From positions 96,001 to 160,000 of the forward strand of contig CBDDDG010000012.1 of the NCBI GenBank assembly GCA_965226555.1: DNA of 64,000 nt. Direction: 5' to 3'. A program made the translations under genes and the position numbers. The stretch is from Salinispira sp. (GTDB lineage: Bacteria; Spirochaetota; Spirochaetia; DSM-27196; Salinispiraceae). The notes below the pieces were generated by a model. It worked only from the letters and a program-made list of their open reading frames with translations, was not told where the DNA came from and did no database searches. Below, piece by piece: positions 1 to 64,000 of the stretch. Within the stretch, counting starts at the first letter, position 1; each line of letters begins with the position of its first letter.

Positions 1-382
1 CAACTATATATTCAGCAATATACAAAGAACATTTTACTCGAATAGCCACTGCTATGGCATCTGAAGGACGGGAATCGAATGTATATTTTTTCTTTCCCTG
101 TCGGACAATAATTTGAGCATAGAATGTTGCACCGGTCAGTCTGTTTATTTCAATTCTCTCAACAGTTATCGAAAGATTTTTCAACATATCAAGAAATAAA
201 TCGTGAGTGATCGGACGGGGTAAATTGATATTGCTCATTCCGACAAGAATAGACTGCGCTTCCAGTTGTCCGATAAAAATTGGCACAGCCCGTTCTGATC
301 CTATGGGTCGAATGAGTATGGCGCTGCCTCGGTCAGTACGCGCCATTGTCCAAATTTCAGCTTCAACTAGGGTATTATTCAT
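1..382 (-). CDS. Bifunctional nuclease (DUF151/BFN) family protein, 3' end beyond window
   Basis: Hand translation from ATG 382: ...VPIFIGQLEAQSIL...PRPITHDL...FDSRPSDAIAVAIR, the DUF151 motifs; not in ORF track because it runs off the edge. Confidence 0.85.
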   Translation of the reverse strand, partial: MNNTLVEAEIWTMARTDRGSAILIRPIGSERAVPIFIGQLEAQSILVGMSNINLPRPITHDLFLDMLKNLSITVERIEINRLTGATFYAQIIVRQGKKKYTFDSRPSDAIAVAIRVKCSLYIAEYIV

Positions 383-1676
383 TCTCAAGTCCTGAAAAAT
401 CTATGGTAGCAAATAAATCTTCATATGTTTCCGGCCGTCTTATAAGCTGAATAGCTCCATCCAATTTCAGCAAAAGCTCAGCGCAACGAAGTTTACCATT
501 GTAATTGAAACCCATTGAATGCCCGTGAGCCCCGCAGTCATGAATAATAACGAGGTCGCCAATTTCAATTTCGGGCAGATTCCTGTTAATGGCAAATTTA
601 TCGTTGTTTTCGCAGAGAGAACCCGTAACATCGTATACCTTATCGGCTTTGCGATCTTCTTTTCCAACGACAGTTATATGATGATATGCCCCATACATTC
701 CCGGACGCATGAGGTTCGCCATGCAGGCATCGAGCCCCCGGTACTGCTTGTATGTATCCTTGGCATGAATAACCCTGCTCACCAAATATCCATAGGGACC
801 GGTAACAACTCTTCCGTTTTCCGTTACAACATTCAGCGGATGATCTGCCGTGTTTTCAATGGCGGTTTTATAGGCGGCCCGTATTTCTGCTGAAAGGCGC
901 TCAATGTCCACCTTTTCCTGTTCCGGACGATACGGAATTCCGATACCGCCGCCCACATTAAGAAACTCAATGGCTATGTCTGTTTTTCTGCGAATGTCCG
1001 CAACAAGATCAAAGAGCATTTTCGCAGTTTCCACAAAGTATTCAACACTCAGTTCATTACTTGCAACCATTGTATGAAGACCAAAGCGTTTTGCTCCTAG
1101 GCTGCGCGCCTGCGCATATGCTTCAAAAATCTGTTTCCTCGTAAGACCATATTTTGCCTCTTCAGGCTTACCAATTATGGCATTTCCTTCTTTTAATGGA
1201 CCCGGATTATATCGGAAACATATTAATTCCGGCATTCCGCAATGTTCATGAAGATATTCGATATGGCTGATATCATCAATGTTGATAATAGCGCACAAAT
1301 CCCGTGCCTTCTGATACTCCTGCGCCATGGTATTGTTGGAAGTGAACATAATTTCTTCACCGCTTATACCCAATTTTTCCACAAGGAGGAGCTCAGCAAG
1401 GGAACTGCAATCGAAGCCCATACCTTCTTCATGAAGAATTTTCAGAATATAGGGGTTCGGCAGGGCCTTTACTGCAAAATAATTTCGGTATCCGCCGGGA
1501 ACCCAAGAAAAGCTCCTGTTTATATACGAGGCATTTTCACGGATCGCCCGTTCATTGTAAAGATAAAACGGCGTACCGTACTGAGTAGTAAGGTTTTCAA
1601 GTTCCGCGCGCGAAAGCGGGAACATGTATCGGGACAAGGGTTTATTCAGCGTCCGCTTCCCGCGTGTAGGCTTCAT
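375..1676 (-). CDS. lysA: Diaminopimelate decarboxylase (real start possibly ATG 1625)
   Basis: GTPFYLY, YFAVKALPN (PLP Lys), NVGGGIG, ENGR, GSLCENND, HDCGAHG..MGFNYN motifs. Confidence 0.93.
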   Translation of the reverse strand: MKPTRGKRTLNKPLSRYMFPLSRAELENLTTQYGTPFYLYNERAIRENASYINRSFSWVPGGYRNYFAVKALPNPYILKILHEEGMGFDCSSLAELLLVEKLGISGEEIMFTSNNTMAQEYQKARDLCAIINIDDISHIEYLHEHCGMPELICFRYNPGPLKEGNAIIGKPEEAKYGLTRKQIFEAYAQARSLGAKRFGLHTMVASNELSVEYFVETAKMLFDLVADIRRKTDIAIEFLNVGGGIGIPYRPEQEKVDIERLSAEIRAAYKTAIENTADHPLNVVTENGRVVTGPYGYLVSRVIHAKDTYKQYRGLDACMANLMRPGMYGAYHHITVVGKEDRKADKVYDVTGSLCENNDKFAINRNLPEIEIGDLVIIHDCGAHGHSMGFNYNGKLRCAELLLKLDGAIQLIRRPETYEDLFATIDFSGLENE

Positions 1677-2034
1677 ATTCCGATGCGCTCATAAGTGCAT
1701 TGAGTTCACCCTCGTCTGCTGCCCGTATCTTCAGAAGCCATCCCTTTCCGAAAGGATCATCATTGATAATTTCAGGATTGTCTGCGAGTTCTTCATTTAT
1801 TTCCAGAATTTCGCCTCCAACCGGAACAAACACATCGCTGGCAGCTTTTACACTCTCAACCACACCAAAGCTCTCTCCCTGCGCGAATACCGTTCCGGGT
1901 TCGGGAAGTTCAACAAATACAATATCTCCCAAGCTATCCTGAGCATAATCGGAAATACCCACAGTTATGCAGTCGCCGTCCTTACGGCCCCACTCATGCG
2001 ATTTTTGATATTTTACCGTATCATCGTATACCAT
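1642..2034 (-). CDS. gcvH: Glycine cleavage system H protein
   Basis: SHEW, VGISDYAQDSLGDIVFVELP, VESVKAASD lipoyl motif. Confidence 0.96.
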   Translation of the reverse strand: MVYDDTVKYQKSHEWGRKDGDCITVGISDYAQDSLGDIVFVELPEPGTVFAQGESFGVVESVKAASDVFVPVGGEILEINEELADNPEIINDDPFGKGWLLKIRAADEGELNALMSASEYEAYTREADAE

Positions 2035-2045
2035 ACATCCTCCGT

Positions 2046-2729
2046 TTACTGTAAATCTTCAAATCCTTTATACATAACCCGCACCTCTTTTATAGATCCA
2101 TCGCCCTCGCTCACTGTTTCAATGTTCTCGACATCGCTTAATGCCGTATGAATGATCCTGCGTTCAAAGGGATTCATGGGTTCCAGCAGTTTCGTTTCCC
2201 GGGTTCTCACTACCTCATCTCCAATTTTATGCGCCAAACGAATAAGGGCTTCTTCTCTTCTTTCTCTGTAGTTCTCTATGTCAACAATTATTCTTACATC
2301 ATTATCTTCATAGCGATGCGCGAAGATGTTTGTGAATAGTTGAATGGCATCGAGGTTCTTTCCTTTTCGGCCAATGAGTATTCCGCTGCTCTCAGAATCA
2401 ATGCGAATGGCAATTTTGTTATTTTCCCGGTACATGATGGTTGTTGATACATCGTATCCCATCTTTTTCACCACGTTTTCAAGGAATTCAAGTACCGCTT
2501 TTTCATAATCGCTGTCCGGCTCCACATGATAATTCATAGTATTGCCTATGTTATCCGATTCATCGTCCTGTGTGTGCACACGTATTCGAACCGTCTTCTG
2601 TAAATTAAACAGACCGCCCTCATCATCATTGAGGAGTTCCACATCAATTTGGCTTCTTTCGAGACCAAGTTCCTTTATAGCAATTTCAACAGCATCTTTT
2701 TCTGTTTTTCCTTCAAATTCATGAATCAT
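2046..2729 (-). CDS. jag: Jag/EloR RNA-binding protein (KH + R3H)
   Basis: FEGKT N-terminus, LIGRKGKNLDAIQ, LEPMNPFERRIIH; position after yidC. Confidence 0.95.
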   Translation of the reverse strand: MIHEFEGKTEKDAVEIAIKELGLERSQIDVELLNDDEGGLFNLQKTVRIRVHTQDDESDNIGNTMNYHVEPDSDYEKAVLEFLENVVKKMGYDVSTTIMYRENNKIAIRIDSESSGILIGRKGKNLDAIQLFTNIFAHRYEDNDVRIIVDIENYRERREEALIRLAHKIGDEVVRTRETKLLEPMNPFERRIIHTALSDVENIETVSEGDGSIKEVRVMYKGFEDLQ

Positions 2730-4492
2730 TTTTTACTCCTTGCTGATCCCGATTCCTTCTGCGCTTTTTTGTGAGTGAAATAATTATATGCCAGCTGCTG
2801 TCCGGTGGAGATGATATTCTGAAAAATCCAGTATATGAGCAGACCAGAGGGCATATTATACATTATGAAAAAAAACATAACAGGCAATCCGAACGACATT
2901 ATCTTCATTTGGGCGTTCGATTGCGCGCTGTCCGCCGGCTGGGTCAATTTCATGGTAAAAAACTGTGAAACGAGAAAAATTATCGGCAACGCGCGCAGGG
3001 CATCCCAATTTAACAATGGAATAGTAAAATTGAAATTAATTATTGCCTCGGGAGTGGAAAGATCGGTGATCCACCCGGGAATAAATGTTGCGCCGCGCAA
3101 CTCAAAATTATTGTTAAATAAGCTGAACATTGCAATAAAAAACGGAAACTGAAGCAGCATGGGAAGGCAGCCGCCGAGCGGATTAACCTTTTTCTTTTTA
3201 TAGAGCTCCATTGTTGCCTGATTCAGTTTCTGAGCATCGTCCTGGTATGTTTTCTTAAGTTCCTCTATTTTTGGCGCCAGTTCCTTCATTCGCGCGGTCG
3301 ATTCAAAACTTTTTCTGGTAAGCGGGTATAAAACCAGTTTAACAAGAATAGTGAGGAGAATAATGGATACGCCCCAGTTGGGTATTAAACCATAGAAAAA
3401 ATTCATAAGCGATTTGAGAATGTTTTCAAGCCAGCTCAGCCATGAAGATTCAACAAGTTTATCTATACCAAGTTCCGATATTCCAAGCTGGTTATCTTCC
3501 GCATTTTCATATTTTCTCAGCTCAGTAACGGATTTCGGGCCAAAATAGAACCGGTACACATCGCTGATACGGCTGCTCTCTATTTTCGGTCTTACAAGAT
3601 GTAGTTGATTTCCCTGAATACCGCTGTCTGTTGGATAGGTCGTAAAAACAATATCCGCGCCCGTGTTTCCGGGAATGGCAAGAGCAACAAAATATTTTCC
3701 GTTCACCCCTGCCCAGGGGATGATATAGCCCTCCGGGGTTTCACTTTCTCCGGGACTAAGATTTCGAATGTCTTTGCGTCTTCCCGATTCAAAATAACTG
3801 AATCTTCGAAAATCTGTTCTGCCGTTATTGGACAACTCAGTAAATTCAGGTCCTATCTGCGGACCAACCGACACAGTATAACTTGTGCCGTTAACATCCA
3901 TGGGAATATATTGATTCACAGAATTTTTGAACTCAATTTCCATTTCGAATAAATACTCATTTTCAAAGAAACGATAGCGCTTAATTATCTGAAAGGGTTC
4001 TTCTTGGAGATCGGGAACCACAATGTCCTGATAAAATTCGTATTCGCCGGCGCTTTCACGGAAGTAAAATACCGGATCAAGCAGGGCTCCGTCTATTCCG
4101 CCAATGTTAAGAGTCAGCCCCTGCGTATCCGCATCCGCGTTCCCGAAGAAAAACTGAAGCGGTTTCCCGTTGTCTTCATGCCCGAGAAGAACAATTTCCT
4201 TTATGTTTCCCCCGCGGGTATCCATGACAACCTGTACAAAATCTTCCTGAGTATACACTATCTCACGCTGAGATGGAGAAGGTTGATCATTTTCATATAC
4301 GAGAAACTGCTGTTCTAATGCTGTTCTGCTTACAGAGCTGCTTTCATTGTCATCTTCAATAGTATCCTGCGCGTCACTGAAAGAATTGGGCAGAATTTCT
4401 TCCTGAGGAGAAAAAAATACTGTCTGAACAAAAAATCCAACGACAAGAACAATTGTCGACAAAACTATTGCAATTATTGTATTACGGTCCAT
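2726..4492 (-). CDS. yidC: Membrane protein insertase YidC
   Basis: NWGVSIILLT, NPLGGCLPMLLQFP, WITDLS, PSGLLIYW. Confidence 0.96.
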   Translation of the reverse strand: MDRNTIIAIVLSTIVLVVGFFVQTVFFSPQEEILPNSFSDAQDTIEDDNESSSVSRTALEQQFLVYENDQPSPSQREIVYTQEDFVQVVMDTRGGNIKEIVLLGHEDNGKPLQFFFGNADADTQGLTLNIGGIDGALLDPVFYFRESAGEYEFYQDIVVPDLQEEPFQIIKRYRFFENEYLFEMEIEFKNSVNQYIPMDVNGTSYTVSVGPQIGPEFTELSNNGRTDFRRFSYFESGRRKDIRNLSPGESETPEGYIIPWAGVNGKYFVALAIPGNTGADIVFTTYPTDSGIQGNQLHLVRPKIESSRISDVYRFYFGPKSVTELRKYENAEDNQLGISELGIDKLVESSWLSWLENILKSLMNFFYGLIPNWGVSIILLTILVKLVLYPLTRKSFESTARMKELAPKIEELKKTYQDDAQKLNQATMELYKKKKVNPLGGCLPMLLQFPFFIAMFSLFNNNFELRGATFIPGWITDLSTPEAIINFNFTIPLLNWDALRALPIIFLVSQFFTMKLTQPADSAQSNAQMKIMSFGLPVMFFFIMYNMPSGLLIYWIFQNIISTGQQLAYNYFTHKKAQKESGSARSKK

Positions 4493-4503
4493 GTACTGCT
4501 TCC

Positions 4504-4836
4504 TTACAATCTGAATAAAATTGGTGTTTTCTGAAACAACATCAGTATCTGATTATATCTTTCCATATAGGTATAGGTTCCTGAATAAAACACTAACGCG
4601 ATATCATACCCTGTACGAAGCTGCGGGAAAATATCCCGAACAATGCTCCGCGCTACCCGCTTTATGTAGTTTCTCTCTACCGCGTTACCGTATTTTTTTC
4701 CCGGGGTAACAAGCACTCTGCTTATATCCCTACTGTGTTCCCGATAAAATAATTTTGCGCCCTTAACCGAAACAGACCGTGAGGTAAAAAGGTTCCGGAT
4801 ATCGTCTTTATTCCGTATTTTATTATCAGGGAACAT
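4504..4836 (-). CDS. rnpA: Ribonuclease P protein component
   Basis: KKYGNAVERNYIKR (RNR motif); between rpmH and yidC. Confidence 0.92.
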   Translation of the reverse strand: MFPDNKIRNKDDIRNLFTSRSVSVKGAKLFYREHSRDISRVLVTPGKKYGNAVERNYIKRVARSIVRDIFPQLRTGYDIALVFYSGTYTYMERYNQILMLFQKTPILFRL

Positions 4837-4848
4837 CTCAAGAGCTTA

Positions 4849-5004
4849 TCAGTAGGGTTTTTTTTCATCAGATACAGAAAGTTTTATCCTGCCCTTTGCT
4901 CTTCGTCGTTTCAATATGTGGCGACCGCCCCGTGTTTTCATTCTTTTCCGGAAGCCCAGTCTTCTGTTTCGTTTTGTACGGCTTGGCTGATAGGTTCGTT
5001 TCAT
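4849..5004 (-). CDS. rpmH: 50S ribosomal protein L34
   Basis: Hand translation [51 protein letters not shown] (51 aa; below ORF cutoff). Confidence 0.97.
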
Positions 5005-5073
5005 GCTTATCTCCCGAATCTACTTTCGAATCTACTTTCAAGTAGCAAGTATAAAAAATTTTCCGTTTTCATG

Positions 5074-5448
5074 TCAATGGGTGAATTCACCATGGTGCGA
5101 ATCGCTCAGTTTCGGATTGTTTCCCATATATCGGGCCTCTCTGCGCTGAATAAAATTTTCATTACTCACGCGCTGAACAAGAATGTGAGAAACATGGGCA
5201 TATTTTTTCCGTACTTGCCGGAGTATGTGATGTTTCTTGAATTCAATTCGCTGTATCCACCCGGGATGATCCACATATATTATCAGGGCATTGTTTTTAA
5301 TATCCACCGGCTCACTGTGCGCAGCAATATCTTCCATATCATTACCCAAAAGCTTCGTCCATGAGGAAAAAAGATCAATATGCGCCGATTCAGCATGCAT
5401 ATTAATCATAGGAATGAAGGACTGTAATATTTCCTTTGCTTGTTTCAT
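5074..5448 (-). CDS. dciA: DciA/DUF721 family protein
   Basis: W..LLG...AAHSEPVDIKNNALIIYVDHPGW pattern; directly after recF. Confidence 0.8.
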   Translation of the reverse strand: MKQAKEILQSFIPMINMHAESAHIDLFSSWTKLLGNDMEDIAAHSEPVDIKNNALIIYVDHPGWIQRIEFKKHHILRQVRKKYAHVSHILVQRVSNENFIQRREARYMGNNPKLSDSHHGEFTH

Positions 5449-6533
5449 TTCATTTTCTGATATTCACCGTTATGTACCGAATACCTAATGGCGTTTTCAT
5501 TCCCCATCTTATATATATCATTATCGGGCAAAAATGTAAAAAATGCCTGATCATAATCTGGCAGTTCCTGTATGAGCCGTTCCTGCTTTTCCCTGTCCAT
5601 TTCCAGAAGTACATCATCAATGAGCAGTATCGGTTTCTTATTGCTCATTTGGGAATACAGGCGGGCCTGAGTTATTCTGAGAATAAGACTGGTAAGCCGA
5701 ATTTGCCCTGTGCTTGCTTCATGAAGAAAGTTTCTCCCGTTTACTTTGAATAAAAATTTGTCGCGGTGCGGACCGCTTGTGGTAGTATTACGATGCATAT
5801 CTGCATCGATCTTATTTTCCAGAACGCGTATAAGCTCCTCTTCAACAAGAACATTCCATGACGGCTGATATTCAATTGTTACTTCCTCGCCGAATTCACT
5901 TATTTTTTCAAAGAGCGGTGTAAACAGGCTGTTAAAATTCTGAATGAGTTGTTGCCGTTCCCGCATTATTTTGATTCCCGCTCCGACAAGGTGTTGATTA
6001 TAAATATCAAGGAGGGAGAAGTCATGTTCTTTGAGAACTTTATTTCTCGATTTAAGAATTTTTGTATACACGTGGAGATCATTGATAAACTCAGTGTGGT
6101 ATCTGCTGAGGCATTGATTAAAAAACCATCTTCTGTTTTCCGGCAGGCCGCTTACAAATTCAATGTCGTTATGATTAAACAAAATTACCGGAATGTGCTT
6201 AAGCAGTTCTGTTCTGTCAGTTATAAGCATGCCGTCGCGCCGTATTTCTTTTTTTCCACGGGTATATTTTATTGCAATTGCGGTATTCATGCCTTCTTCC
6301 ATGTCAGGATGCCACTTCGCAAAAAGCGCCATTTCATCGCAGCCGTTTGTTATCATAATGTTGTCACGCGATGAGCGAAAGCTTCTTCCATAGGCAAGGA
6401 CATATAGCGCTTCAAGAAAATTTGTTTTTCCCTGTCCATTTATCCCTATAAAGAAAACCTGCCGGTAATGAATGGGTACCTTTTGGTTCTGAATGTTTCG
6501 AAAATTATAAAAGGTAATTTCAGAAAACGGCAT
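5445..6533 (-). CDS. recF: DNA replication/repair protein RecF
   Basis: NFRN, GINGQGKTNFLEA, GPHRD, STGQ, LLIDDVLLEMD. Confidence 0.96.
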   Translation of the reverse strand: MPFSEITFYNFRNIQNQKVPIHYRQVFFIGINGQGKTNFLEALYVLAYGRSFRSSRDNIMITNGCDEMALFAKWHPDMEEGMNTAIAIKYTRGKKEIRRDGMLITDRTELLKHIPVILFNHNDIEFVSGLPENRRWFFNQCLSRYHTEFINDLHVYTKILKSRNKVLKEHDFSLLDIYNQHLVGAGIKIMRERQQLIQNFNSLFTPLFEKISEFGEEVTIEYQPSWNVLVEEELIRVLENKIDADMHRNTTTSGPHRDKFLFKVNGRNFLHEASTGQIRLTSLILRITQARLYSQMSNKKPILLIDDVLLEMDREKQERLIQELPDYDQAFFTFLPDNDIYKMGNENAIRYSVHNGEYQKMK

Positions 6534-6539
6534 ATCCTG

Positions 6540-7646
6540 TCATTCGTTCATATTCATGGGCATTATAATATGAAAGAATTCTTTTTCAGGAATCGCATTA
6601 ATGCTTATCGCTTTCGTTGCTTCAGTAAACTGAATACTCACCTCATCCGACTGAATAACCTTTAAGGGATCAATAAGATATACAAAATTCAAGGCAATTA
6701 TCATTTCCGGCCCATCATAGGTACAGATAATTTCTTCCTGCGCTGTTCCAATGTCACTCACATCGGATTTAAGTACAAGTACATTGTTTGATATTTCCAT
6801 GTATATCCGTTTCGATTTTTCGACCATTAATGAAACTCTTCTGAGAGCTTCACTCAGTTCGGTTCTGCTAACGCGTATTTCATGTTCTTGAGATTCCGGA
6901 ATTACCCTGCGGTACTTTGGGAATGGTCCATCAATAAGCGATGAGCTAATTTGCTGATTATCGAATTTCATGAATATGTTCTTTTCGGTTATTGCAATGG
7001 ATATGTTTCCCTCTCCCGATGTCTGTTTCTTTACGAGTCCGAGTATTTTCTGAGGAATGATAATTTGATCAAAATCGGGAATAGTTTCATTAAACTCCTT
7101 TTTTATATACGCAAGCCGCTTTCCATCGGTCGATACCATAACAATGGAATTACCGTCTTTCTCGAATGCGACACCATTCATAAAGTAACGGGTTTGATCG
7201 TCAGATACTGCAAAAATTGTCTGGGTAATCATTTCAATAAAGTCATTCTGAGAAATTTGAAAAAATTCCTGTTCGTTAACAGCGGGAATTTCAGGATATT
7301 TTTCAGCTGGTATTGTTTTAAGGCGAAAGTCAATTTTTTTGAACTTGGGAACTATAACAAAATGATCGTCTCCCAACTCAAGAAATTCGATATCACCATC
7401 GGGAAGTGTTCGGAGAATACTCGCGAGGCGTTCACAAATTGTTGTTGTTTTTCCAGAATCATGCACTTCAACAGGAATGGTCGTTTCAAAATATATTTTG
7501 AGATCAGTAGCTCTGATAATGAGGTGGTTATCTGAAGCTTCAAGAAATACATTAGATAGTATTGAAAGCGCATTTCGTGATGCTATTATTTCCAGCGCGA
7601 TTGATATTTCTTTTAAGATATCATCGCGATTACAAGAGAATTTCAT
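6540..7646 (-). CDS. dnaN: DNA polymerase III beta clamp
   Basis: ILSNV..ATDL, TRYFMNGV, STDGKRLA, LIDGPFPKYRRVIP, IIMPM; RBS AGGAGG. Confidence 0.97.
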   Translation of the reverse strand: MKFSCNRDDILKEISIALEIIASRNALSILSNVFLEASDNHLIIRATDLKIYFETTIPVEVHDSGKTTTICERLASILRTLPDGDIEFLELGDDHFVIVPKFKKIDFRLKTIPAEKYPEIPAVNEQEFFQISQNDFIEMITQTIFAVSDDQTRYFMNGVAFEKDGNSIVMVSTDGKRLAYIKKEFNETIPDFDQIIIPQKILGLVKKQTSGEGNISIAITEKNIFMKFDNQQISSSLIDGPFPKYRRVIPESQEHEIRVSRTELSEALRRVSLMVEKSKRIYMEISNNVLVLKSDVSDIGTAQEEIICTYDGPEMIIALNFVYLIDPLKVIQSDEVSIQFTEATKAISINAIPEKEFFHIIMPMNMNE

Positions 7647-7661
7647 TGGTTATTCCTCCTT

Positions 7662-7730
7662 GAAACTTTTGTGTTATGCAAAAGTTTTTCCTTGATCAAA
7701 TTAGAAAGTTTTGCATTTTGCAAAACCTTG
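7662..7730. repeat. Two short hairpin mini-element copies upstream of dnaN
   Basis: gaaacttttg..caaaagttt (7662-7686) and gaaagttttgcattttgcaaaaccttg (7704-7730), matching copies at 20784 and 52605. Confidence 0.75.
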
Positions 7731-7835
7731 GATTATTATAATATAAACATTAGTAGTAGTGGTAGTAGTCCCTGTACAATTGTGAGTTATTTTTATAATT
7801 CCTTTCAGGAAAACATCATACATGTGAGTATAAGG
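7731..7835 (-). other. Probable oriC unwinding module (degenerate DnaA boxes, DnaA-trios, AT-rich tract)
   Basis: Minus strand TAACTCACA-ATTGTACA-GGGA-CTACTACCACTACTACTA-ATGTTTATATTATAATAAT immediately upstream of dnaN; further box-like ATACTCACA at 7823-7831. Confidence 0.7.
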
Positions 7836-8019
7836 TGTTAGTATATTCGACATTTTTATAAACATATTACTTCATAATTATGATTTACACATTATATCCT
7901 GAATCCGTACAAAAATAACTAAGACAAAATTTGTAAGAAAGACTTTGTAAGACTACCACAAAAATTCTGAGTAGTACAGGAAAATCGAATTGTTATTGGG
8001 TTGATACTGACAGATGCTC

Positions 8020-8048
8020 TTGCACCCATAGAGCGGCATAACTATAAT
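8020..8048 (+). promoter_or_regulatory. Sigma70-type promoter of the jet operon
   Basis: TTGCAC-17 nt-TATAAT, 19 nt before the GTG of jetA. Confidence 0.7.
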
Positions 8049-8067
8049 GGGCCTTTAGGGGTGTGGA

Positions 8068-9531
8068 GTGAGGTTTCAGGAATTTCAGGCGACATATCGG
8101 CGTCTCTACACTGAGAGTGCCGCATGGAAGTTACTCCGGACGGACAATGCCCCCTACATATTGGCTTTTATTGCCGATTTGTTTGTGGATGAAAGCGAGA
8201 TACCCTATGGGAATGCCCGCGTTGTCCTCGATGCTGAAATAAAACGAAGCCGTGAGTTAGGCATTTGGACTACTGAGACAAGTGCCGGCAGCTATTTGAA
8301 TCAGTGGATTAGGAACGGGTGGCTGCGTGAGCTGGACGATATGCTGACGAAGACAGATGCCAGTGAAATAGCGCTGCGTTTTTGCAAGGGGTTGAATGAA
8401 CGAGGAGCGGGTACAACGGCATCGCATCTCCGCATTGTGCAGGAGGCGGTGCGCGATCTGGCGGTCGCGGTTAATCCTAATGTCGATGAGCGTATCGCGT
8501 TGCTTGAACACAAAAAGGCGGGAATTCAGCGTGAAATAGATGACTTGAAGGCCGGCGTTGTTGCCGAGTTAAGCAATGCTGAGCAGCGGGAGCGGATGGG
8601 AGAAATTTATCAGCTTGCTTCTGTTCTGACCGGTGATTTTCGGCGGGTGGAAGATGAAATACGGCAACTTGATAAGGAACTTCGGGTTAACATTGTTACG
8701 GGCAGCAGTTCCCGCGGCGATGTTCTGCTCTCCGTTATGGAAAAGGAAGCCTCGCTCTCCGATACGGATGCGGGCAGCGCCTTCGAAGGCTTTTTTCACC
8801 TGCTCTGCGATCAGAACCGTTCAACAGAGTTCCGCGAGCAACTGCGGAGTATTCTGATTCGGCCGGCGGCGAAGCGAATGCCCCTCAGTCAGCAGCAGTT
8901 TCTTGGACAGTTAATGCGCGAATTGAGCCGCGAGAGCGATCGGGTATTTCGCGTACGGCGGCGCGCCGAAGAAGGGTTGCGCTCCTACATAGAAAGCGGC
9001 GCCGCTGCCGAAAATCGCGCGGTCGGACTGCTCCTATCGAAACTCGAAAAACAGGCAATATCAATTCGTGAGGAAGGAATCAGTTTATGGATCGAAACAA
9101 TGCTCAGCCTTCCCGTTGGACCCATTGAAATTCGCTCGCCCGAATCGATGAAGCTGCGAAGCCCCGATGACAAGCTGGACACTCCCGATTTTGAGGAACA
9201 GGCGAACAGCCGCGAACCCGACTCCTATGTGCTGAGCTGTCTCAATGCTGTCCACATACGGAACATCGCCCGGCAAATGTTCAGCACTCTCAGAGAGAGC
9301 GGCCCCACATTGTCGGTCGCAGGGCTCGTAACCCGTAATCCGCTCAGCGCCGGGCTGGAGGAGCTGGTGGCATATTTGCGGGTGGCAAAGGCGGTCGGAG
9401 CCGCTGCCCTCGAAGGGAAGGAATGTGTTATGATTACCGATAAACAGGGTACCGTGCTGAGGGCATCAATACCTACCTATTTGCTCAGCGCGGATATGTT
9501 TCCTGAAAACATTGATGAGTTAGTCGTGTGA
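8068..9531 (+). CDS. jetA: Wadjet subunit JetA (DUF3375 family)
   Basis: AWKLLRTDNAPYILAF, W..NGWL, DFRRVE, GSAFEGF; first of four coupled genes ending in an SMC ATPase and a Toprim protein. Confidence 0.9.
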   Translation: MRFQEFQATYRRLYTESAAWKLLRTDNAPYILAFIADLFVDESEIPYGNARVVLDAEIKRSRELGIWTTETSAGSYLNQWIRNGWLRELDDMLTKTDASEIALRFCKGLNERGAGTTASHLRIVQEAVRDLAVAVNPNVDERIALLEHKKAGIQREIDDLKAGVVAELSNAEQRERMGEIYQLASVLTGDFRRVEDEIRQLDKELRVNIVTGSSSRGDVLLSVMEKEASLSDTDAGSAFEGFFHLLCDQNRSTEFREQLRSILIRPAAKRMPLSQQQFLGQLMRELSRESDRVFRVRRRAEEGLRSYIESGAAAENRAVGLLLSKLEKQAISIREEGISLWIETMLSLPVGPIEIRSPESMKLRSPDDKLDTPDFEEQANSREPDSYVLSCLNAVHIRNIARQMFSTLRESGPTLSVAGLVTRNPLSAGLEELVAYLRVAKAVGAAALEGKECVMITDKQGTVLRASIPTYLLSADMFPENIDELVV

Positions 9532-9542
9532 ACAATGCCCGC

Positions 9543-9590
9543 GCAGAAAATGACCGCAGAAAATGACCGCAGAAAATGACCGCAGAAATG
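9543..9590 (+). repeat. 13-bp tandem repeat (GCAGAAAATGACC x3 plus partial) across the jetB start
   Basis: Units at 9543, 9556, 9569. Confidence 0.9.
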
Positions 9591-10313
9591 GATGAAATTG
9601 ACATGACCAATGGGAATGACGGGTCCTCTGGAGATCTGGAGACCGACCCCGTAATAACAACCGATAATATGCCTCGCGATGCCAGACGGGTTCTGGTTCA
9701 TTTGATGAGGCAGGGCCTTATTATTGCGGCGCAAAATCAGAAATTGTTTGACACGGTGCGCCGCTATGAATCGTTTGTGCGGCGGCATTTGTCTGAAGTA
9801 TATTTACGGCTTGTTTTAGATGCCAGAGCGGGTGTTGCCTTTGTTGCGAGCCATGAAAGCAGGTCGGCCTTAGCGCCCGAGCCCAGGCCCGATCCTGCGT
9901 TGGCATCGGCACATCCATCAGCACATCCATTAGAACAGCATCAGGATATTGATTTTGAGGATGATTTTGTAACTCTCATTGTCAGGCGCCCGCTGACTCT
10001 CTACGATACACTCCTTCTGCTTGTGTTGCGAAAGCATTATCAGGAGCGAGAGAGCGCCGGAGAGCAGAAAATTACAATAGATATTGAGGGTCTGGAATCG
10101 TATTTGACGCCCTTCCTGCCCTTGACGGAGCATTCATCGCTGGATCGTAAGAAATTAATTGCCAGAGTTAAGGAAATGGTTCGGCGCAAAATTTTGTCGA
10201 CCATTCGGGGGTCGGAGGAGCGCTATGAAATTACCCCCATTATCCGCTATGTTGTCGACGCTGAATTTTTGGAGACCATGATCAATGAGTACAAACGACT
10301 TGCCGCAGAATGA
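9576..10313 (+). CDS. jetB: Wadjet subunit JetB (DUF4194 family)
   Basis: LRLVLD..AGVAFV, LTLYDTLLLLVLR, RYEITPII. Confidence 0.88.
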   Translation: MTAEMDEIDMTNGNDGSSGDLETDPVITTDNMPRDARRVLVHLMRQGLIIAAQNQKLFDTVRRYESFVRRHLSEVYLRLVLDARAGVAFVASHESRSALAPEPRPDPALASAHPSAHPLEQHQDIDFEDDFVTLIVRRPLTLYDTLLLLVLRKHYQERESAGEQKITIDIEGLESYLTPFLPLTEHSSLDRKKLIARVKEMVRRKILSTIRGSEERYEITPIIRYVVDAEFLETMINEYKRLAAE

Positions 10314-13300
10314 TTTGTTTCCGCAGGGGCAGATTCGGCTGGCTGAATTGTCGGTGTGTAACTGGGGGTCCTTTCATGGGCACCATACCGCGTCAATAGA
10401 TAGGAAGGGAACCCTGATCACCGGTGATAACGGCACCGGAAAGTCGACCTTTGTTGATGGTCTCATGGCCCTGCTGCTGCCCGCGGGAAAGGCTGCGTTT
10501 AATATGGCTGCGGCGCAGGGCGACCGTTCCGACCGCTCGCTTCTTTCGTATATGCGGGGCAGTTTCGGGTCTGCCCATGACGGCTCGGGCACACGGATAC
10601 GGAGTAAGCGGGAAAAGGGGGTTGTTACCGGACTTCGGGCTCTCTACCGCTATGACGATAGCTCCTGTATTACTTTGGCATCGTTATTCTGGACAACGGG
10701 GGCAAGCAACGCGCAGGCCGATGTTAAACGGATATATGTCATTGCAAAACGAAATATGCGCCTGAGCGAGATGCTGGATGTTTTTGGAGGCGATAGAGGA
10801 GGCGCGCGAAAGCTGAAGCAGTGGCTCCGAGACGAACCGACCATTACCTGCTGCGATGATAATTTTTCGGAATATCAAGAACTGTACCGGAAGCTCCTGT
10901 ATATGGACAACAAGAACGCGCCCGCGCTGTTATCGCGCGCGCTCGGGCTCAAGAAAATTGATGATCTGACGAGGCTCATTCGCGAACTGGTGCTGGAGCC
11001 GAGCAATGTTCGGGGAGATGTCCGAAAGGTGGTCGATGAGTTTGCGGATCTCGTTGCGATTCATAATGAGTTGATCGATGCAAAAGAACAATGCGCTCAT
11101 TTGATCCGCCTGCCGGAATTGGCGCAGACCATTTCCCGCGCCGCAGAGTCTCTGAAGTCGCTCACATTGGAGAAGCGTAATGTGGCAGCCTACTTCGGTG
11201 AGCAGCTTTCCATTCTCTGGACAGAAAAAATGGATCGGATACGTGCCGATATCGATTCAATCGCTCGGAAAATAGGGGATGCGGATGTACATGAAAAGGA
11301 CGCGCAGAAAGTGGTCGAAGATCGGCATGGAGAATATGTGAATCTCGGCGGAGACAGAATTGAACATTCCAAAGATCAGGTTACGTACATTCAGAATAAA
11401 CTGGAAGATATTACTCGCACTTCCGCGCAGTATCAGCACGACTGCCGAAAGCTGGGGCTCAGCGCCGAGTTGAATGAGCAGATATTCATAGAAAATAAAA
11501 ACACTGCTGAGCGGAAACGGGAGAGTATTGAGGACGAAACCATGCGGGGGCAGGATACCTTTGCCGAGGCGGCGGCTCAATACAGCAGGCAGAAAGATGA
11601 TCTGAATGCCATTGGGGAGGAAATTCGGGAAATTGAGGCGCGACCGGACTCAAACATTGATCTCCGGTATCAGCGCCTCCGCGATGAAATGATGGATTCT
11701 CTGGGGCTGTCCGGCGATGAGCTTGTTTTTATAGGCGAGTTAATTGATGTGAACGATAATGAACGGTCATGGCAGGGGGCGATTGAGCGGGCCATGGGCG
11801 GGTTGCGGACAACTCTGCTGGTGCCGGCAAGCAGTTATTCCATGGTAACCCGCTGGCTGAATGTCAGGCACACAGGTATTCATGTGCGTGTTCAGGTGGT
11901 GCTGAAAAATGATGCTGCTGCGGGCGCGGGGCGAGCGGCAGGCGCGGGGCAGTTCAAAGAGCGGGGGTATGTGAGGAAGCTGATCTGGAAGGAGCACAGG
12001 TACCGGGAATGGCTGCAGGCATATTTGATGAGGTTTGATCTGCAATGCGTTGCGGGAACCGATGAGCTTGATGCGACCCCCTTTTCGATGACAAAGGAGG
12101 GGCTCGCGCATAAGGAGCGGGGGAGGTTTGAGAAAAAAGATATTAGCCGTATTGATGACCGTCGGAAATGGTGTCTCGGTTTTTCAAACACATCGCTCCT
12201 GCGGCTGCTGCGAACCGATCAGAAAACGCTTACCCGGGAACTGACTAATGCGCACTCAGCCCTCGCAAAGGAGCGGGAAGCGCTCAACGCAATTGCGGAA
12301 CAGGCAAAGTTGTGGGAACGCCTCGACTCCTTCACCTGGAAAGCCGTAAACGCGCCCTATTGGCATACGCGCCTTGAAAACGCACGGGCCGACTTAGCGC
12401 AGCTTGAGGAATCCGGCGGCGACCTTGAGAAGGCAAAACAGCGCTGGGAAACTGCCAAGTCCTTGCTGCAGACCATTCGGGATACGAAGGGGCAGCTGTT
12501 GGTGAATAAGGGGTCTCTGGAAAAGGATCGGCAGAATGCCGACAGGGAACTGAAAAGGGCGAGGGAAGCCGCCGCCGCGGGCCTTGCGGATAATGTTAGA
12601 GCGCTGCTGAAAAAACGAGTCGGCATAGTGAGGCTTGAAAACCCCGAAAAGAAGGCAGCTGTCGAAAGGGAGCTGGAAGGCGCCCTCGAAAAGGCGCGCA
12701 TGAAAAAGAATGCTGCGGAGAACTCGGCAACCGGCATTATGGGAGCCTTTCGCGGAAAAGATAAGTGGCAGCCCATAACGGTCGATTGGCACATTGGGAT
12801 CGATGGCCTGCACGATTATGTTGAGCATTACCATCGTGTAGAAACAGAGGGCCTGCCTCAGTTGATTGATCGATTCAAAGAACGCTTAAATAAGCACGCA
12901 ACGCAGTCGCTGGCCCGCATCAAAACCAAACTGGAATCTGAACGCGATGACATACTGGAGCGCATTGAGACAATTAACGCGGTACTGAGGCGCACGGAGT
13001 TTAAGCAGGGCAGCTATCTCAAACTGGACTCACGGAAAGAAAAATATCCTCACGTGCAGAACTTCGAGAGCAAGCTCAGGCAATCTCTGAGCCAGGCGAC
13101 CAGCGATAATCATGAAGCCCGATTTGCCGTGCTAGCAGATGTTGTCGCGGTTCTGGAAAAGGCGAGCGCTCCCGGAACAGCCGCGAGTCTGGAGAGCCTG
13201 CGGCTCCTCGATCCGCGGTATCAAATGTCGTTTTTTGCTGAAGAACGCGATTCTGAATCTCATACTATACGGGATGTGCTTGAATCATCCAGCGGAAAAT

Positions 13301-13707
13301 CGGGAGGAGAAAAAGAGTCATTCGCAGGGACAATTGTTGCTGCCAGCCTTGCCTACGTGCTTACTCCGAATGGCCATGACCGTCCCGTCTACAGTACGGT
13401 GTTTCTGGATGAGGCCTTTTCAAATACTGCCGAGACGGTGAGCCGAAGAGTTCTTCGTATTTTTAAGGAACTGCATATTCATGTGAATCTTATTACCCCG
13501 TACAAAAATCTGAATCTTGCCAGAGAAGCGGCCCGCTCCTTATTAATTGCCGAGCGCGATTCCGATCTGCATGAGAGTCATCTCTGCGAGGTAACATGGG
13601 AGGAAATAGATCGCCGCATGGATGAAATGACGAAAAAAGAAACACAACATGAGGCCGAGCTCCTGAACGTGGAGCTTGAGGAAGTGGAAGCGAATGCCCT
13701 CAAATGA
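10285..13707 (+). CDS. jetC: Wadjet SMC-like ATPase JetC
   Basis: NWGSFHG, Walker A GDNGTGKS, long coiled coils, KSGGE signature, Walker B VFLDEAF. Confidence 0.93.
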   Translation: MSTNDLPQNDLFPQGQIRLAELSVCNWGSFHGHHTASIDRKGTLITGDNGTGKSTFVDGLMALLLPAGKAAFNMAAAQGDRSDRSLLSYMRGSFGSAHDGSGTRIRSKREKGVVTGLRALYRYDDSSCITLASLFWTTGASNAQADVKRIYVIAKRNMRLSEMLDVFGGDRGGARKLKQWLRDEPTITCCDDNFSEYQELYRKLLYMDNKNAPALLSRALGLKKIDDLTRLIRELVLEPSNVRGDVRKVVDEFADLVAIHNELIDAKEQCAHLIRLPELAQTISRAAESLKSLTLEKRNVAAYFGEQLSILWTEKMDRIRADIDSIARKIGDADVHEKDAQKVVEDRHGEYVNLGGDRIEHSKDQVTYIQNKLEDITRTSAQYQHDCRKLGLSAELNEQIFIENKNTAERKRESIEDETMRGQDTFAEAAAQYSRQKDDLNAIGEEIREIEARPDSNIDLRYQRLRDEMMDSLGLSGDELVFIGELIDVNDNERSWQGAIERAMGGLRTTLLVPASSYSMVTRWLNVRHTGIHVRVQVVLKNDAAAGAGRAAGAGQFKERGYVRKLIWKEHRYREWLQAYLMRFDLQCVAGTDELDATPFSMTKEGLAHKERGRFEKKDISRIDDRRKWCLGFSNTSLLRLLRTDQKTLTRELTNAHSALAKEREALNAIAEQAKLWERLDSFTWKAVNAPYWHTRLENARADLAQLEESGGDLEKAKQRWETAKSLLQTIRDTKGQLLVNKGSLEKDRQNADRELKRAREAAAAGLADNVRALLKKRVGIVRLENPEKKAAVERELEGALEKARMKKNAAENSATGIMGAFRGKDKWQPITVDWHIGIDGLHDYVEHYHRVETEGLPQLIDRFKERLNKHATQSLARIKTKLESERDDILERIETINAVLRRTEFKQGSYLKLDSRKEKYPHVQNFESKLRQSLSQATSDNHEARFAVLADVVAVLEKASAPGTAASLESLRLLDPRYQMSFFAEERDSESHTIRDVLESSSGKSGGEKESFAGTIVAASLAYVLTPNGHDRPVYSTVFLDEAFSNTAETVSRRVLRIFKELHIHVNLITPYKNLNLAREAARSLLIAERDSDLHESHLCEVTWEEIDRRMDEMTKKETQHEAELLNVELEEVEANALK

Positions 13708-15001
13708 ACGGGTTGGCAGGCAGGGCAGCCGAAGAGAGAGCGCGCAGTGGGGGCTCCTGCCCAACGATGTGGCGGAGTTGCTGCAACGGCGGGAGTGGGA
13801 GAATACGAAAAATCTGAAGGCCCGCCTGAAGGGCGAAAAACCCTTTCCCATTCAGGTTTCTCTGCGGCCTCCGCGGGGCAGCGCTGCGCTTGAGGATATT
13901 AATAAGTTTCAATTATTTGTTTCTTCATGGAAGGAGTTTGCTGAGCATGATGATTTTCGTTCACATGCGCAGGAAGAGCGGGATGCGCAGGGGGCGCAGT
14001 CCTGCGGGCTGTGTTGGGAGAGACGCGGATATCGATATCTATCGGAGCAGATGGTTCCCGTGAGAATTCTCATTCATACTATTACTGCGCTCGCCCGCAT
14101 TGTTGGGGAATCAGCAGAACATCAGCTCAATGTCTGGCATTCGAAAATATCATACATTATCTCATCGCTTGCAATAAAAGAGGATCGGGAACCGTTTTTA
14201 CGCAGCGCGCTCATCGATCATCTGGATGCGCTTGCCGCGCTCAATGATTCGGATATGGAGCTGATGGTCAAGCTCATTCCTCAGTTGCGGCGCGGAATGG
14301 GCGAGGGCTGCTATCTGAGAGCATTGCCGGTCATGCATGTCGATACAAAGTTTATTGAAGGCAATGTGAGGATAATTGAGGCGATAGTTGCTGCGGTTCT
14401 CGATGGGGCAGTGAAAGATATCGGCCTCCTCGCTTGGCTGCATTGCCGCGATAAACCGAAGGACTGGCTGCTGGTGAAGCCCCTGTGCGAACAGAGCAGG
14501 GCGGCCCTCGGCGGCATGCCCATTCTCCGCCTATCTTCGGATACCCTGCTAAAATATGAGCTGCCCGCAGACAAAATACTCATTATTGAAAATGAACAGG
14601 CCTGCCTGTCCCTGCCTGAAATTCCGGGAACCATAGCAGTTGCCGGCGGCGGTAAAAATGTTGCATGGATGCGGGCTGCATGGCTGGCAGGGAAGCGGGT
14701 TGCGTATTGGGGCGATATTGACTCAGAAGGCCTTTTCATACTGAGCGATGCGAGAAGCAAGCTCAGTTCACTCACTCCCCTCATGATGAATGCCGCAACA
14801 GTCGAGGCCCACCGTGAACGAATGGTGCAGGAACCCGACTCCATCGCCAAAGAACCGCCTGCCCTCAACGAAGAAGAGCTGTCCCTCTTCAGAATGCTGC
14901 GATCTGACAAGCGCCGGCATCGAAGGTTGGAGCAGGAACGCATCTCGCCGAATTTCGTAAAAACAGCCATTTCCCAATGGGCGAAAAACACGGAAGCATA
15001 A
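13694..15001 (+). CDS. jetD: Wadjet Toprim nuclease JetD (DUF3322/DUF2220)
   Basis: YLRALP...VDTKFIE, LIIENE, YWGDIDSEG (Toprim DxD), RLEQERI. Confidence 0.92.
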   Translation: MPSNERVGRQGSRRESAQWGLLPNDVAELLQRREWENTKNLKARLKGEKPFPIQVSLRPPRGSAALEDINKFQLFVSSWKEFAEHDDFRSHAQEERDAQGAQSCGLCWERRGYRYLSEQMVPVRILIHTITALARIVGESAEHQLNVWHSKISYIISSLAIKEDREPFLRSALIDHLDALAALNDSDMELMVKLIPQLRRGMGEGCYLRALPVMHVDTKFIEGNVRIIEAIVAAVLDGAVKDIGLLAWLHCRDKPKDWLLVKPLCEQSRAALGGMPILRLSSDTLLKYELPADKILIIENEQACLSLPEIPGTIAVAGGGKNVAWMRAAWLAGKRVAYWGDIDSEGLFILSDARSKLSSLTPLMMNAATVEAHRERMVQEPDSIAKEPPALNEEELSLFRMLRSDKRRHRRLEQERISPNFVKTAISQWAKNTEA

Positions 15002-15031
15002 CGTGAAGCGCCCTCCGAACAGCGCCGCAGT

Positions 15032-15990
15032 TCATGGCTGTGCCGCATACTGTCGCCCTTTGTCGGTCAGTCGGTATTTCTGCAGGGGGCTGCTGGGCTT
15101 GTCGGGAATGGTCATTTCAATGAGTCCTTCCTGTAATGCCGGGTTGAGATGCCGATTGCGGAACGATTTGCGGTCTGAGAGACCAGAAGCAGCCTGCAGA
15201 TCCTCCCTGCTCATTTCGCCCCGAATTGCCCTGAGCAGCTCGGTAGCCTGAGGGGTAGCCTGAGGGGTAGCCTGGGGGGTAGTTATGGTGTTGAGGATCA
15301 TCCGCAGCATGAAAGTAATGAACGGGGCAGAATCGCTGTGGCTGGTGCTCTCCTGAAGGGCGTAATAATATTCGTCCTGATGCTCGAATATCAGGTTTTC
15401 CACAGGAATGTGGGCAAACAGGGAATTCCATCGTGACAGAATCAGATTCTGCCACAGCCTCCCCATGCGTCCATTGCCGTCAGCGAAGGGGTGTATAAAT
15501 TCGAATTCGTAGTGAAAGACCGATCCGGCAATGAGCGGATGCGTGTCAGTTCCTGTCAGCCAATGAAACAGATCAGACATCAACTGAGGCACCCGATCCG
15601 CCTGAGGCGCCACGTGAATTACCTGTGTGCCCGCCATAACTCCCACGCCCCCGCGCCGATACATTCCGACCTCGTCAATGAGTCCAGACATCAGAATCCG
15701 ATGCGCTTCCAGCAGATCGCTTTCATCCGCGGGGCTCCATTTGTTGAAATGATCGTAGGCTGTCAGGGCGTTTTTTACTTCCTGCACCTCGCGGGGCGGG
15801 GCAATGACCCGCTTGCCTTCCATAATCGCGGTAATTTGCGCCTCGCTCAGAGTGTTGCCCTCAATGGCCAGCGATCCGTGAATTGTGCGGATTCGGTTTA
15901 TGCGCCGCAGGCGCAGGGCGCCCGCCCGATCGGCAAGCGCCGTCAGCCGTCCGACAGCCTCGCTGATTGCAGCAATTGTATTCAGAATTT
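15032..15990 (-). pseudogene. Fic family protein with C-terminal HTH; native 5' end replaced by IS sequence
   Basis: SLAIEGNT and HPFADGNGRMGR motifs; the first ~65 codons of ORF 15032..16186 are antisense IS sequence shared with 37415 onward. Confidence 0.85.
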
Positions 15991-16199
15991 CCGGCGGTTC
16001 AACACCTACCGCAAAGGGACTCCGCTGGATCTTTTGAGGCAGCGGAATACCAATGTGGATAGTGATATTCTCCGGCTCAAGCCGATCATAATGGAGCAAC
16101 GGCTCACACGGCCGACGCTTGAGCGATGGAGGGCTTGGCACTCGGAAGAAATGATCGCATAATAGGTCAAAGTGGGGTCTGTTCAAACCTTAATATCCC
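15991..16199 (+). mobile_element. Partial copy (transposase 3' end plus terminal IR) of the IS at 37402-38652
   Basis: Near-identical to the reverse complement of 37402-37610; ends GGGGTCTGTTCAAACCTTAATATCCC. Confidence 0.93.
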
Positions 16200-16408
16200 A
16201 GCCTTCAAGATCGCCTACTACAGAACCCCCCGTATGATTCCCGACCTGCTACGGCTGTTCTGTGAGGATACGACTCTTGCCAAGCTGGACTTGGGCAAAA
16301 TTCGTATTGAAACCCCCAGCTACATTGCAGGAAAAAAGAACCTTCACTGCGATCTCGTTGTCAGCGCCCCCTTCCTGTCAGACCCCGACCGAAAAGCCCT
16401 GTTCATTA

Positions 16409-16535
16409 CTGAAAATTTTGCGGAGCAAAATTTTCCAATGAGGATTCTCTCATCTATACTCTTGATTCTCTCACGGTATAGAAAGTTTTGCCTTGGAAAA
16501 TTGTGCAAGCACAATTTCCAGTAGCAAAACTTTCG
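16409..16535. mobile_element. Hairpin mini-element (type A), TA duplication
   Basis: Empty site ctgttcatTAttgaac in copy 2 versus TA-[127 bp]-TA here. Confidence 0.92.
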
Positions 16536-17037
16536 TATTGAACACAAAAGTTACCTGCACAAACATGTTCTCACACAGATCGATGACTATCAGCATGCCC
16601 TCAGAAACAGCAATGTGTACAATGAAAATGATGCTATCTATATATTGTTGCTCTACCATGGAAAAAAGGAATGGAACCTCCCACTCACATTTTACAGTTC
16701 GCATGGAAATGCTGCTTCCGAATCCCTTACCGAAGGCACGGTGGATGTCAGGGTGAAAGTGTCGTACATTGTGCGCGATCTGAGGCGAATGACAAAGAAG
16801 CAGTTGGCATTGCGCTCCGATGAAAAACGATATACATCGACTGCGTTGTGGTATATAATGCGAGATAATGAAATGAACGATGAGGGGCTGAAAGAAATTG
16901 CGCAGCTCCTGAACGGTCTGTCATCACAAGACTTTACTGATCTGGCAGAGAGTGTGCTGGGTTACCTGAAGGACTTGGGACTGTATGAGCAGTTTGAGAA
17001 AATTAACAGGAAACTATATCCTGAAGGAGAAAACAGT

Positions 17038-17337
17038 ATGCGGACATATAATATTACCAACGCCTTCGTCAGGGAAGGCATTGCGAAGGGCATGGAGAAA
17101 GGTATTCTGAAAGGCCGTGTTGAAGGTCTTGAGCAGGGTATCACAAAGGGCAGGGCTGAGGGCATTGAGAAAGGTATTCTGAAAGGACTGCGAACAGGTC
17201 GTGCTGAGGGGCATATTGAGGAGCGGAGAAAAAACGCCCGCAGTATGTTTTCCATAGGACTTTCAGCAGATGACGTTCGGAAGGTTACCGGGCTGAGCGA
17301 TGAGGAAATGCAGACAGTGCGGAACGGATCGCATTAA
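17038..17337 (+). CDS. Predicted intragenic small protein (RpnS-like, 99 aa)
   Basis: In-frame ATG preceded by GAAGGAGA at the start of the E/K/G-repeat tail. Confidence 0.65.
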   Translation: MRTYNITNAFVREGIAKGMEKGILKGRVEGLEQGITKGRAEGIEKGILKGLRTGRAEGHIEERRKNARSMFSIGLSADDVRKVTGLSDEEMQTVRNGSH

Positions 17338-17405
17338 TTGACGTTGCTCCGCGTTGCTCGCCCGGGCATCCGGTTCGCCCCGCGCCGGGATCAGGTCAAA
17401 TAGTA

Positions 17406-17531
17406 GAAACTTTTGCATTGGAAAATTGTGCTTGCACAATTTCCAGTAGCAAAAGTTTCAGATTCGGAATGCTTTCTTTGTGCTTAGCATTCTCCTATTT
17501 TATAGAAAGTTTTGCATTTTGCAAAATTTTG
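17406..17531. mobile_element. Hairpin mini-element (type C), TA-flanked
   Basis: Nested hairpin + spacer + short hairpin; repeated at 18983-19108, longer form at 56933-57104. Confidence 0.85.
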
Positions 17532-17606
17532 TAATATCCCAAAATAATAAAAATAATTACAAAAATTTCTCATATTCACCGTTCATATGTACCCCGTCTA
17601 TATAGT

Positions 17607-17765
17607 ATGAGAAAAGATTATATCGGTATGGTACATGACAAAAGCTGGAAATATGTTTTCGGGAATGCTCAGATATTCCGTGACTTCATATATTCATACT
17701 TCAACAAAGGCCTCGCGCGGAGCATTGTTCCGGGGAGCGTGGAGAGTATCGACTCAGAGCATACC
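17607..17765 (+). pseudogene. N-terminal fragment of a different Rpn-like gene (repeated at 19184-19318)
   Basis: MRKDYIGMVHDKSWKYVFGNAQIFRDFIYSYF resembles the Rpn HD..(F/W)K..F N-terminus; reads in frame into copy 2. Confidence 0.6.
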
Positions 17766-17864
17766 AGCCCACATTCCCGACTCCCCGAAAAAAATCACAA
17801 CATTCTTTCAAAAAACACAGTCAAAAATGACAGTTTACCCGTCACAGATGTAGGAGGAATGTTT

Positions 17865-18914
17865 ATGAAAAAATCATCCCACAGCACAGGCCACATCCAC
17901 GACATAGCCTTCAAGATCGCCTACTACAGAACCCCCCGGCTGATTCCCGACCTGCTGCGGCTGTTCTGTGAGGATACAACGCTTTCCAAGCTGGACATGA
18001 ACAAAATCCGCATTGAAACCCCAAGCTACATTGCAGGAAAAAAGAACCTTCACTGCGCTCTCGTTGTCAGCGCCCCCTTCCTATCAGACCCCGACCGGAA
18101 GGCCCTGTTCATTATTGAACACAAAAGTTACCTGCGCAAACATGTTCTCACACAGATCGATGACTATCAGCATGCCCTCAGAAACAGCAATGTGTACAAT
18201 GAAAATGATGCTATCTATATATTGTTGCTCTACCATGGAAAAAAGGAATGGAACCTCCCACTCACATTTTACAGTTCGCATGGAAATGCTGCTTCCGAAT
18301 CCCTTACCGAAGGCACGGTAGATGTCAGGGTGAAAGTGTCGTACATTGTGCGCGATCTGAGGCGAATGGACAAGAAGCAGTTGGCATGGCGTTTCGATGG
18401 AAAACAATATACATCGACTGCATTGTGGTATATAATGCGAGATAATGAAATGAATGATGAGGGGCTGAAAGAAATTGCGCAGCTCCTGAACGGTCTGTCA
18501 TCACAAGACTTTACTGATCTAGCAGAGAGTGTGCTAGGATATATGAAGGAACTGGGACTGTATGAGCAGTTTGAGAAAATTGACAGGGAACTGTTCCCTG
18601 GAGGAGAAAACAGTATGCGGACATATAATATTACCAACGCCTTCGTCAGGGAAGGCATTGCGAAGGGCATGGAGAAAGGTATTCTGAAAGGCCGTGTTGA
18701 AGGTCTTGAGCAGGGTATCACAAAGGGCAGGGCTGAGGGCATTGAGAAAGGTATTCTGAAAGGACTGCGAACAGGTCGTGCTGAGGGGCATATTGAGGAG
18801 CGGAGAAAAAACGCCCGCAGTATGTTTTCCATAGGACTTTCAGCAGATGACGTTCGGAAGGTTACCGGGCTGAGCGATGAGGAAATGCAGACAGTGCGGA
18901 ACGGATCGCATTAA
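17865..18914 (+). CDS. Rpn/YhgA-like protein copy 2; open frame but Asp->Ala at the presumed catalytic position
   Basis: RBS AGGAGG before ATG 17865; HDIAFK, IIEHKS, LLYHGKKEW; HCALVV (GCT 18057-18059) where copies 1, 4 and 5 have CDLVV. Confidence 0.88.
   Translation: MKKSSHSTGHIHDIAFKIAYYRTPRLIPDLLRLFCEDTTLSKLDMNKIRIETPSYIAGKKNLHCALVVSAPFLSDPDRKALFIIEHKSYLRKHVLTQIDDYQHALRNSNVYNENDAIYILLLYHGKKEWNLPLTFYSSHGNAASESLTEGTVDVRVKVSYIVRDLRRMDKKQLAWRFDGKQYTSTALWYIMRDNEMNDEGLKEIAQLLNGLSSQDFTDLAESVLGYMKELGLYEQFEKIDRELFPGGENSMRTYNITNAFVREGIAKGMEKGILKGRVEGLEQGITKGRAEGIEKGILKGLRTGRAEGHIEERRKNARSMFSIGLSADDVRKVTGLSDEEMQTVRNGSH
18615..18914 (+). CDS. Predicted intragenic small protein (RpnS-like, 99 aa)
   Basis: GGAGGAGA-AAACAGT-ATG in frame. 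Confidence 0.65.
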   Translation: MRTYNITNAFVREGIAKGMEKGILKGRVEGLEQGITKGRAEGIEKGILKGLRTGRAEGHIEERRKNARSMFSIGLSADDVRKVTGLSDEEMQTVRNGSH

Positions 18915-18982
18915 TTGACGTTGCTCCGCGTTGCTCGCCCGGGCATCCGGTTCGCCCCGCGCCGGGATCAGGTCAAATAGTA

Positions 18983-19108
18983 GAAACTTTTGCATTGGAA
19001 AATTGTGCTTGCACAATTTCCAGTAGCAAAAGTTTCAGATTCGGAATGCTTTCTTTGTGCTTAGCATTCTCCTATTTTATAGAAAGTTTTGCATTTTGCA
19101 AAATTTTG
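18983..19108. mobile_element. Hairpin mini-element (type C)
   Basis: Matches 17406-17531 at a 1577-bp offset. Confidence 0.85.
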
Positions 19109-19719
19109 TAATATCTCAAAATAATAAAAATAATTACAAAAATTTCTCATATTCACCATTCATATTTTACCCGTCTATATAGTATGAGAAAAGATTATAT
19201 CGGTATGGTACATGACAAAAGCTGGAAATATGTTTTCGGGAATGCTCAGATATTCCGTGACTTCATATATTCATACTTCAACAAAGGCCTCGCGCGGAGC
19301 ATTGTTCCGGGGAGCGTGCGTCAATACACCCTATAATACAGGGCGAATTCAACCATACGCTCACCCCCATTCCCGACTCCCTGAAAAAAACACAACATTT
19401 TTTCAAATTCTTTCAAAAAACACAGTTAAAAATGACTTTTTACCCGTCACAGATGTAGGAGGAATGTTTATGAAAAAATCATCCCACAGCACAGGCCACA
19501 TCCACGACATAGCCTTCAAGATCGCCTACTACAGAACCCCCCGTATGATTCCCGATCTACTGCGGCTGTTCTGTGAGGATACTGCGCTTGCCAAGCTGGA
19601 CTTGGGCAAAATCCGCATTGAAAACCCCAGCTACATTGCAGGAAAAAAGAACCTTCACTGCGCTCTCGTTGTCAGCGCCCCCTTCCTGTCAGACCCCAAG
19701 CGAAAAGCCCTGTTCATTA

Positions 19720-19846
19720 CTGAAAATTTTGCTCCGCAAAATTTTCCAATGAGGATTCTCTTATCTATACTCTTGATTCTCTCACGGTATAGAAAGTTTT
19801 GCCTTGGAAAATTGTGCAAGCACAATTTCCAGTAGCAAAACTTTTG
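19720..19846. mobile_element. Hairpin mini-element (type A), TA duplication
   Basis: Same site and length as 16409-16535. Confidence 0.92.
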
Positions 19847-20179
19847 TATTGAGCACAAAAGCTACCTGCACAAACATGTTCTCACTCAAATCGATGACTA
19901 TCAGTATGCCCTCAGAAACAGCAATGTGTACAATGAAAATGATGCTATCTATATATTGTTGCTCTACCATGGAAAAAAGGAATGGAACCTCCCACTCACA
20001 TTTTACAGTTCGCATGGAAATGCTGCTTTCGAATCTATGATTGAAGGCACGGTAGATGTCAGGGTGAAAGTGTCGTACATTGTGCGCGATCTTTGTAGAA
20101 TGACAAAGAAACAGTTGGCATGGCGTTCTGATGAAAAACGATATACATCGACTGCATTGTGGTATATAATGCGAGATAA

Positions 20180-20282
20180 TAACAAAGTTTTTCCTAAAGG
20201 AAAAACTTTCTATACCGTGAGAGAATCAAGAGTATAGATGAGAGAATCCTCATTTGAAAATTGTGCAGAGCACAATTTTCAG
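20180..20282. mobile_element. Hairpin mini-element (type B, 103 bp, inverted relative to type A)
   Basis: Empty site gagataa^tgaaatg in copies 1, 2 and 5; spacer is the reverse complement of the type A spacer. Confidence 0.9.
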
Positions 20283-20783
20283 TGAAATGGACACTGAGGG
20301 GCTGAAAGAGATTGCGCAGCTCCTGAACGGTCTGTCTTCACAAGACTTTACTGATCTGGCAGAGAGTGTGTTAGGGTATATGAAAAATTTAGGACTGTAT
20401 GAACAGTTTGAGAAAATTGACAGGGAACTGTTCCCTGGAGGAGAAAACAGTATGCGGACATATAATATTACCAACCCCTTCATCAGGGAAGGCATGGAGA
20501 AAGGTATTCTGAAAGGCAGGGTTGAAGGTCTTGAGCAGGGTATCACAAAGGGCAGGCAGGAAGGACTGCGAACAGGTCGCGCTGAGGGGCATATTGAGGA
20601 GCGGAGAAAAAACGCCCGCAGTATGTTTTCCATAGGACTTTCAGCAGATGACGTTCGGAAGGTTACCGGGCTGAGCGATGAGGAAATGCAGACAGTGCGG
20701 AACGGATCGCATTAATTGACGTTGCTCCGCGTTGCTCGCCCGGGCATCCGGTTCGCCCCGCGCCGGGATCAGGTCAAATAGTA

Positions 20784-20810
20784 GAAAGTTTTGCATTTTG
20801 CAAAACTTTG
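20784..20810. repeat. Minimal 27-bp hairpin element
   Basis: TA-GAAAGTTTTGCATTTTGCAAAACTTTG-TA. Confidence 0.85.
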
Positions 20811-20908
20811 TAGTAATATCTTTCCATAAATTAACAATGTAATTTGACAACAATGAGTAAATTGTAGTATATTATAAGCTTATTCTATTATTCGAGTTAT
20901 GCCTATAT

Positions 20909-22369
20909 ATGTGTCCTGCAAGTACAATGTCTTCTCTGAGCGATTCGGAGAACAAAATACAATTTCCCAATATCCGATTTTATGATCAGGACTTTGTTGA
21001 AGCATATGATCAAACATGGAACTGGGTTGAAGATTGTTATTCAGACGAAATTAATATTTTTGGTGAGTTTCAGAAATTATTCATTGCTCCCGGGGCAAAC
21101 ACAATAAATTCGCTCGATGCCTGCTTTTCAACATTTTTTCTTGTCTACAGCAACACAATATATTCCAGCCTTCCTCAGTTAGATTTTTTTTACAGCCGTC
21201 AGGAGGAAAACGGTGCAATTCGAAGTACCTATTCCCTTGCGAGTACCGAACCGGTATTTTCCGATGACAATCCGGAATCCCTCGGCCTCCCGCTTTTTGC
21301 CTGGACTGAATACAATTTGTACCACAAACTGGGAAACAAACGGCGGATTCGCGAGGTAATGCCAATTCTTGAGGCATATTTTAGCTGGATCGCAAATAAT
21401 TTTAAAGACGAAAACGGCTTATATGCAACACCATTAGCCGCCACTGGCATGATCAATTCCCCCCGGAATGAAGCACGGTATTTTGTCGATTTTAACATGG
21501 TTCAGGCAATAAATGCCTTGTACATGAGCGAACTCGGTGATATTCTTAATGATAAGGAAATTACCTTCAGATACAAACAGCATTATTTTACCCTGAAAAC
21601 CCGAATAAATCAGAAAATGTGGTGTGAAGAAACCGGGTTTTATTTTGATGTAGATAAACATCAGAATAAACTGAATGTAAAAACCCTTGCAGCCTATTGG
21701 AGTCTTATTGCTGAGCTGCCGAATGATGCAAAATTTGAGCGTCTTTTTTCCTATCTGAAAGATCCGAATGTCTTTGGAACACCAAATCCCTTTCCTTCTC
21801 TTGCTGTTAACGAACCGGCTTTCAACAAAGATGGAAATGCCTACTGCGGTTCTGTGTTTCCGCATCTGACATTCATGGTTATAAAGGGTCTGGAAAAATA
21901 TTCCGGCTATGAGTTTGCCCGTTCTGCGAGCATCCGTCATCTCTATTATATTCTCGATGCCCTCCATCCTGAAGGAAATACGCAGGGAAACGTGTACGCT
22001 GCCTATAAGCCGACTGAAGAGGGCCCCGCGACATGGATAGATGATAAGCAGGGAGCGGTTGCCATGTATTTACCCTATGTCGGATTGTCGACAATATCGC
22101 TTATGATCGAAAACATTATTGGTCTGTACATAAGCTTACCGAGAAAAACCGTTGTCTGGATCGTTCCAACGCTTGAAAATATGGGAATTGAAAATCTTTC
22201 CCTGAAGAGAAATCTTATTACCATTCTCAGCAACAAGAGCAACAGAGGGTGGGAAGTACGGTTGGAAAGCGAAAAGTTATATTATTTTACAATTGATATT
22301 CTCAGCAAGAAACGAAAAACCCTGCCCATACCGAGCGGTAAGTGCTCCATACTTCTGGATAAACTATAG
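20909..22369 (+). CDS. Glycoside hydrolase of GH63/MGH1-like (alpha/alpha)6 type
   Basis: GMINSPR, INQKMW.EETGFYFD, PSLA..EP.F...G.AYCGSVFP. Confidence 0.7.
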   Translation: MCPASTMSSLSDSENKIQFPNIRFYDQDFVEAYDQTWNWVEDCYSDEINIFGEFQKLFIAPGANTINSLDACFSTFFLVYSNTIYSSLPQLDFFYSRQEENGAIRSTYSLASTEPVFSDDNPESLGLPLFAWTEYNLYHKLGNKRRIREVMPILEAYFSWIANNFKDENGLYATPLAATGMINSPRNEARYFVDFNMVQAINALYMSELGDILNDKEITFRYKQHYFTLKTRINQKMWCEETGFYFDVDKHQNKLNVKTLAAYWSLIAELPNDAKFERLFSYLKDPNVFGTPNPFPSLAVNEPAFNKDGNAYCGSVFPHLTFMVIKGLEKYSGYEFARSASIRHLYYILDALHPEGNTQGNVYAAYKPTEEGPATWIDDKQGAVAMYLPYVGLSTISLMIENIIGLYISLPRKTVVWIVPTLENMGIENLSLKRNLITILSNKSNRGWEVRLESEKLYYFTIDILSKKRKTLPIPSGKCSILLDKL

Positions 22370-22449
22370 AACCCCCCGGTACGTTTCAAAGTGCATGGGT
22401 TGAATTCACCCTATCTTGACTTTTCCTCTATCAATGTATACAAACAATC

Positions 22450-22722
22450 ATGGACAAACGGGAACTGGAAATTACCGCTGAACTTGCGGATATTGAGTTG
22501 AGCGATTCTGACATTGGACGTTTTACTCAGGCAGTTGAACAGATGATACAGCACTTTGAGGTAATGGCGGGTGTTGATGTTGATGATCATGTATCTGATG
22601 CTCGGCCTGTGGGGCATGCTCTTCGTGAAGACAGGGCGCATAAGTCGGTAATGAACGATGCGATTATTGATCAGTCGCCGGAACATGAAGACCGGTACAT
22701 TATTATTCCCAATGTCCTGTAG
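22450..22722 (+). CDS. gatC: Asp/Glu-tRNA amidotransferase subunit C
   Basis: LREDR...Q.PE....YIIIPNVL; precedes gatA. Confidence 0.9.
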   Translation: MDKRELEITAELADIELSDSDIGRFTQAVEQMIQHFEVMAGVDVDDHVSDARPVGHALREDRAHKSVMNDAIIDQSPEHEDRYIIIPNVL

Positions 22723-22725
22723 GTT

Positions 22726-24252
22726 TTGGTGAGCGCGACTATGAAATTGTGGAAATCTTGTACAGCCGATAATCTCGCAGAATACGAAGCCTTTGTGAAG
22801 GAACTGGATGCCCGCATCGGCGCCTTTCTGTATTTTGATGCGAAGCAGGGCGTTGAAATGAGCATGAAAGCCGCCGCCGCCGACCCCCCCGCCGACCCCG
22901 ACTCGCGCGGCACTCTCGGCGCCCCCGACGACCCCGACTCGCGCGGCACTCTCGGCGCCCCCGACCCCCTCTGCGGACTACCCTTCGCGGTGAAGGACAA
23001 CATCGCTGTCCGCTCCATGCCCCTCACCTGCGGGTCAAAATTTCTAGAAAATTACATTTCACCCTATAACGCAACGGTCATTGAGCGCCTCCGTGCGCGG
23101 GGGGCGGTACCGGTCGGCAAGACAAATCTCGATGAATTCGGCATGGGATCATCCACCGATAATTCGGCATTGCAGCAGACGAATAATCCCTGGGATGAGG
23201 AACGGGTCAGCGGTGGTTCATCCGGCGGTTCGGCTGCGGCTGCGGCTGCGGGTATGGTTCCGTTTGCACTTGGTTCGGATACCGGAGGATCGGTACGGCA
23301 GCCCGCAGCCTTCTGCGGAATTTATGGTCTGAAACCAACCTATGCCTCAGTGAGCCGTTACGGCCTCGTTGCCTACGCCTCCTCGCTCGATGTTATTGGT
23401 GTACTTTCGGGAAATCTGGATCTGACTCGCGTGGTTTTTGAAGCAATTCGCGGGCAGGACAACATGGATCAGAGCTCGCTGACCGTCCATGCCATCCACG
23501 ATCTTTCCCGGGCCCTTCCAAAGAATTTTCCAATGAAAAAATCCGGAATACGGTCAATCGGTTTCCTGAAAGGTGAACGCGGTTTAAGCGATGAGGTTGC
23601 TGAGGCATACACGGGCACAGTAGACTACCTGAAAAAAAGCGGATATGAACTCTGCGGTATTGAACTGCCGAGTGTTGAATATGCGGCATCCGTGTATCAT
23701 ATAATTGCTGCTGCGGAAGCAAGTTCCAACCTTGCCCGGTTTAACGGCATTCGTTACGGCAACCGGCCTGCCTATGCCGAAAATCCGGATGACCTCGTGC
23801 GGAAGGCGCGAAATGCCGGTTTCGGCAATGAGGTGAAACTGAGAATACTCCTGGGAACATATGTGCTTCGTTCGGGGTTTCAGGATAAGTATTATCAAAA
23901 GGCTCAGAACATACGGAGAAAAATGCGTCAGAACTTTAACGATATGTTTTCTCAGGTCGATGTCTTACTTATGCCGGTTTTTCCAACTCAGGCATTTCCT
24001 CATAAGGGACAGGACAATTTTCAGCAGCGCCTTTCTGACCGCTTTACTGCGCTGGCCAATCTTACCGGAGTTCCGGCGCTGTCCTGTCCTGCCGGGCTGA
24101 AAAATGGTCTGCCCTGCGCGGTACAATGCCTCGCGCCCGCATTTCATGAGCATCTCCTCTTTGAAATAGCGGGAGAATTGCAGAAAGAATTTCCGGTTCC
24201 GGGAATTCCCAATGATTCCTTTGCTGATTTTGCCGATGCGGCTAAATTCTGA
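22726..24252 (+). CDS. gatA: Asp/Glu-tRNA amidotransferase subunit A (start may be 22729 or 22741)
   Basis: GKTNLDEFGMGSST, GGSSGGSA, GSDTGGSVRQPA, SSNLARFNGIRYG. Confidence 0.96.
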   Translation: MVSATMKLWKSCTADNLAEYEAFVKELDARIGAFLYFDAKQGVEMSMKAAAADPPADPDSRGTLGAPDDPDSRGTLGAPDPLCGLPFAVKDNIAVRSMPLTCGSKFLENYISPYNATVIERLRARGAVPVGKTNLDEFGMGSSTDNSALQQTNNPWDEERVSGGSSGGSAAAAAAGMVPFALGSDTGGSVRQPAAFCGIYGLKPTYASVSRYGLVAYASSLDVIGVLSGNLDLTRVVFEAIRGQDNMDQSSLTVHAIHDLSRALPKNFPMKKSGIRSIGFLKGERGLSDEVAEAYTGTVDYLKKSGYELCGIELPSVEYAASVYHIIAAAEASSNLARFNGIRYGNRPAYAENPDDLVRKARNAGFGNEVKLRILLGTYVLRSGFQDKYYQKAQNIRRKMRQNFNDMFSQVDVLLMPVFPTQAFPHKGQDNFQQRLSDRFTALANLTGVPALSCPAGLKNGLPCAVQCLAPAFHEHLLFEIAGELQKEFPVPGIPNDSFADFADAAKF

Positions 24253-24286
24253 CACGAACAACCGAAAAATTGGAGTAAAACATACA

Positions 24287-25765
24287 ATGTATCAGGCATT
24301 TATCGGACTGGAAATACACATTCAACTCAAATCGGAATCAAAAATCTTCTGTGCCTGCAGAAATTCCTTCGGCGATGAACCAAATACCAATATCTGCCCG
24401 ACATGCATGGGACTTCCCGGCACCCTGCCTGTTCTCAACGGAGAAGCCATGCTGAAATCGTACCTGCTTGCGCAGGCGCTTGGCTGCGAGCTCGCTGAAG
24501 AATGCTTTTTCGAACGCAAGAACTATTTTTACCCCGATCTGCCGAAGAATTACCAAATTTCTCAGTTTGAGCAGCCACTTGGCACAAAGGGTCATATCTA
24601 TATCGATATTGATGGTCAGAAAAAACGCATTACAATTCGGGAATGTCACCTTGAAGAGGATGCGGGTAAAATGATCCATACTGGCGATGTCAGTCTGCTG
24701 GATTACAACCGCACCGGCACCCCGCTTATTGAGATAGTTACCGAACCCGACATGGAAAAACCCGAGGAAGCTGAAATTCTCATTCATGAGCTGCGCCGCA
24801 TTGTCCGTTACATGGGCTTGAGCGATGGAAACATGGAGGAGGGATCACTTCGGGCAGATGCAAATGTTTCTGTGAACCATTCCGGTCAGGGGCTCGGCAG
24901 TAAGGTGGAAATAAAAAACCTCAATTCATCCCGTTTTGTGAAAAAAAGCCTGAGTTATGAGATACAGCGGCAGCAGAGCATTCTCGATAGCGCGGCTCCC
25001 GTTATACAGGAAACGAGGCTCTGGAATGAAAACAGAGATCAGACAGAGAGCATGCGTGTGAAAGAAAATTCAAACGATTATCGGTACTTCCCCGATCCTG
25101 ATCTTCCCCGGTTTTATGCCGATGAGGATTTTCTGAAAACGGTGCATGCCTTTCACGTTGAACTTCCCCTTCCCCGGCGTGAACGCTTCATACAGGACTA
25201 TTCCCTCACACGGGAACAGGCTGCCTTTCTCTGCGAGGAAAGGCCGCTTGCCGATTATTTTGAAACATGCCTGAAGCTGAATGCCGACCCCCAGCAGGTA
25301 GCGGTATGGCTTGCCTCCGATGTTCAGAAAGAACTGAACCGTAATGCTGTTGCCCTTTTCGACTCCCCGCTCAGCCCGCAGCGTCTGGTTGCGATACTTG
25401 ATCTCCTGCAAAGCGGCAGAATTCACGGGAGAATTGCCAAACAGGTACTTACTGCCGTTTTTCAGGAAAATAAGGACCCTGTAGACATTATCCGTGAGAA
25501 GAATTTAGAGCAAATAGTCGATTCCGGTGAAATTGATACGCTCATACAGACGGTGATGACGGAGAATCCTCATGTTCTGAAAGAACAGGATACAACAAAG
25601 GTTCGTAAATTTCTCATGGGTAAAGTTATGCAGAAAAGCTCAGGACGCGTTGACCCCCGGCTCGCTCAGGAAGGCCTTGAACGCGCCCTTACAGACCGCG
25701 CCCACACAGACCGCACAGAGCACGCAGACCGCGCCCGCCCGGAGCGCGCAGGATCAGAAAGATGA
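24287..25765 (+). CDS. gatB: Asp/Glu-tRNA amidotransferase subunit B
   Basis: IGLEIH, RKNYFYPDLPKNYQISQ, HLEEDAGK, DYRYFPDPDLP. Confidence 0.97.
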   Translation: MYQAFIGLEIHIQLKSESKIFCACRNSFGDEPNTNICPTCMGLPGTLPVLNGEAMLKSYLLAQALGCELAEECFFERKNYFYPDLPKNYQISQFEQPLGTKGHIYIDIDGQKKRITIRECHLEEDAGKMIHTGDVSLLDYNRTGTPLIEIVTEPDMEKPEEAEILIHELRRIVRYMGLSDGNMEEGSLRADANVSVNHSGQGLGSKVEIKNLNSSRFVKKSLSYEIQRQQSILDSAAPVIQETRLWNENRDQTESMRVKENSNDYRYFPDPDLPRFYADEDFLKTVHAFHVELPLPRRERFIQDYSLTREQAAFLCEERPLADYFETCLKLNADPQQVAVWLASDVQKELNRNAVALFDSPLSPQRLVAILDLLQSGRIHGRIAKQVLTAVFQENKDPVDIIREKNLEQIVDSGEIDTLIQTVMTENPHVLKEQDTTKVRKFLMGKVMQKSSGRVDPRLAQEGLERALTDRAHTDRTEHADRARPERAGSER

Positions 25766-27039
25766 TGAAACGGACATTGGCCCGGGAATTACCGGCGGCA
25801 GCGGGCAGGCAGGTTACTGTTTCCGGGTGGGTACATCGCATTCGGGAACTTGGAGCGGTAAATTTTATTCTTCTCCGCGACCGCAGCGGGATTATGCAGT
25901 TGGTTCTGAATGATGCGCATGAAATTACCCTTGAATCGGTTCTTGAGGTACGGGGAACTGTTCAGAAAAACGATAAGGCGCCGTCCGGCTTTGAGCTGGC
26001 GGTGGAAAAGCTTACTGTTCTGTCCGCAGCGGCGCCGGATATTACCTTCCCGGTGAATCAGAACCCCGACAAGGCGGGCTTAGATGCCCTGCTCGATAAT
26101 CGGATGATCAGCTTGAGAAACCCCAAAGTACTCAATATTTTTCGCATTCAAAGCAGCATCATCCACTATTTTCAGGAATATCTCCGAAAAGAAGACTTTA
26201 CCGAGATAAAAACGAGCAAGCTCATTGGTTCCGGCACCGAGGGCGGAACCGGACTTTTTGAGGTGAACTACTTCGACAGCACACTTTTTCTCGCCCAGAG
26301 CCCCCAGTTTTATAAGCAGGCCATGATTGCCAGCGGACTTGAGCGGGTGTTTGAAGTTGCCCCTGCCTACCGCGCAGAGAAACACGATACCCCGCGGCAC
26401 CTCAATGAGTATGTATCGCTCGATGTCGAAATGGCATACATACGCGATGAAACCGATCTCATGGATCTGGAATGCGGTATTCTCAGCGCCATTTTCACCG
26501 GTTTGCGGAACGAACACGGCAAAATTCTTGCGGAATATGATGCAGCATTACCAGACCCTGAAACTATTCATGCCATTCCCCGCCTTGCCCATGAAGAAGC
26601 CCGGGCTATTGTTTCGAAAAAAAAGGGACAAAAGGTGTTTGAGATTAACCCTGAAGGCGAGCGCCTTCTATGCGCCTGGGCGCAGGAAGAACATGGCATT
26701 GATGCCGTATTCATTCAGTCCTTTCCCCGCAGAAAACGCCCCTTTTACACATATCCCGATGGCCGGAAGACAAAAAGCTTCGACCTCATTTTTCGCGGGC
26801 TGGAAATTACCACCGGCGGTCAGCGCATTAACGACTACCCTATGATGCTGGAAACACTGCCGGCCTTCGGACTCAGTGAAAGCGGTCTCGGTGCCTATAT
26901 GGATATTTTCCGGTTCGGCTGCCCGCCCCATGGAGGCTTCGCTATTGGACTTGAGCGGCTTACCCAGAAAATTCTGGGTCTTTCAAACGTTAAGGAAGCC
27001 AGCCTGTTTCCCCGCGATAGAAAGCGGGTGAGTCCCTGA
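25762..27039 (+). CDS. aspS: Aspartate--tRNA(Asp/Asn) ligase, short non-discriminating type
   Basis: LAQSPQFYKQ, YRAEKHDTPRHLNEY, PPHGGFAIGLERL, FPRD; 425 aa; follows gatCAB. Confidence 0.9.
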   Translation: MMKRTLARELPAAAGRQVTVSGWVHRIRELGAVNFILLRDRSGIMQLVLNDAHEITLESVLEVRGTVQKNDKAPSGFELAVEKLTVLSAAAPDITFPVNQNPDKAGLDALLDNRMISLRNPKVLNIFRIQSSIIHYFQEYLRKEDFTEIKTSKLIGSGTEGGTGLFEVNYFDSTLFLAQSPQFYKQAMIASGLERVFEVAPAYRAEKHDTPRHLNEYVSLDVEMAYIRDETDLMDLECGILSAIFTGLRNEHGKILAEYDAALPDPETIHAIPRLAHEEARAIVSKKKGQKVFEINPEGERLLCAWAQEEHGIDAVFIQSFPRRKRPFYTYPDGRKTKSFDLIFRGLEITTGGQRINDYPMMLETLPAFGLSESGLGAYMDIFRFGCPPHGGFAIGLERLTQKILGLSNVKEASLFPRDRKRVSP

Positions 27040-27133
27040 CAGCTAAGTCCTGACGCAGTGTTACAATTGGCGGGAGAATGTCGTTGTCAGTCTGGACTGA
27101 AGGAACAATACTTAGTTCTGGAGGTGGTGATAT

Positions 27134-27709
27134 ATGAAAACCGCAGATATAGTTTTTAAAGAAAGAAAATCCCGGGCATGGACGCAGGAATATCTATCTA
27201 TAATATCGGGAGTAAGTATTCGGACCATTCAAAGAATTGAAGCAGGTTCCGAACCATCTTTTGAAACGGCATTGGCTCTGGCAGCCGGATTTAACATTGA
27301 TGTCAACAGCTTGTTCAGCGAAGAAAAAACACTTCGAAAACATGTGCGCCTGACTGGTATATTGGCTCTTATATTCATATTTCCTCCATTTTATTTCGCC
27401 TTTTCTGCCATTCTTGCATACCGGTTTGGCATTGATCTGTTTTATCGGGTATTCGCGCTAATGCAGATAAGTGAGATGGGGGCAGTTTTGTTCCATCGGC
27501 TTTCACCGATAGTGTTCATTGGCTGCGGCGTAATCGCCCTTTTTTTTGCTGCCTATACCGGAGTTATGATTGCCAAACCACAAAGAATTAACGAAAGTTA
27601 TACGGGTGTGGTATCAATATATCTCAACAGATCATTGATAATGCTCATCCCCCTTGCTCTGTGTATTATTACAGCGGCTACATTTTTTCTTTATGCCTTG
27701 GCTGAGTGA
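27134..27709 (+). CDS. XRE-type HTH protein with transmembrane segments
   Basis: WTQEYLS..SGVSIRTIQRIEAG, then three hydrophobic stretches. Confidence 0.8.
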   Translation: MKTADIVFKERKSRAWTQEYLSIISGVSIRTIQRIEAGSEPSFETALALAAGFNIDVNSLFSEEKTLRKHVRLTGILALIFIFPPFYFAFSAILAYRFGIDLFYRVFALMQISEMGAVLFHRLSPIVFIGCGVIALFFAAYTGVMIAKPQRINESYTGVVSIYLNRSLIMLIPLALCIITAATFFLYALAE

Positions 27710-28617
27710 CCAATACTGATCTTCTTGAGTTTTTCAAGGGTTTCATCAATTTTGGTGAGATCGATTGGGAGAATGATCTCGGTGCTTTCCTTCGCAAGCG
27801 ATTTCATTGATCGTACATAGTCTTCCATAATTTGGAGATGAAGGGCGTCATCGCCGCCGTCAACTGAAATGGCCTTCGCAAGCACACGGATGCTTTCGGC
27901 TGTTGCCGCTGCAATGGAAAGTATTTCCGCAGCCCGGCCGTTTGCCTCGTTAATAAGCTGTTCCTTCACACCCTCACTGCGGTTAATGTTTTCCTGCATC
28001 ATCCCGAGGCTGGCATTCACCTTGGAAGCGCGAATTCCTTCCGACTTTGCAATAACTGCCCGTTTTTCACGGTCGGCGCGCATCTGCACTTCCATTGCCT
28101 GAAGAATGTCCGTGGGTACCGTAATATCCTTTATTTCATACCGGGTAATCTTTACGCCCCATGGGTCGGTGGCTTCATCAACATCTTTGAGAATGGAGGC
28201 ATTTATCTTTTCCCGTTCTTCAAAGGTTGTGTCTAGATCAAGCCTGCCGATTACCGAGCGCATGGTTGTCTGGGCAAGATAAATAATTGCAAGCTGATAA
28301 TTCGCAATGCCGTAACTTGCCTTGTATGGATCAAAAACCTGAAAATATAAAATGCCATCGACGGTAATGCGGATATTATCTTTTGTGAAGCAGCTCTGGC
28401 TGGGAACATCCAGCGCCTGTTCCTTGAGCGAGTGGCTGTATCGCACCTTGTCAATAAAGGGAACAAGCAGGTGTATACCGGCATCCAGAGACTTTGCATA
28501 TTTTCCAAGACGTTCAACAACTCTGACAGTTCTGGACGGAATAATCTGTATTCCCTTCAGTACCGCTATAAAAAGAATGAGGAGAAATCCTCCCAAAAAT
28601 AAAAATAGAGTGCTCAT
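27691..28617 (-). CDS. SPFH/stomatin-like protein
   Basis: VVERLGKY, TKDN, LAQTTMRSVIG, WGVKITRYEIKDI. Confidence 0.92.
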   Translation of the reverse strand: MSTLFLFLGGFLLILFIAVLKGIQIIPSRTVRVVERLGKYAKSLDAGIHLLVPFIDKVRYSHSLKEQALDVPSQSCFTKDNIRITVDGILYFQVFDPYKASYGIANYQLAIIYLAQTTMRSVIGRLDLDTTFEEREKINASILKDVDEATDPWGVKITRYEIKDITVPTDILQAMEVQMRADREKRAVIAKSEGIRASKVNASLGMMQENINRSEGVKEQLINEANGRAAEILSIAAATAESIRVLAKAISVDGGDDALHLQIMEDYVRSMKSLAKESTEIILPIDLTKIDETLEKLKKISIGHSAKA

Positions 28618-29594
28618 AGGTTTCTCCCGTGTGTTTTTGTGGTGGTCGTTTTTGTGGCAGGTGTTTCAGATGATCCCTGAGAAAAGGCAGTGGAAATTAC
28701 CGATCGGATTTGTGCCAGATCGTAGGGCATGACAGATGTTTTGGAATTGGAGAGAATTTCTTCGAGCTGACGGACAAACTGATTTGTGAGGCGAAGATTG
28801 ACCGCCTTATCGCCGTTTGGCTGCCGAATTGCGCCGGCAACCTCTTTCAGCCCCTCTGCCGTTGCTGTTGCGACAATGCGGATCGCCTCTGCGCGGCCAT
28901 GTGCTTCATTTATCTGCTTTTCCCGGTTACCCTGCGATATGTTTATCGATTCTTCCTTATCGCCGCGGGAAATGTTTATGCGGCCTTCCTTGCTGCCTTC
29001 CGATTCTAAAATTTCCGCCCGTTTTTCCCGCTCTGCCCGAACCTGAGCTTCCATGGCATCAATAATGGGGTTGTCGGGCGTAATGTCTTTTATCTCATAA
29101 CGGGTAACCTTTATTCCCCAGGGGTCAGATGCCTCATCCACGGTTTTGACAATGGCATTGTTCATTATTTCCCGCTCGGAAAAGGTTTTATCGAGATCCA
29201 AACGTCCAATTTCACTCCGCATATTGGACTGCGCAAGCTGTGAAGACGCAAAGCGGTAGTTGTCGATACCATAGCTTGCCTTCACCGGATCCATTACTTT
29301 CAGATAGAGAACACCATCGACCGTAACCTGCACATTGTCCTTTGTTATACAGACCTGCGGCGGCACATCAATAACATCTTCCTTCAGACTGTGCTTGTCG
29401 ACAATTCGCTGTATGCCGGGGATAAACAGATGGAATCCGGGACCGAGGGTTTTCTGAAATTTCCCCAGAAATTCCACAACCCATGCCTGCTGTTCCGGCA
29501 CAATTTTCAACAGATTAAAAAAGATACCGAAAACAACAGCAATGAGGCCAATGTTTATGAAAAAGCCAACAATATTTGTGTTAAACACATTCAT
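28614..29594 (-). CDS. SPFH/stomatin-like protein
   Basis: ITKDNVQVTVDG, WGIKVTRYEIKDI, AEREKRA. Confidence 0.92.
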   Translation of the reverse strand: MNVFNTNIVGFFINIGLIAVVFGIFFNLLKIVPEQQAWVVEFLGKFQKTLGPGFHLFIPGIQRIVDKHSLKEDVIDVPPQVCITKDNVQVTVDGVLYLKVMDPVKASYGIDNYRFASSQLAQSNMRSEIGRLDLDKTFSEREIMNNAIVKTVDEASDPWGIKVTRYEIKDITPDNPIIDAMEAQVRAEREKRAEILESEGSKEGRINISRGDKEESINISQGNREKQINEAHGRAEAIRIVATATAEGLKEVAGAIRQPNGDKAVNLRLTNQFVRQLEEILSNSKTSVMPYDLAQIRSVISTAFSQGSSETPATKTTTTKTHGRNL

Positions 29595-29663
29595 ACTCCT
29601 TTGGGAAGCTCTGGAAACACGGGTATTTCACACTGTATCGCGGAAATAGCGTTTTTTTAAGCT

Positions 29664-29960
29664 TCACTGTGATCCAGTATTATCAAAAAATAAGTATATG
29701 TCAAGCACTTTTTCTCTGCTATTTTCATGGCCGTTTTCCCGGGCGTTTTTCTGAAATGCTCGAATGTCATCTTCACTGAGATTGGTTAACTCATGAATAA
29801 TATCCATTGATATGCCCTTCCTGAGCATTTGAATACCTGCTCACGTTGGGTTCGATCATGTTCACGCTGGAGATCAGCACGCCCCTGCTCAACACCTGCT
29901 CAACACCTGCCAGAAATGGCTTATCGAAAAGGTCTACCAACATAGTTTTTGCCTCCTCAG
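29664..29960 (-). pseudogene. Orphan Rpn C-terminal (RpnS-like) remnant with two frameshifts
   Basis: GAGGAGG-CAAAAACT-ATG at 29943; pieces read MLVDLFDKPFLAGVEQ / GRADLQREHDRTQREQV / QMLRKGISMDIIHELTNLSEDDIRAFQKN, similar to the copy 4 tail. Confidence 0.7.
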
Positions 29961-30056
29961 GATGTACCAGCCGGCTGCATGGCGAGCAACGCGGAGCGCG
30001 ACCAGCCCTGCGGGAGTTGGAGCGCGGGGCCTTAATAGCCCCTACGGGCTATAAAA

Positions 30057-31634
30057 CTAATACCATGAGGGAATCAGATTACCTGTTACGCCGGAATCCA
30101 CAAACATACCGGTGTCTGTTCCGGTATATTTGCCAGCGCTATTAAGCGTAAGATGCTCCCCCCACTCTTCAAGATCCTGATTGAATGCCCTTGCTTGATT
30201 GAACATAGCGAGCATATCCGTTACCAAGCTGACATTCCAGCCGGAGATATCTCCATTGAATACGCTTGCCAACTGGAACATAGAGGTCATACCCGTTACC
30301 TTACTGACATCCCAGTCCGAGATATCGCCATTGAATTTGGCCGTTGCAGCGAACATACTGACCATATCTACTACCGTGCCAGTATTCCAGAGCGAGATAT
30401 CGCCATTGAATGCAGTTGCAGAACTGAACGTAGCGTTCATATTTGTTACCGCCGCAGTATCCCAGAGCGAGATATCGCCATTGAACATGCTATTATTTTT
30501 AAAAATATCGGACATATCCGTTACCGCAGTGGTAATAATGTAGTTGAAATCGGCAGTATTGCCCCATGTTGATATCCCCGTAGTTACCGCTGTTTTCAGT
30601 TCACCATTACCGCCGTCATCATCACCATCGCCACCAGCAGCAACAGCATCATCAGGACTCACGGTAACATAAAAATGTTCGGCAAAGAGTATGTCATCGG
30701 TTTCTGTTTTAATGCCGTATACCAGATATGTTCCTGCTGTTGTACCTGCGGTAACCCTAATCGTAGTACCGGTAAGCTGATCATAAGTCGGCAGGGTGAT
30801 CCCTGCGGGCGGAGGTACGAAGGTTGGCTCAATGTCTCCTTCTTTAACCGTGTGAGTGCCCGTTATCACATAAACGGCTGGTTTCTCACTGGCAATAATT
30901 TCATTAAGGGCAGCCGAAAGGTTTACATCCGCTGCCATATTCGCGGGAGTCTTTATCGCAGAATCTGTTGGTGTTTTCGTTGCGAGCATAGACCAGTCGC
31001 CATTGCCGATTTCATTGACAGCGCGCACCCGTACTTCGTAATCGGCGTCGTTTGTCAGGCCGTCAATGCTGTGATCGTGCTTGCCCGGTGCCGGAGCAAT
31101 TTCCGTCCATGATCCGTTGCCTGTGCGATACTGCAATTCGTACCCGGTAACGGGGCTGCCTCCGTCATCTTCCGGGGCAGTCCATAGAGCAACAAGCCGC
31201 CCAGTGCCCGCATAAAGGGTTGGGGCAACCGGCGCGTCAGGAACAGTAGCAGGGGGAGTTTCAGCGGCAGATTCCGACCAGTCGCCAGCGCCAATTTCAT
31301 TGACGGCGCGCACCTGTACGTCGTACTCGGCGGCCTTTGTCAGTCCGGTAATGGGGTAGCTTGTGTTTGTGCCGATGCCTTCGCTAATTTCTGTCCATTC
31401 TTCCTCGCCTGTGCGATATTGCAGATCATACGCGGTAATGGGGCTGCCGCCGTTGTTCGGCGCAGTCCATGTGGCAATGAGTTGCTCATTCCCCGCTTCA
31501 AGGGTTGGCGCAGCCATTGTGCCCGGCACAGTTGGCTCCGCCACCGGTTCCGGCATTGGACATCCAGCAATCAATACAATAAAAATTGCGCAGAATAGAA
31601 AAAAGATTGTTCCTTTGTATGACGTGATTCTCAT
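30057..31634 (-). CDS. Surface lipoprotein with two fibronectin type III domains and BspA/DUF285-like repeats
   Basis: Lipobox IAGC; W.AP..GGSP.T.Y.LQYR...VRAVN x2; FNGDIS.W.....T.M..MF repeats. Confidence 0.88.
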   Translation of the reverse strand: MRITSYKGTIFFLFCAIFIVLIAGCPMPEPVAEPTVPGTMAAPTLEAGNEQLIATWTAPNNGGSPITAYDLQYRTGEEEWTEISEGIGTNTSYPITGLTKAAEYDVQVRAVNEIGAGDWSESAAETPPATVPDAPVAPTLYAGTGRLVALWTAPEDDGGSPVTGYELQYRTGNGSWTEIAPAPGKHDHSIDGLTNDADYEVRVRAVNEIGNGDWSMLATKTPTDSAIKTPANMAADVNLSAALNEIIASEKPAVYVITGTHTVKEGDIEPTFVPPPAGITLPTYDQLTGTTIRVTAGTTAGTYLVYGIKTETDDILFAEHFYVTVSPDDAVAAGGDGDDDGGNGELKTAVTTGISTWGNTADFNYIITTAVTDMSDIFKNNSMFNGDISLWDTAAVTNMNATFSSATAFNGDISLWNTGTVVDMVSMFAATAKFNGDISDWDVSKVTGMTSMFQLASVFNGDISGWNVSLVTDMLAMFNQARAFNQDLEEWGEHLTLNSAGKYTGTDTGMFVDSGVTGNLIPSWY

Positions 31635-31813
31635 ATATTTTGCCTCCTAAAATGGCTAATATCAATTCAAAACTTTCTATAAGATTATAGTATCATGTTC
31701 AAAGAATCCATGCAATACAAACATCTTGCAAAACACAACATTCTTTCAAATTATTTCCAAAAACATAGTCAAGAATGACAGTTCTCCCGTTATAGATATA
31801 GCAGGAGATATTT

Positions 31814-32885
31814 ATGAAAAAATCATCCCACAGCACAGGCCACATCCACGACATAGCCTTCAAGATCGCCTACTACAGAACCCCCCGGATGATTCCCGAC
31901 CTGCTGCGGCTGTTCTGTGAGGATACAACGCTTGCCAATCTGGACATGGAAAAAATCCACATTGAAACCCCCAGCTACATTGCAGGAAAAAAGAACCTTC
32001 ACTGCGATCTCGTTGTCAGCGCCCCCTTCCTGTCAGACTCCGACCGGAAGTCCCTTTTTATTATTGAGCACAAAAGCTACCAGCACAAACATGCTCTCAC
32101 ACAGATTGATAACTATCAGTATGTCATCAGAAACAGCAATGTGTACAATGAAAAGGATGCTATCTATATATTACTGCTTTACCATGGAAAAAAGGAATGG
32201 AACCTCCCACGCGAATTTTACAGTTCGCATGGAAATCCAGCTTCCGAATCCATGACTGAAGGCACGGTAGATGTCAAGGTGAAAGTGTCGTACATTGTGC
32301 GCGATCTTTGTAGAATGAAAAAGGAGCAGTTGGCATGGCGTTTCGATGGAAAACAATATACATCGACTGCATTGTGGTATATAATGCGAGATAATAACAA
32401 AGTTTTTCCTAAAGGAAAAACTTTCTATACCGTGAGAGAATCAAGAATATAGATGAGAGAATCCTCATTTGAAAATTGTGCAGAGCACAATTTTCAGTGA
32501 GATGAATGTTGAGGGGCTGAAAGAGATTGCGCGGCTCCTAAACGGTCTGTCATCACAAGACTTTACTGATCTAGCAGAGAGTGTGTTAGGCTATCTAAAA
32601 GATTTGGGACTGTATGAACAGTTTGAGAAAATTAACAGGGAAGTATATCCTGAAGGAGAAAACAGTATGCGGACATATAACATAACCAACGCCTTCGTCA
32701 GGGAAGGCATGGAGAAAGGTATTCTGAAAGGTCGTGTTGAGGGGCTTGAACAGGGGCAAGCTCAGCTCCAGCGTGAACAGGTACCCCAAATGCTTAAGGA
32801 TGGTCTGTCGATAGACCGTATTCGTAAGTACACTAAGCTCAGCGATGATGAAATTCAAGCATTTCAGAAAAACGGACAGGGATAA
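31814..32885 (+). pseudogene. Rpn/YhgA-like copy 4, frameshifted by a type B mini-element; C-terminal mini-ORF 32667-32885 intact
   Basis: 103-bp insertion 32395-32497; different tail (QVPQMLKDGLSIDRIRKYTKLSDDEI). Confidence 0.9.
32395..32497. mobile_element. Hairpin mini-element (type B)
   Basis: Same site as, and nearly identical to, 20180-20282. Confidence 0.9.
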
Positions 32886-32948
32886 TAGCGCTGGCATATA
32901 TAGCGGAAACAAAACTTCTGCGCATATTCTTTTATGCGCGGAAAACCG

Positions 32949-33022
32949 GGGGGTGTAGCTCAGTTGGCTAGAGCACTTGCATGGCATGCAAGGGGTCACG
33001 GGTTCAAGTCCCGTCACCTCCA
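32949..33022 (+). tRNA. tRNA-Ala(GGC)
   Basis: Acceptor GGGGGTG/CACCTCC with G3:U70, anticodon arm CTTGC-ATGGCAT-GCAAG, T-loop GGTTCAAGTCC; CCA not encoded. Confidence 0.97.
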
Positions 33023-33028
33023 GAAATA

Positions 33029-33100
33029 TCATAAAGTTTTGCTACTGGAAATTGTGCTTGCACAATTTTCCAAGGAAAAACTCAATGCAAAACTTTCTCG
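33029..33100. repeat. Nested-hairpin mini-element directly downstream of tRNA-Ala
   Basis: aaagttttgc-tactggaaattgtgcttgcacaattttcc-...-gcaaaacttt; largely the reverse complement of 16481-16535. Confidence 0.85.
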
Positions 33101-33112
33101 TATTATCCCATT

Positions 33113-35158
33113 ATGAATATACATAATTCACCAGATCGGCTGAGCGGTATTCTTATTCCTCTTTTTTCATTGCGAAGTCCTGAATCGCCCGGAAGCGGAG
33201 ATTTTTTGAGCCTTATTGAGCTTGGTCGGTGGTGTGTTGAGGCGGGAGTTGATATTATTCAGCTTCTGCCGGTGAACGATAGCGGTACGGATCCATCGCC
33301 CTACAGCGCTCTGAGTGCCTATGCGCTGCATCCGCTGTACCTTCGAATGAGCGCCCTGCCGGAGTATGGGGCGCTTTCGGGGGCGGAGAAAACAGCGCTT
33401 GAACCCGCCATGGGCAGGCTGCGGGAATACGATGCGGGGGAACGTTTTTCGTATCGTAATGTTCTCGACTGTAAGCAGAAAATTCTCAAGGATGTGTTTC
33501 AGTACCGGACAAAGGCGATTGTGGAAAATACAGATTTTCAGCATTGGATTGATATGAATTGCTGGGTAATGGAGTATTCGGTGTTTCGGAGCATTAAGGC
33601 GGAGCATGAATCCCGATCGTGGCTGGAATGGGAGCATCATCGAAATCCCACCGAAGAGGAAATTGAGGAATTGTGGCAGTCGGAAAGATACAGGGAATCG
33701 AACCGGTTTTTTGCATGGCTGCAATATCGGCTGGAGCAGCAGTTTCTGGAGGCGGCGGGTGCGCTCAGGGAGCTCGGAATAGCGCTGAAGGGTGATATCC
33801 CCATTCTCATGAATGACGATAGTGTTGATGTTTGGGCGCGCCGGGAATTTTTTCATTGTGATCTTCGGGCGGGCGCGCCGCCGGATATGTTTTCCAAGCG
33901 TGGGCAGAATTGGGGCTTTCCCATATATAATTGGGAGGCGCTGAAGGAGCGCGGCTATGGCTGGTGGAAACTTCGGCTCCGGCAGGCAGCAAAATTCTAC
34001 TCGGCATACCGTATAGACCACGTTCTGGGCTTTTTCCGAATATGGACAATTCATCAGTCGCATACGACGGGCGCGCTCGGCTACTTTGTGCCTGCCTGCC
34101 GCATTAGCAGGCAGGAGCTCCATGAAATTGCTTTCGATGATGCGCGCATACAATGGCTTGCCGAACCGCATGTACGCCGAGACCAGCTGGAGCATGCGCT
34201 GGGCGATGCGCTGCGGGGCGATGCGTTGCGGGGCGATGCGTTGCGGGGGCGGACGGAGGATGTTATTTCTGTCTGTTTTCGGCAATTACCCGGTGAGAAT
34301 GTGTATCTTTTTACAGAGGATATTCAGGGTGAAAAAAGCATACTGGCGCTGCCCTTCGATGATGATGTAAAGCAGGCGCTGCTGGAAATGTATTGGGATC
34401 GCGCGCTTATCTGCGTGGGAACAGATCAGTTTTCGGCAGCATGGCATTTTCATTCCTGTAGCCGTTACAGTGATCTTAGTGAAGGGGAGAAAACCGCATT
34501 TGAGCGAATTGTCGCTGAAAAACATAGCGAAAATGAGCGATTGTGGGAGGGGCGCGGGGAAGAGCTTCTCGCGTTCATACGAAAGGAAGTTGATCTATTA
34601 TGCTGTGCCGAAGATTTAGGCGCGGTTCCGGACTGTGTGCCGGGTGTACTCGACAGGCTTGGTATTCTCGGGCTGAAAATTCCACGATGGGAGAGAAGAG
34701 GGGAGACCTTCATTCCGCCTGAGCAGTATCCGGCCAATACGGTCTGCGCTCCCTCCGTTCACGATACGAGCACCATCCGCGAATGGTGGGAATACGGGGA
34801 TGGACACGAGGATGCCCATAAGAACAGCAGAGAAGCCTTCTGGCAGATGCTCTACCCGGGGAAGCCCTGCCCGGAGGAATACAGCTCCGAGACTGCGGAA
34901 AGGGTCATACGGAGGCTCCTCGATGCGCGGTCGAAAATTATTGTGTTTCAGATTCAGGATATCTTCGCGCTTGATCAGAAGTATCATGTTGATGATTCAC
35001 GAACAGAACGCATGAACATTCCCGGAACCGTACAGGAAAGTAATTGGTCGTACCGCCTGCCCATGAGCATACAGGAGCTGAGGCGCAATGCAGTATTCAC
35101 CGTGAAAATACGCAGCCTGCTCGCAGGTCGGGTGGTGCGGAAAATCGGCGGGCGGTGA
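33113..35158 (+). CDS. malQ: 4-alpha-glucanotransferase (GH77)
   Basis: SPYSALS, KGDIPI, GAPPD, GQNWGFP, RIDHVLGFFR, AEDLG, VHD. Confidence 0.95.
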   Translation: MNIHNSPDRLSGILIPLFSLRSPESPGSGDFLSLIELGRWCVEAGVDIIQLLPVNDSGTDPSPYSALSAYALHPLYLRMSALPEYGALSGAEKTALEPAMGRLREYDAGERFSYRNVLDCKQKILKDVFQYRTKAIVENTDFQHWIDMNCWVMEYSVFRSIKAEHESRSWLEWEHHRNPTEEEIEELWQSERYRESNRFFAWLQYRLEQQFLEAAGALRELGIALKGDIPILMNDDSVDVWARREFFHCDLRAGAPPDMFSKRGQNWGFPIYNWEALKERGYGWWKLRLRQAAKFYSAYRIDHVLGFFRIWTIHQSHTTGALGYFVPACRISRQELHEIAFDDARIQWLAEPHVRRDQLEHALGDALRGDALRGDALRGRTEDVISVCFRQLPGENVYLFTEDIQGEKSILALPFDDDVKQALLEMYWDRALICVGTDQFSAAWHFHSCSRYSDLSEGEKTAFERIVAEKHSENERLWEGRGEELLAFIRKEVDLLCCAEDLGAVPDCVPGVLDRLGILGLKIPRWERRGETFIPPEQYPANTVCAPSVHDTSTIREWWEYGDGHEDAHKNSREAFWQMLYPGKPCPEEYSSETAERVIRRLLDARSKIIVFQIQDIFALDQKYHVDDSRTERMNIPGTVQESNWSYRLPMSIQELRRNAVFTVKIRSLLAGRVVRKIGGR

Positions 35159-35206
35159 GTGCTGCAGGTGCGCGGGCGGCACAGGGCGGGCGGTGAGCGC
35201 TGCGCC

Positions 35207-36454
35207 TTAGTTGGGTGTTTTCTTCCGGTAGAGTGTGGTTTTCAGATAGTCAGTAGTTGCCTCGAAGACCGGGTCTGTTTCATTCAGGTTCTGCATGAGG
35301 GGAATTATCTTGGTTCGCACGCCCATTCCGCGGGAATCGATATAGCCATAGTCGCGGAGAATGTCCGTTATGAGGGTATTTCGCGGGGAGCGCTGTCCGG
35401 CGATCATTTTGTCAATGGTCATGGCATTTTGCAGCTTTCCCGGGCTGATGACCTCCAATCGATCTGAATAATTTGTTACTTCAATATCGACCGATCTTGT
35501 CCAGTCCCGATGAGCCAGCGCATTAATTACTGTTTCCCGAACGGCTTCCCATGGATAATAAAAAGTCTTATCTCTCCGCATAAATTCATTTATTTCATCG
35601 GCTTCGAGGGTAATAAATGGCGCTATCGCAGACGAAAACTTTTCAATGAGTCCATCGTCAATTAACTGCCTGTGGTTTGTTCCCGCCATTTCCCAGCGGC
35701 CGACCAGCGGGGCGTCAATACGCGTATCGAGCTGAGAGCGGTAGGTTTTATCATCGCCGGAAAAAGACATAACCCGCAGTCCGGCCTGACCGAGATATCG
35801 GCGGGGGGAAATGCCGAAGCAGAGCAATCCGGCAATTGAACACACCGAGTTGCCCAAAGCATCCTGAGCCATGAGCCCAAGCCCCGACAGCCGTTTTATC
35901 CACTCTGAATCGCTTTCGGGAATCTCCGGGTCTCCAATAATTGCCCGCAGATAGTAGGTGAGCCGGGTTTTATCCATGTTCAATACCGAGGTGCCCGGAA
36001 CAGGCAGAATTTCAACATGAAGAATGCCTCCGCTTTCGAAAAGGCGCAATTGCTGCTCACGGCTTGCAATTTCAGATCGATTCGCCATGCGTATATAAAT
36101 ATCTTCGCGGTTATTATGGCGCAGTGCATAGGGTTTTGATATTCCCGCCGCAATTGAAATTACTCCAACGCGTATGCCCGATTCTATGTGTATTTCTTCA
36201 TAAAAGGGAATAATTTGCGGATGCACCTTGTCCCTGAAGACATTTAAGACCCATTCCTGAGTATCGGTGCCGGCGCGTTGGAGTCCGGTACATTGTCCAT
36301 TGTCTTCCACGCCTAAAAATATTCGTCCGCCTTGAACATTTGCAAATGCGGCAATTTCCTTTGCCAACTGCTCCGGGCGAATATCATCTCTCTTGAACTC
36401 CACACCGGAATTTTCGCCATTACTAATAATTTCCAGCAACTCAGATTTTAGCAT
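35207..36454 (-). CDS. AlbA_2/Schlafen domain protein with RecG-C-like (HATPase_c_4) domain
   Basis: GENSGVEFKR, AFAN..GG.IFLGVEDNG, RE...NALAHRD, RGMG. Confidence 0.85.
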   Translation of the reverse strand: MLKSELLEIISNGENSGVEFKRDDIRPEQLAKEIAAFANVQGGRIFLGVEDNGQCTGLQRAGTDTQEWVLNVFRDKVHPQIIPFYEEIHIESGIRVGVISIAAGISKPYALRHNNREDIYIRMANRSEIASREQQLRLFESGGILHVEILPVPGTSVLNMDKTRLTYYLRAIIGDPEIPESDSEWIKRLSGLGLMAQDALGNSVCSIAGLLCFGISPRRYLGQAGLRVMSFSGDDKTYRSQLDTRIDAPLVGRWEMAGTNHRQLIDDGLIEKFSSAIAPFITLEADEINEFMRRDKTFYYPWEAVRETVINALAHRDWTRSVDIEVTNYSDRLEVISPGKLQNAMTIDKMIAGQRSPRNTLITDILRDYGYIDSRGMGVRTKIIPLMQNLNETDPVFEATTDYLKTTLYRKKTPN

Positions 36455-36460
36455 AATTCC

Positions 36461-37321
36461 TCAGTGGAAGATGACGGTTTTGTTTTGAAACACGAGGACG
36501 CGGTGCTGCAGATGAAGCATAACCGCGCGTTCGAGCACTGCGCGTTCGAGGTTTCGCCCGGCGCGCATAATGTCGGTCACGGAGTCCCTGTGAGATATGC
36601 GGGTTACGTCCTGCTCAATAATTGGTCCTTCATCCAGATCGGCAGTGGCATAATGGCTTGTGGCGCCGATAATTTTGACACCGCGTTTGTATGCCTGATG
36701 ATAGGGGCGCGCGCCAATGAAGGCGGGAAGGAAGCTATGATGAATGTTGATGATACGGTTCGGAAAGGAGTGTATGAACTGTGTAGAAAGAATTTGCATA
36801 TAGCGGGCGAGAATGACAGTATCTACCCCAAGCTGTGAGAGCCGTTCGATCTGCTCCCGTTCTGCCGTCTGGCGGGTGTCGGGAGAGACGGGAATGTGGT
36901 AGAAGGGAACGCCAAACCATTGAGCGGTGTCGGCTGCGGTGGGGTGATTACTTACAACAGCGGCAACTTCAGCCGGAATTTCTCCTTCCCGATGCCGGAG
37001 GAGAAGATCATAGAGGCAGTATAATTCCCGGGAAACAAATATGGCTATGCGCTGTACATTGTTTGAAAAATGGAGATACCAATCCATATTAAAGCGGTCG
37101 GCAAGTGGACGGAAATTTTCTGTGAGATCATGTTCTGACAGATCAAAATTATTCAGATCCCATTCCATGCGCATGAAAAAAGTTCCACTTTCGTCATCAT
37201 AGTACTGACTGGAATCTATGATATTTCCGTTATGTTGATGAATAAAACCTGAAATTGCCGCAACAATTCCCTTGCGATCGGGACAGGAAAAAAGAAGAAC
37301 AGCACGTGAATGAGTTTTCAT
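36461..37321 (-). CDS. purU: Formyltetrahydrofolate deformylase
   Basis: CPDRKGIV, LARYMQILS, INIHHSFLP, DLDEGPIIEQ. Confidence 0.96.
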   Translation of the reverse strand: MKTHSRAVLLFSCPDRKGIVAAISGFIHQHNGNIIDSSQYYDDESGTFFMRMEWDLNNFDLSEHDLTENFRPLADRFNMDWYLHFSNNVQRIAIFVSRELYCLYDLLLRHREGEIPAEVAAVVSNHPTAADTAQWFGVPFYHIPVSPDTRQTAEREQIERLSQLGVDTVILARYMQILSTQFIHSFPNRIINIHHSFLPAFIGARPYHQAYKRGVKIIGATSHYATADLDEGPIIEQDVTRISHRDSVTDIMRAGRNLERAVLERAVMLHLQHRVLVFQNKTVIFH

Positions 37322-37401
37322 ATCTATAAAATTCCTTCCTTTTTTCCTATTATACTATCAGAAATTTTTACATTGATAAAGGAAAAAATGGGCAGCTGGG
37401 T

Positions 37402-38652
37402 GGGATATTAAGGTTTGAACAGACCCCACTTTGACCTATTATGCGATCATTTCTTCCGAGTGCCAAGCCCTCCATCGCTCAAGCGTCGGCCGTGTGAGCC
37501 GTTGCTCCATTATGATCGGCTTGAGCCGGAGAATATCACTATCCACATTGGTATTCCGTTGCCTCAAAAGATCCAGCGGAGTCCCTTTTCGGTAGGTGTT
37601 GAACCGCCGGTAATTGAAATCTATCTGATACTCCTCGGCTTCCTTAAGAAACTCATTGAGCTTTGGATTCATCACCTGACTGTAGAACTCATCCTCAATG
37701 AGCCGGTGCGAGGACTCGACAGAACTGTTCCATGTGCAATGCCCGGGCGGAATACGCCGATACTCGACACCCGCCTGTATGAGCGCCTGCTCAAACCCCG
37801 ATGTTCGGGTTTTGCTCAGATGTCGAACGGTGAACTCTGCCCCGTTATCGGTCTGAACCGTTATGTCCTTGGCAAGGTCTCCGTCATGATTCCGCAGGTG
37901 CTCCAGCAGGTACTCGGCGAACAAGGTTGTTACCATACTGCTCTTCTCATTGGCAAAGGCGTACCACAGAGCCCCTGTCGCCCGATCCCGGGCAGTTATC
38001 TGGTACTTCGGAACGTCTAAACACTTCTGAGAAAACCGCATAGCGGGAATGTCCGTCAGATACTTGATATCAATCTGAATGCACTCGCCGAACTTCATCC
38101 TGTCGGTTACCTCCCGCAAATCTCTCTTGGGCCGCGCCTTCGGCTTCTTTGTTTTCTGCGCCCCTATCTGCTTTAGCGTCTTGATAATCGTCGGCAGGCT
38201 GTACTTCCCGCCAACTTCCGCCTTCAACTGCTTTTGCACCTGCGTTCCAATGATTTTGTTGTGATTCCGATTCTTGGTCTGGACAAGACTCTCGAGATGA
38301 CACCGGTGCCCGAATTTCATCTTCATCGGATGATTGGTCGTGCCCCGCTTTTTGTCTTCAAGCCCCTCGCCGGATTCAAAGCGCCGAACCCACCGCCGCA
38401 CCGTGTTGCGCGACACCTCGAACTCCCGAGCAGCCGCCTTGATCGAATGCTCCTGGGCATACCGAACCATCCGCAACCGCCAATCATACATCGAAGCCGC
38501 CTGATACTTCCGAGACTTGAGATGATACTGAGAATATGTGATACTACTGTTCACTGTTTCCCTCCTTTTATGTTTTATACAACCCCCCAGTGTATACGAA
38601 TAACCTTCGTTTTACACTGGGGAGGAGGGGTCTGTCCAAAGGTTTATATCCC
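37402..38652 (-). mobile_element. IS481-like insertion sequence (1251 bp) with 26-bp imperfect IRs and 18-bp flanking direct repeats
   Basis: IRs GGGATATTAAGGTTTGAACAGACCCC / GGGATATAAACCTTTGGACAGACCCC; AAAAATGGGCAGCTGGGT at 37384-37401 and 38653-38670. Confidence 0.92.
37439..38554 (-). CDS. DDE transposase (HTH + integrase core, IS481-like)
   Basis: AAREFEVSRNTVRRW, IQIDIK, QTDNGAEF, N..VESSH; RBS AGGAGG before GTG. Confidence 0.92.
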   Translation of the reverse strand: MNSSITYSQYHLKSRKYQAASMYDWRLRMVRYAQEHSIKAAAREFEVSRNTVRRWVRRFESGEGLEDKKRGTTNHPMKMKFGHRCHLESLVQTKNRNHNKIIGTQVQKQLKAEVGGKYSLPTIIKTLKQIGAQKTKKPKARPKRDLREVTDRMKFGECIQIDIKYLTDIPAMRFSQKCLDVPKYQITARDRATGALWYAFANEKSSMVTTLFAEYLLEHLRNHDGDLAKDITVQTDNGAEFTVRHLSKTRTSGFEQALIQAGVEYRRIPPGHCTWNSSVESSHRLIEDEFYSQVMNPKLNEFLKEAEEYQIDFNYRRFNTYRKGTPLDLLRQRNTNVDSDILRLKPIIMEQRLTRPTLERWRAWHSEEMIA

Positions 38653-38709
38653 AAAAATGGGCAGCTGGGTGAGTTGACATAAAATTATTTTTGATTATGC
38701 TAGACCATA

Positions 38710-40014
38710 GTGGATCCTGAAAAACCGCTATTTCCGCGATGCAGTGTTAAATACCCGTGTTTCCAGAGCTTCCCTATAGATAAATCCATGTTTGAAAGTA
38801 TTATTGCCATTGCCCAAAAAATAAATTTTTCTCAGCAGACCAGAATGAACGCGCTCCTCGCAAGTAATGTCCTTCGTAGGGAATTGCTACATTCCGATAT
38901 TATCAAAATGTTTATTGATCCACATTTTGACAAAGACGGACAACGGTTGCGGTTCTTTTTGGAAGCGGTTGGAAAAAAATCTCTCGGACGCACGCGAAAA
39001 AACATTTCATTGCCAAAACATGTTACAAAATCGCGGGTGCCCAATGTGTACGTTCGCAGGGAATATGAGAATATTGATATTCTCATTACATACAGAGCTA
39101 AAAATAACAGGCCCATTGCTATCATTATTGAAAACAAAATTGATGCTCCCGATCAGGACAGACAACTTGAGAGATATATTAGTACAATGCAAGATGAAGG
39201 ATATAACGAAGTAGGGTCGGACATTTTCCCCATCTATTTATCTCTAACTGGTAAGGAACCAGAACAGAAATCTATTGGAAACTACGACATAGATAATATT
39301 ATTATGTGTTCGTACGAAGAGCATATTCGGTCGTGGCTTGATGAATGTACTTTACATGAACAGGATAATTATATGAAGAGTAATGTAACCATGTATAAGG
39401 AAATGGTGGAGGTTTTGATGAGTGATGAGAAAAACAAATGGGAAGCAGTTGAGGCTGTTTTCAATGCGGCTGACATAAAGGAGCCGAAGCAATTAGAATT
39501 ATTGACCGATGCGGTTCGGAGAAAAGCACAGGTAAGGTTCTTGCAGAAGCTTTGCGGGGAGCTTTCAAGAAGAATAAAAAAACTTCCTAGAGTCAGTAAA
39601 TACGCATATACTTCAAAGGCATCAATTGAGAGGCAGGCGAAGGCTTCAGATGAATACGGGTTCAGCTTTCAAATAGCTGCAAATCTTTTATGGTCTGTTA
39701 AATTTGACTGGAGTAATAAAAAATATTTTTTGTTTACTGGTTTACAACCGATTCCAGAAGGAGAAATTGATGAGGAAATAAGAAAAAAAATCATCAAAGC
39801 AGTCATGCCAAAAAAATACTCTCATTATAAGAGGAATGACGATCACTGGTATATTCGGTCAGATACCTATGATTTGGAGATGTCATTCCGTCGCGATGAG
39901 GAGACGAAGAATGCATCTGTAAAAGATTGGGAAGATTGGGCGCATGAATATGCAGATTATTTCTATGATAATTTAGTGGAGTGTTGCGAATTGGCAAAGA
40001 GTGCTTCGAAATGA
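38710..40014 (+). CDS. PD-(D/E)XK nuclease superfamily protein (PDDEXK_4-like); start may be 38788
   Basis: RE..NIDILI...IIIENKIDAPDQDRQLERY; TTGACA-16-TATGCT upstream. Confidence 0.8.
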   Translation: MDPEKPLFPRCSVKYPCFQSFPIDKSMFESIIAIAQKINFSQQTRMNALLASNVLRRELLHSDIIKMFIDPHFDKDGQRLRFFLEAVGKKSLGRTRKNISLPKHVTKSRVPNVYVRREYENIDILITYRAKNNRPIAIIIENKIDAPDQDRQLERYISTMQDEGYNEVGSDIFPIYLSLTGKEPEQKSIGNYDIDNIIMCSYEEHIRSWLDECTLHEQDNYMKSNVTMYKEMVEVLMSDEKNKWEAVEAVFNAADIKEPKQLELLTDAVRRKAQVRFLQKLCGELSRRIKKLPRVSKYAYTSKASIERQAKASDEYGFSFQIAANLLWSVKFDWSNKKYFLFTGLQPIPEGEIDEEIRKKIIKAVMPKKYSHYKRNDDHWYIRSDTYDLEMSFRRDEETKNASVKDWEDWAHEYADYFYDNLVECCELAKSASK

Positions 40015-40118
40015 ACATGAATCTCTGAACCCAACATTCCTGCTTTCGCATATGTGAAAGAAAACGGTGTCGGAATCATCAAAAGCCGCGAATGCGCAAT
40101 TCCTTCAGAAACAGCATA

Positions 40119-40146
40119 CAGAAAATTTTGCCCAAAAAATTTTCTG
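40119..40146. repeat. Short TA-flanked hairpin between convergent genes (same family; may act as terminator)
   Basis: TA-CAGAAAATTTTGCCCAAAAAATTTTCTG-TA. Confidence 0.6.
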
Positions 40147-40184
40147 TATTAAAATATTTTTTCAATCCACCATCAACATTAAAT

Positions 40185-43115
40185 TTAGGCAAAAGCTTTT
40201 TCAATGAATGTCTTCAGTTCTTCGGTATGCTGTTTATGACTGCCTGTTGCGGGGCTGGATGATGCTGCGCGTCCGAGGTAGGTGAGCGTACTCTTCGGGG
40301 GCATAAAACGTTTTTCACGGTATTTGACGAAGAGCCATGCTCCCCTATTTTCTGTTTCTTCCTGAACCCAATAAAATGTTTCAGCCTTCGTGTAGCGTGA
40401 AAGGATGTTTTTCAGTTCATCCGCAGGAAAAGGATATGCCTGTTCAAGACGTACAATTGCAATATCTTTACGGTCGTGCCGCGCAACAATAAGGTCATAA
40501 TAGATTTTTCCGCTGCATATGAGAACCCGCCCGATCTTGTCGGGGGTGAGAGTATCATCAATAACTGTCTGGAAACTACCCTGAGAAAGTTCATTAACAG
40601 AACTCACACATTTTTTATGACGGAGCAGGCTTTTCGGACTCATGATGATAAGCGGTTTTCGGTATTCCTGTTTCATCTGCCTGCGGAGCACATGAAAATA
40701 CTGAGCGGGTGTTGTTGCGTTTACAACCTGAATGTTATCGTCGGCACAGAGGCTCAGGAAGCGTTCATAAAAGGCGCTTGAGTGTTCCGGTCCCTGCCCC
40801 TCGTAGCCGTGAGGAAGGAGCATGGTTAATCCGGATGAACGGAACCATTTCGTTTCTGCGGAAACAATAAATTGATCAATTATTACCTGTGCCCCATTTA
40901 CAAAATCTCCAAATTGACCTTCCCAGATAGTCAGGTTGTCGGGAGTTGCCAGACTATATCCGTAATCGAAGCCGAGCACCGAGAATTCACTCAGGGGGCT
41001 ATCGTACACAGAAAACCATGCCTGCTTCGGCGAAAGAGACCGCAGCGGCACCCATGGTTTGGGTACCGGGCTTTCAACATCCCACCACACAACATGGCGC
41101 TGCGAAAAGGTTCCGCGCCCGCAGTCCTCTCCGCTGAGCCGAATGGCGCTCCCTTCCATGAGCAGGCTCCCGAAGGCCAGGCTTTCGGCAAAGCCCCAAT
41201 CGATAGCATCGTCTGTAAAAAATTGCTTTTCACGGCCCTTGGTAAAGCGGAGAAGTTTTGAATGTACATGAAATTGTTCGGGAATGGTAACAAGTTTCTG
41301 AGCAATGTGAGTAAGCTGTTCCCTGTTTATACGTGTATCAGTGTGATCAAAAACATATTTCCGTGTAAATTTTTTCCAGACAGTACTCTGATATGCGTCG
41401 TCAATTTTCGGTTCATATCCTTTACGGGCTTCACTGAGATGCTTCCTGAGCTCTTCAATATAGGATTTTTTGAATGCTGTCTGTTCTTCAAGAGACCAAA
41501 TCCCATCATCAATAAGACGCTGTTCATACAGTTTGCGGGCACTTTGATGGTTCTTAATGATTTTGTACATCTTCGGATGACTAAAGCTCGGTTCATCGGC
41601 TTCATTATGTCCAAGTCTCCGATAACAGATAATATCGACAATAACATCGTGTCCGAATTTCTGTCGGAATTCAAAAGCCAGATGTATGGCAAGATTGACC
41701 GCTTCAGGATCATCTCCATTAACATGAAAAATTGGCACGGAAATAGACTTGGCAATGTCAGTGGCGAAGAAGGTTGAACGGCTGTCATGGCTGGCAGTGG
41801 TGAATCCAATTTGGTTGTTCACAATGATGTGAATTGTTCCGCCAGTTCGGTATCCCCGTAATTGAGAAAGATTAAGGGTTTCAGCAACAATTCCCTGACC
41901 CGAGAAAGCCGAGTCGCCATGAATGAGTACCGGGATCACTTTCTTCCGGTGACGGTCATGCCGCCGCCGCTGTACGCCTCGTGCTTTTCCTTCAACAACC
42001 GGGTTGACCGCTTCAAGATGGCTCGGATTTGCTACAAGACCGATGTGCAGAACATTCTCAGTATTTTCAGACTGATAATCGGTGGAAAACCCAAGATGAT
42101 ATTTAACATCTCCGCTTCCTCCGTAGGTGTGGGGAGCATAGTTATCGACAAAACGGGCAAAAAGATCTACCGCAGGCCTGTTCATGGAGTTAGCGAAAAC
42201 ATTGAGCCGCCCCCGATGCGCCATACCGAGTACTGTTTCCAAAACACCATTGTCGACCATAAGATTAAATAGATAATGAAGCGCGGGGATAAGAGCTTCT
42301 CCCCCTTCAAGGGAAAAGCGTTTTTGTCCAATGAAATTTGAGTGAATAAAATGTTCAAACTCTTCAGCTTTAATGAGATCTTTTTGAAAGGAAATTTTTT
42401 CTTCCCTTCTCCACTTCTTATGTGATTTCTTTCCTTCAAGATGGTTTATGAGCCAATTACGAACTGCCTTATTCTGAATATGGAGAATTTCGGTGCCAAG
42501 TGTACCGCAATATGTTTCCTGCATTCTCTTCATTATTTCCCGAAGAGGCAGTGTTTCTTCAGGTATGAAGCGCCCGGTAAGAAATACCGTATCCAGATCC
42601 GATTCCGAAAGTCCGAATTCTTCCGGGGTGAGCTTTTCATAGTTTCCCTCAACAGAAAACATCATGTACCAGAGCTCGGGGGTAATGTAGCCATCCAAAG
42701 GATTGAGATTAGCGTAAAGGTATCCAACATCACGGAATGCCCAGATCATCGCGTTTACCCGCGACTGCTTATAGGCATGACTGGTTTTATCAATGTGTGA
42801 TTGGTCGTTTTCTGCTGAATTGGAGAGTCGGCGGGGAGCGGTCTCACGATCATTGAGATCGGCAATTTTCGCTGTCTCAAGCCGATGTGCGGCAACCTTG
42901 GCAGCAGTGCCGACAGGAGGGGCAGTGCCGACCGCCTTAGCGGCAACACCGACAGCACTGTGAGCGCCGTTCAGCGCCGCATCAAGTGTACTGTTGCGAA
43001 TGTTCTGAAAGTACCGATTCCACGAGGAATCGACAGATTCAGGGTTTTTCAGCCATTCCTGATAGAGCTCATCAACAAATTCTGCATCGCTAAAATGGAG
43101 ATAGTTTCCAATCAT
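40185..43115 (-). CDS. sucA: 2-oxoglutarate dehydrogenase E1
   Basis: KRFSLEGGE, GMAHRGRLN, HGDSAFSGQG, RRLGHNEADEP, LLPHGYEGQGPEHSS. Confidence 0.97.
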   Translation of the reverse strand: MIGNYLHFSDAEFVDELYQEWLKNPESVDSSWNRYFQNIRNSTLDAALNGAHSAVGVAAKAVGTAPPVGTAAKVAAHRLETAKIADLNDRETAPRRLSNSAENDQSHIDKTSHAYKQSRVNAMIWAFRDVGYLYANLNPLDGYITPELWYMMFSVEGNYEKLTPEEFGLSESDLDTVFLTGRFIPEETLPLREIMKRMQETYCGTLGTEILHIQNKAVRNWLINHLEGKKSHKKWRREEKISFQKDLIKAEEFEHFIHSNFIGQKRFSLEGGEALIPALHYLFNLMVDNGVLETVLGMAHRGRLNVFANSMNRPAVDLFARFVDNYAPHTYGGSGDVKYHLGFSTDYQSENTENVLHIGLVANPSHLEAVNPVVEGKARGVQRRRHDRHRKKVIPVLIHGDSAFSGQGIVAETLNLSQLRGYRTGGTIHIIVNNQIGFTTASHDSRSTFFATDIAKSISVPIFHVNGDDPEAVNLAIHLAFEFRQKFGHDVIVDIICYRRLGHNEADEPSFSHPKMYKIIKNHQSARKLYEQRLIDDGIWSLEEQTAFKKSYIEELRKHLSEARKGYEPKIDDAYQSTVWKKFTRKYVFDHTDTRINREQLTHIAQKLVTIPEQFHVHSKLLRFTKGREKQFFTDDAIDWGFAESLAFGSLLMEGSAIRLSGEDCGRGTFSQRHVVWWDVESPVPKPWVPLRSLSPKQAWFSVYDSPLSEFSVLGFDYGYSLATPDNLTIWEGQFGDFVNGAQVIIDQFIVSAETKWFRSSGLTMLLPHGYEGQGPEHSSAFYERFLSLCADDNIQVVNATTPAQYFHVLRRQMKQEYRKPLIIMSPKSLLRHKKCVSSVNELSQGSFQTVIDDTLTPDKIGRVLICSGKIYYDLIVARHDRKDIAIVRLEQAYPFPADELKNILSRYTKAETFYWVQEETENRGAWLFVKYREKRFMPPKSTLTYLGRAASSSPATGSHKQHTEELKTFIEKAFA

Positions 43116-43131
43116 AAGAGGTCTTTCTGGC

Positions 43132-44246
43132 TCATTGCCCTGCGGGTGCCGCAGATCCGTTTAATTCACGTCCCATGAGTTCACGCACCCGTTCCGGTGA
43201 AAGTTCCGTAGCGGCAACCACATCGGACTCCTCTATTCCAAGCCGGATCATATTACGAGCCGTTTCTCGAATACCTTCCTGCCGACCCTTTGTGATACCC
43301 TGCTCAAGACCTTCAACCCTGCCTTTCAGAATACCTTTCTCCATTCCCTGCTCAAGACCCTCAATCCGGCCCTTCGCAATGCCTTCCCTCACGAAGGCGT
43401 TGGTTATGTTATATGTCCGCATACTGTTTTCTCCTTCAGGATATAATTTCCTGTTAATTTTCTCAAACTGCTCATACAGTCCCAGTTCCTTCATATATCC
43501 TAGCACACTCTCTGCTAGATCAGTAAAGTCTTGTGAAGACAGACCGTTCAGGAGCTGCGCAATCTCTTTCAGCCCCTCATCGTTCATTTCATTATCTCGC
43601 ATTATATACCACAATGCAGTCGATGTATATCGTTTTCCATCGAAACGCCATGCCAACTGCTCCTTTTTCATTCTCCCAAGATCACACAAAAGGTACGACA
43701 CTCTCGCCCTGACATCCACCGTGCCTTCGGTAAGGGATTCGGAAGCAGCATTTCCATGCGAACTGTAAAATGAGCGCGGGAGGTTCCATTCCTTTTTTCC
43801 ATGGTAGAGCAGCAGTATATAGATAGCATCATTTTCATTGTACACATTGCTGTTTCTGAGGGCATACTGATAGTTATCGATTTGAGTGAGAGCATGTTTG
43901 TGCAGGTAGCTTTTATGTTCAATAATGAACAGGGCCTTCCGGTCGGGTTCTGACAGGAAGGGGGCGCTGACAACGAGATCGCAGAGAAGGTTTTTTTTCC
44001 TGCAATGTAGCTGGGGGTTTCAATGCGGATTTTGCCCAAGTCCAGCTTTGCAAGTGTTGTAGCCGTACAGAACAGGCGCAGCAGGTCGAGAATCAGCCGG
44101 GGGGTTCTGTAGTAGGCGATCTTGAAGGCTATGTCGTGGATGTGGCCTGTGCTGTGGGATGATTCTGACTCAGTGTTCCCTGATGTTTTTCGGGACTTTT
44201 TCCGGGACTGTATTCTTTGGTGCCGGGGATGGGGAGATTTTTTCAT
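43132..44246 (-). pseudogene. Rpn/YhgA-like copy 5; -1 frameshift in an A8 run; C-terminal mini-ORF 43422-43132 intact
   Basis: GGAAAAAAAACC versus GGAAAAAAGAACC in other copies (T8 at 43991-43998). Confidence 0.88.
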
Positions 44247-44483
44247 ATTCTTCCTCCTATATCTGTGACGGGTAAACCGTCATTTTTAACTGTATGTTTT
44301 GAAAGAATTTGTGATTTTTTTTCAAGGAATGAGGAATGGTGTAAGTGGGCAGGAAGGTGGCGCACTTATGGTTGAATTCGCCGAGCGGTGCAACCGCAAG
44401 GTTTATTTCCCACCAGAATACCCATTGTACATGCTTGGCAAAACATGGTACCATACGCACAATTATCTTTTTAGGAAAATACA

Positions 44484-45341
44484 ATGTCGAAAATTACCCC
44501 GTACATTTCAGCGCTATTACTGACAATGGTCGTAATAAGCTCATGCATGACAACGGCAAGCAATTCCACGGCTGAGCAGGAATGGACTGCCAATGAAGAT
44601 CACATACGTGCATCTTCTGAAGAAGTACCGGATGTGTTATCCGAACAAGAATGGGCAGAACCAGAATATTGGGCAGATCTGTCGTATGAGGATGTGCAGA
44701 ATGCCCTGAACGCGGGAACTATAGATGTTCATGCGCGGGATAACGATGGATGGACTCCCCTGATGTTTGCTGCCAGATATACCGAAAATCCTGAAATTAT
44801 CACCGCTCTCACCAATGCCGGGGCTGATGTGAATGCGCGGGATAACGACGGAGTGACTCCCCTGATGTTTGCTACCGGTCTTAACCAAACTCCCGAAGTC
44901 ATTACCGCCCTCATTATTGCCGGGGCTGATGTTAATGCACGGGATGAGGACGGATGGACTCCCCTGATGTTTGCCGCCAGTAATCACCAAAATCCTGAAG
45001 TCATTACCGCCCTCATCAATGCCGGGGCTGATATTCATGCGCGGGATGGATACGGAAGTACTCCCCTGATGCTTGCTGCCAATAATAACAAAAATCCCGA
45101 AGTCATTACCGCCCTCATCAATGCCGGCGCTGATGTTAACGTGCGGGTAGCCGGAGTGACTCCTCTGATGTTGGCTGCCTTTACTAACGAAAACCCCGAT
45201 GTCATTACCGCCCTGCTGAACGCTGGCGCTAATGCTACCCTGCAGGCAGAAGACGGAAACACCGCATGGGACCTCATACAGGAAAACGAAGCCTTACACG
45301 GAACTGACGCCTACTGGGAACTTAACGCGCGGCGGTTCTAA
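44484..45341 (+). CDS. Ankyrin-repeat lipoprotein
   Basis: Signal peptide ending ISSC; five G.TPLM.AA....PEVITALI.AGADVNARD-type repeats. Confidence 0.92.
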   Translation: MSKITPYISALLLTMVVISSCMTTASNSTAEQEWTANEDHIRASSEEVPDVLSEQEWAEPEYWADLSYEDVQNALNAGTIDVHARDNDGWTPLMFAARYTENPEIITALTNAGADVNARDNDGVTPLMFATGLNQTPEVITALIIAGADVNARDEDGWTPLMFAASNHQNPEVITALINAGADIHARDGYGSTPLMLAANNNKNPEVITALINAGADVNVRVAGVTPLMLAAFTNENPDVITALLNAGANATLQAEDGNTAWDLIQENEALHGTDAYWELNARRF

Positions 45342-45464
45342 AAAAACGGGGCTATAGATGCCCTGAGCACTTACCCCATTCCCGAAAAAATAGAAATTTT
45401 TACATTTTTCAAACTTTTTTCGCAAAAACTCAATCACCACGAACATTTCCTCCGTTATCAGTAT

Positions 45465-46661
45465 ATGAAGAAAAAGAAACGGAATCAGGCGGCTCATCAA
45501 AAGCCGCGAAAACAATGGGATGAAACTCACAAATTCTTGTTTGCCGATGCGGAATCCATATATCAACTGCTGCAATTTGTCGATGATGACTGGATCACCT
45601 CTATTCGCCCTGAGAACATTACGATTGTGAGCAATGAATTCATCGCTCGGGAGCTCGGAGGCAAGAAGCTGACGAAGCTCATGCGCAAAATATCGGATAT
45701 TGTTGCGAAAATTTCCTTCCGATACGGGAATGAGAATGAAGAGAAAACCATCTATATCATTCTGGAACATCAATCGACTGTCGATTATTCCATGCGCAGG
45801 CGCCTATTCGTATACACCGATATGCTCGAACAGCATATTCGGAATTCGAAAACGTACCAACATCATTGGGTGTATCCCCTTGTTCTGTACACGGGAATAC
45901 GGAAATGGCCGCAGAACGCGACGGAAGAAACGCGGGCTGGGATTCCCCCGAGCGCATATCGCCAAATCTTCGAATATCCTGTTATTGATGTGCATAGGCT
46001 CCCACATGAGAAGCTCCTCAGGTACACCGGTCGTGTGGCTGCCTATTTTTACCTTGCGCGCTACAACAAAGATTTGAATAATGAGGATAATTGCGCGGAA
46101 TTCACGAAGCATCTTTTGAACATTCTCCAGCATGACACTGGCGAAAAGGTGAAGGAATCCTTGCTCATTATGAGCGATGTGCTCTATAATACACACATCT
46201 CAGAGACGAACGTTAACGATTACACTATGAAGGAGGTAATTGATATGATTACAAAAGAAGGGATAGAAATACTGTTCCCGTGGCAACTGAGAATTTACAA
46301 AGAGGTCAAAGCCCAGGTCAAGCGAGAAACTCAGGAAGAAACGAAGGAAATGCAGCGGGAAGTCCGTCAGGAAGGTCGTCAGGAAGGTCGTCAGGAAGGT
46401 CGGCAGGAAGGTCGGCAGGAAGGTCGGCAGGAAGGTCGGCAGGAAGGTCGGCAGGAAGGTCGGCAGGAAGGTCGGCAGGAAGGTCGGCAGGAAGGTCGGC
46501 AGGAAGGTCGCTCTGAGGGACATATTGAGGAGCGGAGAAAAAATGTCCGCGGTATGCTTTCTGAAGGATTGTCGGCTGAGGTCATTCAGAGAATTACTGG
46601 GCTGAGCGAGGATGAAATTCGGACATTGCGGAATGGGTCGGGGAAGAACGGATCGCTCTAA
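45465..46661 (+). CDS. Rpn/YhgA-like nuclease of a second subfamily, apparently intact
   Basis: ISDIVAKI, IYIILEHQSTVDYSMRRRL, PLVLYTG..KW; GRQE-repeat tail. Confidence 0.88.
   Translation: MKKKKRNQAAHQKPRKQWDETHKFLFADAESIYQLLQFVDDDWITSIRPENITIVSNEFIARELGGKKLTKLMRKISDIVAKISFRYGNENEEKTIYIILEHQSTVDYSMRRRLFVYTDMLEQHIRNSKTYQHHWVYPLVLYTGIRKWPQNATEETRAGIPPSAYRQIFEYPVIDVHRLPHEKLLRYTGRVAAYFYLARYNKDLNNEDNCAEFTKHLLNILQHDTGEKVKESLLIMSDVLYNTHISETNVNDYTMKEVIDMITKEGIEILFPWQLRIYKEVKAQVKRETQEETKEMQREVRQEGRQEGRQEGRQEGRQEGRQEGRQEGRQEGRQEGRQEGRQEGRQEGRSEGHIEERRKNVRGMLSEGLSAEVIQRITGLSEDEIRTLRNGSGKNGSL
46245..46661 (+). CDS. Predicted intragenic small protein (RpnS-like, 138 aa)
   Basis: Perfect AAGGAGGT, 7 nt, then in-frame ATG. 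Confidence 0.7.
   Translation: MITKEGIEILFPWQLRIYKEVKAQVKRETQEETKEMQREVRQEGRQEGRQEGRQEGRQEGRQEGRQEGRQEGRQEGRQEGRQEGRQEGRSEGHIEERRKNVRGMLSEGLSAEVIQRITGLSEDEIRTLRNGSGKNGSL
46362..46517 (+). repeat. 12-bp tandem repeat encoding GRQE x11 plus flanking variants
   Basis: GGTCG(G/T)CAGGAA units from 46374 to 46505. Confidence 0.95.
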
Positions 46662-46737
46662 AATAATAGAATTTTTTGCCTTGCTGGATTAAACCTTTTC
46701 CTTGAATTAATTCCCGTTCTTGTTCATACTCATTGCT

Positions 46738-49716
46738 GTGAAACATCCGCTTTATCTTATTGATGGATACGCGCTTATCTTTCGTGCCTACTTTGCTCTG
46801 ATCAGAAGTCCGCTTGTTAATGCGGAGGGCTTTAATGTTTCGGCTGTTCACGGCTTTGCCCGCATACTGCTGAAAATTATCAAGGACTATGAGCCGAAAT
46901 ATCTGGCAGTCAGCCTCGATAGCCGCACGCCAACCTTCCGCGATGAGCTCTATTCTGAATATAAACAGACGAGAGATAAAACGCCCGAAGATCTCCGCAA
47001 ACAATTTCCTGTTATTGAACAGTTGCTGCAGGTGCTGCATCTTCCGACAATTCGGCACAACGGGGTTGAGGCAGATGACATTATCGCGAGCCTCGCATGC
47101 CGCTGTAATGCCGAAAGCAGGGATTGTTTCATTATTTCGGGCGACAAGGATCTTTTTCAACTCGTAAATGACAGAATTTCCATTCTCAGGCCCTCGCGGC
47201 ATGGCGGATTTGATCAGTTAGATGCTCAGGGAGTTTTCGAGGATAAGGGTGTGCGTCCCGATCAGATTCTCGATTATCTTTCACTCATTGGAGACAGCGC
47301 CGATAACATTCCGGGCGTTAAGGGTATTGGGCAGAAATCGGCTGAGAAGCTCCTCGCTGAATTTGAAACCTTGGAGGGTATTTACGAACATATCGATACT
47401 ATTCCAAGCGCAAGTTGGCGCAAAAAACTTGAGGATGGCAAGGATCTTGCCGAGCTGAGCAAAACTCTGATCACTCTCAAAGACGATGTTGCGCTCAATT
47501 TTGCCATTGAAGATTTAAACCTTGAAAGCCTTAACGGCGCGCGGGCTGCCGATTTTCTCGAAACATATCATATGAAGACCCTTGCTGCCGATCTGCGGAA
47601 AATTCAGGGAAGTACTCCCGGAAAAGCATTCCCCTTTTACGGTATGGATGACATTGATGTTCCAGAGGTTGACCCCGGCGGCGCAGGTCTTGCCGCCCCC
47701 CTTTCTCCCCCCGACCCCGACCCCCCCGGCGCCCCCGCCCGCGGCGGCGAATTATCTGACCAGACAGACAGCAGCGCTGCCCTTCTTTCCGAACTCACTA
47801 ATGTACAACAAGACTACGAACTGGTAAAAACGGCAGATGAACTGCGGAAATGGATGGCTCTCTGCCGCGATGCGGCGGTCTACGCCTTCGATACCGAAAC
47901 CGATAGCCTTGACCCGCTGCAGGCAAAGCTTGTCGGATTCAGCCTGTCCCATGCCCCCGGGCGCGGCTGTTATGTACCCTTCCACAGCCCTGAAAATCCC
48001 TCTGAAAATAGTCCGGCACCTGAAAATCCCTCTGAAAATCTCTCTGAAAATTCCCCCGAAAATTCCGGAGAACATCTCGGAGAAGATGAGGGGCTTTCCC
48101 TCATAGCCGAGCTTCTTGAAGATGAAACTGTCAAACTTGTGGGGCAGAACATCAAATTCGACTATGAAATTATGGCGCGGCGCGGCATCTTCATGGCAAA
48201 GCCCTGGTTTGACACACTCATTGCCGGATGGCTCTTGAATACCACGCAGAATGCGTACAGCATGGATGCCCTTGCTGACAAATATCTCTCCTACCAACCG
48301 CAGAAACTCATACCGCTCTACGAAGAAATAATTGGCAGAAAAATCAGCAAAGCCTCCGGCGAAACCATCGACTTTAGCCGCATCCCCCTCAGCAAAGCAC
48401 TTTTCTATGCTGCCGAAGACGCCGACATTACCCTCCGTTTGTATCGAATCTTTGAAAAAAAACTCGGCGAAATGTCGATAAGCTCCGAAAAAACACTTCT
48501 CAATATGTTTTTTGAACTGGAAATGCCGCTCATACCCATTCTGGCTGCTATGGAATTAAAGGGCATATGTTTGAATGCGCTGGCCATGGAGGAATATAGC
48601 CGTGAACTTGCGCAGAAATTGCTCGGCATAGAAAAGGACATATACGAACTTTGCGGCCATGAATTTAACATTGCCAGTACAAAACAGCTGCAGGTAGTGC
48701 TTTTTGAGGAACGGAAACTGAAGACCGGAAAAAAGACAAAAACCGGTTACTCCACCGATACCTCGGTTCTTGAGGAACTTGCCGCAGAAGATCCGGTGCC
48801 CGCCCTCGTACTCAGGCATCGGGGGCTTTCCAAACTAAAATCGACCTATGTCGACACCCTGCCGACCCTGATCAATCCGCGCACCGGGAGAATTCACAGC
48901 CGTTTTCAACAGAACGGTACCGCGACAGGGCGAATATCAAGCCACGATCCGAACCTTCAGAATATACCAATTCGGGATGAAGAAGGCAGGCGTATTCGAA
49001 CAGCCTTTGTTCCCGCGGAGGGCTGCCGATTCATATCGGCCGATTACTCGCAAATTGAGCTGGTCGTGCTTGCGCATCTCAGTTCCGACAGGGAGCTCAT
49101 AGATGCCTTTCAGAAGGGTATTGATGTGCACGCGCTTACCGGCAGCCTCATTTTTCAGGTTCCTCCATCTGAGGTAGATGCTCTTCAGCGCCGTATTGCC
49201 AAGACAATTAACTTTGGCGTTATGTATGGAATGAGCGCTTTCAGGCTTGCCCGGGAAATAGGAATTAGCAGGAATGAGGCTCAGCAATTTATTGATGCAT
49301 ACTTTGAAACATACAGCGGGATACGCGGTTTTGTTGAACGAAGCATAAAGAAGGCGGAAACGTACGGCTATGTGGAAACAATGCTTGGCCGTCGGCGCTT
49401 TATACCTGCCATTCACAGTTCTAACCGGCATGAAAAAATGGGGGGTGAGAGAATAGCGGTAAATACTCCCATTCAGGGATCGGCAGCGGATATTGTAAAA
49501 CGGGCTATGATCCGCGTGGATGCAGCGCTCCGAGCAGGCAATTTCACGGCAAGCCTGCTCCTGCAGGTGCATGATGAATTGATTTTTGAAGTTCCCGAAA
49601 GCGAGGTGGAAGATGTTAAAGCCCTTCTTGCCGACATTATGCCGAGCGCTCTGCTGCTTGACGTTCCGCTGAGGGTGAACATTGAAACAGGAAATAGCTG
49701 GGGAGATATGCACTGA
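46738..49716 (+). CDS. polA: DNA polymerase I
   Basis: LIDGY, EADD, GDKD, GDSADNIPGV, FDTET, ADYSQIEL, NFG..YG, QVHDEL. Confidence 0.97.
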   Translation: MKHPLYLIDGYALIFRAYFALIRSPLVNAEGFNVSAVHGFARILLKIIKDYEPKYLAVSLDSRTPTFRDELYSEYKQTRDKTPEDLRKQFPVIEQLLQVLHLPTIRHNGVEADDIIASLACRCNAESRDCFIISGDKDLFQLVNDRISILRPSRHGGFDQLDAQGVFEDKGVRPDQILDYLSLIGDSADNIPGVKGIGQKSAEKLLAEFETLEGIYEHIDTIPSASWRKKLEDGKDLAELSKTLITLKDDVALNFAIEDLNLESLNGARAADFLETYHMKTLAADLRKIQGSTPGKAFPFYGMDDIDVPEVDPGGAGLAAPLSPPDPDPPGAPARGGELSDQTDSSAALLSELTNVQQDYELVKTADELRKWMALCRDAAVYAFDTETDSLDPLQAKLVGFSLSHAPGRGCYVPFHSPENPSENSPAPENPSENLSENSPENSGEHLGEDEGLSLIAELLEDETVKLVGQNIKFDYEIMARRGIFMAKPWFDTLIAGWLLNTTQNAYSMDALADKYLSYQPQKLIPLYEEIIGRKISKASGETIDFSRIPLSKALFYAAEDADITLRLYRIFEKKLGEMSISSEKTLLNMFFELEMPLIPILAAMELKGICLNALAMEEYSRELAQKLLGIEKDIYELCGHEFNIASTKQLQVVLFEERKLKTGKKTKTGYSTDTSVLEELAAEDPVPALVLRHRGLSKLKSTYVDTLPTLINPRTGRIHSRFQQNGTATGRISSHDPNLQNIPIRDEEGRRIRTAFVPAEGCRFISADYSQIELVVLAHLSSDRELIDAFQKGIDVHALTGSLIFQVPPSEVDALQRRIAKTINFGVMYGMSAFRLAREIGISRNEAQQFIDAYFETYSGIRGFVERSIKKAETYGYVETMLGRRRFIPAIHSSNRHEKMGGERIAVNTPIQGSAADIVKRAMIRVDAALRAGNFTASLLLQVHDELIFEVPESEVEDVKALLADIMPSALLLDVPLRVNIETGNSWGDMH

Positions 49717-49717
49717 T

Positions 49718-50476
49718 ATGAGCTATCGCCGCCGCGGTGATGCCCTGCCGGTAATCGATTCTGCCGCTCTGCCGGTATCGGCCGGAGACGACAGAACCGC
49801 CGCTCTGCCGGTAGTCGGTATAACAGGACCCTACTGTTCCGGAAAGTCGGTGTTGTCAGAACTTCTCAGGAAGCAGGGCTGGCTCCATATTGAGGTCGAT
49901 GCTATTGGTCATGCGGCTCTTGAAGCGCAGAAGAATGCGATTGTTGAAGCATTCTCATCGAGTATCATTGATCGGGAAACCGGAAAAATTAACCGCAGGA
50001 AGTTAGGGCACATTGTCTTTTCCGATCCCTCAAAACTTTCCCGTCTGGAAGCTCTGGTGCATCCGGTCATGTTTCAGCAGGTCAGGGAAATTATTGACCA
50101 GCGCCGAAGCCTATGCAGAAACACAGGCAGAAACGAGGAAGCGCCAAACATCAATGCGCCGAAAGCCGACATCCCCCTGAAAGGTATTCTGATAAATGCT
50201 GCCATTCTGTATAAAATGAAACTTGAAACCCTCTGCAGCCTCGTGTTCTGGGTACAGGCTCCGCGTTTCATTCGCATCTGGAGGGCATGGCGGCGCGATG
50301 GACTCAACCGGAAACAGATACGCAGACGCTTTTCTGCTGCGGATGAATTATCATCTCAACTCTTATCTTCACATGTCGATATGTATAAAGTGGATAATAT
50401 CTTTATGCGTGCTGCGCTCAGGCGCATGGAAGACATTTTGAAGGCAAAGTTATGGGTGAAAACAAAGTCTACGTAA
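49718..50476 (+). CDS. coaE: Dephospho-CoA kinase
   Basis: VGITGPYCSGKS, INRRKLG.IVF, LEALVHP; follows polA. Confidence 0.9.
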   Translation: MSYRRRGDALPVIDSAALPVSAGDDRTAALPVVGITGPYCSGKSVLSELLRKQGWLHIEVDAIGHAALEAQKNAIVEAFSSSIIDRETGKINRRKLGHIVFSDPSKLSRLEALVHPVMFQQVREIIDQRRSLCRNTGRNEEAPNINAPKADIPLKGILINAAILYKMKLETLCSLVFWVQAPRFIRIWRAWRRDGLNRKQIRRRFSAADELSSQLLSSHVDMYKVDNIFMRAALRRMEDILKAKLWVKTKST

Positions 50477-51321
50477 TAATCTTTACCATTGTTCTGGTGG
50501 CTCTCATACTTACGGTTGCAGGGATATTGTTATTTTCTCCCCCCCGAAATGAGACATCGGAAGCGGCAGATATTTCCTTTGATCCCTATAGCTACATTCG
50601 CAGGGAGGATAATGGATTATCGGAAGGCGCCAGCGTGACTTCGGTTCCCGATAATCCGGAAAAATTGGCTGCTCAGGAATCTCCTGCCCAGAACCCCGAT
50701 GAGATTCTCGTATTCCGTCAGCAGCAAATGTACGGACAGCAGCCGCCGCAGCCGGGGCAAGCGGTTTCAGCGCAGCCGCCGAGACAGCAGCCGGGGCAAG
50801 GGGTTTCAGCGCCGCCGCAGTCGGTGCCGGTGTACGGGCAGACGGCTTCGGAATCTATTCAGGAAAATCTGATGAGAGATGATTCTGACAGGAAATCTGA
50901 AAAATCTGATAATACAGAACGAAATATCACCGCCAAACAGAATGCCCGCTGGTCTTCAGAAAAACCGGTAATTTTTCAGACAGCTTCGTCGTCAGCTCCT
51001 GCCCGCACTTCGCCCGCCCTCATTCACTCTGTCTCCTCTGATAATTCTCCCAATAATCAGAATCCTCCAAAGACAGCACGACGCTACTGGATACAGCTCA
51101 TCGCGAGTAGTAATCGGCAGGCAATAATGGATGCGGGAGAAACACTTCGTACCATGGGTATTCGGGGAAAGGTCAGTACCCGAAAATGGAACGATACGCT
51201 GTATTATCGCATTCGTTACGGCCCCTTCAATGTGCTTGAGGAAGCGGAAAAATTTCTCGTGTGGTTTCGGGATATTGATGCATACGCAGGGGCATATATT
51301 TCCATAGAGTACAATAATTGA
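50452..51321 (+). CDS. Membrane-anchored SPOR-domain protein
   Basis: N-terminal TM, Q/P-rich linker, YWIQL.AS...YYRIRYGPF. Confidence 0.85.
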   Translation: MGENKVYVIIFTIVLVALILTVAGILLFSPPRNETSEAADISFDPYSYIRREDNGLSEGASVTSVPDNPEKLAAQESPAQNPDEILVFRQQQMYGQQPPQPGQAVSAQPPRQQPGQGVSAPPQSVPVYGQTASESIQENLMRDDSDRKSEKSDNTERNITAKQNARWSSEKPVIFQTASSSAPARTSPALIHSVSSDNSPNNQNPPKTARRYWIQLIASSNRQAIMDAGETLRTMGIRGKVSTRKWNDTLYYRIRYGPFNVLEEAEKFLVWFRDIDAYAGAYISIEYNN

Positions 51322-51399
51322 GTTTGCGGGCATCCCCGGGGCGGTGAGTCCTGCGGGCTGCTGTGCTGTGAATCGGTGCTTTCGGTTCCGAAGATATGA

Positions 51400-52347
51400 T
51401 CAAATATAAAATTCGGCTGCCTGAAATTTTTTCTGTGTAATTGTGTGCGCCGGATCCTTGTTATAAATTCGGCTTTCGGCCGGAATAGAATGGGTGAGCC
51501 ATACGTTACCGCCAATTACTGAATTTCTGCCGATGACAGTTTCTCCCCCGAGAATGGTTGCGCCGGAGTACATTGTTACATTATCTTCAATGGTGGGGTG
51601 GCGCTTCTGCGCGGCTGCAGGGGGGGCTAGTTTTTTGACTGAGAGGGCTCCGAGGGTCACTCCCTGATATATTTTAACATTGTTGCCAATTACCGTTGTT
51701 TCCCCAACTACCACACCGGTACCATGGTCAATGAACAGCGATGAGCCGATTTTTGCCCCGGGATGAATGTCGATACCTGTTTTGCCATGAATTATCTCAC
51801 TCATTATACGGGGAATAAGGGGGATATCGTGAACCCACATTTGATGCGCTATGCGGTACACAATGATGGCCTCAATTCCGGGATAGGCGAGAATAATTTC
51901 TTCATGGGAACGGCTGGCAGGGTCACCCTGAAATGCAGCTTCAACATCTTGATTAATTAATATCCGAATATCCGGCAGTTTTGAGAGGATATTCAGGGTG
52001 AGTTTTTCAGCCCTCGTTTTACATTCGTGAAGTTCCCGATTATTGTTGCTGCATGCGCATTGGCTGTTTCCGGAAATTCTCCGTTCAAAGCAGATGCTTT
52101 TTGTTATTTCTTTCGAGAGGGTTTTAAGCGTCCGGTTAAGCCGCTCTCCGACAATGAACGAAAGATTCACCGAGTCCAGCGGCTCCTCCGACTTAAAGCC
52201 CGGAAAAATAAGCCCCTCAAGATCAGAAATGATGTTCTCTATACTCAGCCGGCTTGGGAGATTGCTCCCCTGAATATGATTCACCCCCCCAATTTCCCGG
52301 TAGTTGGCAAGAAGCTGTTCCATAAGATGTGAAAGATTATCCATCAT
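51400..52347 (-). CDS. cysE: Serine O-acetyltransferase
   Basis: GDPA, TGIDIHPGAKIG, FIDHGTGVVVGET, KRHPTI. Confidence 0.93.
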   Translation of the reverse strand: MMDNLSHLMEQLLANYREIGGVNHIQGSNLPSRLSIENIISDLEGLIFPGFKSEEPLDSVNLSFIVGERLNRTLKTLSKEITKSICFERRISGNSQCACSNNNRELHECKTRAEKLTLNILSKLPDIRILINQDVEAAFQGDPASRSHEEIILAYPGIEAIIVYRIAHQMWVHDIPLIPRIMSEIIHGKTGIDIHPGAKIGSSLFIDHGTGVVVGETTVIGNNVKIYQGVTLGALSVKKLAPPAAAQKRHPTIEDNVTMYSGATILGGETVIGRNSVIGGNVWLTHSIPAESRIYNKDPAHTITQKKFQAAEFYI

Positions 52348-52589
52348 AATTCATACAATGCTAAAAACTCTTCTCTGTCAACAGATGACCAGAACTCCGT
52401 GCGGGAGCGTCTGGTTCACCGTGCTGGCGAGCGTCGTAACAAAAACGCTTCCTGTTAAGCGAACATGGAAAATAACAGGGCGGTGAATATGAAAGGGAAT
52501 GAAATGGCAGATTTGCACGGATAATATCAACATCTTGATCAATGCAAAAGTTTCTGATAGGATAAACGATGAGAAAAAGGAAATGAAAT

Positions 52590-53657
52590 ATGAAACGTAT
52601 TATATCAAGGTTTTGTAAAATGCAAAACTTTCTATGTCTATTGTGTACTGCATTCTTGCTTGTATCCTGTAATGAATCTGCACAATCGGATTCAGAGGTG
52701 TTTGATTTGGAAAATTATGGTGACGGGCTTTATGCCCAGATAGATACAGAGAAGGGATCAATTCTCCTCCAGCTTGAGTTTGAGAAAGCGCCCCTTACTG
52801 TTATCAATTTTGTTGGACTTGCGGAGGGAACTATTACGCATTCCCGAACAGAAAATGAACCCTTTTACAATGGGCTCACATTTCACCGCGTTATCGATAA
52901 TTTTATGATCCAGGGCGGTGATCCCGAGGGGCAGGGAACAGGGGGGCCAGGTTATCGTTTTCCCGATGAATTTGACCTCAGCCTCGTACATGACAGCCCG
53001 GGTATTCTGTCTATGGCAAATTCGGGGGCGGATACAAACGGCAGCCAGTTTTTCATTACCCATGTAGCGACTCCCTGGCTCGATTACAAACACACGGTTT
53101 TTGGACGTGTTGTTGAGGGTATGGATGTTGTAAACAATATTGAAACGGACAACAGTATTGAAGCTGTGAGCATTTTTCGCCGCGGCAAAGCCGCTGAAAA
53201 TTTCGCAAGCGACCAGAAAGCCTTCGATGCGGCACTGGCACATATACCTGCTCATCAGGCAAATTTTCTTCAGTCGAAAAATTCTGCCGATACCGAACTC
53301 GCCGCTTCAGTACTGCCCGATGCCGAGCAAACTGAGAGCGGTATTTTATATAAAATTGTACAGGAAGGAAGCGGCCGTACTCCGAAGGCCGGCGACATTG
53401 TGAGCATACACTATACCGGAGCCCTTCTTGACGGCCAGGCATTTGATAGTTCTGAAAACCGAGGACCGCTTGAAGTTCCTATTGGGGTTGGGGGTCTTAT
53501 TCCCGGCTGGGATGAAATTGTTCTTCTCATGAAGGAAGGTGAAAAACGAAGTGTTGTTATTCCTCCAGAGCTTGCCTACGGCGCAGTAGGGGCGGGTGGT
53601 GTTATTCCTCCCAATGCTTGGCTGTACTTCGATATTGAACTGCTTGAAGTAAAGTAA
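52590..53657 (+). CDS. Peptidyl-prolyl isomerase lipoprotein (cyclophilin + FKBP)
   Basis: Lipobox LVSC; FHRVIDNFMIQGGDP, SMANSG..TNGSQFFIT; HYTG.L.DG..FDSS, IPPELAYG. Confidence 0.95.
   Translation: MKRIISRFCKMQNFLCLLCTAFLLVSCNESAQSDSEVFDLENYGDGLYAQIDTEKGSILLQLEFEKAPLTVINFVGLAEGTITHSRTENEPFYNGLTFHRVIDNFMIQGGDPEGQGTGGPGYRFPDEFDLSLVHDSPGILSMANSGADTNGSQFFITHVATPWLDYKHTVFGRVVEGMDVVNNIETDNSIEAVSIFRRGKAAENFASDQKAFDAALAHIPAHQANFLQSKNSADTELAASVLPDAEQTESGILYKIVQEGSGRTPKAGDIVSIHYTGALLDGQAFDSSENRGPLEVPIGVGGLIPGWDEIVLLMKEGEKRSVVIPPELAYGAVGAGGVIPPNAWLYFDIELLEVK
52605..52632. mobile_element. Minimal hairpin element inserted in frame (30 bp with TA) in the PPIase signal peptide
   Basis: TA-TCAAGGTTTTGTAAAATGCAAAACTTTC-TA; removal gives MKRIICLLCTAFLLVSC. 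Confidence 0.8.
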
Positions 53658-53660
53658 TTC

Positions 53661-54161
53661 TCAGCATTCGACATTGATCATTCGTGCGGGTACTGATCGG
53701 GTGTACACTGATTTGCGGCTTCGGTAATGCCTGAAGTTGTCAACCTGCTGTTTGAGCTCATCCATGTGCCTGATAAGAAGTTCACGGTTATGGGCATTGT
53801 GGATAAGTGCCTGCTCTCTGAGCTGATGAAGACTGTCATGAAGATGTTTTATGTCTTCTTTTTGATCTGGGTAGATTTTGCGGTACATGGCATCAATCGG
53901 GGTAATTATTTTTTGGATTTCCTGAATATCCCTGATTATCTGATGCTCCATATGCATGTGATTTTCCAGAGCTTCAGTGTTCGCATTGATAATGGCATAT
54001 TCCTGTTTTTCAAGAATGTCAAGATAATGATGAAATTTTTCACGTTGGGCTTCAAGCATCTGCCGCAGGCGGTTAAGAAGCTTTATCCGCTGCTCAATAC
54101 TTTCGGAATCTTTACCATCACCAACCTGAAATTTTTGCGTTCGCGGAAGATTATCTTGCAA
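53661..54161 (-). CDS. flgN: FlgN-like flagellar export chaperone
   Basis: Helical LEKQE.AI...E.HM..E.QI..DI pattern; coupled to fliS. Confidence 0.65.
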   Translation of the reverse strand: MQDNLPRTQKFQVGDGKDSESIEQRIKLLNRLRQMLEAQREKFHHYLDILEKQEYAIINANTEALENHMHMEHQIIRDIQEIQKIITPIDAMYRKIYPDQKEDIKHLHDSLHQLREQALIHNAHNRELLIRHMDELKQQVDNFRHYRSRKSVYTRSVPARMINVEC

Positions 54162-54573
54162 TGTTTACTCCATGCACATTATCACTATTATCAATGGCAG
54201 TACTTCGGGAAATTTCATTCCATGCGGTACGAATTTCAGACATCATATCCCGAACCGTGATGAGCGGTGTCGATTTTTTTTTGAGGTTTCCCTCCATGAG
54301 CTGATCATTAAACCATTGATACACAGAAAACATCTGCGCCGCGAACTGTCCCCCCCTCTCCATATCAAGAGAAACCATAAGCTCTGTAATAATATCCCGG
54401 GCTTTAAGAATTGCAGTGTTTACCTTATCGAGTTCACGGGTATTTTCCCGGAGTAATTCAACAGCTATATCAATTTGTTTAAGTGCTTCATCGTAAAGCA
54501 TAACAATTATCTGACCCTGTCCGGCTGTTTTAACCCGTGTTTGTTTATAGGCATTTGCCTGATAATGCGGCAT
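54151..54573 (-). CDS. fliS: Flagellar chaperone FliS
   Basis: AYKQT.VKTA.QGQIIVMLYD, IITELMVSLDME.GG, IRTAW. Confidence 0.95.
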   Translation of the reverse strand: MPHYQANAYKQTRVKTAGQGQIIVMLYDEALKQIDIAVELLRENTRELDKVNTAILKARDIITELMVSLDMERGGQFAAQMFSVYQWFNDQLMEGNLKKKSTPLITVRDMMSEIRTAWNEISRSTAIDNSDNVHGVNIAR

Positions 54574-54626
54574 ATGTATTCCTCCTCATCCTTTTATCGG
54601 TTTCACTTATCAATTTCGGTTTCGCC

Positions 54627-57128
54627 TTATTCGGCATGATCAATGAGTGTTGAAACGGGAACGATACTGTACCCCTGCTCAAGCAGTCCGTTAATAAGAA
54701 TATCAAGATGCTGAAACAGATAATCCTTTCGTCCGCCATCAATGCGATCATCATCTACTGTCCCGATAGTCATGGATATAACTGAGCCCGGTTTTTTGCT
54801 GTCAATAATCCGCTCAATAAGCTGAGCAGGAGGAAAATACAGTCGCGACCGTCCATTTTCATCATAGGTCGGCACCCAGTCAAGACTATCAACATCTCTG
54901 CTTACGTAAGTATAATTCTGACTTTCACTCGCAGCAAGTACTTCTGGATCAATATAATAATATGGCGCATGCCAGAGAAGGCTCATATCCCTTCCCGTAA
55001 TTTTGAAATACTCATCTTCATTTTCTACAAGCCCCTGACGGATAAAATTGCTGTCTATCTGAAAGCGCGAATCGGACATATCGAAATAGATATTAAACAA
55101 GGAACCTACCTCATGCCTGCTGTGAGCAATTTCCCGAACTGCCTCAGGATAATGACGAATAAAATCTCCAGTAATGAAGAATGTCGCTGTTATATTGTAA
55201 TCATCAAGAACACGGAAAATATCGTTCAGACCAACTACTGAATTGATAGCATTAAATACAAAGGTAACTTCCCGCCGCCGAATACGAGACCCATGAAAAA
55301 AGGGATTCAGACTGAGGGCTGCATCCTCCTCGGGGAATGGTTCGTACGATTTTACCGGCTGACTGAATAGGCTTCTCGTTCTCGGAAAGTTATCATCGCT
55401 GCTAATACTTCTGACCATAATGATATTTGTATATGTTCCGGTCGCAAGGTTCTGAAGATATGTCCGATAGTGCGCATTCGTCTGTATTGCAAATTTACTG
55501 TTGAATTTTTCCCGCACAAACCAGCGGCCGCTTGGCAGATCGGCAGACCGAACGACATTACGTGTTTGTACAAGAATTTCATTGTTCGATGAACTGAATC
55601 CGAGGGAATCGGCGCGCGAAAAGGAAATGAACTTGCGGAGATTTGTACGGAGATCCAATAGTTCAATTTTATCGGCGCCGGCAAGCAATACTTTATTATT
55701 ATTGATATAGGTAAAATGGAGAAGGTATTTATGATTAATGCGCTGTTTGGGGAACCATTCCCGATAATCGTAAATGACGGCATAGTCATCGCTTAACAAT
55801 ACCATTGTATCATCGGTAGAGCCGAAAAAAATGTCTTTCGGTTCGGGGCTTTCCAATTTTTCAAAATTATACGCATCTGTTAAAAGTTCTAGGCGGTACA
55901 GTTCGGCGTTGCGGCTTTCTTCATATATGCCTTCAACCATAATGGTGAGGATGCCGTCCGAAGACCACAATACCTTTTTTACCGTTACATCAAGCGGCAG
56001 ATGAAGATTGGGAATACCAGTGGTAAGTGAATTACCGACATACTTGTTTGTCTGCAGGGGAAGAACATACAATGTTTGCCCCCTCTTGTTTACCAGAATA
56101 TGCGAACTATCCGGAGATACCCAGAAACTATCAAAATTCGACTCAAAGGAAAAAGGAATTCTCCCGACGACCTGACCGATGCGGAGAAATTCCCGGTAGA
56201 AAGAACGTGTGAAGAATTCCACGGAAAGTATCTGATAAAAGATGGTTCCGCTCAGATAGTAGAGTTCATTCTTCTGACCCCACTGAACATTGGACATTGC
56301 CCCTCTGCCAAGCTTCCTGAGTTCCTCACTAAACAAGCGGTCATTTTCAAACTGATTAATACTGAAATAATACAGATCATCACCCTTATGATAAATGACA
56401 AAATCCGATTCCGGGCTCCATTTTACCGGCAGATCATCTAGCTGTAATTCCACATCCGAACTGATAATTGTTCGGGAATTATCGAAAAAGCTTGTGAGAA
56501 CCAAATTTCCGAATGCCGCAGTTTCGTCCTCAAAATGAATCATGTAACGGCCATCGGGGCTTATACTCACCGAACCGATCTTACCTGTCAGGATGTCGGC
56601 TCCCGCTTCAAAACTGGGAAACAAATCTAGGGGGCGAATATCCTCCAGATCGGAGTTGGATCGGAACAGACCAAAGCGGTTTTGAATCTGAATCTGATCA
56701 AGATCGGGGAGATAATCTATCCGCTCAGGAAAAAAGGTCAGCTGTCTGATGACAGCGTTTTCTCCGGCAGCGCCCGGCTCGGCAACAAACGCGGTTTTAT
56801 ATTTCTGATATTCCGGCGGCTCCACCTCCGCCATAAATAAAATCCGATCCTCAGAATCAATAGTAATATCAGAAAATATCACTTCGGCGTGTATGGCATT
56901 GTTCACAAACAATAGAAAAACAGAAAATACTATCAGAAACTTTTGCATTGGAAAATTGTGCTTGCACAATTTCCAGTAGCAAAAGTTTCTGATGGCTGGT
57001 CGGAGGCTGCGCCTCCTGCTCGCCCATGCGTCCGTCAGGAATGCTTTCTTTGTGCTTAGCATTCTCCTATGTTTATAGAAAGTTTTGCATTTTGCAAAAC
57101 TTTGTATCAAAAATAATTGTGTCTTCAA
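54627..57128 (-). CDS. Secreted beta-propeller + polysaccharide deacetylase-like protein; signal peptide interrupted in frame by a mini-element
   Basis: SPDG/WSP repeats; ATFFITG...HEVG...W.APY...DSLDW NodB-like C-terminus. Confidence 0.8.
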   Translation of the reverse strand: MKTQLFLIQSFAKCKTFYKHRRMLSTKKAFLTDAWASRRRSLRPAIRNFCYWKLCKHNFPMQKFLIVFSVFLLFVNNAIHAEVIFSDITIDSEDRILFMAEVEPPEYQKYKTAFVAEPGAAGENAVIRQLTFFPERIDYLPDLDQIQIQNRFGLFRSNSDLEDIRPLDLFPSFEAGADILTGKIGSVSISPDGRYMIHFEDETAAFGNLVLTSFFDNSRTIISSDVELQLDDLPVKWSPESDFVIYHKGDDLYYFSINQFENDRLFSEELRKLGRGAMSNVQWGQKNELYYLSGTIFYQILSVEFFTRSFYREFLRIGQVVGRIPFSFESNFDSFWVSPDSSHILVNKRGQTLYVLPLQTNKYVGNSLTTGIPNLHLPLDVTVKKVLWSSDGILTIMVEGIYEESRNAELYRLELLTDAYNFEKLESPEPKDIFFGSTDDTMVLLSDDYAVIYDYREWFPKQRINHKYLLHFTYINNNKVLLAGADKIELLDLRTNLRKFISFSRADSLGFSSSNNEILVQTRNVVRSADLPSGRWFVREKFNSKFAIQTNAHYRTYLQNLATGTYTNIIMVRSISSDDNFPRTRSLFSQPVKSYEPFPEEDAALSLNPFFHGSRIRRREVTFVFNAINSVVGLNDIFRVLDDYNITATFFITGDFIRHYPEAVREIAHSRHEVGSLFNIYFDMSDSRFQIDSNFIRQGLVENEDEYFKITGRDMSLLWHAPYYYIDPEVLAASESQNYTYVSRDVDSLDWVPTYDENGRSRLYFPPAQLIERIIDSKKPGSVISMTIGTVDDDRIDGGRKDYLFQHLDILINGLLEQGYSIVPVSTLIDHAE
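56933..57104. mobile_element. Hairpin mini-element (long type C, 172 bp + TA = 58 codons, open frame)
   Basis: TA at 56931-32 and 57105-06; both ends match 17406-17531; removal gives MKTQLFLIVFSVFLLFVNNAIHA. Confidence 0.9.
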
Positions 57129-57319
57129 AACTGCTCAATCCTTCGAGGAACAACGATAATTCCGCCATTCTTCACGTGATATTTGCACATGCAAAAGTTT
57201 CTGTATAGATTGTCGGTATATTATGACTGTAGATTTACATCGGGTGGGCACATTTATAGAAAATAATTCTTTTCCAGCGTAGAAAAAAATTCTATTTTCT
57301 GCAATACTATATCAGAATT

Positions 57320-58654
57320 ATGAATGATCGTATTTTAGAAATTCGCAACCTAGCTGCCAATTTTGCTCAGGAAACAATAGATACCAGACGTCATTTACAC
57401 ATGAACCCTGAGCTGTCTTTCAATGAAGTTGAGAGTTCAAAGTACATTGTTTCAAAACTCAGAGAGCTTGACATCCCCGTCAGAAATGCCGACGTCGGTC
57501 ATGGTGTGCTTGCGCAAATCCAGGGGACAAAGCACTCTGCCGGTGGCAGCGTTGGCATCGGCTCTACCGGTGGCAGCGTTGGCAGAGGCTCCTCCGGCAG
57601 CAGCGCAGATGAAAATACCAATAAAAATAACAGAATCGTTGCCCTCCGCGCCGACATAGATGCCCTGCCGATTCAGGAAGAAAACAACATAGAATTTAAA
57701 AGCCGGAACCCGGGGGTCATGCACGCCTGCGGCCACGATGCGCATAGCGCCATTCTCCTATCGGCAGCAAAAATTCTCAAAGAATTACACCGCCATTTCT
57801 CAGGAACTGTTCAACTCATTTTTCAGCCTGCCGAAGAACGCTGCCCGGGCGGCGCATTAGGCCTCATTGATCACGGCGCCTTAGACAATGTTAATCTCAT
57901 TCTTGGTGAACATATTAACCCAGCCCTTCCGGTTGGAACCGTAGGGTTTCGGAGCGGTGCCTCAAATGCAAGCGCCGATGAACTCAATCTGTATGTCCGC
58001 GGCAGAGGCGGCCATGCTGCCATGCCCCATAAACTTATAGACCCGGTGCTCATAAGCAGCCACATCATTGTTGCGCTTCAGCAGATCGTAAGCCGACAGA
58101 GCAGAGCGGATGAACCTTGCGTGCTCAGCTTCGGCAAGATTGATGCCCCCGGCGCCATGAATGTTATCCCCGATACTGTGCGCATTGCGGGAACTTTCAG
58201 GGCCTTCAATGAAAATTGGAGAAATAGAGCGCTGGACAATATACAACATATGGCTGTTTCCATTGCTGAGGGCATGGGCGGCACCTGCGATGTTGAAATT
58301 ACCAGAGGATATCCTGTACTCATTAATAATGATGCCCTTACTCTAAGAGCGCGAGGGGCTGCGGCGCGGTTTCTTGGAGAAAAGCAGGTTGTTGATCTTC
58401 CTCTCGCCATGTGGAGTGAAGATTTCGCCTACTATAACAAAATAGTTCCCGGCTGTTTTTATAATCTTGGTGTAGGTAATACGGAAAAGGGGTGGTCAAG
58501 CCCCCTGCATTCCCCAACCCTCATGATTGATGAGCGGGCGCTTGAGATCGGCAGCGGTCTTATGGCTTGGCTGGCCTTCTCAGAATTGACAGATGATGTG
58601 GATGATGCGGATGATGCGGCTGGCGCGGATGATGATTCAAAACGGGCAGGTTGA
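57320..58654 (+). CDS. M20 family amidohydrolase
   Basis: RRHLH.NPELSF.E, LRADIDALPI, MHACGHD, FQPAEE, SEDF. Confidence 0.93.
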   Translation: MNDRILEIRNLAANFAQETIDTRRHLHMNPELSFNEVESSKYIVSKLRELDIPVRNADVGHGVLAQIQGTKHSAGGSVGIGSTGGSVGRGSSGSSADENTNKNNRIVALRADIDALPIQEENNIEFKSRNPGVMHACGHDAHSAILLSAAKILKELHRHFSGTVQLIFQPAEERCPGGALGLIDHGALDNVNLILGEHINPALPVGTVGFRSGASNASADELNLYVRGRGGHAAMPHKLIDPVLISSHIIVALQQIVSRQSRADEPCVLSFGKIDAPGAMNVIPDTVRIAGTFRAFNENWRNRALDNIQHMAVSIAEGMGGTCDVEITRGYPVLINNDALTLRARGAAARFLGEKQVVDLPLAMWSEDFAYYNKIVPGCFYNLGVGNTEKGWSSPLHSPTLMIDERALEIGSGLMAWLAFSELTDDVDDADDAAGADDDSKRAG

Positions 58655-60411
58655 TCATGTCCACTAAAGCGAATGCTCCTCTTATCATTAACAATGATCA
58701 AAGTATTCTTCTTGATCTCCATGCTTCTCAGGTCGAGCAGGCCCGTAAGGCAATTGCCCCCTTCGCTGAACTGGAAAAATCGCCTACGCACATACACACC
58801 TATCGGCTCAGTCGGCTTTCATTATGGAACGCTGCGGCAGCCGCCTATGATACCCGAAAAATTCTTTCCCGGCTCACCACATACAGCCGCTATCCACTCC
58901 CTCCGGATCTGGAGCATAAAATTGATGAAATTATGGGGCGCTACGGCATGCTCGTTCTGGTACGGTCCGATAATACCCCCTCAGCACATTCAAAAAAACT
59001 CCCCCTCATCCTCCGAGTACATGACGACTTCCTCTTTCAGACCCTGAAAAATAACAAAAACCTCAGCGCCTTCATTGTGCCGACATCCGCCGCCGCCAAT
59101 CCGACATCCGCCGCCAATCCGACATCCGCCGCCGCCACGACATCCGCCGCCGCCACGACATCCGAAAGCACATCCTTCTTTGTTTCCCCAATGTATCGGG
59201 GAAAGATAAAGCAGAAACTCATGGAATTAGGATATCCGGTAAAGGATCTCATTCCACTTCGGGATGGCCCGCCCTGCGACATACACCTCAACCCGGGCGT
59301 CCAACAACGTGATTATCAGATACAGGCAGTCGATGCCTTTCTTGGCAACCTTGAAGAAGGAACCGGATACGGCACCATTGTTCTTCCCTGCGGAAGTGGA
59401 AAAACCGTTGTCGGCATTGAGGTAATGTGCAAACTCAAAACATCCACCCTCATCCTCTGCCCGAACATTTCAGCCCTTCATCAATGGAAACGGGAATTAC
59501 TTGAAAAAACAACTCTGTCTGAAGAAGACATCGGTGAATACAGCGCGCGGAAAAAGGAAATTCGCCCCATAACCATCAGCACATATCAAATACTTATCTG
59601 GCGGCCGCATAAGCACGGAGATTTTCCTCATTTTGATCTCATTACTCATTACAGCTGGGGGCTGATAATCTACGATGAAGTTCATCTGCTTCCCGCTCCG
59701 ATATTCAGCATTACCACCGAGGTTCAGGCTGTACGGCGGCTCGGATTAACCGCGACCCTCATACGTGAAGACGGCAGGGAACACGAAGTATTCTCGCTGG
59801 TTGGACCCAAGCGCTTTGATGTTCCATGGAAGGACCTTGAGGGCCGCGGCTGGATTTCCGAAGCAATTTGCAAGGAAATTCGTGTTGAATTACCCGCCGA
59901 TCTTCAGGCCGACTACGCATTAGCTGAAAAACGGAAAAAATACCGTATTGCCAGTGAAAACCCCCGGAAACTTACTGTTCTCGATTATCTTGTTCATCAC
60001 CATTCACAGGATCAGATTCTTGTTATCGGACAATATCTTGATCAACTCCATACTGTTCAAAAACGACTGAAGGCTCCCATCATCACCGGAAAGACCCCAA
60101 CGACAGTACGAAACGACCTGTATGAACAATTCAGAAACAATCACATCCGTATTCTCATTGCATCGAAAATTGCCAATTTTGCCATTGATCTGCCGGATGC
60201 CTCAGTTGCCATTCAAATTTCGGGCACCTTTGGTTCCCGTCAGGAAGAAGCCCAACGCCTCGGAAGAATTTTACGCCCAAAAAAGCATTCCGCCTATTTT
60301 TATACTCTTATTTCACGCTATACTACAGAAGAAGAGTTTGGCATTAATCGTCAGAAATTCCTTGCTGAGCAGGGATATTCCTATTTTCTGGAATTGTGGG
60401 AAAATGAATAA
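58651..60411 (+). CDS. XPB/Rad25-like DNA helicase
   Basis: AELEKSP.HIHTY, RDYQ, VLPCGSGKT, DEVH, GLTAT, QRLGRILRPK. Confidence 0.93.
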   Translation: MIMSTKANAPLIINNDQSILLDLHASQVEQARKAIAPFAELEKSPTHIHTYRLSRLSLWNAAAAAYDTRKILSRLTTYSRYPLPPDLEHKIDEIMGRYGMLVLVRSDNTPSAHSKKLPLILRVHDDFLFQTLKNNKNLSAFIVPTSAAANPTSAANPTSAAATTSAAATTSESTSFFVSPMYRGKIKQKLMELGYPVKDLIPLRDGPPCDIHLNPGVQQRDYQIQAVDAFLGNLEEGTGYGTIVLPCGSGKTVVGIEVMCKLKTSTLILCPNISALHQWKRELLEKTTLSEEDIGEYSARKKEIRPITISTYQILIWRPHKHGDFPHFDLITHYSWGLIIYDEVHLLPAPIFSITTEVQAVRRLGLTATLIREDGREHEVFSLVGPKRFDVPWKDLEGRGWISEAICKEIRVELPADLQADYALAEKRKKYRIASENPRKLTVLDYLVHHHSQDQILVIGQYLDQLHTVQKRLKAPIITGKTPTTVRNDLYEQFRNNHIRILIASKIANFAIDLPDASVAIQISGTFGSRQEEAQRLGRILRPKKHSAYFYTLISRYTTEEEFGINRQKFLAEQGYSYFLELWENE

Positions 60412-62425
60412 AACAATCAATCCGGTAAACAACAAATTATGGAAAGATTTCCTTGTTACCATTTCCGATGAGGATTTTTTCAACATTATCCGAAACTATC
60501 TCGGTCCGGTACAGACTCCCTACAATAAACACGACCTAATAGAAAAACTCTGTTTGTTTATTCAGCGTGATGAAATTCAGCAGCTCATTCTGGATCAGGT
60601 CGATACAGCCGATATGGAATTGCTTTCAGTAATTGATGTACTCGGCGCAAAATCCATAGAACAATTATGTACATTTTTTGATACCATATATTCACAGCGA
60701 AGCATATATTCCCGTTTACTGAACCTCTTTGATCGCCTGCTTATCCTCCGGCATCCGGAACATCGGCAATTTGTGCTCAACCCCTATTTCAGGGCTGGTC
60801 TGATTTCACGGGGTCTTGGAAAATTAACTCCACCCGAAAGTACAGCGCATGTCGATGGAAAAACCATCTGGTTTAACGATAACATTGTTATTGCAGCTCT
60901 TTCAATTATAAAAGAGCAGCAGGAGACGGTATGCGCGAGCGGATCACTCAAAAAAACGCTTGTTTCCCGTTTCAAACAAACCGTTGCCGCTGCCTCAGGC
61001 TGGACAGCCGAAGAAATGGGTATTTTTAATATAAGCCTCTGCTTTCTCGGATTACTTGAACGTAAGAATCAGAACTGTATAGTACATTTTCCACACTGGA
61101 AAACATTCAGCATCCTTTCTTTTCAGCAACGCTTTTCGTATTACTGTGCATCGTATATTGTCGCCATGCACTATGGTCAGAAATATACTGAGCAGATTAC
61201 TACCATGCCCATTTTCCAGATTAGCGAACACATACAGCCGACGGCGGAACTCCTTCACCCATTCATTCAGAGCTTGAAACCCACCGTAAAATACAGCCGG
61301 ATCATGCTTAGACAGATAATTACCCTGCATGAGGCAAAGGCATTGTTTCCCATTGAAACCATTCTTAGCGGACTCATGAATCTTTCAATTATTATTCAGC
61401 ATGAAGATGGTTTTGTGGTAAATCCTGAACTCAAAAACTTTCTCGAAAACAATCCTGAACATAGTCATTCTTCGCTGAATGTCCATAGCGATTATAACAT
61501 TACGGTTCATCCCCGGGCAGATTTTTCCGAAAAAATAACAATTGCCTCTATGTGCCATTTACGGATATGCGATAATGTCTGCCGTTTTGAATTAACCAGA
61601 GAATCGGTTTTTTCCGGGCTTGCTCTGGGTATAAAGCGGGGAGAGTTTTTACAAATCCTGCAGAGACTGGATAACACTATTCCGCAGAATATCAGTTTCA
61701 GCATTGAAAATTGGGAGAATGAATATTTCACCGTTAACATTCAGGCCGGATATCTTTTAAAAGTAGATAAAAATGCCGCATTGGTTCAAAATCTTGCTGT
61801 CAGGCTGAAATGTGTGGAAGATCTTGGAAATGGCAATTTTTTGTTCCCCGCCGACGATCTCCAATGGATTGAGGTACTTGAGGATGCAGGCTTTGCGATA
61901 AGAAAATTATTTAATTCAGTTGTTAATACATATGATCCTCCCCTGCCCCCGCTTACCCCCTTCACCGAGAAACCCTTCCCGAAAATTCATCGGGAAGCAG
62001 ATAGATCGCAGCAGCGTGAACAGCAAAAGCGCTCAGCGCAGCGCAGGCATGAACTTGAACAGCAGGTTGAGGAACTGAATTTTACCGAAGATCAGAAAAC
62101 CGATCTCAAACGGCGAATTCAGGATGGCCTTCTTCTCATTCCTGAGCAGTTTGAAACAGCAGCCCGAACAGAAATTACCGAGGCAAGCGGTCTGAATTAC
62201 GGAGCGAAGATGAGGCTTATTGAAACAGCCATAAAAAAAGGAAATATGCTCGAAATATCTATTACCGGCTCAAAAGAAATTTTTCTGGTCAGACCCGTCC
62301 ACATTACAAAAAATTCCCGATCCGACATATTACATGCCGTACAATACGAGGAAGAAATAGATATATATGTTGAAAAAATGCGTCATATAAAACGTTTAAG
62401 CAATAATCTTTTTAATTCTATCTAA
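60404..62425 (+). CDS. XPB-associated (Helicase_C_3-like) protein
   Basis: Overlaps the XPB stop; FELTRESV...IPQNISFSIENW resembles the XPB N-terminal domain. Confidence 0.65.
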   Translation: MNKTINPVNNKLWKDFLVTISDEDFFNIIRNYLGPVQTPYNKHDLIEKLCLFIQRDEIQQLILDQVDTADMELLSVIDVLGAKSIEQLCTFFDTIYSQRSIYSRLLNLFDRLLILRHPEHRQFVLNPYFRAGLISRGLGKLTPPESTAHVDGKTIWFNDNIVIAALSIIKEQQETVCASGSLKKTLVSRFKQTVAAASGWTAEEMGIFNISLCFLGLLERKNQNCIVHFPHWKTFSILSFQQRFSYYCASYIVAMHYGQKYTEQITTMPIFQISEHIQPTAELLHPFIQSLKPTVKYSRIMLRQIITLHEAKALFPIETILSGLMNLSIIIQHEDGFVVNPELKNFLENNPEHSHSSLNVHSDYNITVHPRADFSEKITIASMCHLRICDNVCRFELTRESVFSGLALGIKRGEFLQILQRLDNTIPQNISFSIENWENEYFTVNIQAGYLLKVDKNAALVQNLAVRLKCVEDLGNGNFLFPADDLQWIEVLEDAGFAIRKLFNSVVNTYDPPLPPLTPFTEKPFPKIHREADRSQQREQQKRSAQRRHELEQQVEELNFTEDQKTDLKRRIQDGLLLIPEQFETAARTEITEASGLNYGAKMRLIETAIKKGNMLEISITGSKEIFLVRPVHITKNSRSDILHAVQYEEEIDIYVEKMRHIKRLSNNLFNSI

Positions 62426-62584
62426 TGCCCGATGCCAAAAATTCCCCAGCGGTGGTGCGCTTATGGTTGAATTCGCCCAATTTTCATGTAGCAGTTGATA
62501 TTTCCGATACTTTGTAGTAGTCTTTAAGAAAGGTTTCAGCGCGTATTCGCAATGAAACATATTTTTATGAAAAGGAGTATTAAA

Positions 62585-64000
62585 ATGATGTTTAATCTTT
62601 TTAATCCACTACGAAAGTTATGGGGGGGGGGACGTCCTCTGTATTGATTATAATGAGCGTGGTTCTCGTTGCCGTGCTTGCCGGATGTCCGGGGCCAGAT
62701 CCTGTTCCGGGAGGTGATCCTGATCCTGTCACTGTTCCTGCCGCGCCGGCTACTCCCGCCCTCAATGTGGGGAACGCCGCGCTGACTGTTACATGGGCAG
62801 CGCCCGATAACGGCGGCAGCGAAATTACCGAGTACCATGTGCAGCACAAAGAAAGCACCGCAGACTGGCCAGCGGACGGCACAACCGATACCGCCGCTAT
62901 CGGCGGTACTGTAACAAGCCACACCATTACCGAACTCAACAACACGACCAGTTACGATGTGCGGGTGCGCGCGGTCAATGCGCAGGGCGCGGGGAACTGG
63001 TCGACATCTTCCGCTGCAACACCAAGCGCATCCCATCCTCCAGCGCCGAATACGCCCACCCTTGTTGCGGGGAAAGGGAAGCTAACTGTTACTTGGGAAA
63101 TGCCGACTATTGCCGCTGGTGCCAGCGCCATTACCACGTACCATGTGCAGCACAAACTAAGCACCGTAGGCTGGCCAACGGACGACTCAACGGATACCGC
63201 CACTATTAATGACGGCACTGCTGCACGCCACATCATTTCCGGGCTGATAGGCGGCAGTTCGTACGATGTACGGGTGCGCGCAGAAAACGAGGATGAATTG
63301 CTTGGCGCATGGTCGCAGCCTGCCACTGCAACCCCTCTCTCAACTTCCACTGTTCCTGCCGCGCCAACTGCTCCCACCCTCAATGTGGGGAACGCTTCGC
63401 TTAGGGTTACATGGGTAGCGCCCGATGACGGCGGCAGCGCCATTACCGGGTATCACCTTCGCCATAGCGCGGACGGCGGAACCTCATGGACGCCTATTAC
63501 CTCCGGCATCACCGGCACAAGCCACACCATTACTGGGCTGACAAACGGCGCCAGCTACCACGTACAGGTACGCGCCGTTAACGCTGTGGGCGATGGCGCA
63601 TGGTCATTATCCGCAACGGAAACGCCGGCACTAATAATTTCATCGACACAGACTCCCGCGGGTACGGCAGCGACGGTAAACCTTTCGGCTGCCGCTAATG
63701 CCATTATTACCAATGAGAGCCCAACTGTTGCTTTGACCGTGGTGGAACCGGGCACTCTCGCGGTTACTGAATCAGCCATTACGGTAACCGCCGCAACTGC
63801 GCCCTCAGGGGTTACCGTTCCGACAGTTAATGCGAGTACCGGAGATGTTACGGTTGCTACAAGTACAACGGCAGGAACATATCTGGTATATGGCAGCAAA
63901 TCCGGAAACATACTGTTTGCCGAGTATTTCTATGTTACCGTGAGTCCTGCTGATAACGCTGCACTGGACACAGCGGTAGCTGCGGGAATAAGTAATTGGG
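62585..64000 (+). CDS. FN3-domain lipoprotein (paralog of 30057-31634), frameshifted at a G10 tract, 3' end beyond window
   Basis: RBS AAGGAG + ATG 62585; G10 at 62622-62631; frame from 62641 open to the edge with lipobox LAGC, three FN3 domains and shared TTAGTYLVYG...FYVTVSP. Confidence 0.85.

Follow-up and report, generated by a model that had tools for sequence, protein, structure and literature searches.

Five damaged rpn genes of a Salinispira genome appear to be by-products of an exceptionally large family, not a specialised reserve of antidotes

Introduction

The Rpn/YhgA loci of Escherichia coli (rpnA to rpnE and rpnP2) are gene-within-gene toxin-antitoxin systems of the RpnL-RpnS type (Zhong et al. 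2023, PMC10400941; Kingston et al. 2017, PMC5350276), and inhibition by RpnS is cognate-specific (PMC10400941; PMC10400984). A broken rpn gene that still makes its RpnS is already known: the rpnD pseudogene of E. coli K-12 has a disrupted long gene and continues to produce the small internal protein, and a stand-alone rpnSs/ypaA is described as well (PMC10400941). For Zhong et al. and for Koonin, three questions stay open: the cause of variation in the four-residue repeats, the way in which rpn genes multiply, and whether phage targets differ between copies. A comparable lineage-specific expansion of PD-(D/E)XK nucleases in a host-associated bacterium, also with recombination among paralogs, is the DUF1703 family (AAA-ATPase plus PDDEXK_9) of Cardinium cCpun, whose 25 paralogs share 39% identity and are not homogenised; it belongs to a different Pfam family, and the available part of that report describes no internal antitoxin (PMC6387759).

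The window analyzed here is a 64,000-nucleotide stretch of a Salinispira sp. genome, in which an earlier note had described five Rpn paralogs with damaged nuclease regions and open internal frames. Like E. coli Rpn genes, the Rpn genes of this genome have a PF04754 core, equivalents of D11, D63, and E82, an internal SD and ATG ahead of a C-terminal tail, variable four-residue repeats, a promoter-like site within the gene, and tandem copies. About 145 of its copies bear tails, whereas E. coli K-12 has 5 and the largest set reported in the accessible part of PMC10400941 has 26, and the tails (mean 279 nt in subfamily A, to which the five copies belong) are longer than the 49-aa RpnAS structure; function in Salinispira is a prediction from sequence. 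Whereas rpnD and rpnSs/ypaA are single loci, their Salinispira counterparts run to dozens, with breaks common to several copies. The family stands out by its size and by the shuffling of its copies.

Results and discussion

The five genes and their neighbours

On re-reading the sequence, all five lesions, internal SD and ATG sites, and open tails were located as the earlier note had claimed (Table 1).

Table 1. Rpn copies, internal reading frames, and neighbouring repeats in the window
Feature	Position	Strand	Remarks
Multicopy IS, 3′ end (3′ 215 bp) and terminal repeat	15986..16199	+	Truncates copy 1
Rpn copy 1, subfamily A	16200..17337	+	5′-truncated; Asp codon kept
Hairpin repeat in copy 1	16407..16535	-	129 bp, in-frame, with stop; 18113-equivalent site
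Internal RpnS-type ORF, copy 1	17038..17337	+	99 aa; same sequence as that of copy 2
Intergenic hairpin repeat	17404..17532	-
5′ stub of Rpn subfamily E gene	17607..17770	+	Fused upstream of copy 2
Rpn copy 2	17865..18914	+	Open frame; catalytic Asp codon is GCT at 18057
Promoter-like site TATACA-17-TATAAT in copy 2	18408..18436	+	Candidate internal rpnS promoter; best of 12 sites
Internal RpnS-type ORF, copy 2	18615..18914	+	99 aa; SD AGGAG at 18602
Intergenic hairpin repeat	18981..19109	-	Belongs to tandem unit
Rpn copy 3	19470..20715	+	GCT; hairpin inserts at 19718-19846 (129 bp) and 20180-20282 (103 bp)
Internal ORF, copy 3	20452..20715	+	87 aa
Rpn copy 4	31814..32885	+	Asp kept; 103-bp hairpin insert at 32395-32497
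Internal ORF, copy 4	32667..32885	+	72 aa
Rpn copy 5	43132..44246	-	Asp kept; private 1-bp deletion in A-run near 43992
Internal ORF, copy 5	43132..43422	-	96 aa
Intact Rpn, subfamily C	45465..46661	+	About 30% identity to subfamily A

For copy 2, the GCT codon and the open frame stood; the gene most likely begins with MKKSS at 17865, where it has a GGAGGA of its own, rather than at 17607. The upstream piece is a stub of another subfamily, and subfamily E-type stubs are found ahead of many other Rpn copies as well. The ORF of the IS end before copy 1 matches a full IS copy at 37439-38554 with HTH_28 and rve_3 matches, a domain pair from which we take the element to be IS481-like. A Fic/Wadjet island is not the cause of the truncation of copy 1, as the IS end sits between them. 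The apparent deletion in copy 5 leaves an A8 run, and no public contig among the matches listed bridges the site with the letters of copy 5.

Matches to the Transposase_31 domain (PF04754) scored 36.1 and 37.1 bits, above the cut-off of 21, in agreement with the earlier assignment of the five genes to Rpn/YhgA; TIGR01784 scored 34.7 bits, under its cut-off of 52.1, and the Salinispira Rpn is therefore a divergent member. BLASTP to RpnA (E=1e-4) aligned D11, D63, and E82, and across 22 aligned sequences E85 was invariant and D13 and D65 nearly so. The D63 equivalent is lost in copies 2 and 3; by these alignments, the Asp that changed is the equivalent of the catalytic D63 of RpnA, as the earlier note had supposed. 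The Gln of the RpnA E-x-Q (Q84) and Arg94 are not matched: subfamilies A and D have EHK, with Gln in the R94 column, and subfamilies B and C have EHQ. EHK is present too in unrelated database matches (P0062, P0063, and P0065). RpnA-Q84K is inactive, so that activity of the intact copies is an assumption. A structure model (pLDDT 77) has the element order helix-strand-strand-strand-helix-strand of a candidate PD-(D/E)XK core, and the top Foldseek rows were McrBC chains (E=0.014) and Cap4, none at E≤0.001. Variation at the 12 conserved positions is confined to the catalytic Asp (6 Ala and 1 Gly of 61), a pattern poorly predicted by drift alone, which counts against the explanation that we favour below.

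The tails as putative RpnS genes

Upstream of all five internal ATGs (17038, 18615, 20452, 32667, and 43422) lies G(A/G)AGGAGAAAACAGT, and AGGAGAAAACAGTATG, covering the internal SD and start, occurs in 60 of the 62 full-span subfamily A copies, the other two differing by one change. An SD and ATG stand at the corresponding place in 7/7 sequence clusters of the family; in the subfamily C gene of the window the SD is AAGGAGGT and the ATG, at 46245, opens a 138-aa tail. A site of the TATACA-17-TATAAT type is retained in 54/62 subfamily A copies; in A it matches the promoter consensus at 10/12 positions, the homologous site of D matches at 11/12, and no site in subfamily B reaches 8/12. Tail repeat length changes in four-residue steps, C-terminal helix-turn-helix modules are common to subfamilies A to D, and the structure model predicts a long first tail helix (256-322) followed by short ones (327-334 and 338-346), with a weak match to RpnAS 7th0 (E=0.91). 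The conserved SD and ATG, the promoter-like site, and the four-residue repeats make the tails look like real RpnS genes-within-genes. Only 2/36 non-intact full-span subfamily A copies have broken tails, a rate at which five copies would all have open tails in about 75% of cases, so the state of these five is unexceptional.

A family of about 145 copies

The genome (2.98 Mb, a Salinispira-like spirochete) carries 144 open Rpn tails in subfamilies A to E, 141 of them distinct, and 69 of these 144 tail-bearing copies have an intact nuclease core. By this count, one spirochete genome holds a family of about 145 copies, about half intact, which are likely anti-phage toxin genes. In total, rpn sequence takes up 180,583 bp, or about 6%, of this genome. 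In 60 further genomes from the order, many of them fragmented, PF04754 matches number 0 to 8. Subfamily A copies share 92% DNA identity, and 26 of the 62 full-span copies have an open frame with D, D, E, and K; the tail is open in 42 non-intact loci and lost outright in 13. An Rfam search matched only a tRNA-Ala. With 144 tails and 69 intact partners, this one genome is a ready panel for mapping RpnL-RpnS specificity.

Lesions are shared among copies

The 129-bp insert is common to copies 1 and 3 (14 loci in total), the 103-bp insert to copies 3 and 4 (18 loci in total), and the Asp-to-Ala change, a single codon change found in 9 of the 74 loci covering the codon, to copies 2 and 3. Five hairpin insertion sites (14, 6, 18, 6, and 17 loci) each have their own insert variant, and 18 lesion combinations were seen. 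The earlier note had proposed that the toxins were disarmed repeatedly by different lesions; because the alleles are few and shared by many copies, independent repeated disarming is rejected.

Genome-wide, the hairpin repeat has 484 merged matches without enrichment in rpn loci (104/484 inside against 23% expected, and 99/484 within 300 bp against 17%), and targeting to rpn, or mobilisation by it, was rejected on this basis. We take it to resemble the REP/PATE-type small palindromic repeats: the elements are 100 to 130 bp long, gene-less, and present in hundreds of copies, and the inserts at rpn sites have no clear target duplication. A difference is that no Y1 transposase was found in the genome (93.5% complete). 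The 25-nt core pattern of the hairpin matched one stretch in the GTDB collection.

Probable short-patch recombination and its possible meanings

Among 152 SNPs in 62 copies, with copy-level haplotypes drawn from one assembly, mean r2 was 0.21 at 1 to 10 bp and about 0.04 beyond 30 bp, and about 74% of distant SNP pairs violated the four-gamete test; linkage was significant by permutation at 3 to 10 bp (p=0.002) and not at 31 to 60 bp. Subfamily B has the same decay, and neither the inserts nor Asp-to-Ala show linkage with SNPs up to 30 bp away (mean r2 0.01 to 0.03). Linkage that fades within about 30 bp points to short-patch gene conversion among copies, and the lesions, which are largely a handful of mutations found in several copies, have likely been passed between copies by recombination. 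Recombination specific to rpn cannot be separated from a general process, since 17 IS copies are mosaic too, over longer tracts. Loss of mismatch repair as a cause was rejected, MutS and MutL each having one open match, as does RecA.

Mosaics and lesions could in principle stem from errors in assembling or polishing a metagenome rich in repeats; the contamination estimate is 6.67%, the tandem copies are spanned by no public contig, and the copy 5 frameshift lies in a homopolymer. This is very improbable given that rpn segments of public contigs stand at several hundred depth against 14 to 19 for single-copy flanks and are broken into 40- to 90-base pieces, as expected of a real shuffled family (X1-X3 are perhaps the source sample, not independent), that linkage decays over distances far shorter than a read, and that similar proteins and inserts occur in other assemblies, one of those proteins carrying the same SD-adjacent insert.

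If a load of about 70 live nucleases were costly, selection might instead favour core nulls, and conversion would sweep them through the copies. Three kinds of null (hairpin inserts, a 160-bp deletion in subfamily B, and Asp-to-Ala) do stand at 8 to 29% of copies while missense change is constrained (core pN/pS 0.25 for intact copies, 0.27 for damaged ones), and the one conserved position that varies has changed in two ways. However, 69 copies are still intact, equal frequencies could be reached in a small, host-associated population by drift or by conversion biased towards insertions, and the Gly codon may come from the Ala codon, making one event; we therefore regard selection for disarming as unlikely. 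Singleton changes in cores did not differ significantly between damaged (38:23, N:S) and intact copies (17:16; p=0.38).

Another unlikely reading, to which we give slightly less credence, is a selected repertoire in which damaged copies donate core or tail patches to create new toxin-antitoxin specificities. Nearly all tails are distinct, proteins of other assemblies are new mosaics with 84 to 91% identity to their best match in this genome, and damaged copies retain conserved residues and low pN/pS; against this, the mosaic IS copies imply conversion genome-wide, the family has no expression-site/silent-cassette layout, and intact copies would serve equally well as donors. The broader thought that the Rpn genes form a recombining repertoire, with about 70 live pairs, nearly all with a private specificity tail, that are continually altered as short patches are converted into them from live or dead copies, is rather doubtful; if true, it would make the family the defence-side equivalent of antigenic variation in spirochetes, a process that the Rpn nucleases might themselves stimulate.

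Damage to cores and tails

Private lesions numbered 30 in cores and 7 in tails (7/37; p=0.15 against a 28% target), about proportional to length, which comes close to the outcome that the earlier note had named as refuting its reading. None of 13 shared lesions fell in tails (p≈0.015), and only this class avoids them. Nine of the 13 are insertions of one hairpin repeat, and without these the shared count is 0/4 (p=0.27). Pooled, 7/50 lesions lie in tails, fewer than the length share (p≈0.02), which is at odds with the explanation favoured below. The 7 tail lesions are a hand count; left out of the lesion counts were tail-less loci (15 in A, two at contig ends, 1 in B, 4 in C, and 3 in D), all of subfamily E (64/70 listed loci tail-less), codon substitutions, 5′ truncation breakpoints, small in-frame indels, and three changes at the extreme end of a tail. 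Lesions that spread are thus mildly under-represented in tails, which suggests that tail-breaking alleles are purged before spreading, although the deficit rests mostly on hairpin insertions.

The earlier note had read the damaged copies as an antitoxin reservoir, kept for RpnS proteins that protect against intact or incoming Rpn toxins. The 42 open-tailed non-intact subfamily A loci and the absence of shared lesions from tails agree with this; tail length equals that of some intact copy in 29/42, the common helix-turn-helix modules make cross-binding conceivable, and E. coli has stand-alone rpnS copies. We nevertheless find it quite unlikely. None of 75 damaged copies has a tail identical to that of an intact copy, and in subfamily A only 4/42 share repeat length and C-module with one; damaged tails lie a median of 16 edits from the nearest intact tail, against 12 between intact tails (p=0.008), a comparison in which tandem twins favour the intact set, and one additional repeat abolishes RpnC rescue. 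Every intact copy has its own tail, the 26 intact siblings included, and protection of the gene at 45465-46661 by the five tails is rejected on sequence, this gene being of another subfamily with its own tail. In 26/42 loci a hairpin insert separates the promoter-like site from the SD, so tail expression there is not assured, and the 13 loci without tails also argue against a store.

We think it probable, with considerable reserve, that the five genes are damaged members of a family in which patches are swapped frequently and old knock-out alleles have spread, the tails staying open as a by-product. Going by the homologous E. coli genes, every intact copy would make the nuclease RpnL and, from the internal promoter and start, its own RpnS, which would block the matching RpnL only. 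A dead nuclease allele would be cheap alongside 26 intact siblings, free to drift and to reach further loci through gene conversion. Tail-breaking alleles presumably arise about equally often per base as core-breaking ones, but one converted into a live copy would cost that copy its antidote, and the allele would be purged before it spread. Conversion would then keep the tails of dead copies healthy-looking, even though RpnS from a dead copy would mostly be without a matching toxin; ordinary toxin-antitoxin selection is likely what keeps the small frames open. As a caution, dead paralogs can owe their open antitoxin frames to gene conversion, with no reservoir being selected for.

Broken tails were found in 1/71 open-core and 5/60 damaged-core copies (p=0.09). 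One subfamily B copy (C14+84895) combines an open core with a frameshifted tail, an observation that runs against the by-product explanation.

Lesions, catalytic residues and internal start sites

Each lesion and internal ATG listed in the earlier note for the five damaged Rpn genes of the window (copies 1 to 5, subfamily A) was found in the assembly sequence (2,983,349 bp in 26 contigs; 93.5% complete, 6.67% contaminated). The window covers 96001-160000 of contig C12, and the nearest named proteins in databases carry the label Salinispira sp., which makes the source a Salinispira-like spirochete. The terminal 215 bp of a multicopy IS truncate copy 1; the subfamily-wide gene start for copy 2 is 17865, and the first part of the ORF from 17607 is a stub that belongs to a different Rpn subfamily. 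The changed Asp aligns with the catalytic D63 of E. coli RpnA (E = 1e-4), beside the equivalents of D11 and E82, and negligible nuclease activity is reported for RpnA-D63A (PMC5350276). Copy 2 and an intact sibling score above the cut-off for PF04754 and below it for TIGR01784. Since subfamily A has Lys at the position of RpnA Q84 (and Gln at that of R94), and RpnA-Q84K is described as inactive (PMC5350276), the intact subfamily-A copies are best regarded as putative nucleases. An AlphaFold model (pLDDT 77) shows a PD-(D/E)XK-like element order with a long C-terminal helix and then two short helices; its top structural matches were McrBC and Cap4 chains, none of them significant.

The exact SD-to-ATG string of the internal C-terminal mini-ORF (the tail, of the type of the E. 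coli antitoxin RpnS) is present in 60 of the 62 subfamily-A copies that span both tail and nuclease core, and an SD and ATG stand at the matching place in all seven Rpn clusters, although the sequences differ. The top sigma-70-like site of 17300-19300, at 18408-18436, sits within copy 2, 180 bp upstream of the internal ATG; it is retained in 54 of the 62 copies and has a counterpart in subfamily D with an 11/12 consensus match, and a search of subfamily B found none. This arrangement agrees with the E. coli rpn layout described in PMC10400941, and judged from sequence the mini-ORFs look real, although the layout does not speak for expression. That a broken rpn gene can still produce a small protein is already known from E. 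coli, in which rpnD is a pseudogene (PMC10400941 SI) and all five RpnS were detected; stand-alone rpnS genes also exist, according to the same paper (PMC10400941).

The insertions in copies 1, 3, and 4 are a single gene-less hairpin repeat (484 merged matches in the genome; folding z of -6 to -10), which occupies five subfamily-A sites (14, 6, 18, 6, and 17 loci) with its own variant at each. Where it sits in rpn loci it shows no clear target duplication, and the 93.5% complete genome yielded no Y1 transposase. The repeat is modular, and subfamilies A and D have it directly upstream of their internal SD. Stubs of the subfamily E 5' end (~110-150 nt) precede dozens of A and B copies and may be a source of promoter or start.

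Further features of the window
Feature	Coordinates	Strand	Remark
Wadjet cluster and Fic gene	8068-16186		52-56% GC
Hairpin repeat	16407-16535
Hairpin repeat	17404-17532
Subfamily E 5' stub	17607-17770
Hairpin repeat	18981-19109
Subfamily E 5' stub	19184-19320
Hairpin repeat	19718-19846
Hairpin repeat	20180-20282
Hairpin repeat	20781-20811
fn3/DUF285 gene	30057-31634		large family, 24-26 BLASTN matches
Hairpin repeat	32395-32497
Hairpin repeat	33030-33082
Schlafen/AlbA_2 + HATPase_c_4 gene	35207-36454	-	candidate defense gene
Multicopy IS, full copy	37439-38554		41 terminal-repeat matches in genome
PDDEXK_4 gene	38710-40014	+	candidate defense gene
Ankyrin-repeat gene	44484-45341		large family, 88 BLASTN matches
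Hairpin repeat	56934-57105

A large family with probable recombination among copies

An HMM search over 37,033 six-frame ORFs of the assembly returned 128 with an Rpn core of at least 150 aa, falling into seven clusters (55, 48, 11, 7, 5, 1, and 1), and 180,583 bp (6.1% of the assembly) is Rpn sequence. PF04754 matches in 60 other genomes of the order number 0-8 each (4, 0, 3, and 0 in four single-contig genomes). BLASTN places 86 loci in subfamily A: the 62 full-span copies (26 that are intact and retain every catalytic residue, C14-38590 and C10-432092 among them, 3 with an open frame and an altered Asp, and 33 broken), 9 that are 5' truncated, and 15 without the tail. None of the 26 intact copies lies in the window, which is thus an unlucky sample. 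In subfamilies A to E together, 69 cores are intact and 144 tails are open, 141 of these tails being distinct.

The lesions are few and are shared between copies. Asp→Ala is one identical codon change at 9 of 74 loci; with the hairpin inserts it occurs in 18 combinations, with no linkage to SNPs even ≤30 bp away. For the 152 SNPs that copies share, r2 drops from 0.21 at distances up to 10 bp to the background level past 30 bp, and subfamily B shows the same decay. From this loss of linkage, together with the varied combinations of shared lesions, we infer that copies exchange by short-patch gene conversion. Because 17 IS copies (98.5% identical) are also mosaic, with longer tracts than rpn, conversion is not rpn specific; open frames for MutS, MutL, and RecA are present. 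A pure assembly artifact is argued against by public contigs, in which rpn segments occur many-fold above single-copy depth in very short pieces, and by Rpn proteins of other assemblies, which are new mosaics; three of the runs behind those contigs are possibly from the source sample. No public contig bridging the tandem copies was found.

Tandem rpn arrays and one 26-copy genome are on record (PMC10400941), as is a recombining nuclease expansion with 25 paralogs in Cardinium (PMC6387759). Our literature searches found neither an Rpn family this large nor conversion between rpn copies, with the proviso that Dataset S1 of PMC10400941 may have larger counts; the main text of PMC12478362 does not mention Rpn. 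It is the scale and shuffling of the family that deserve follow-up.

Damage to cores and tails

Damaged copies had been proposed to persist as a store of RpnS that guards against live Rpn toxins, among them the intact subfamily C gene at 45465-46661. Although terminal helix-turn-helix modules are common to several subfamilies and 29 of 42 damaged tails equal some intact tail in length, such protection is unlikely: none of 75 damaged-copy tails is identical to that of any intact copy, the five in the window are 13-38 edits from the closest intact tail, and the average distance to intact tails is greater for damaged tails than among the intact tails themselves. Published inhibition is limited to the cognate pair and abolished by one additional repeat (PMC10400941), and Koonin considered that repeat variation would block inhibition in trans (PMC10400984). 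The hairpin also separates the SD from the promoter-like site at 26 of the 42 damaged loci in subfamily A, with inserts at the sites 18446, 18542, and 18600, and the gene at 45465-46661 has its own SD, ATG (46245), and 138-aa tail.

In subfamilies A to D, cores (scored automatically) carry 13 shared and 30 private lesions and tails (scored by hand) 7, every one private, in a tally that omits loci with the whole tail lost (in A, 13 such loci not at contig ends), which favors the antitoxin store, and 5' truncation breakpoints, which disfavors it. Against a tail share of 27-28% of target length, a bias is seen for shared lesions (0/13, p≈0.015) and not for private ones (7/37, p=0.15); pooled, p≈0.02. 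Hairpin insertions make up 9 of the 13 shared lesions, and these do not pick their targets uniformly (AT content is lower in tails, and two insertion sites adjoin the SD); without them the tail count is 0/4 (p=0.27). The tail is broken in 1 of the 71 copies with an open core and in 5 of the 60 with a damaged one (p=0.09), the order expected for a toxin-antitoxin pair. The single open-core copy with a frameshifted tail is C14+84895 of the assembly.

Starting from the observed counts and loss of linkage, we moderately favor redundancy combined with conversion as the explanation. If intact Rpn proteins are toxic and their tails act as antitoxins, dead-core alleles would be cheap and could spread among copies, whereas tail-breaking alleles would arise and yet be purged on being copied into live genes; conversion would then maintain the open tails of dead copies. 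Among 12 conserved positions the catalytic Asp alone varies, a pattern that leans towards selection having favored null core alleles. For the core, pN/pS comes to 0.25 among intact copies and 0.27 among damaged ones, and null alleles stand at frequencies of 8-29%.

Neighboring genes

The Wadjet cluster (jetABCD type: DUF3375, DUF4194, SMC-like ATPase, and JetD) and Fic gene lie immediately upstream of the Rpn triplet (copies 1 to 3), and the listed start of the Fic ORF falls within the IS end that truncates copy 1. The multicopy IS is presumably IS481-like. The Schlafen/AlbA_2 and PDDEXK_4 genes are possible defense genes. Within 6540-8068, the start of dnaN is at 7646 and no dnaA ORF immediately precedes it; the cumulative GC skew first reaches a minimum at ~7000. 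Protein P0057, from a different assembly, combines part of an IS transposase (HTH_21 + rve) in an in-frame fusion with an Rpn repeat/helix-turn-helix tail.
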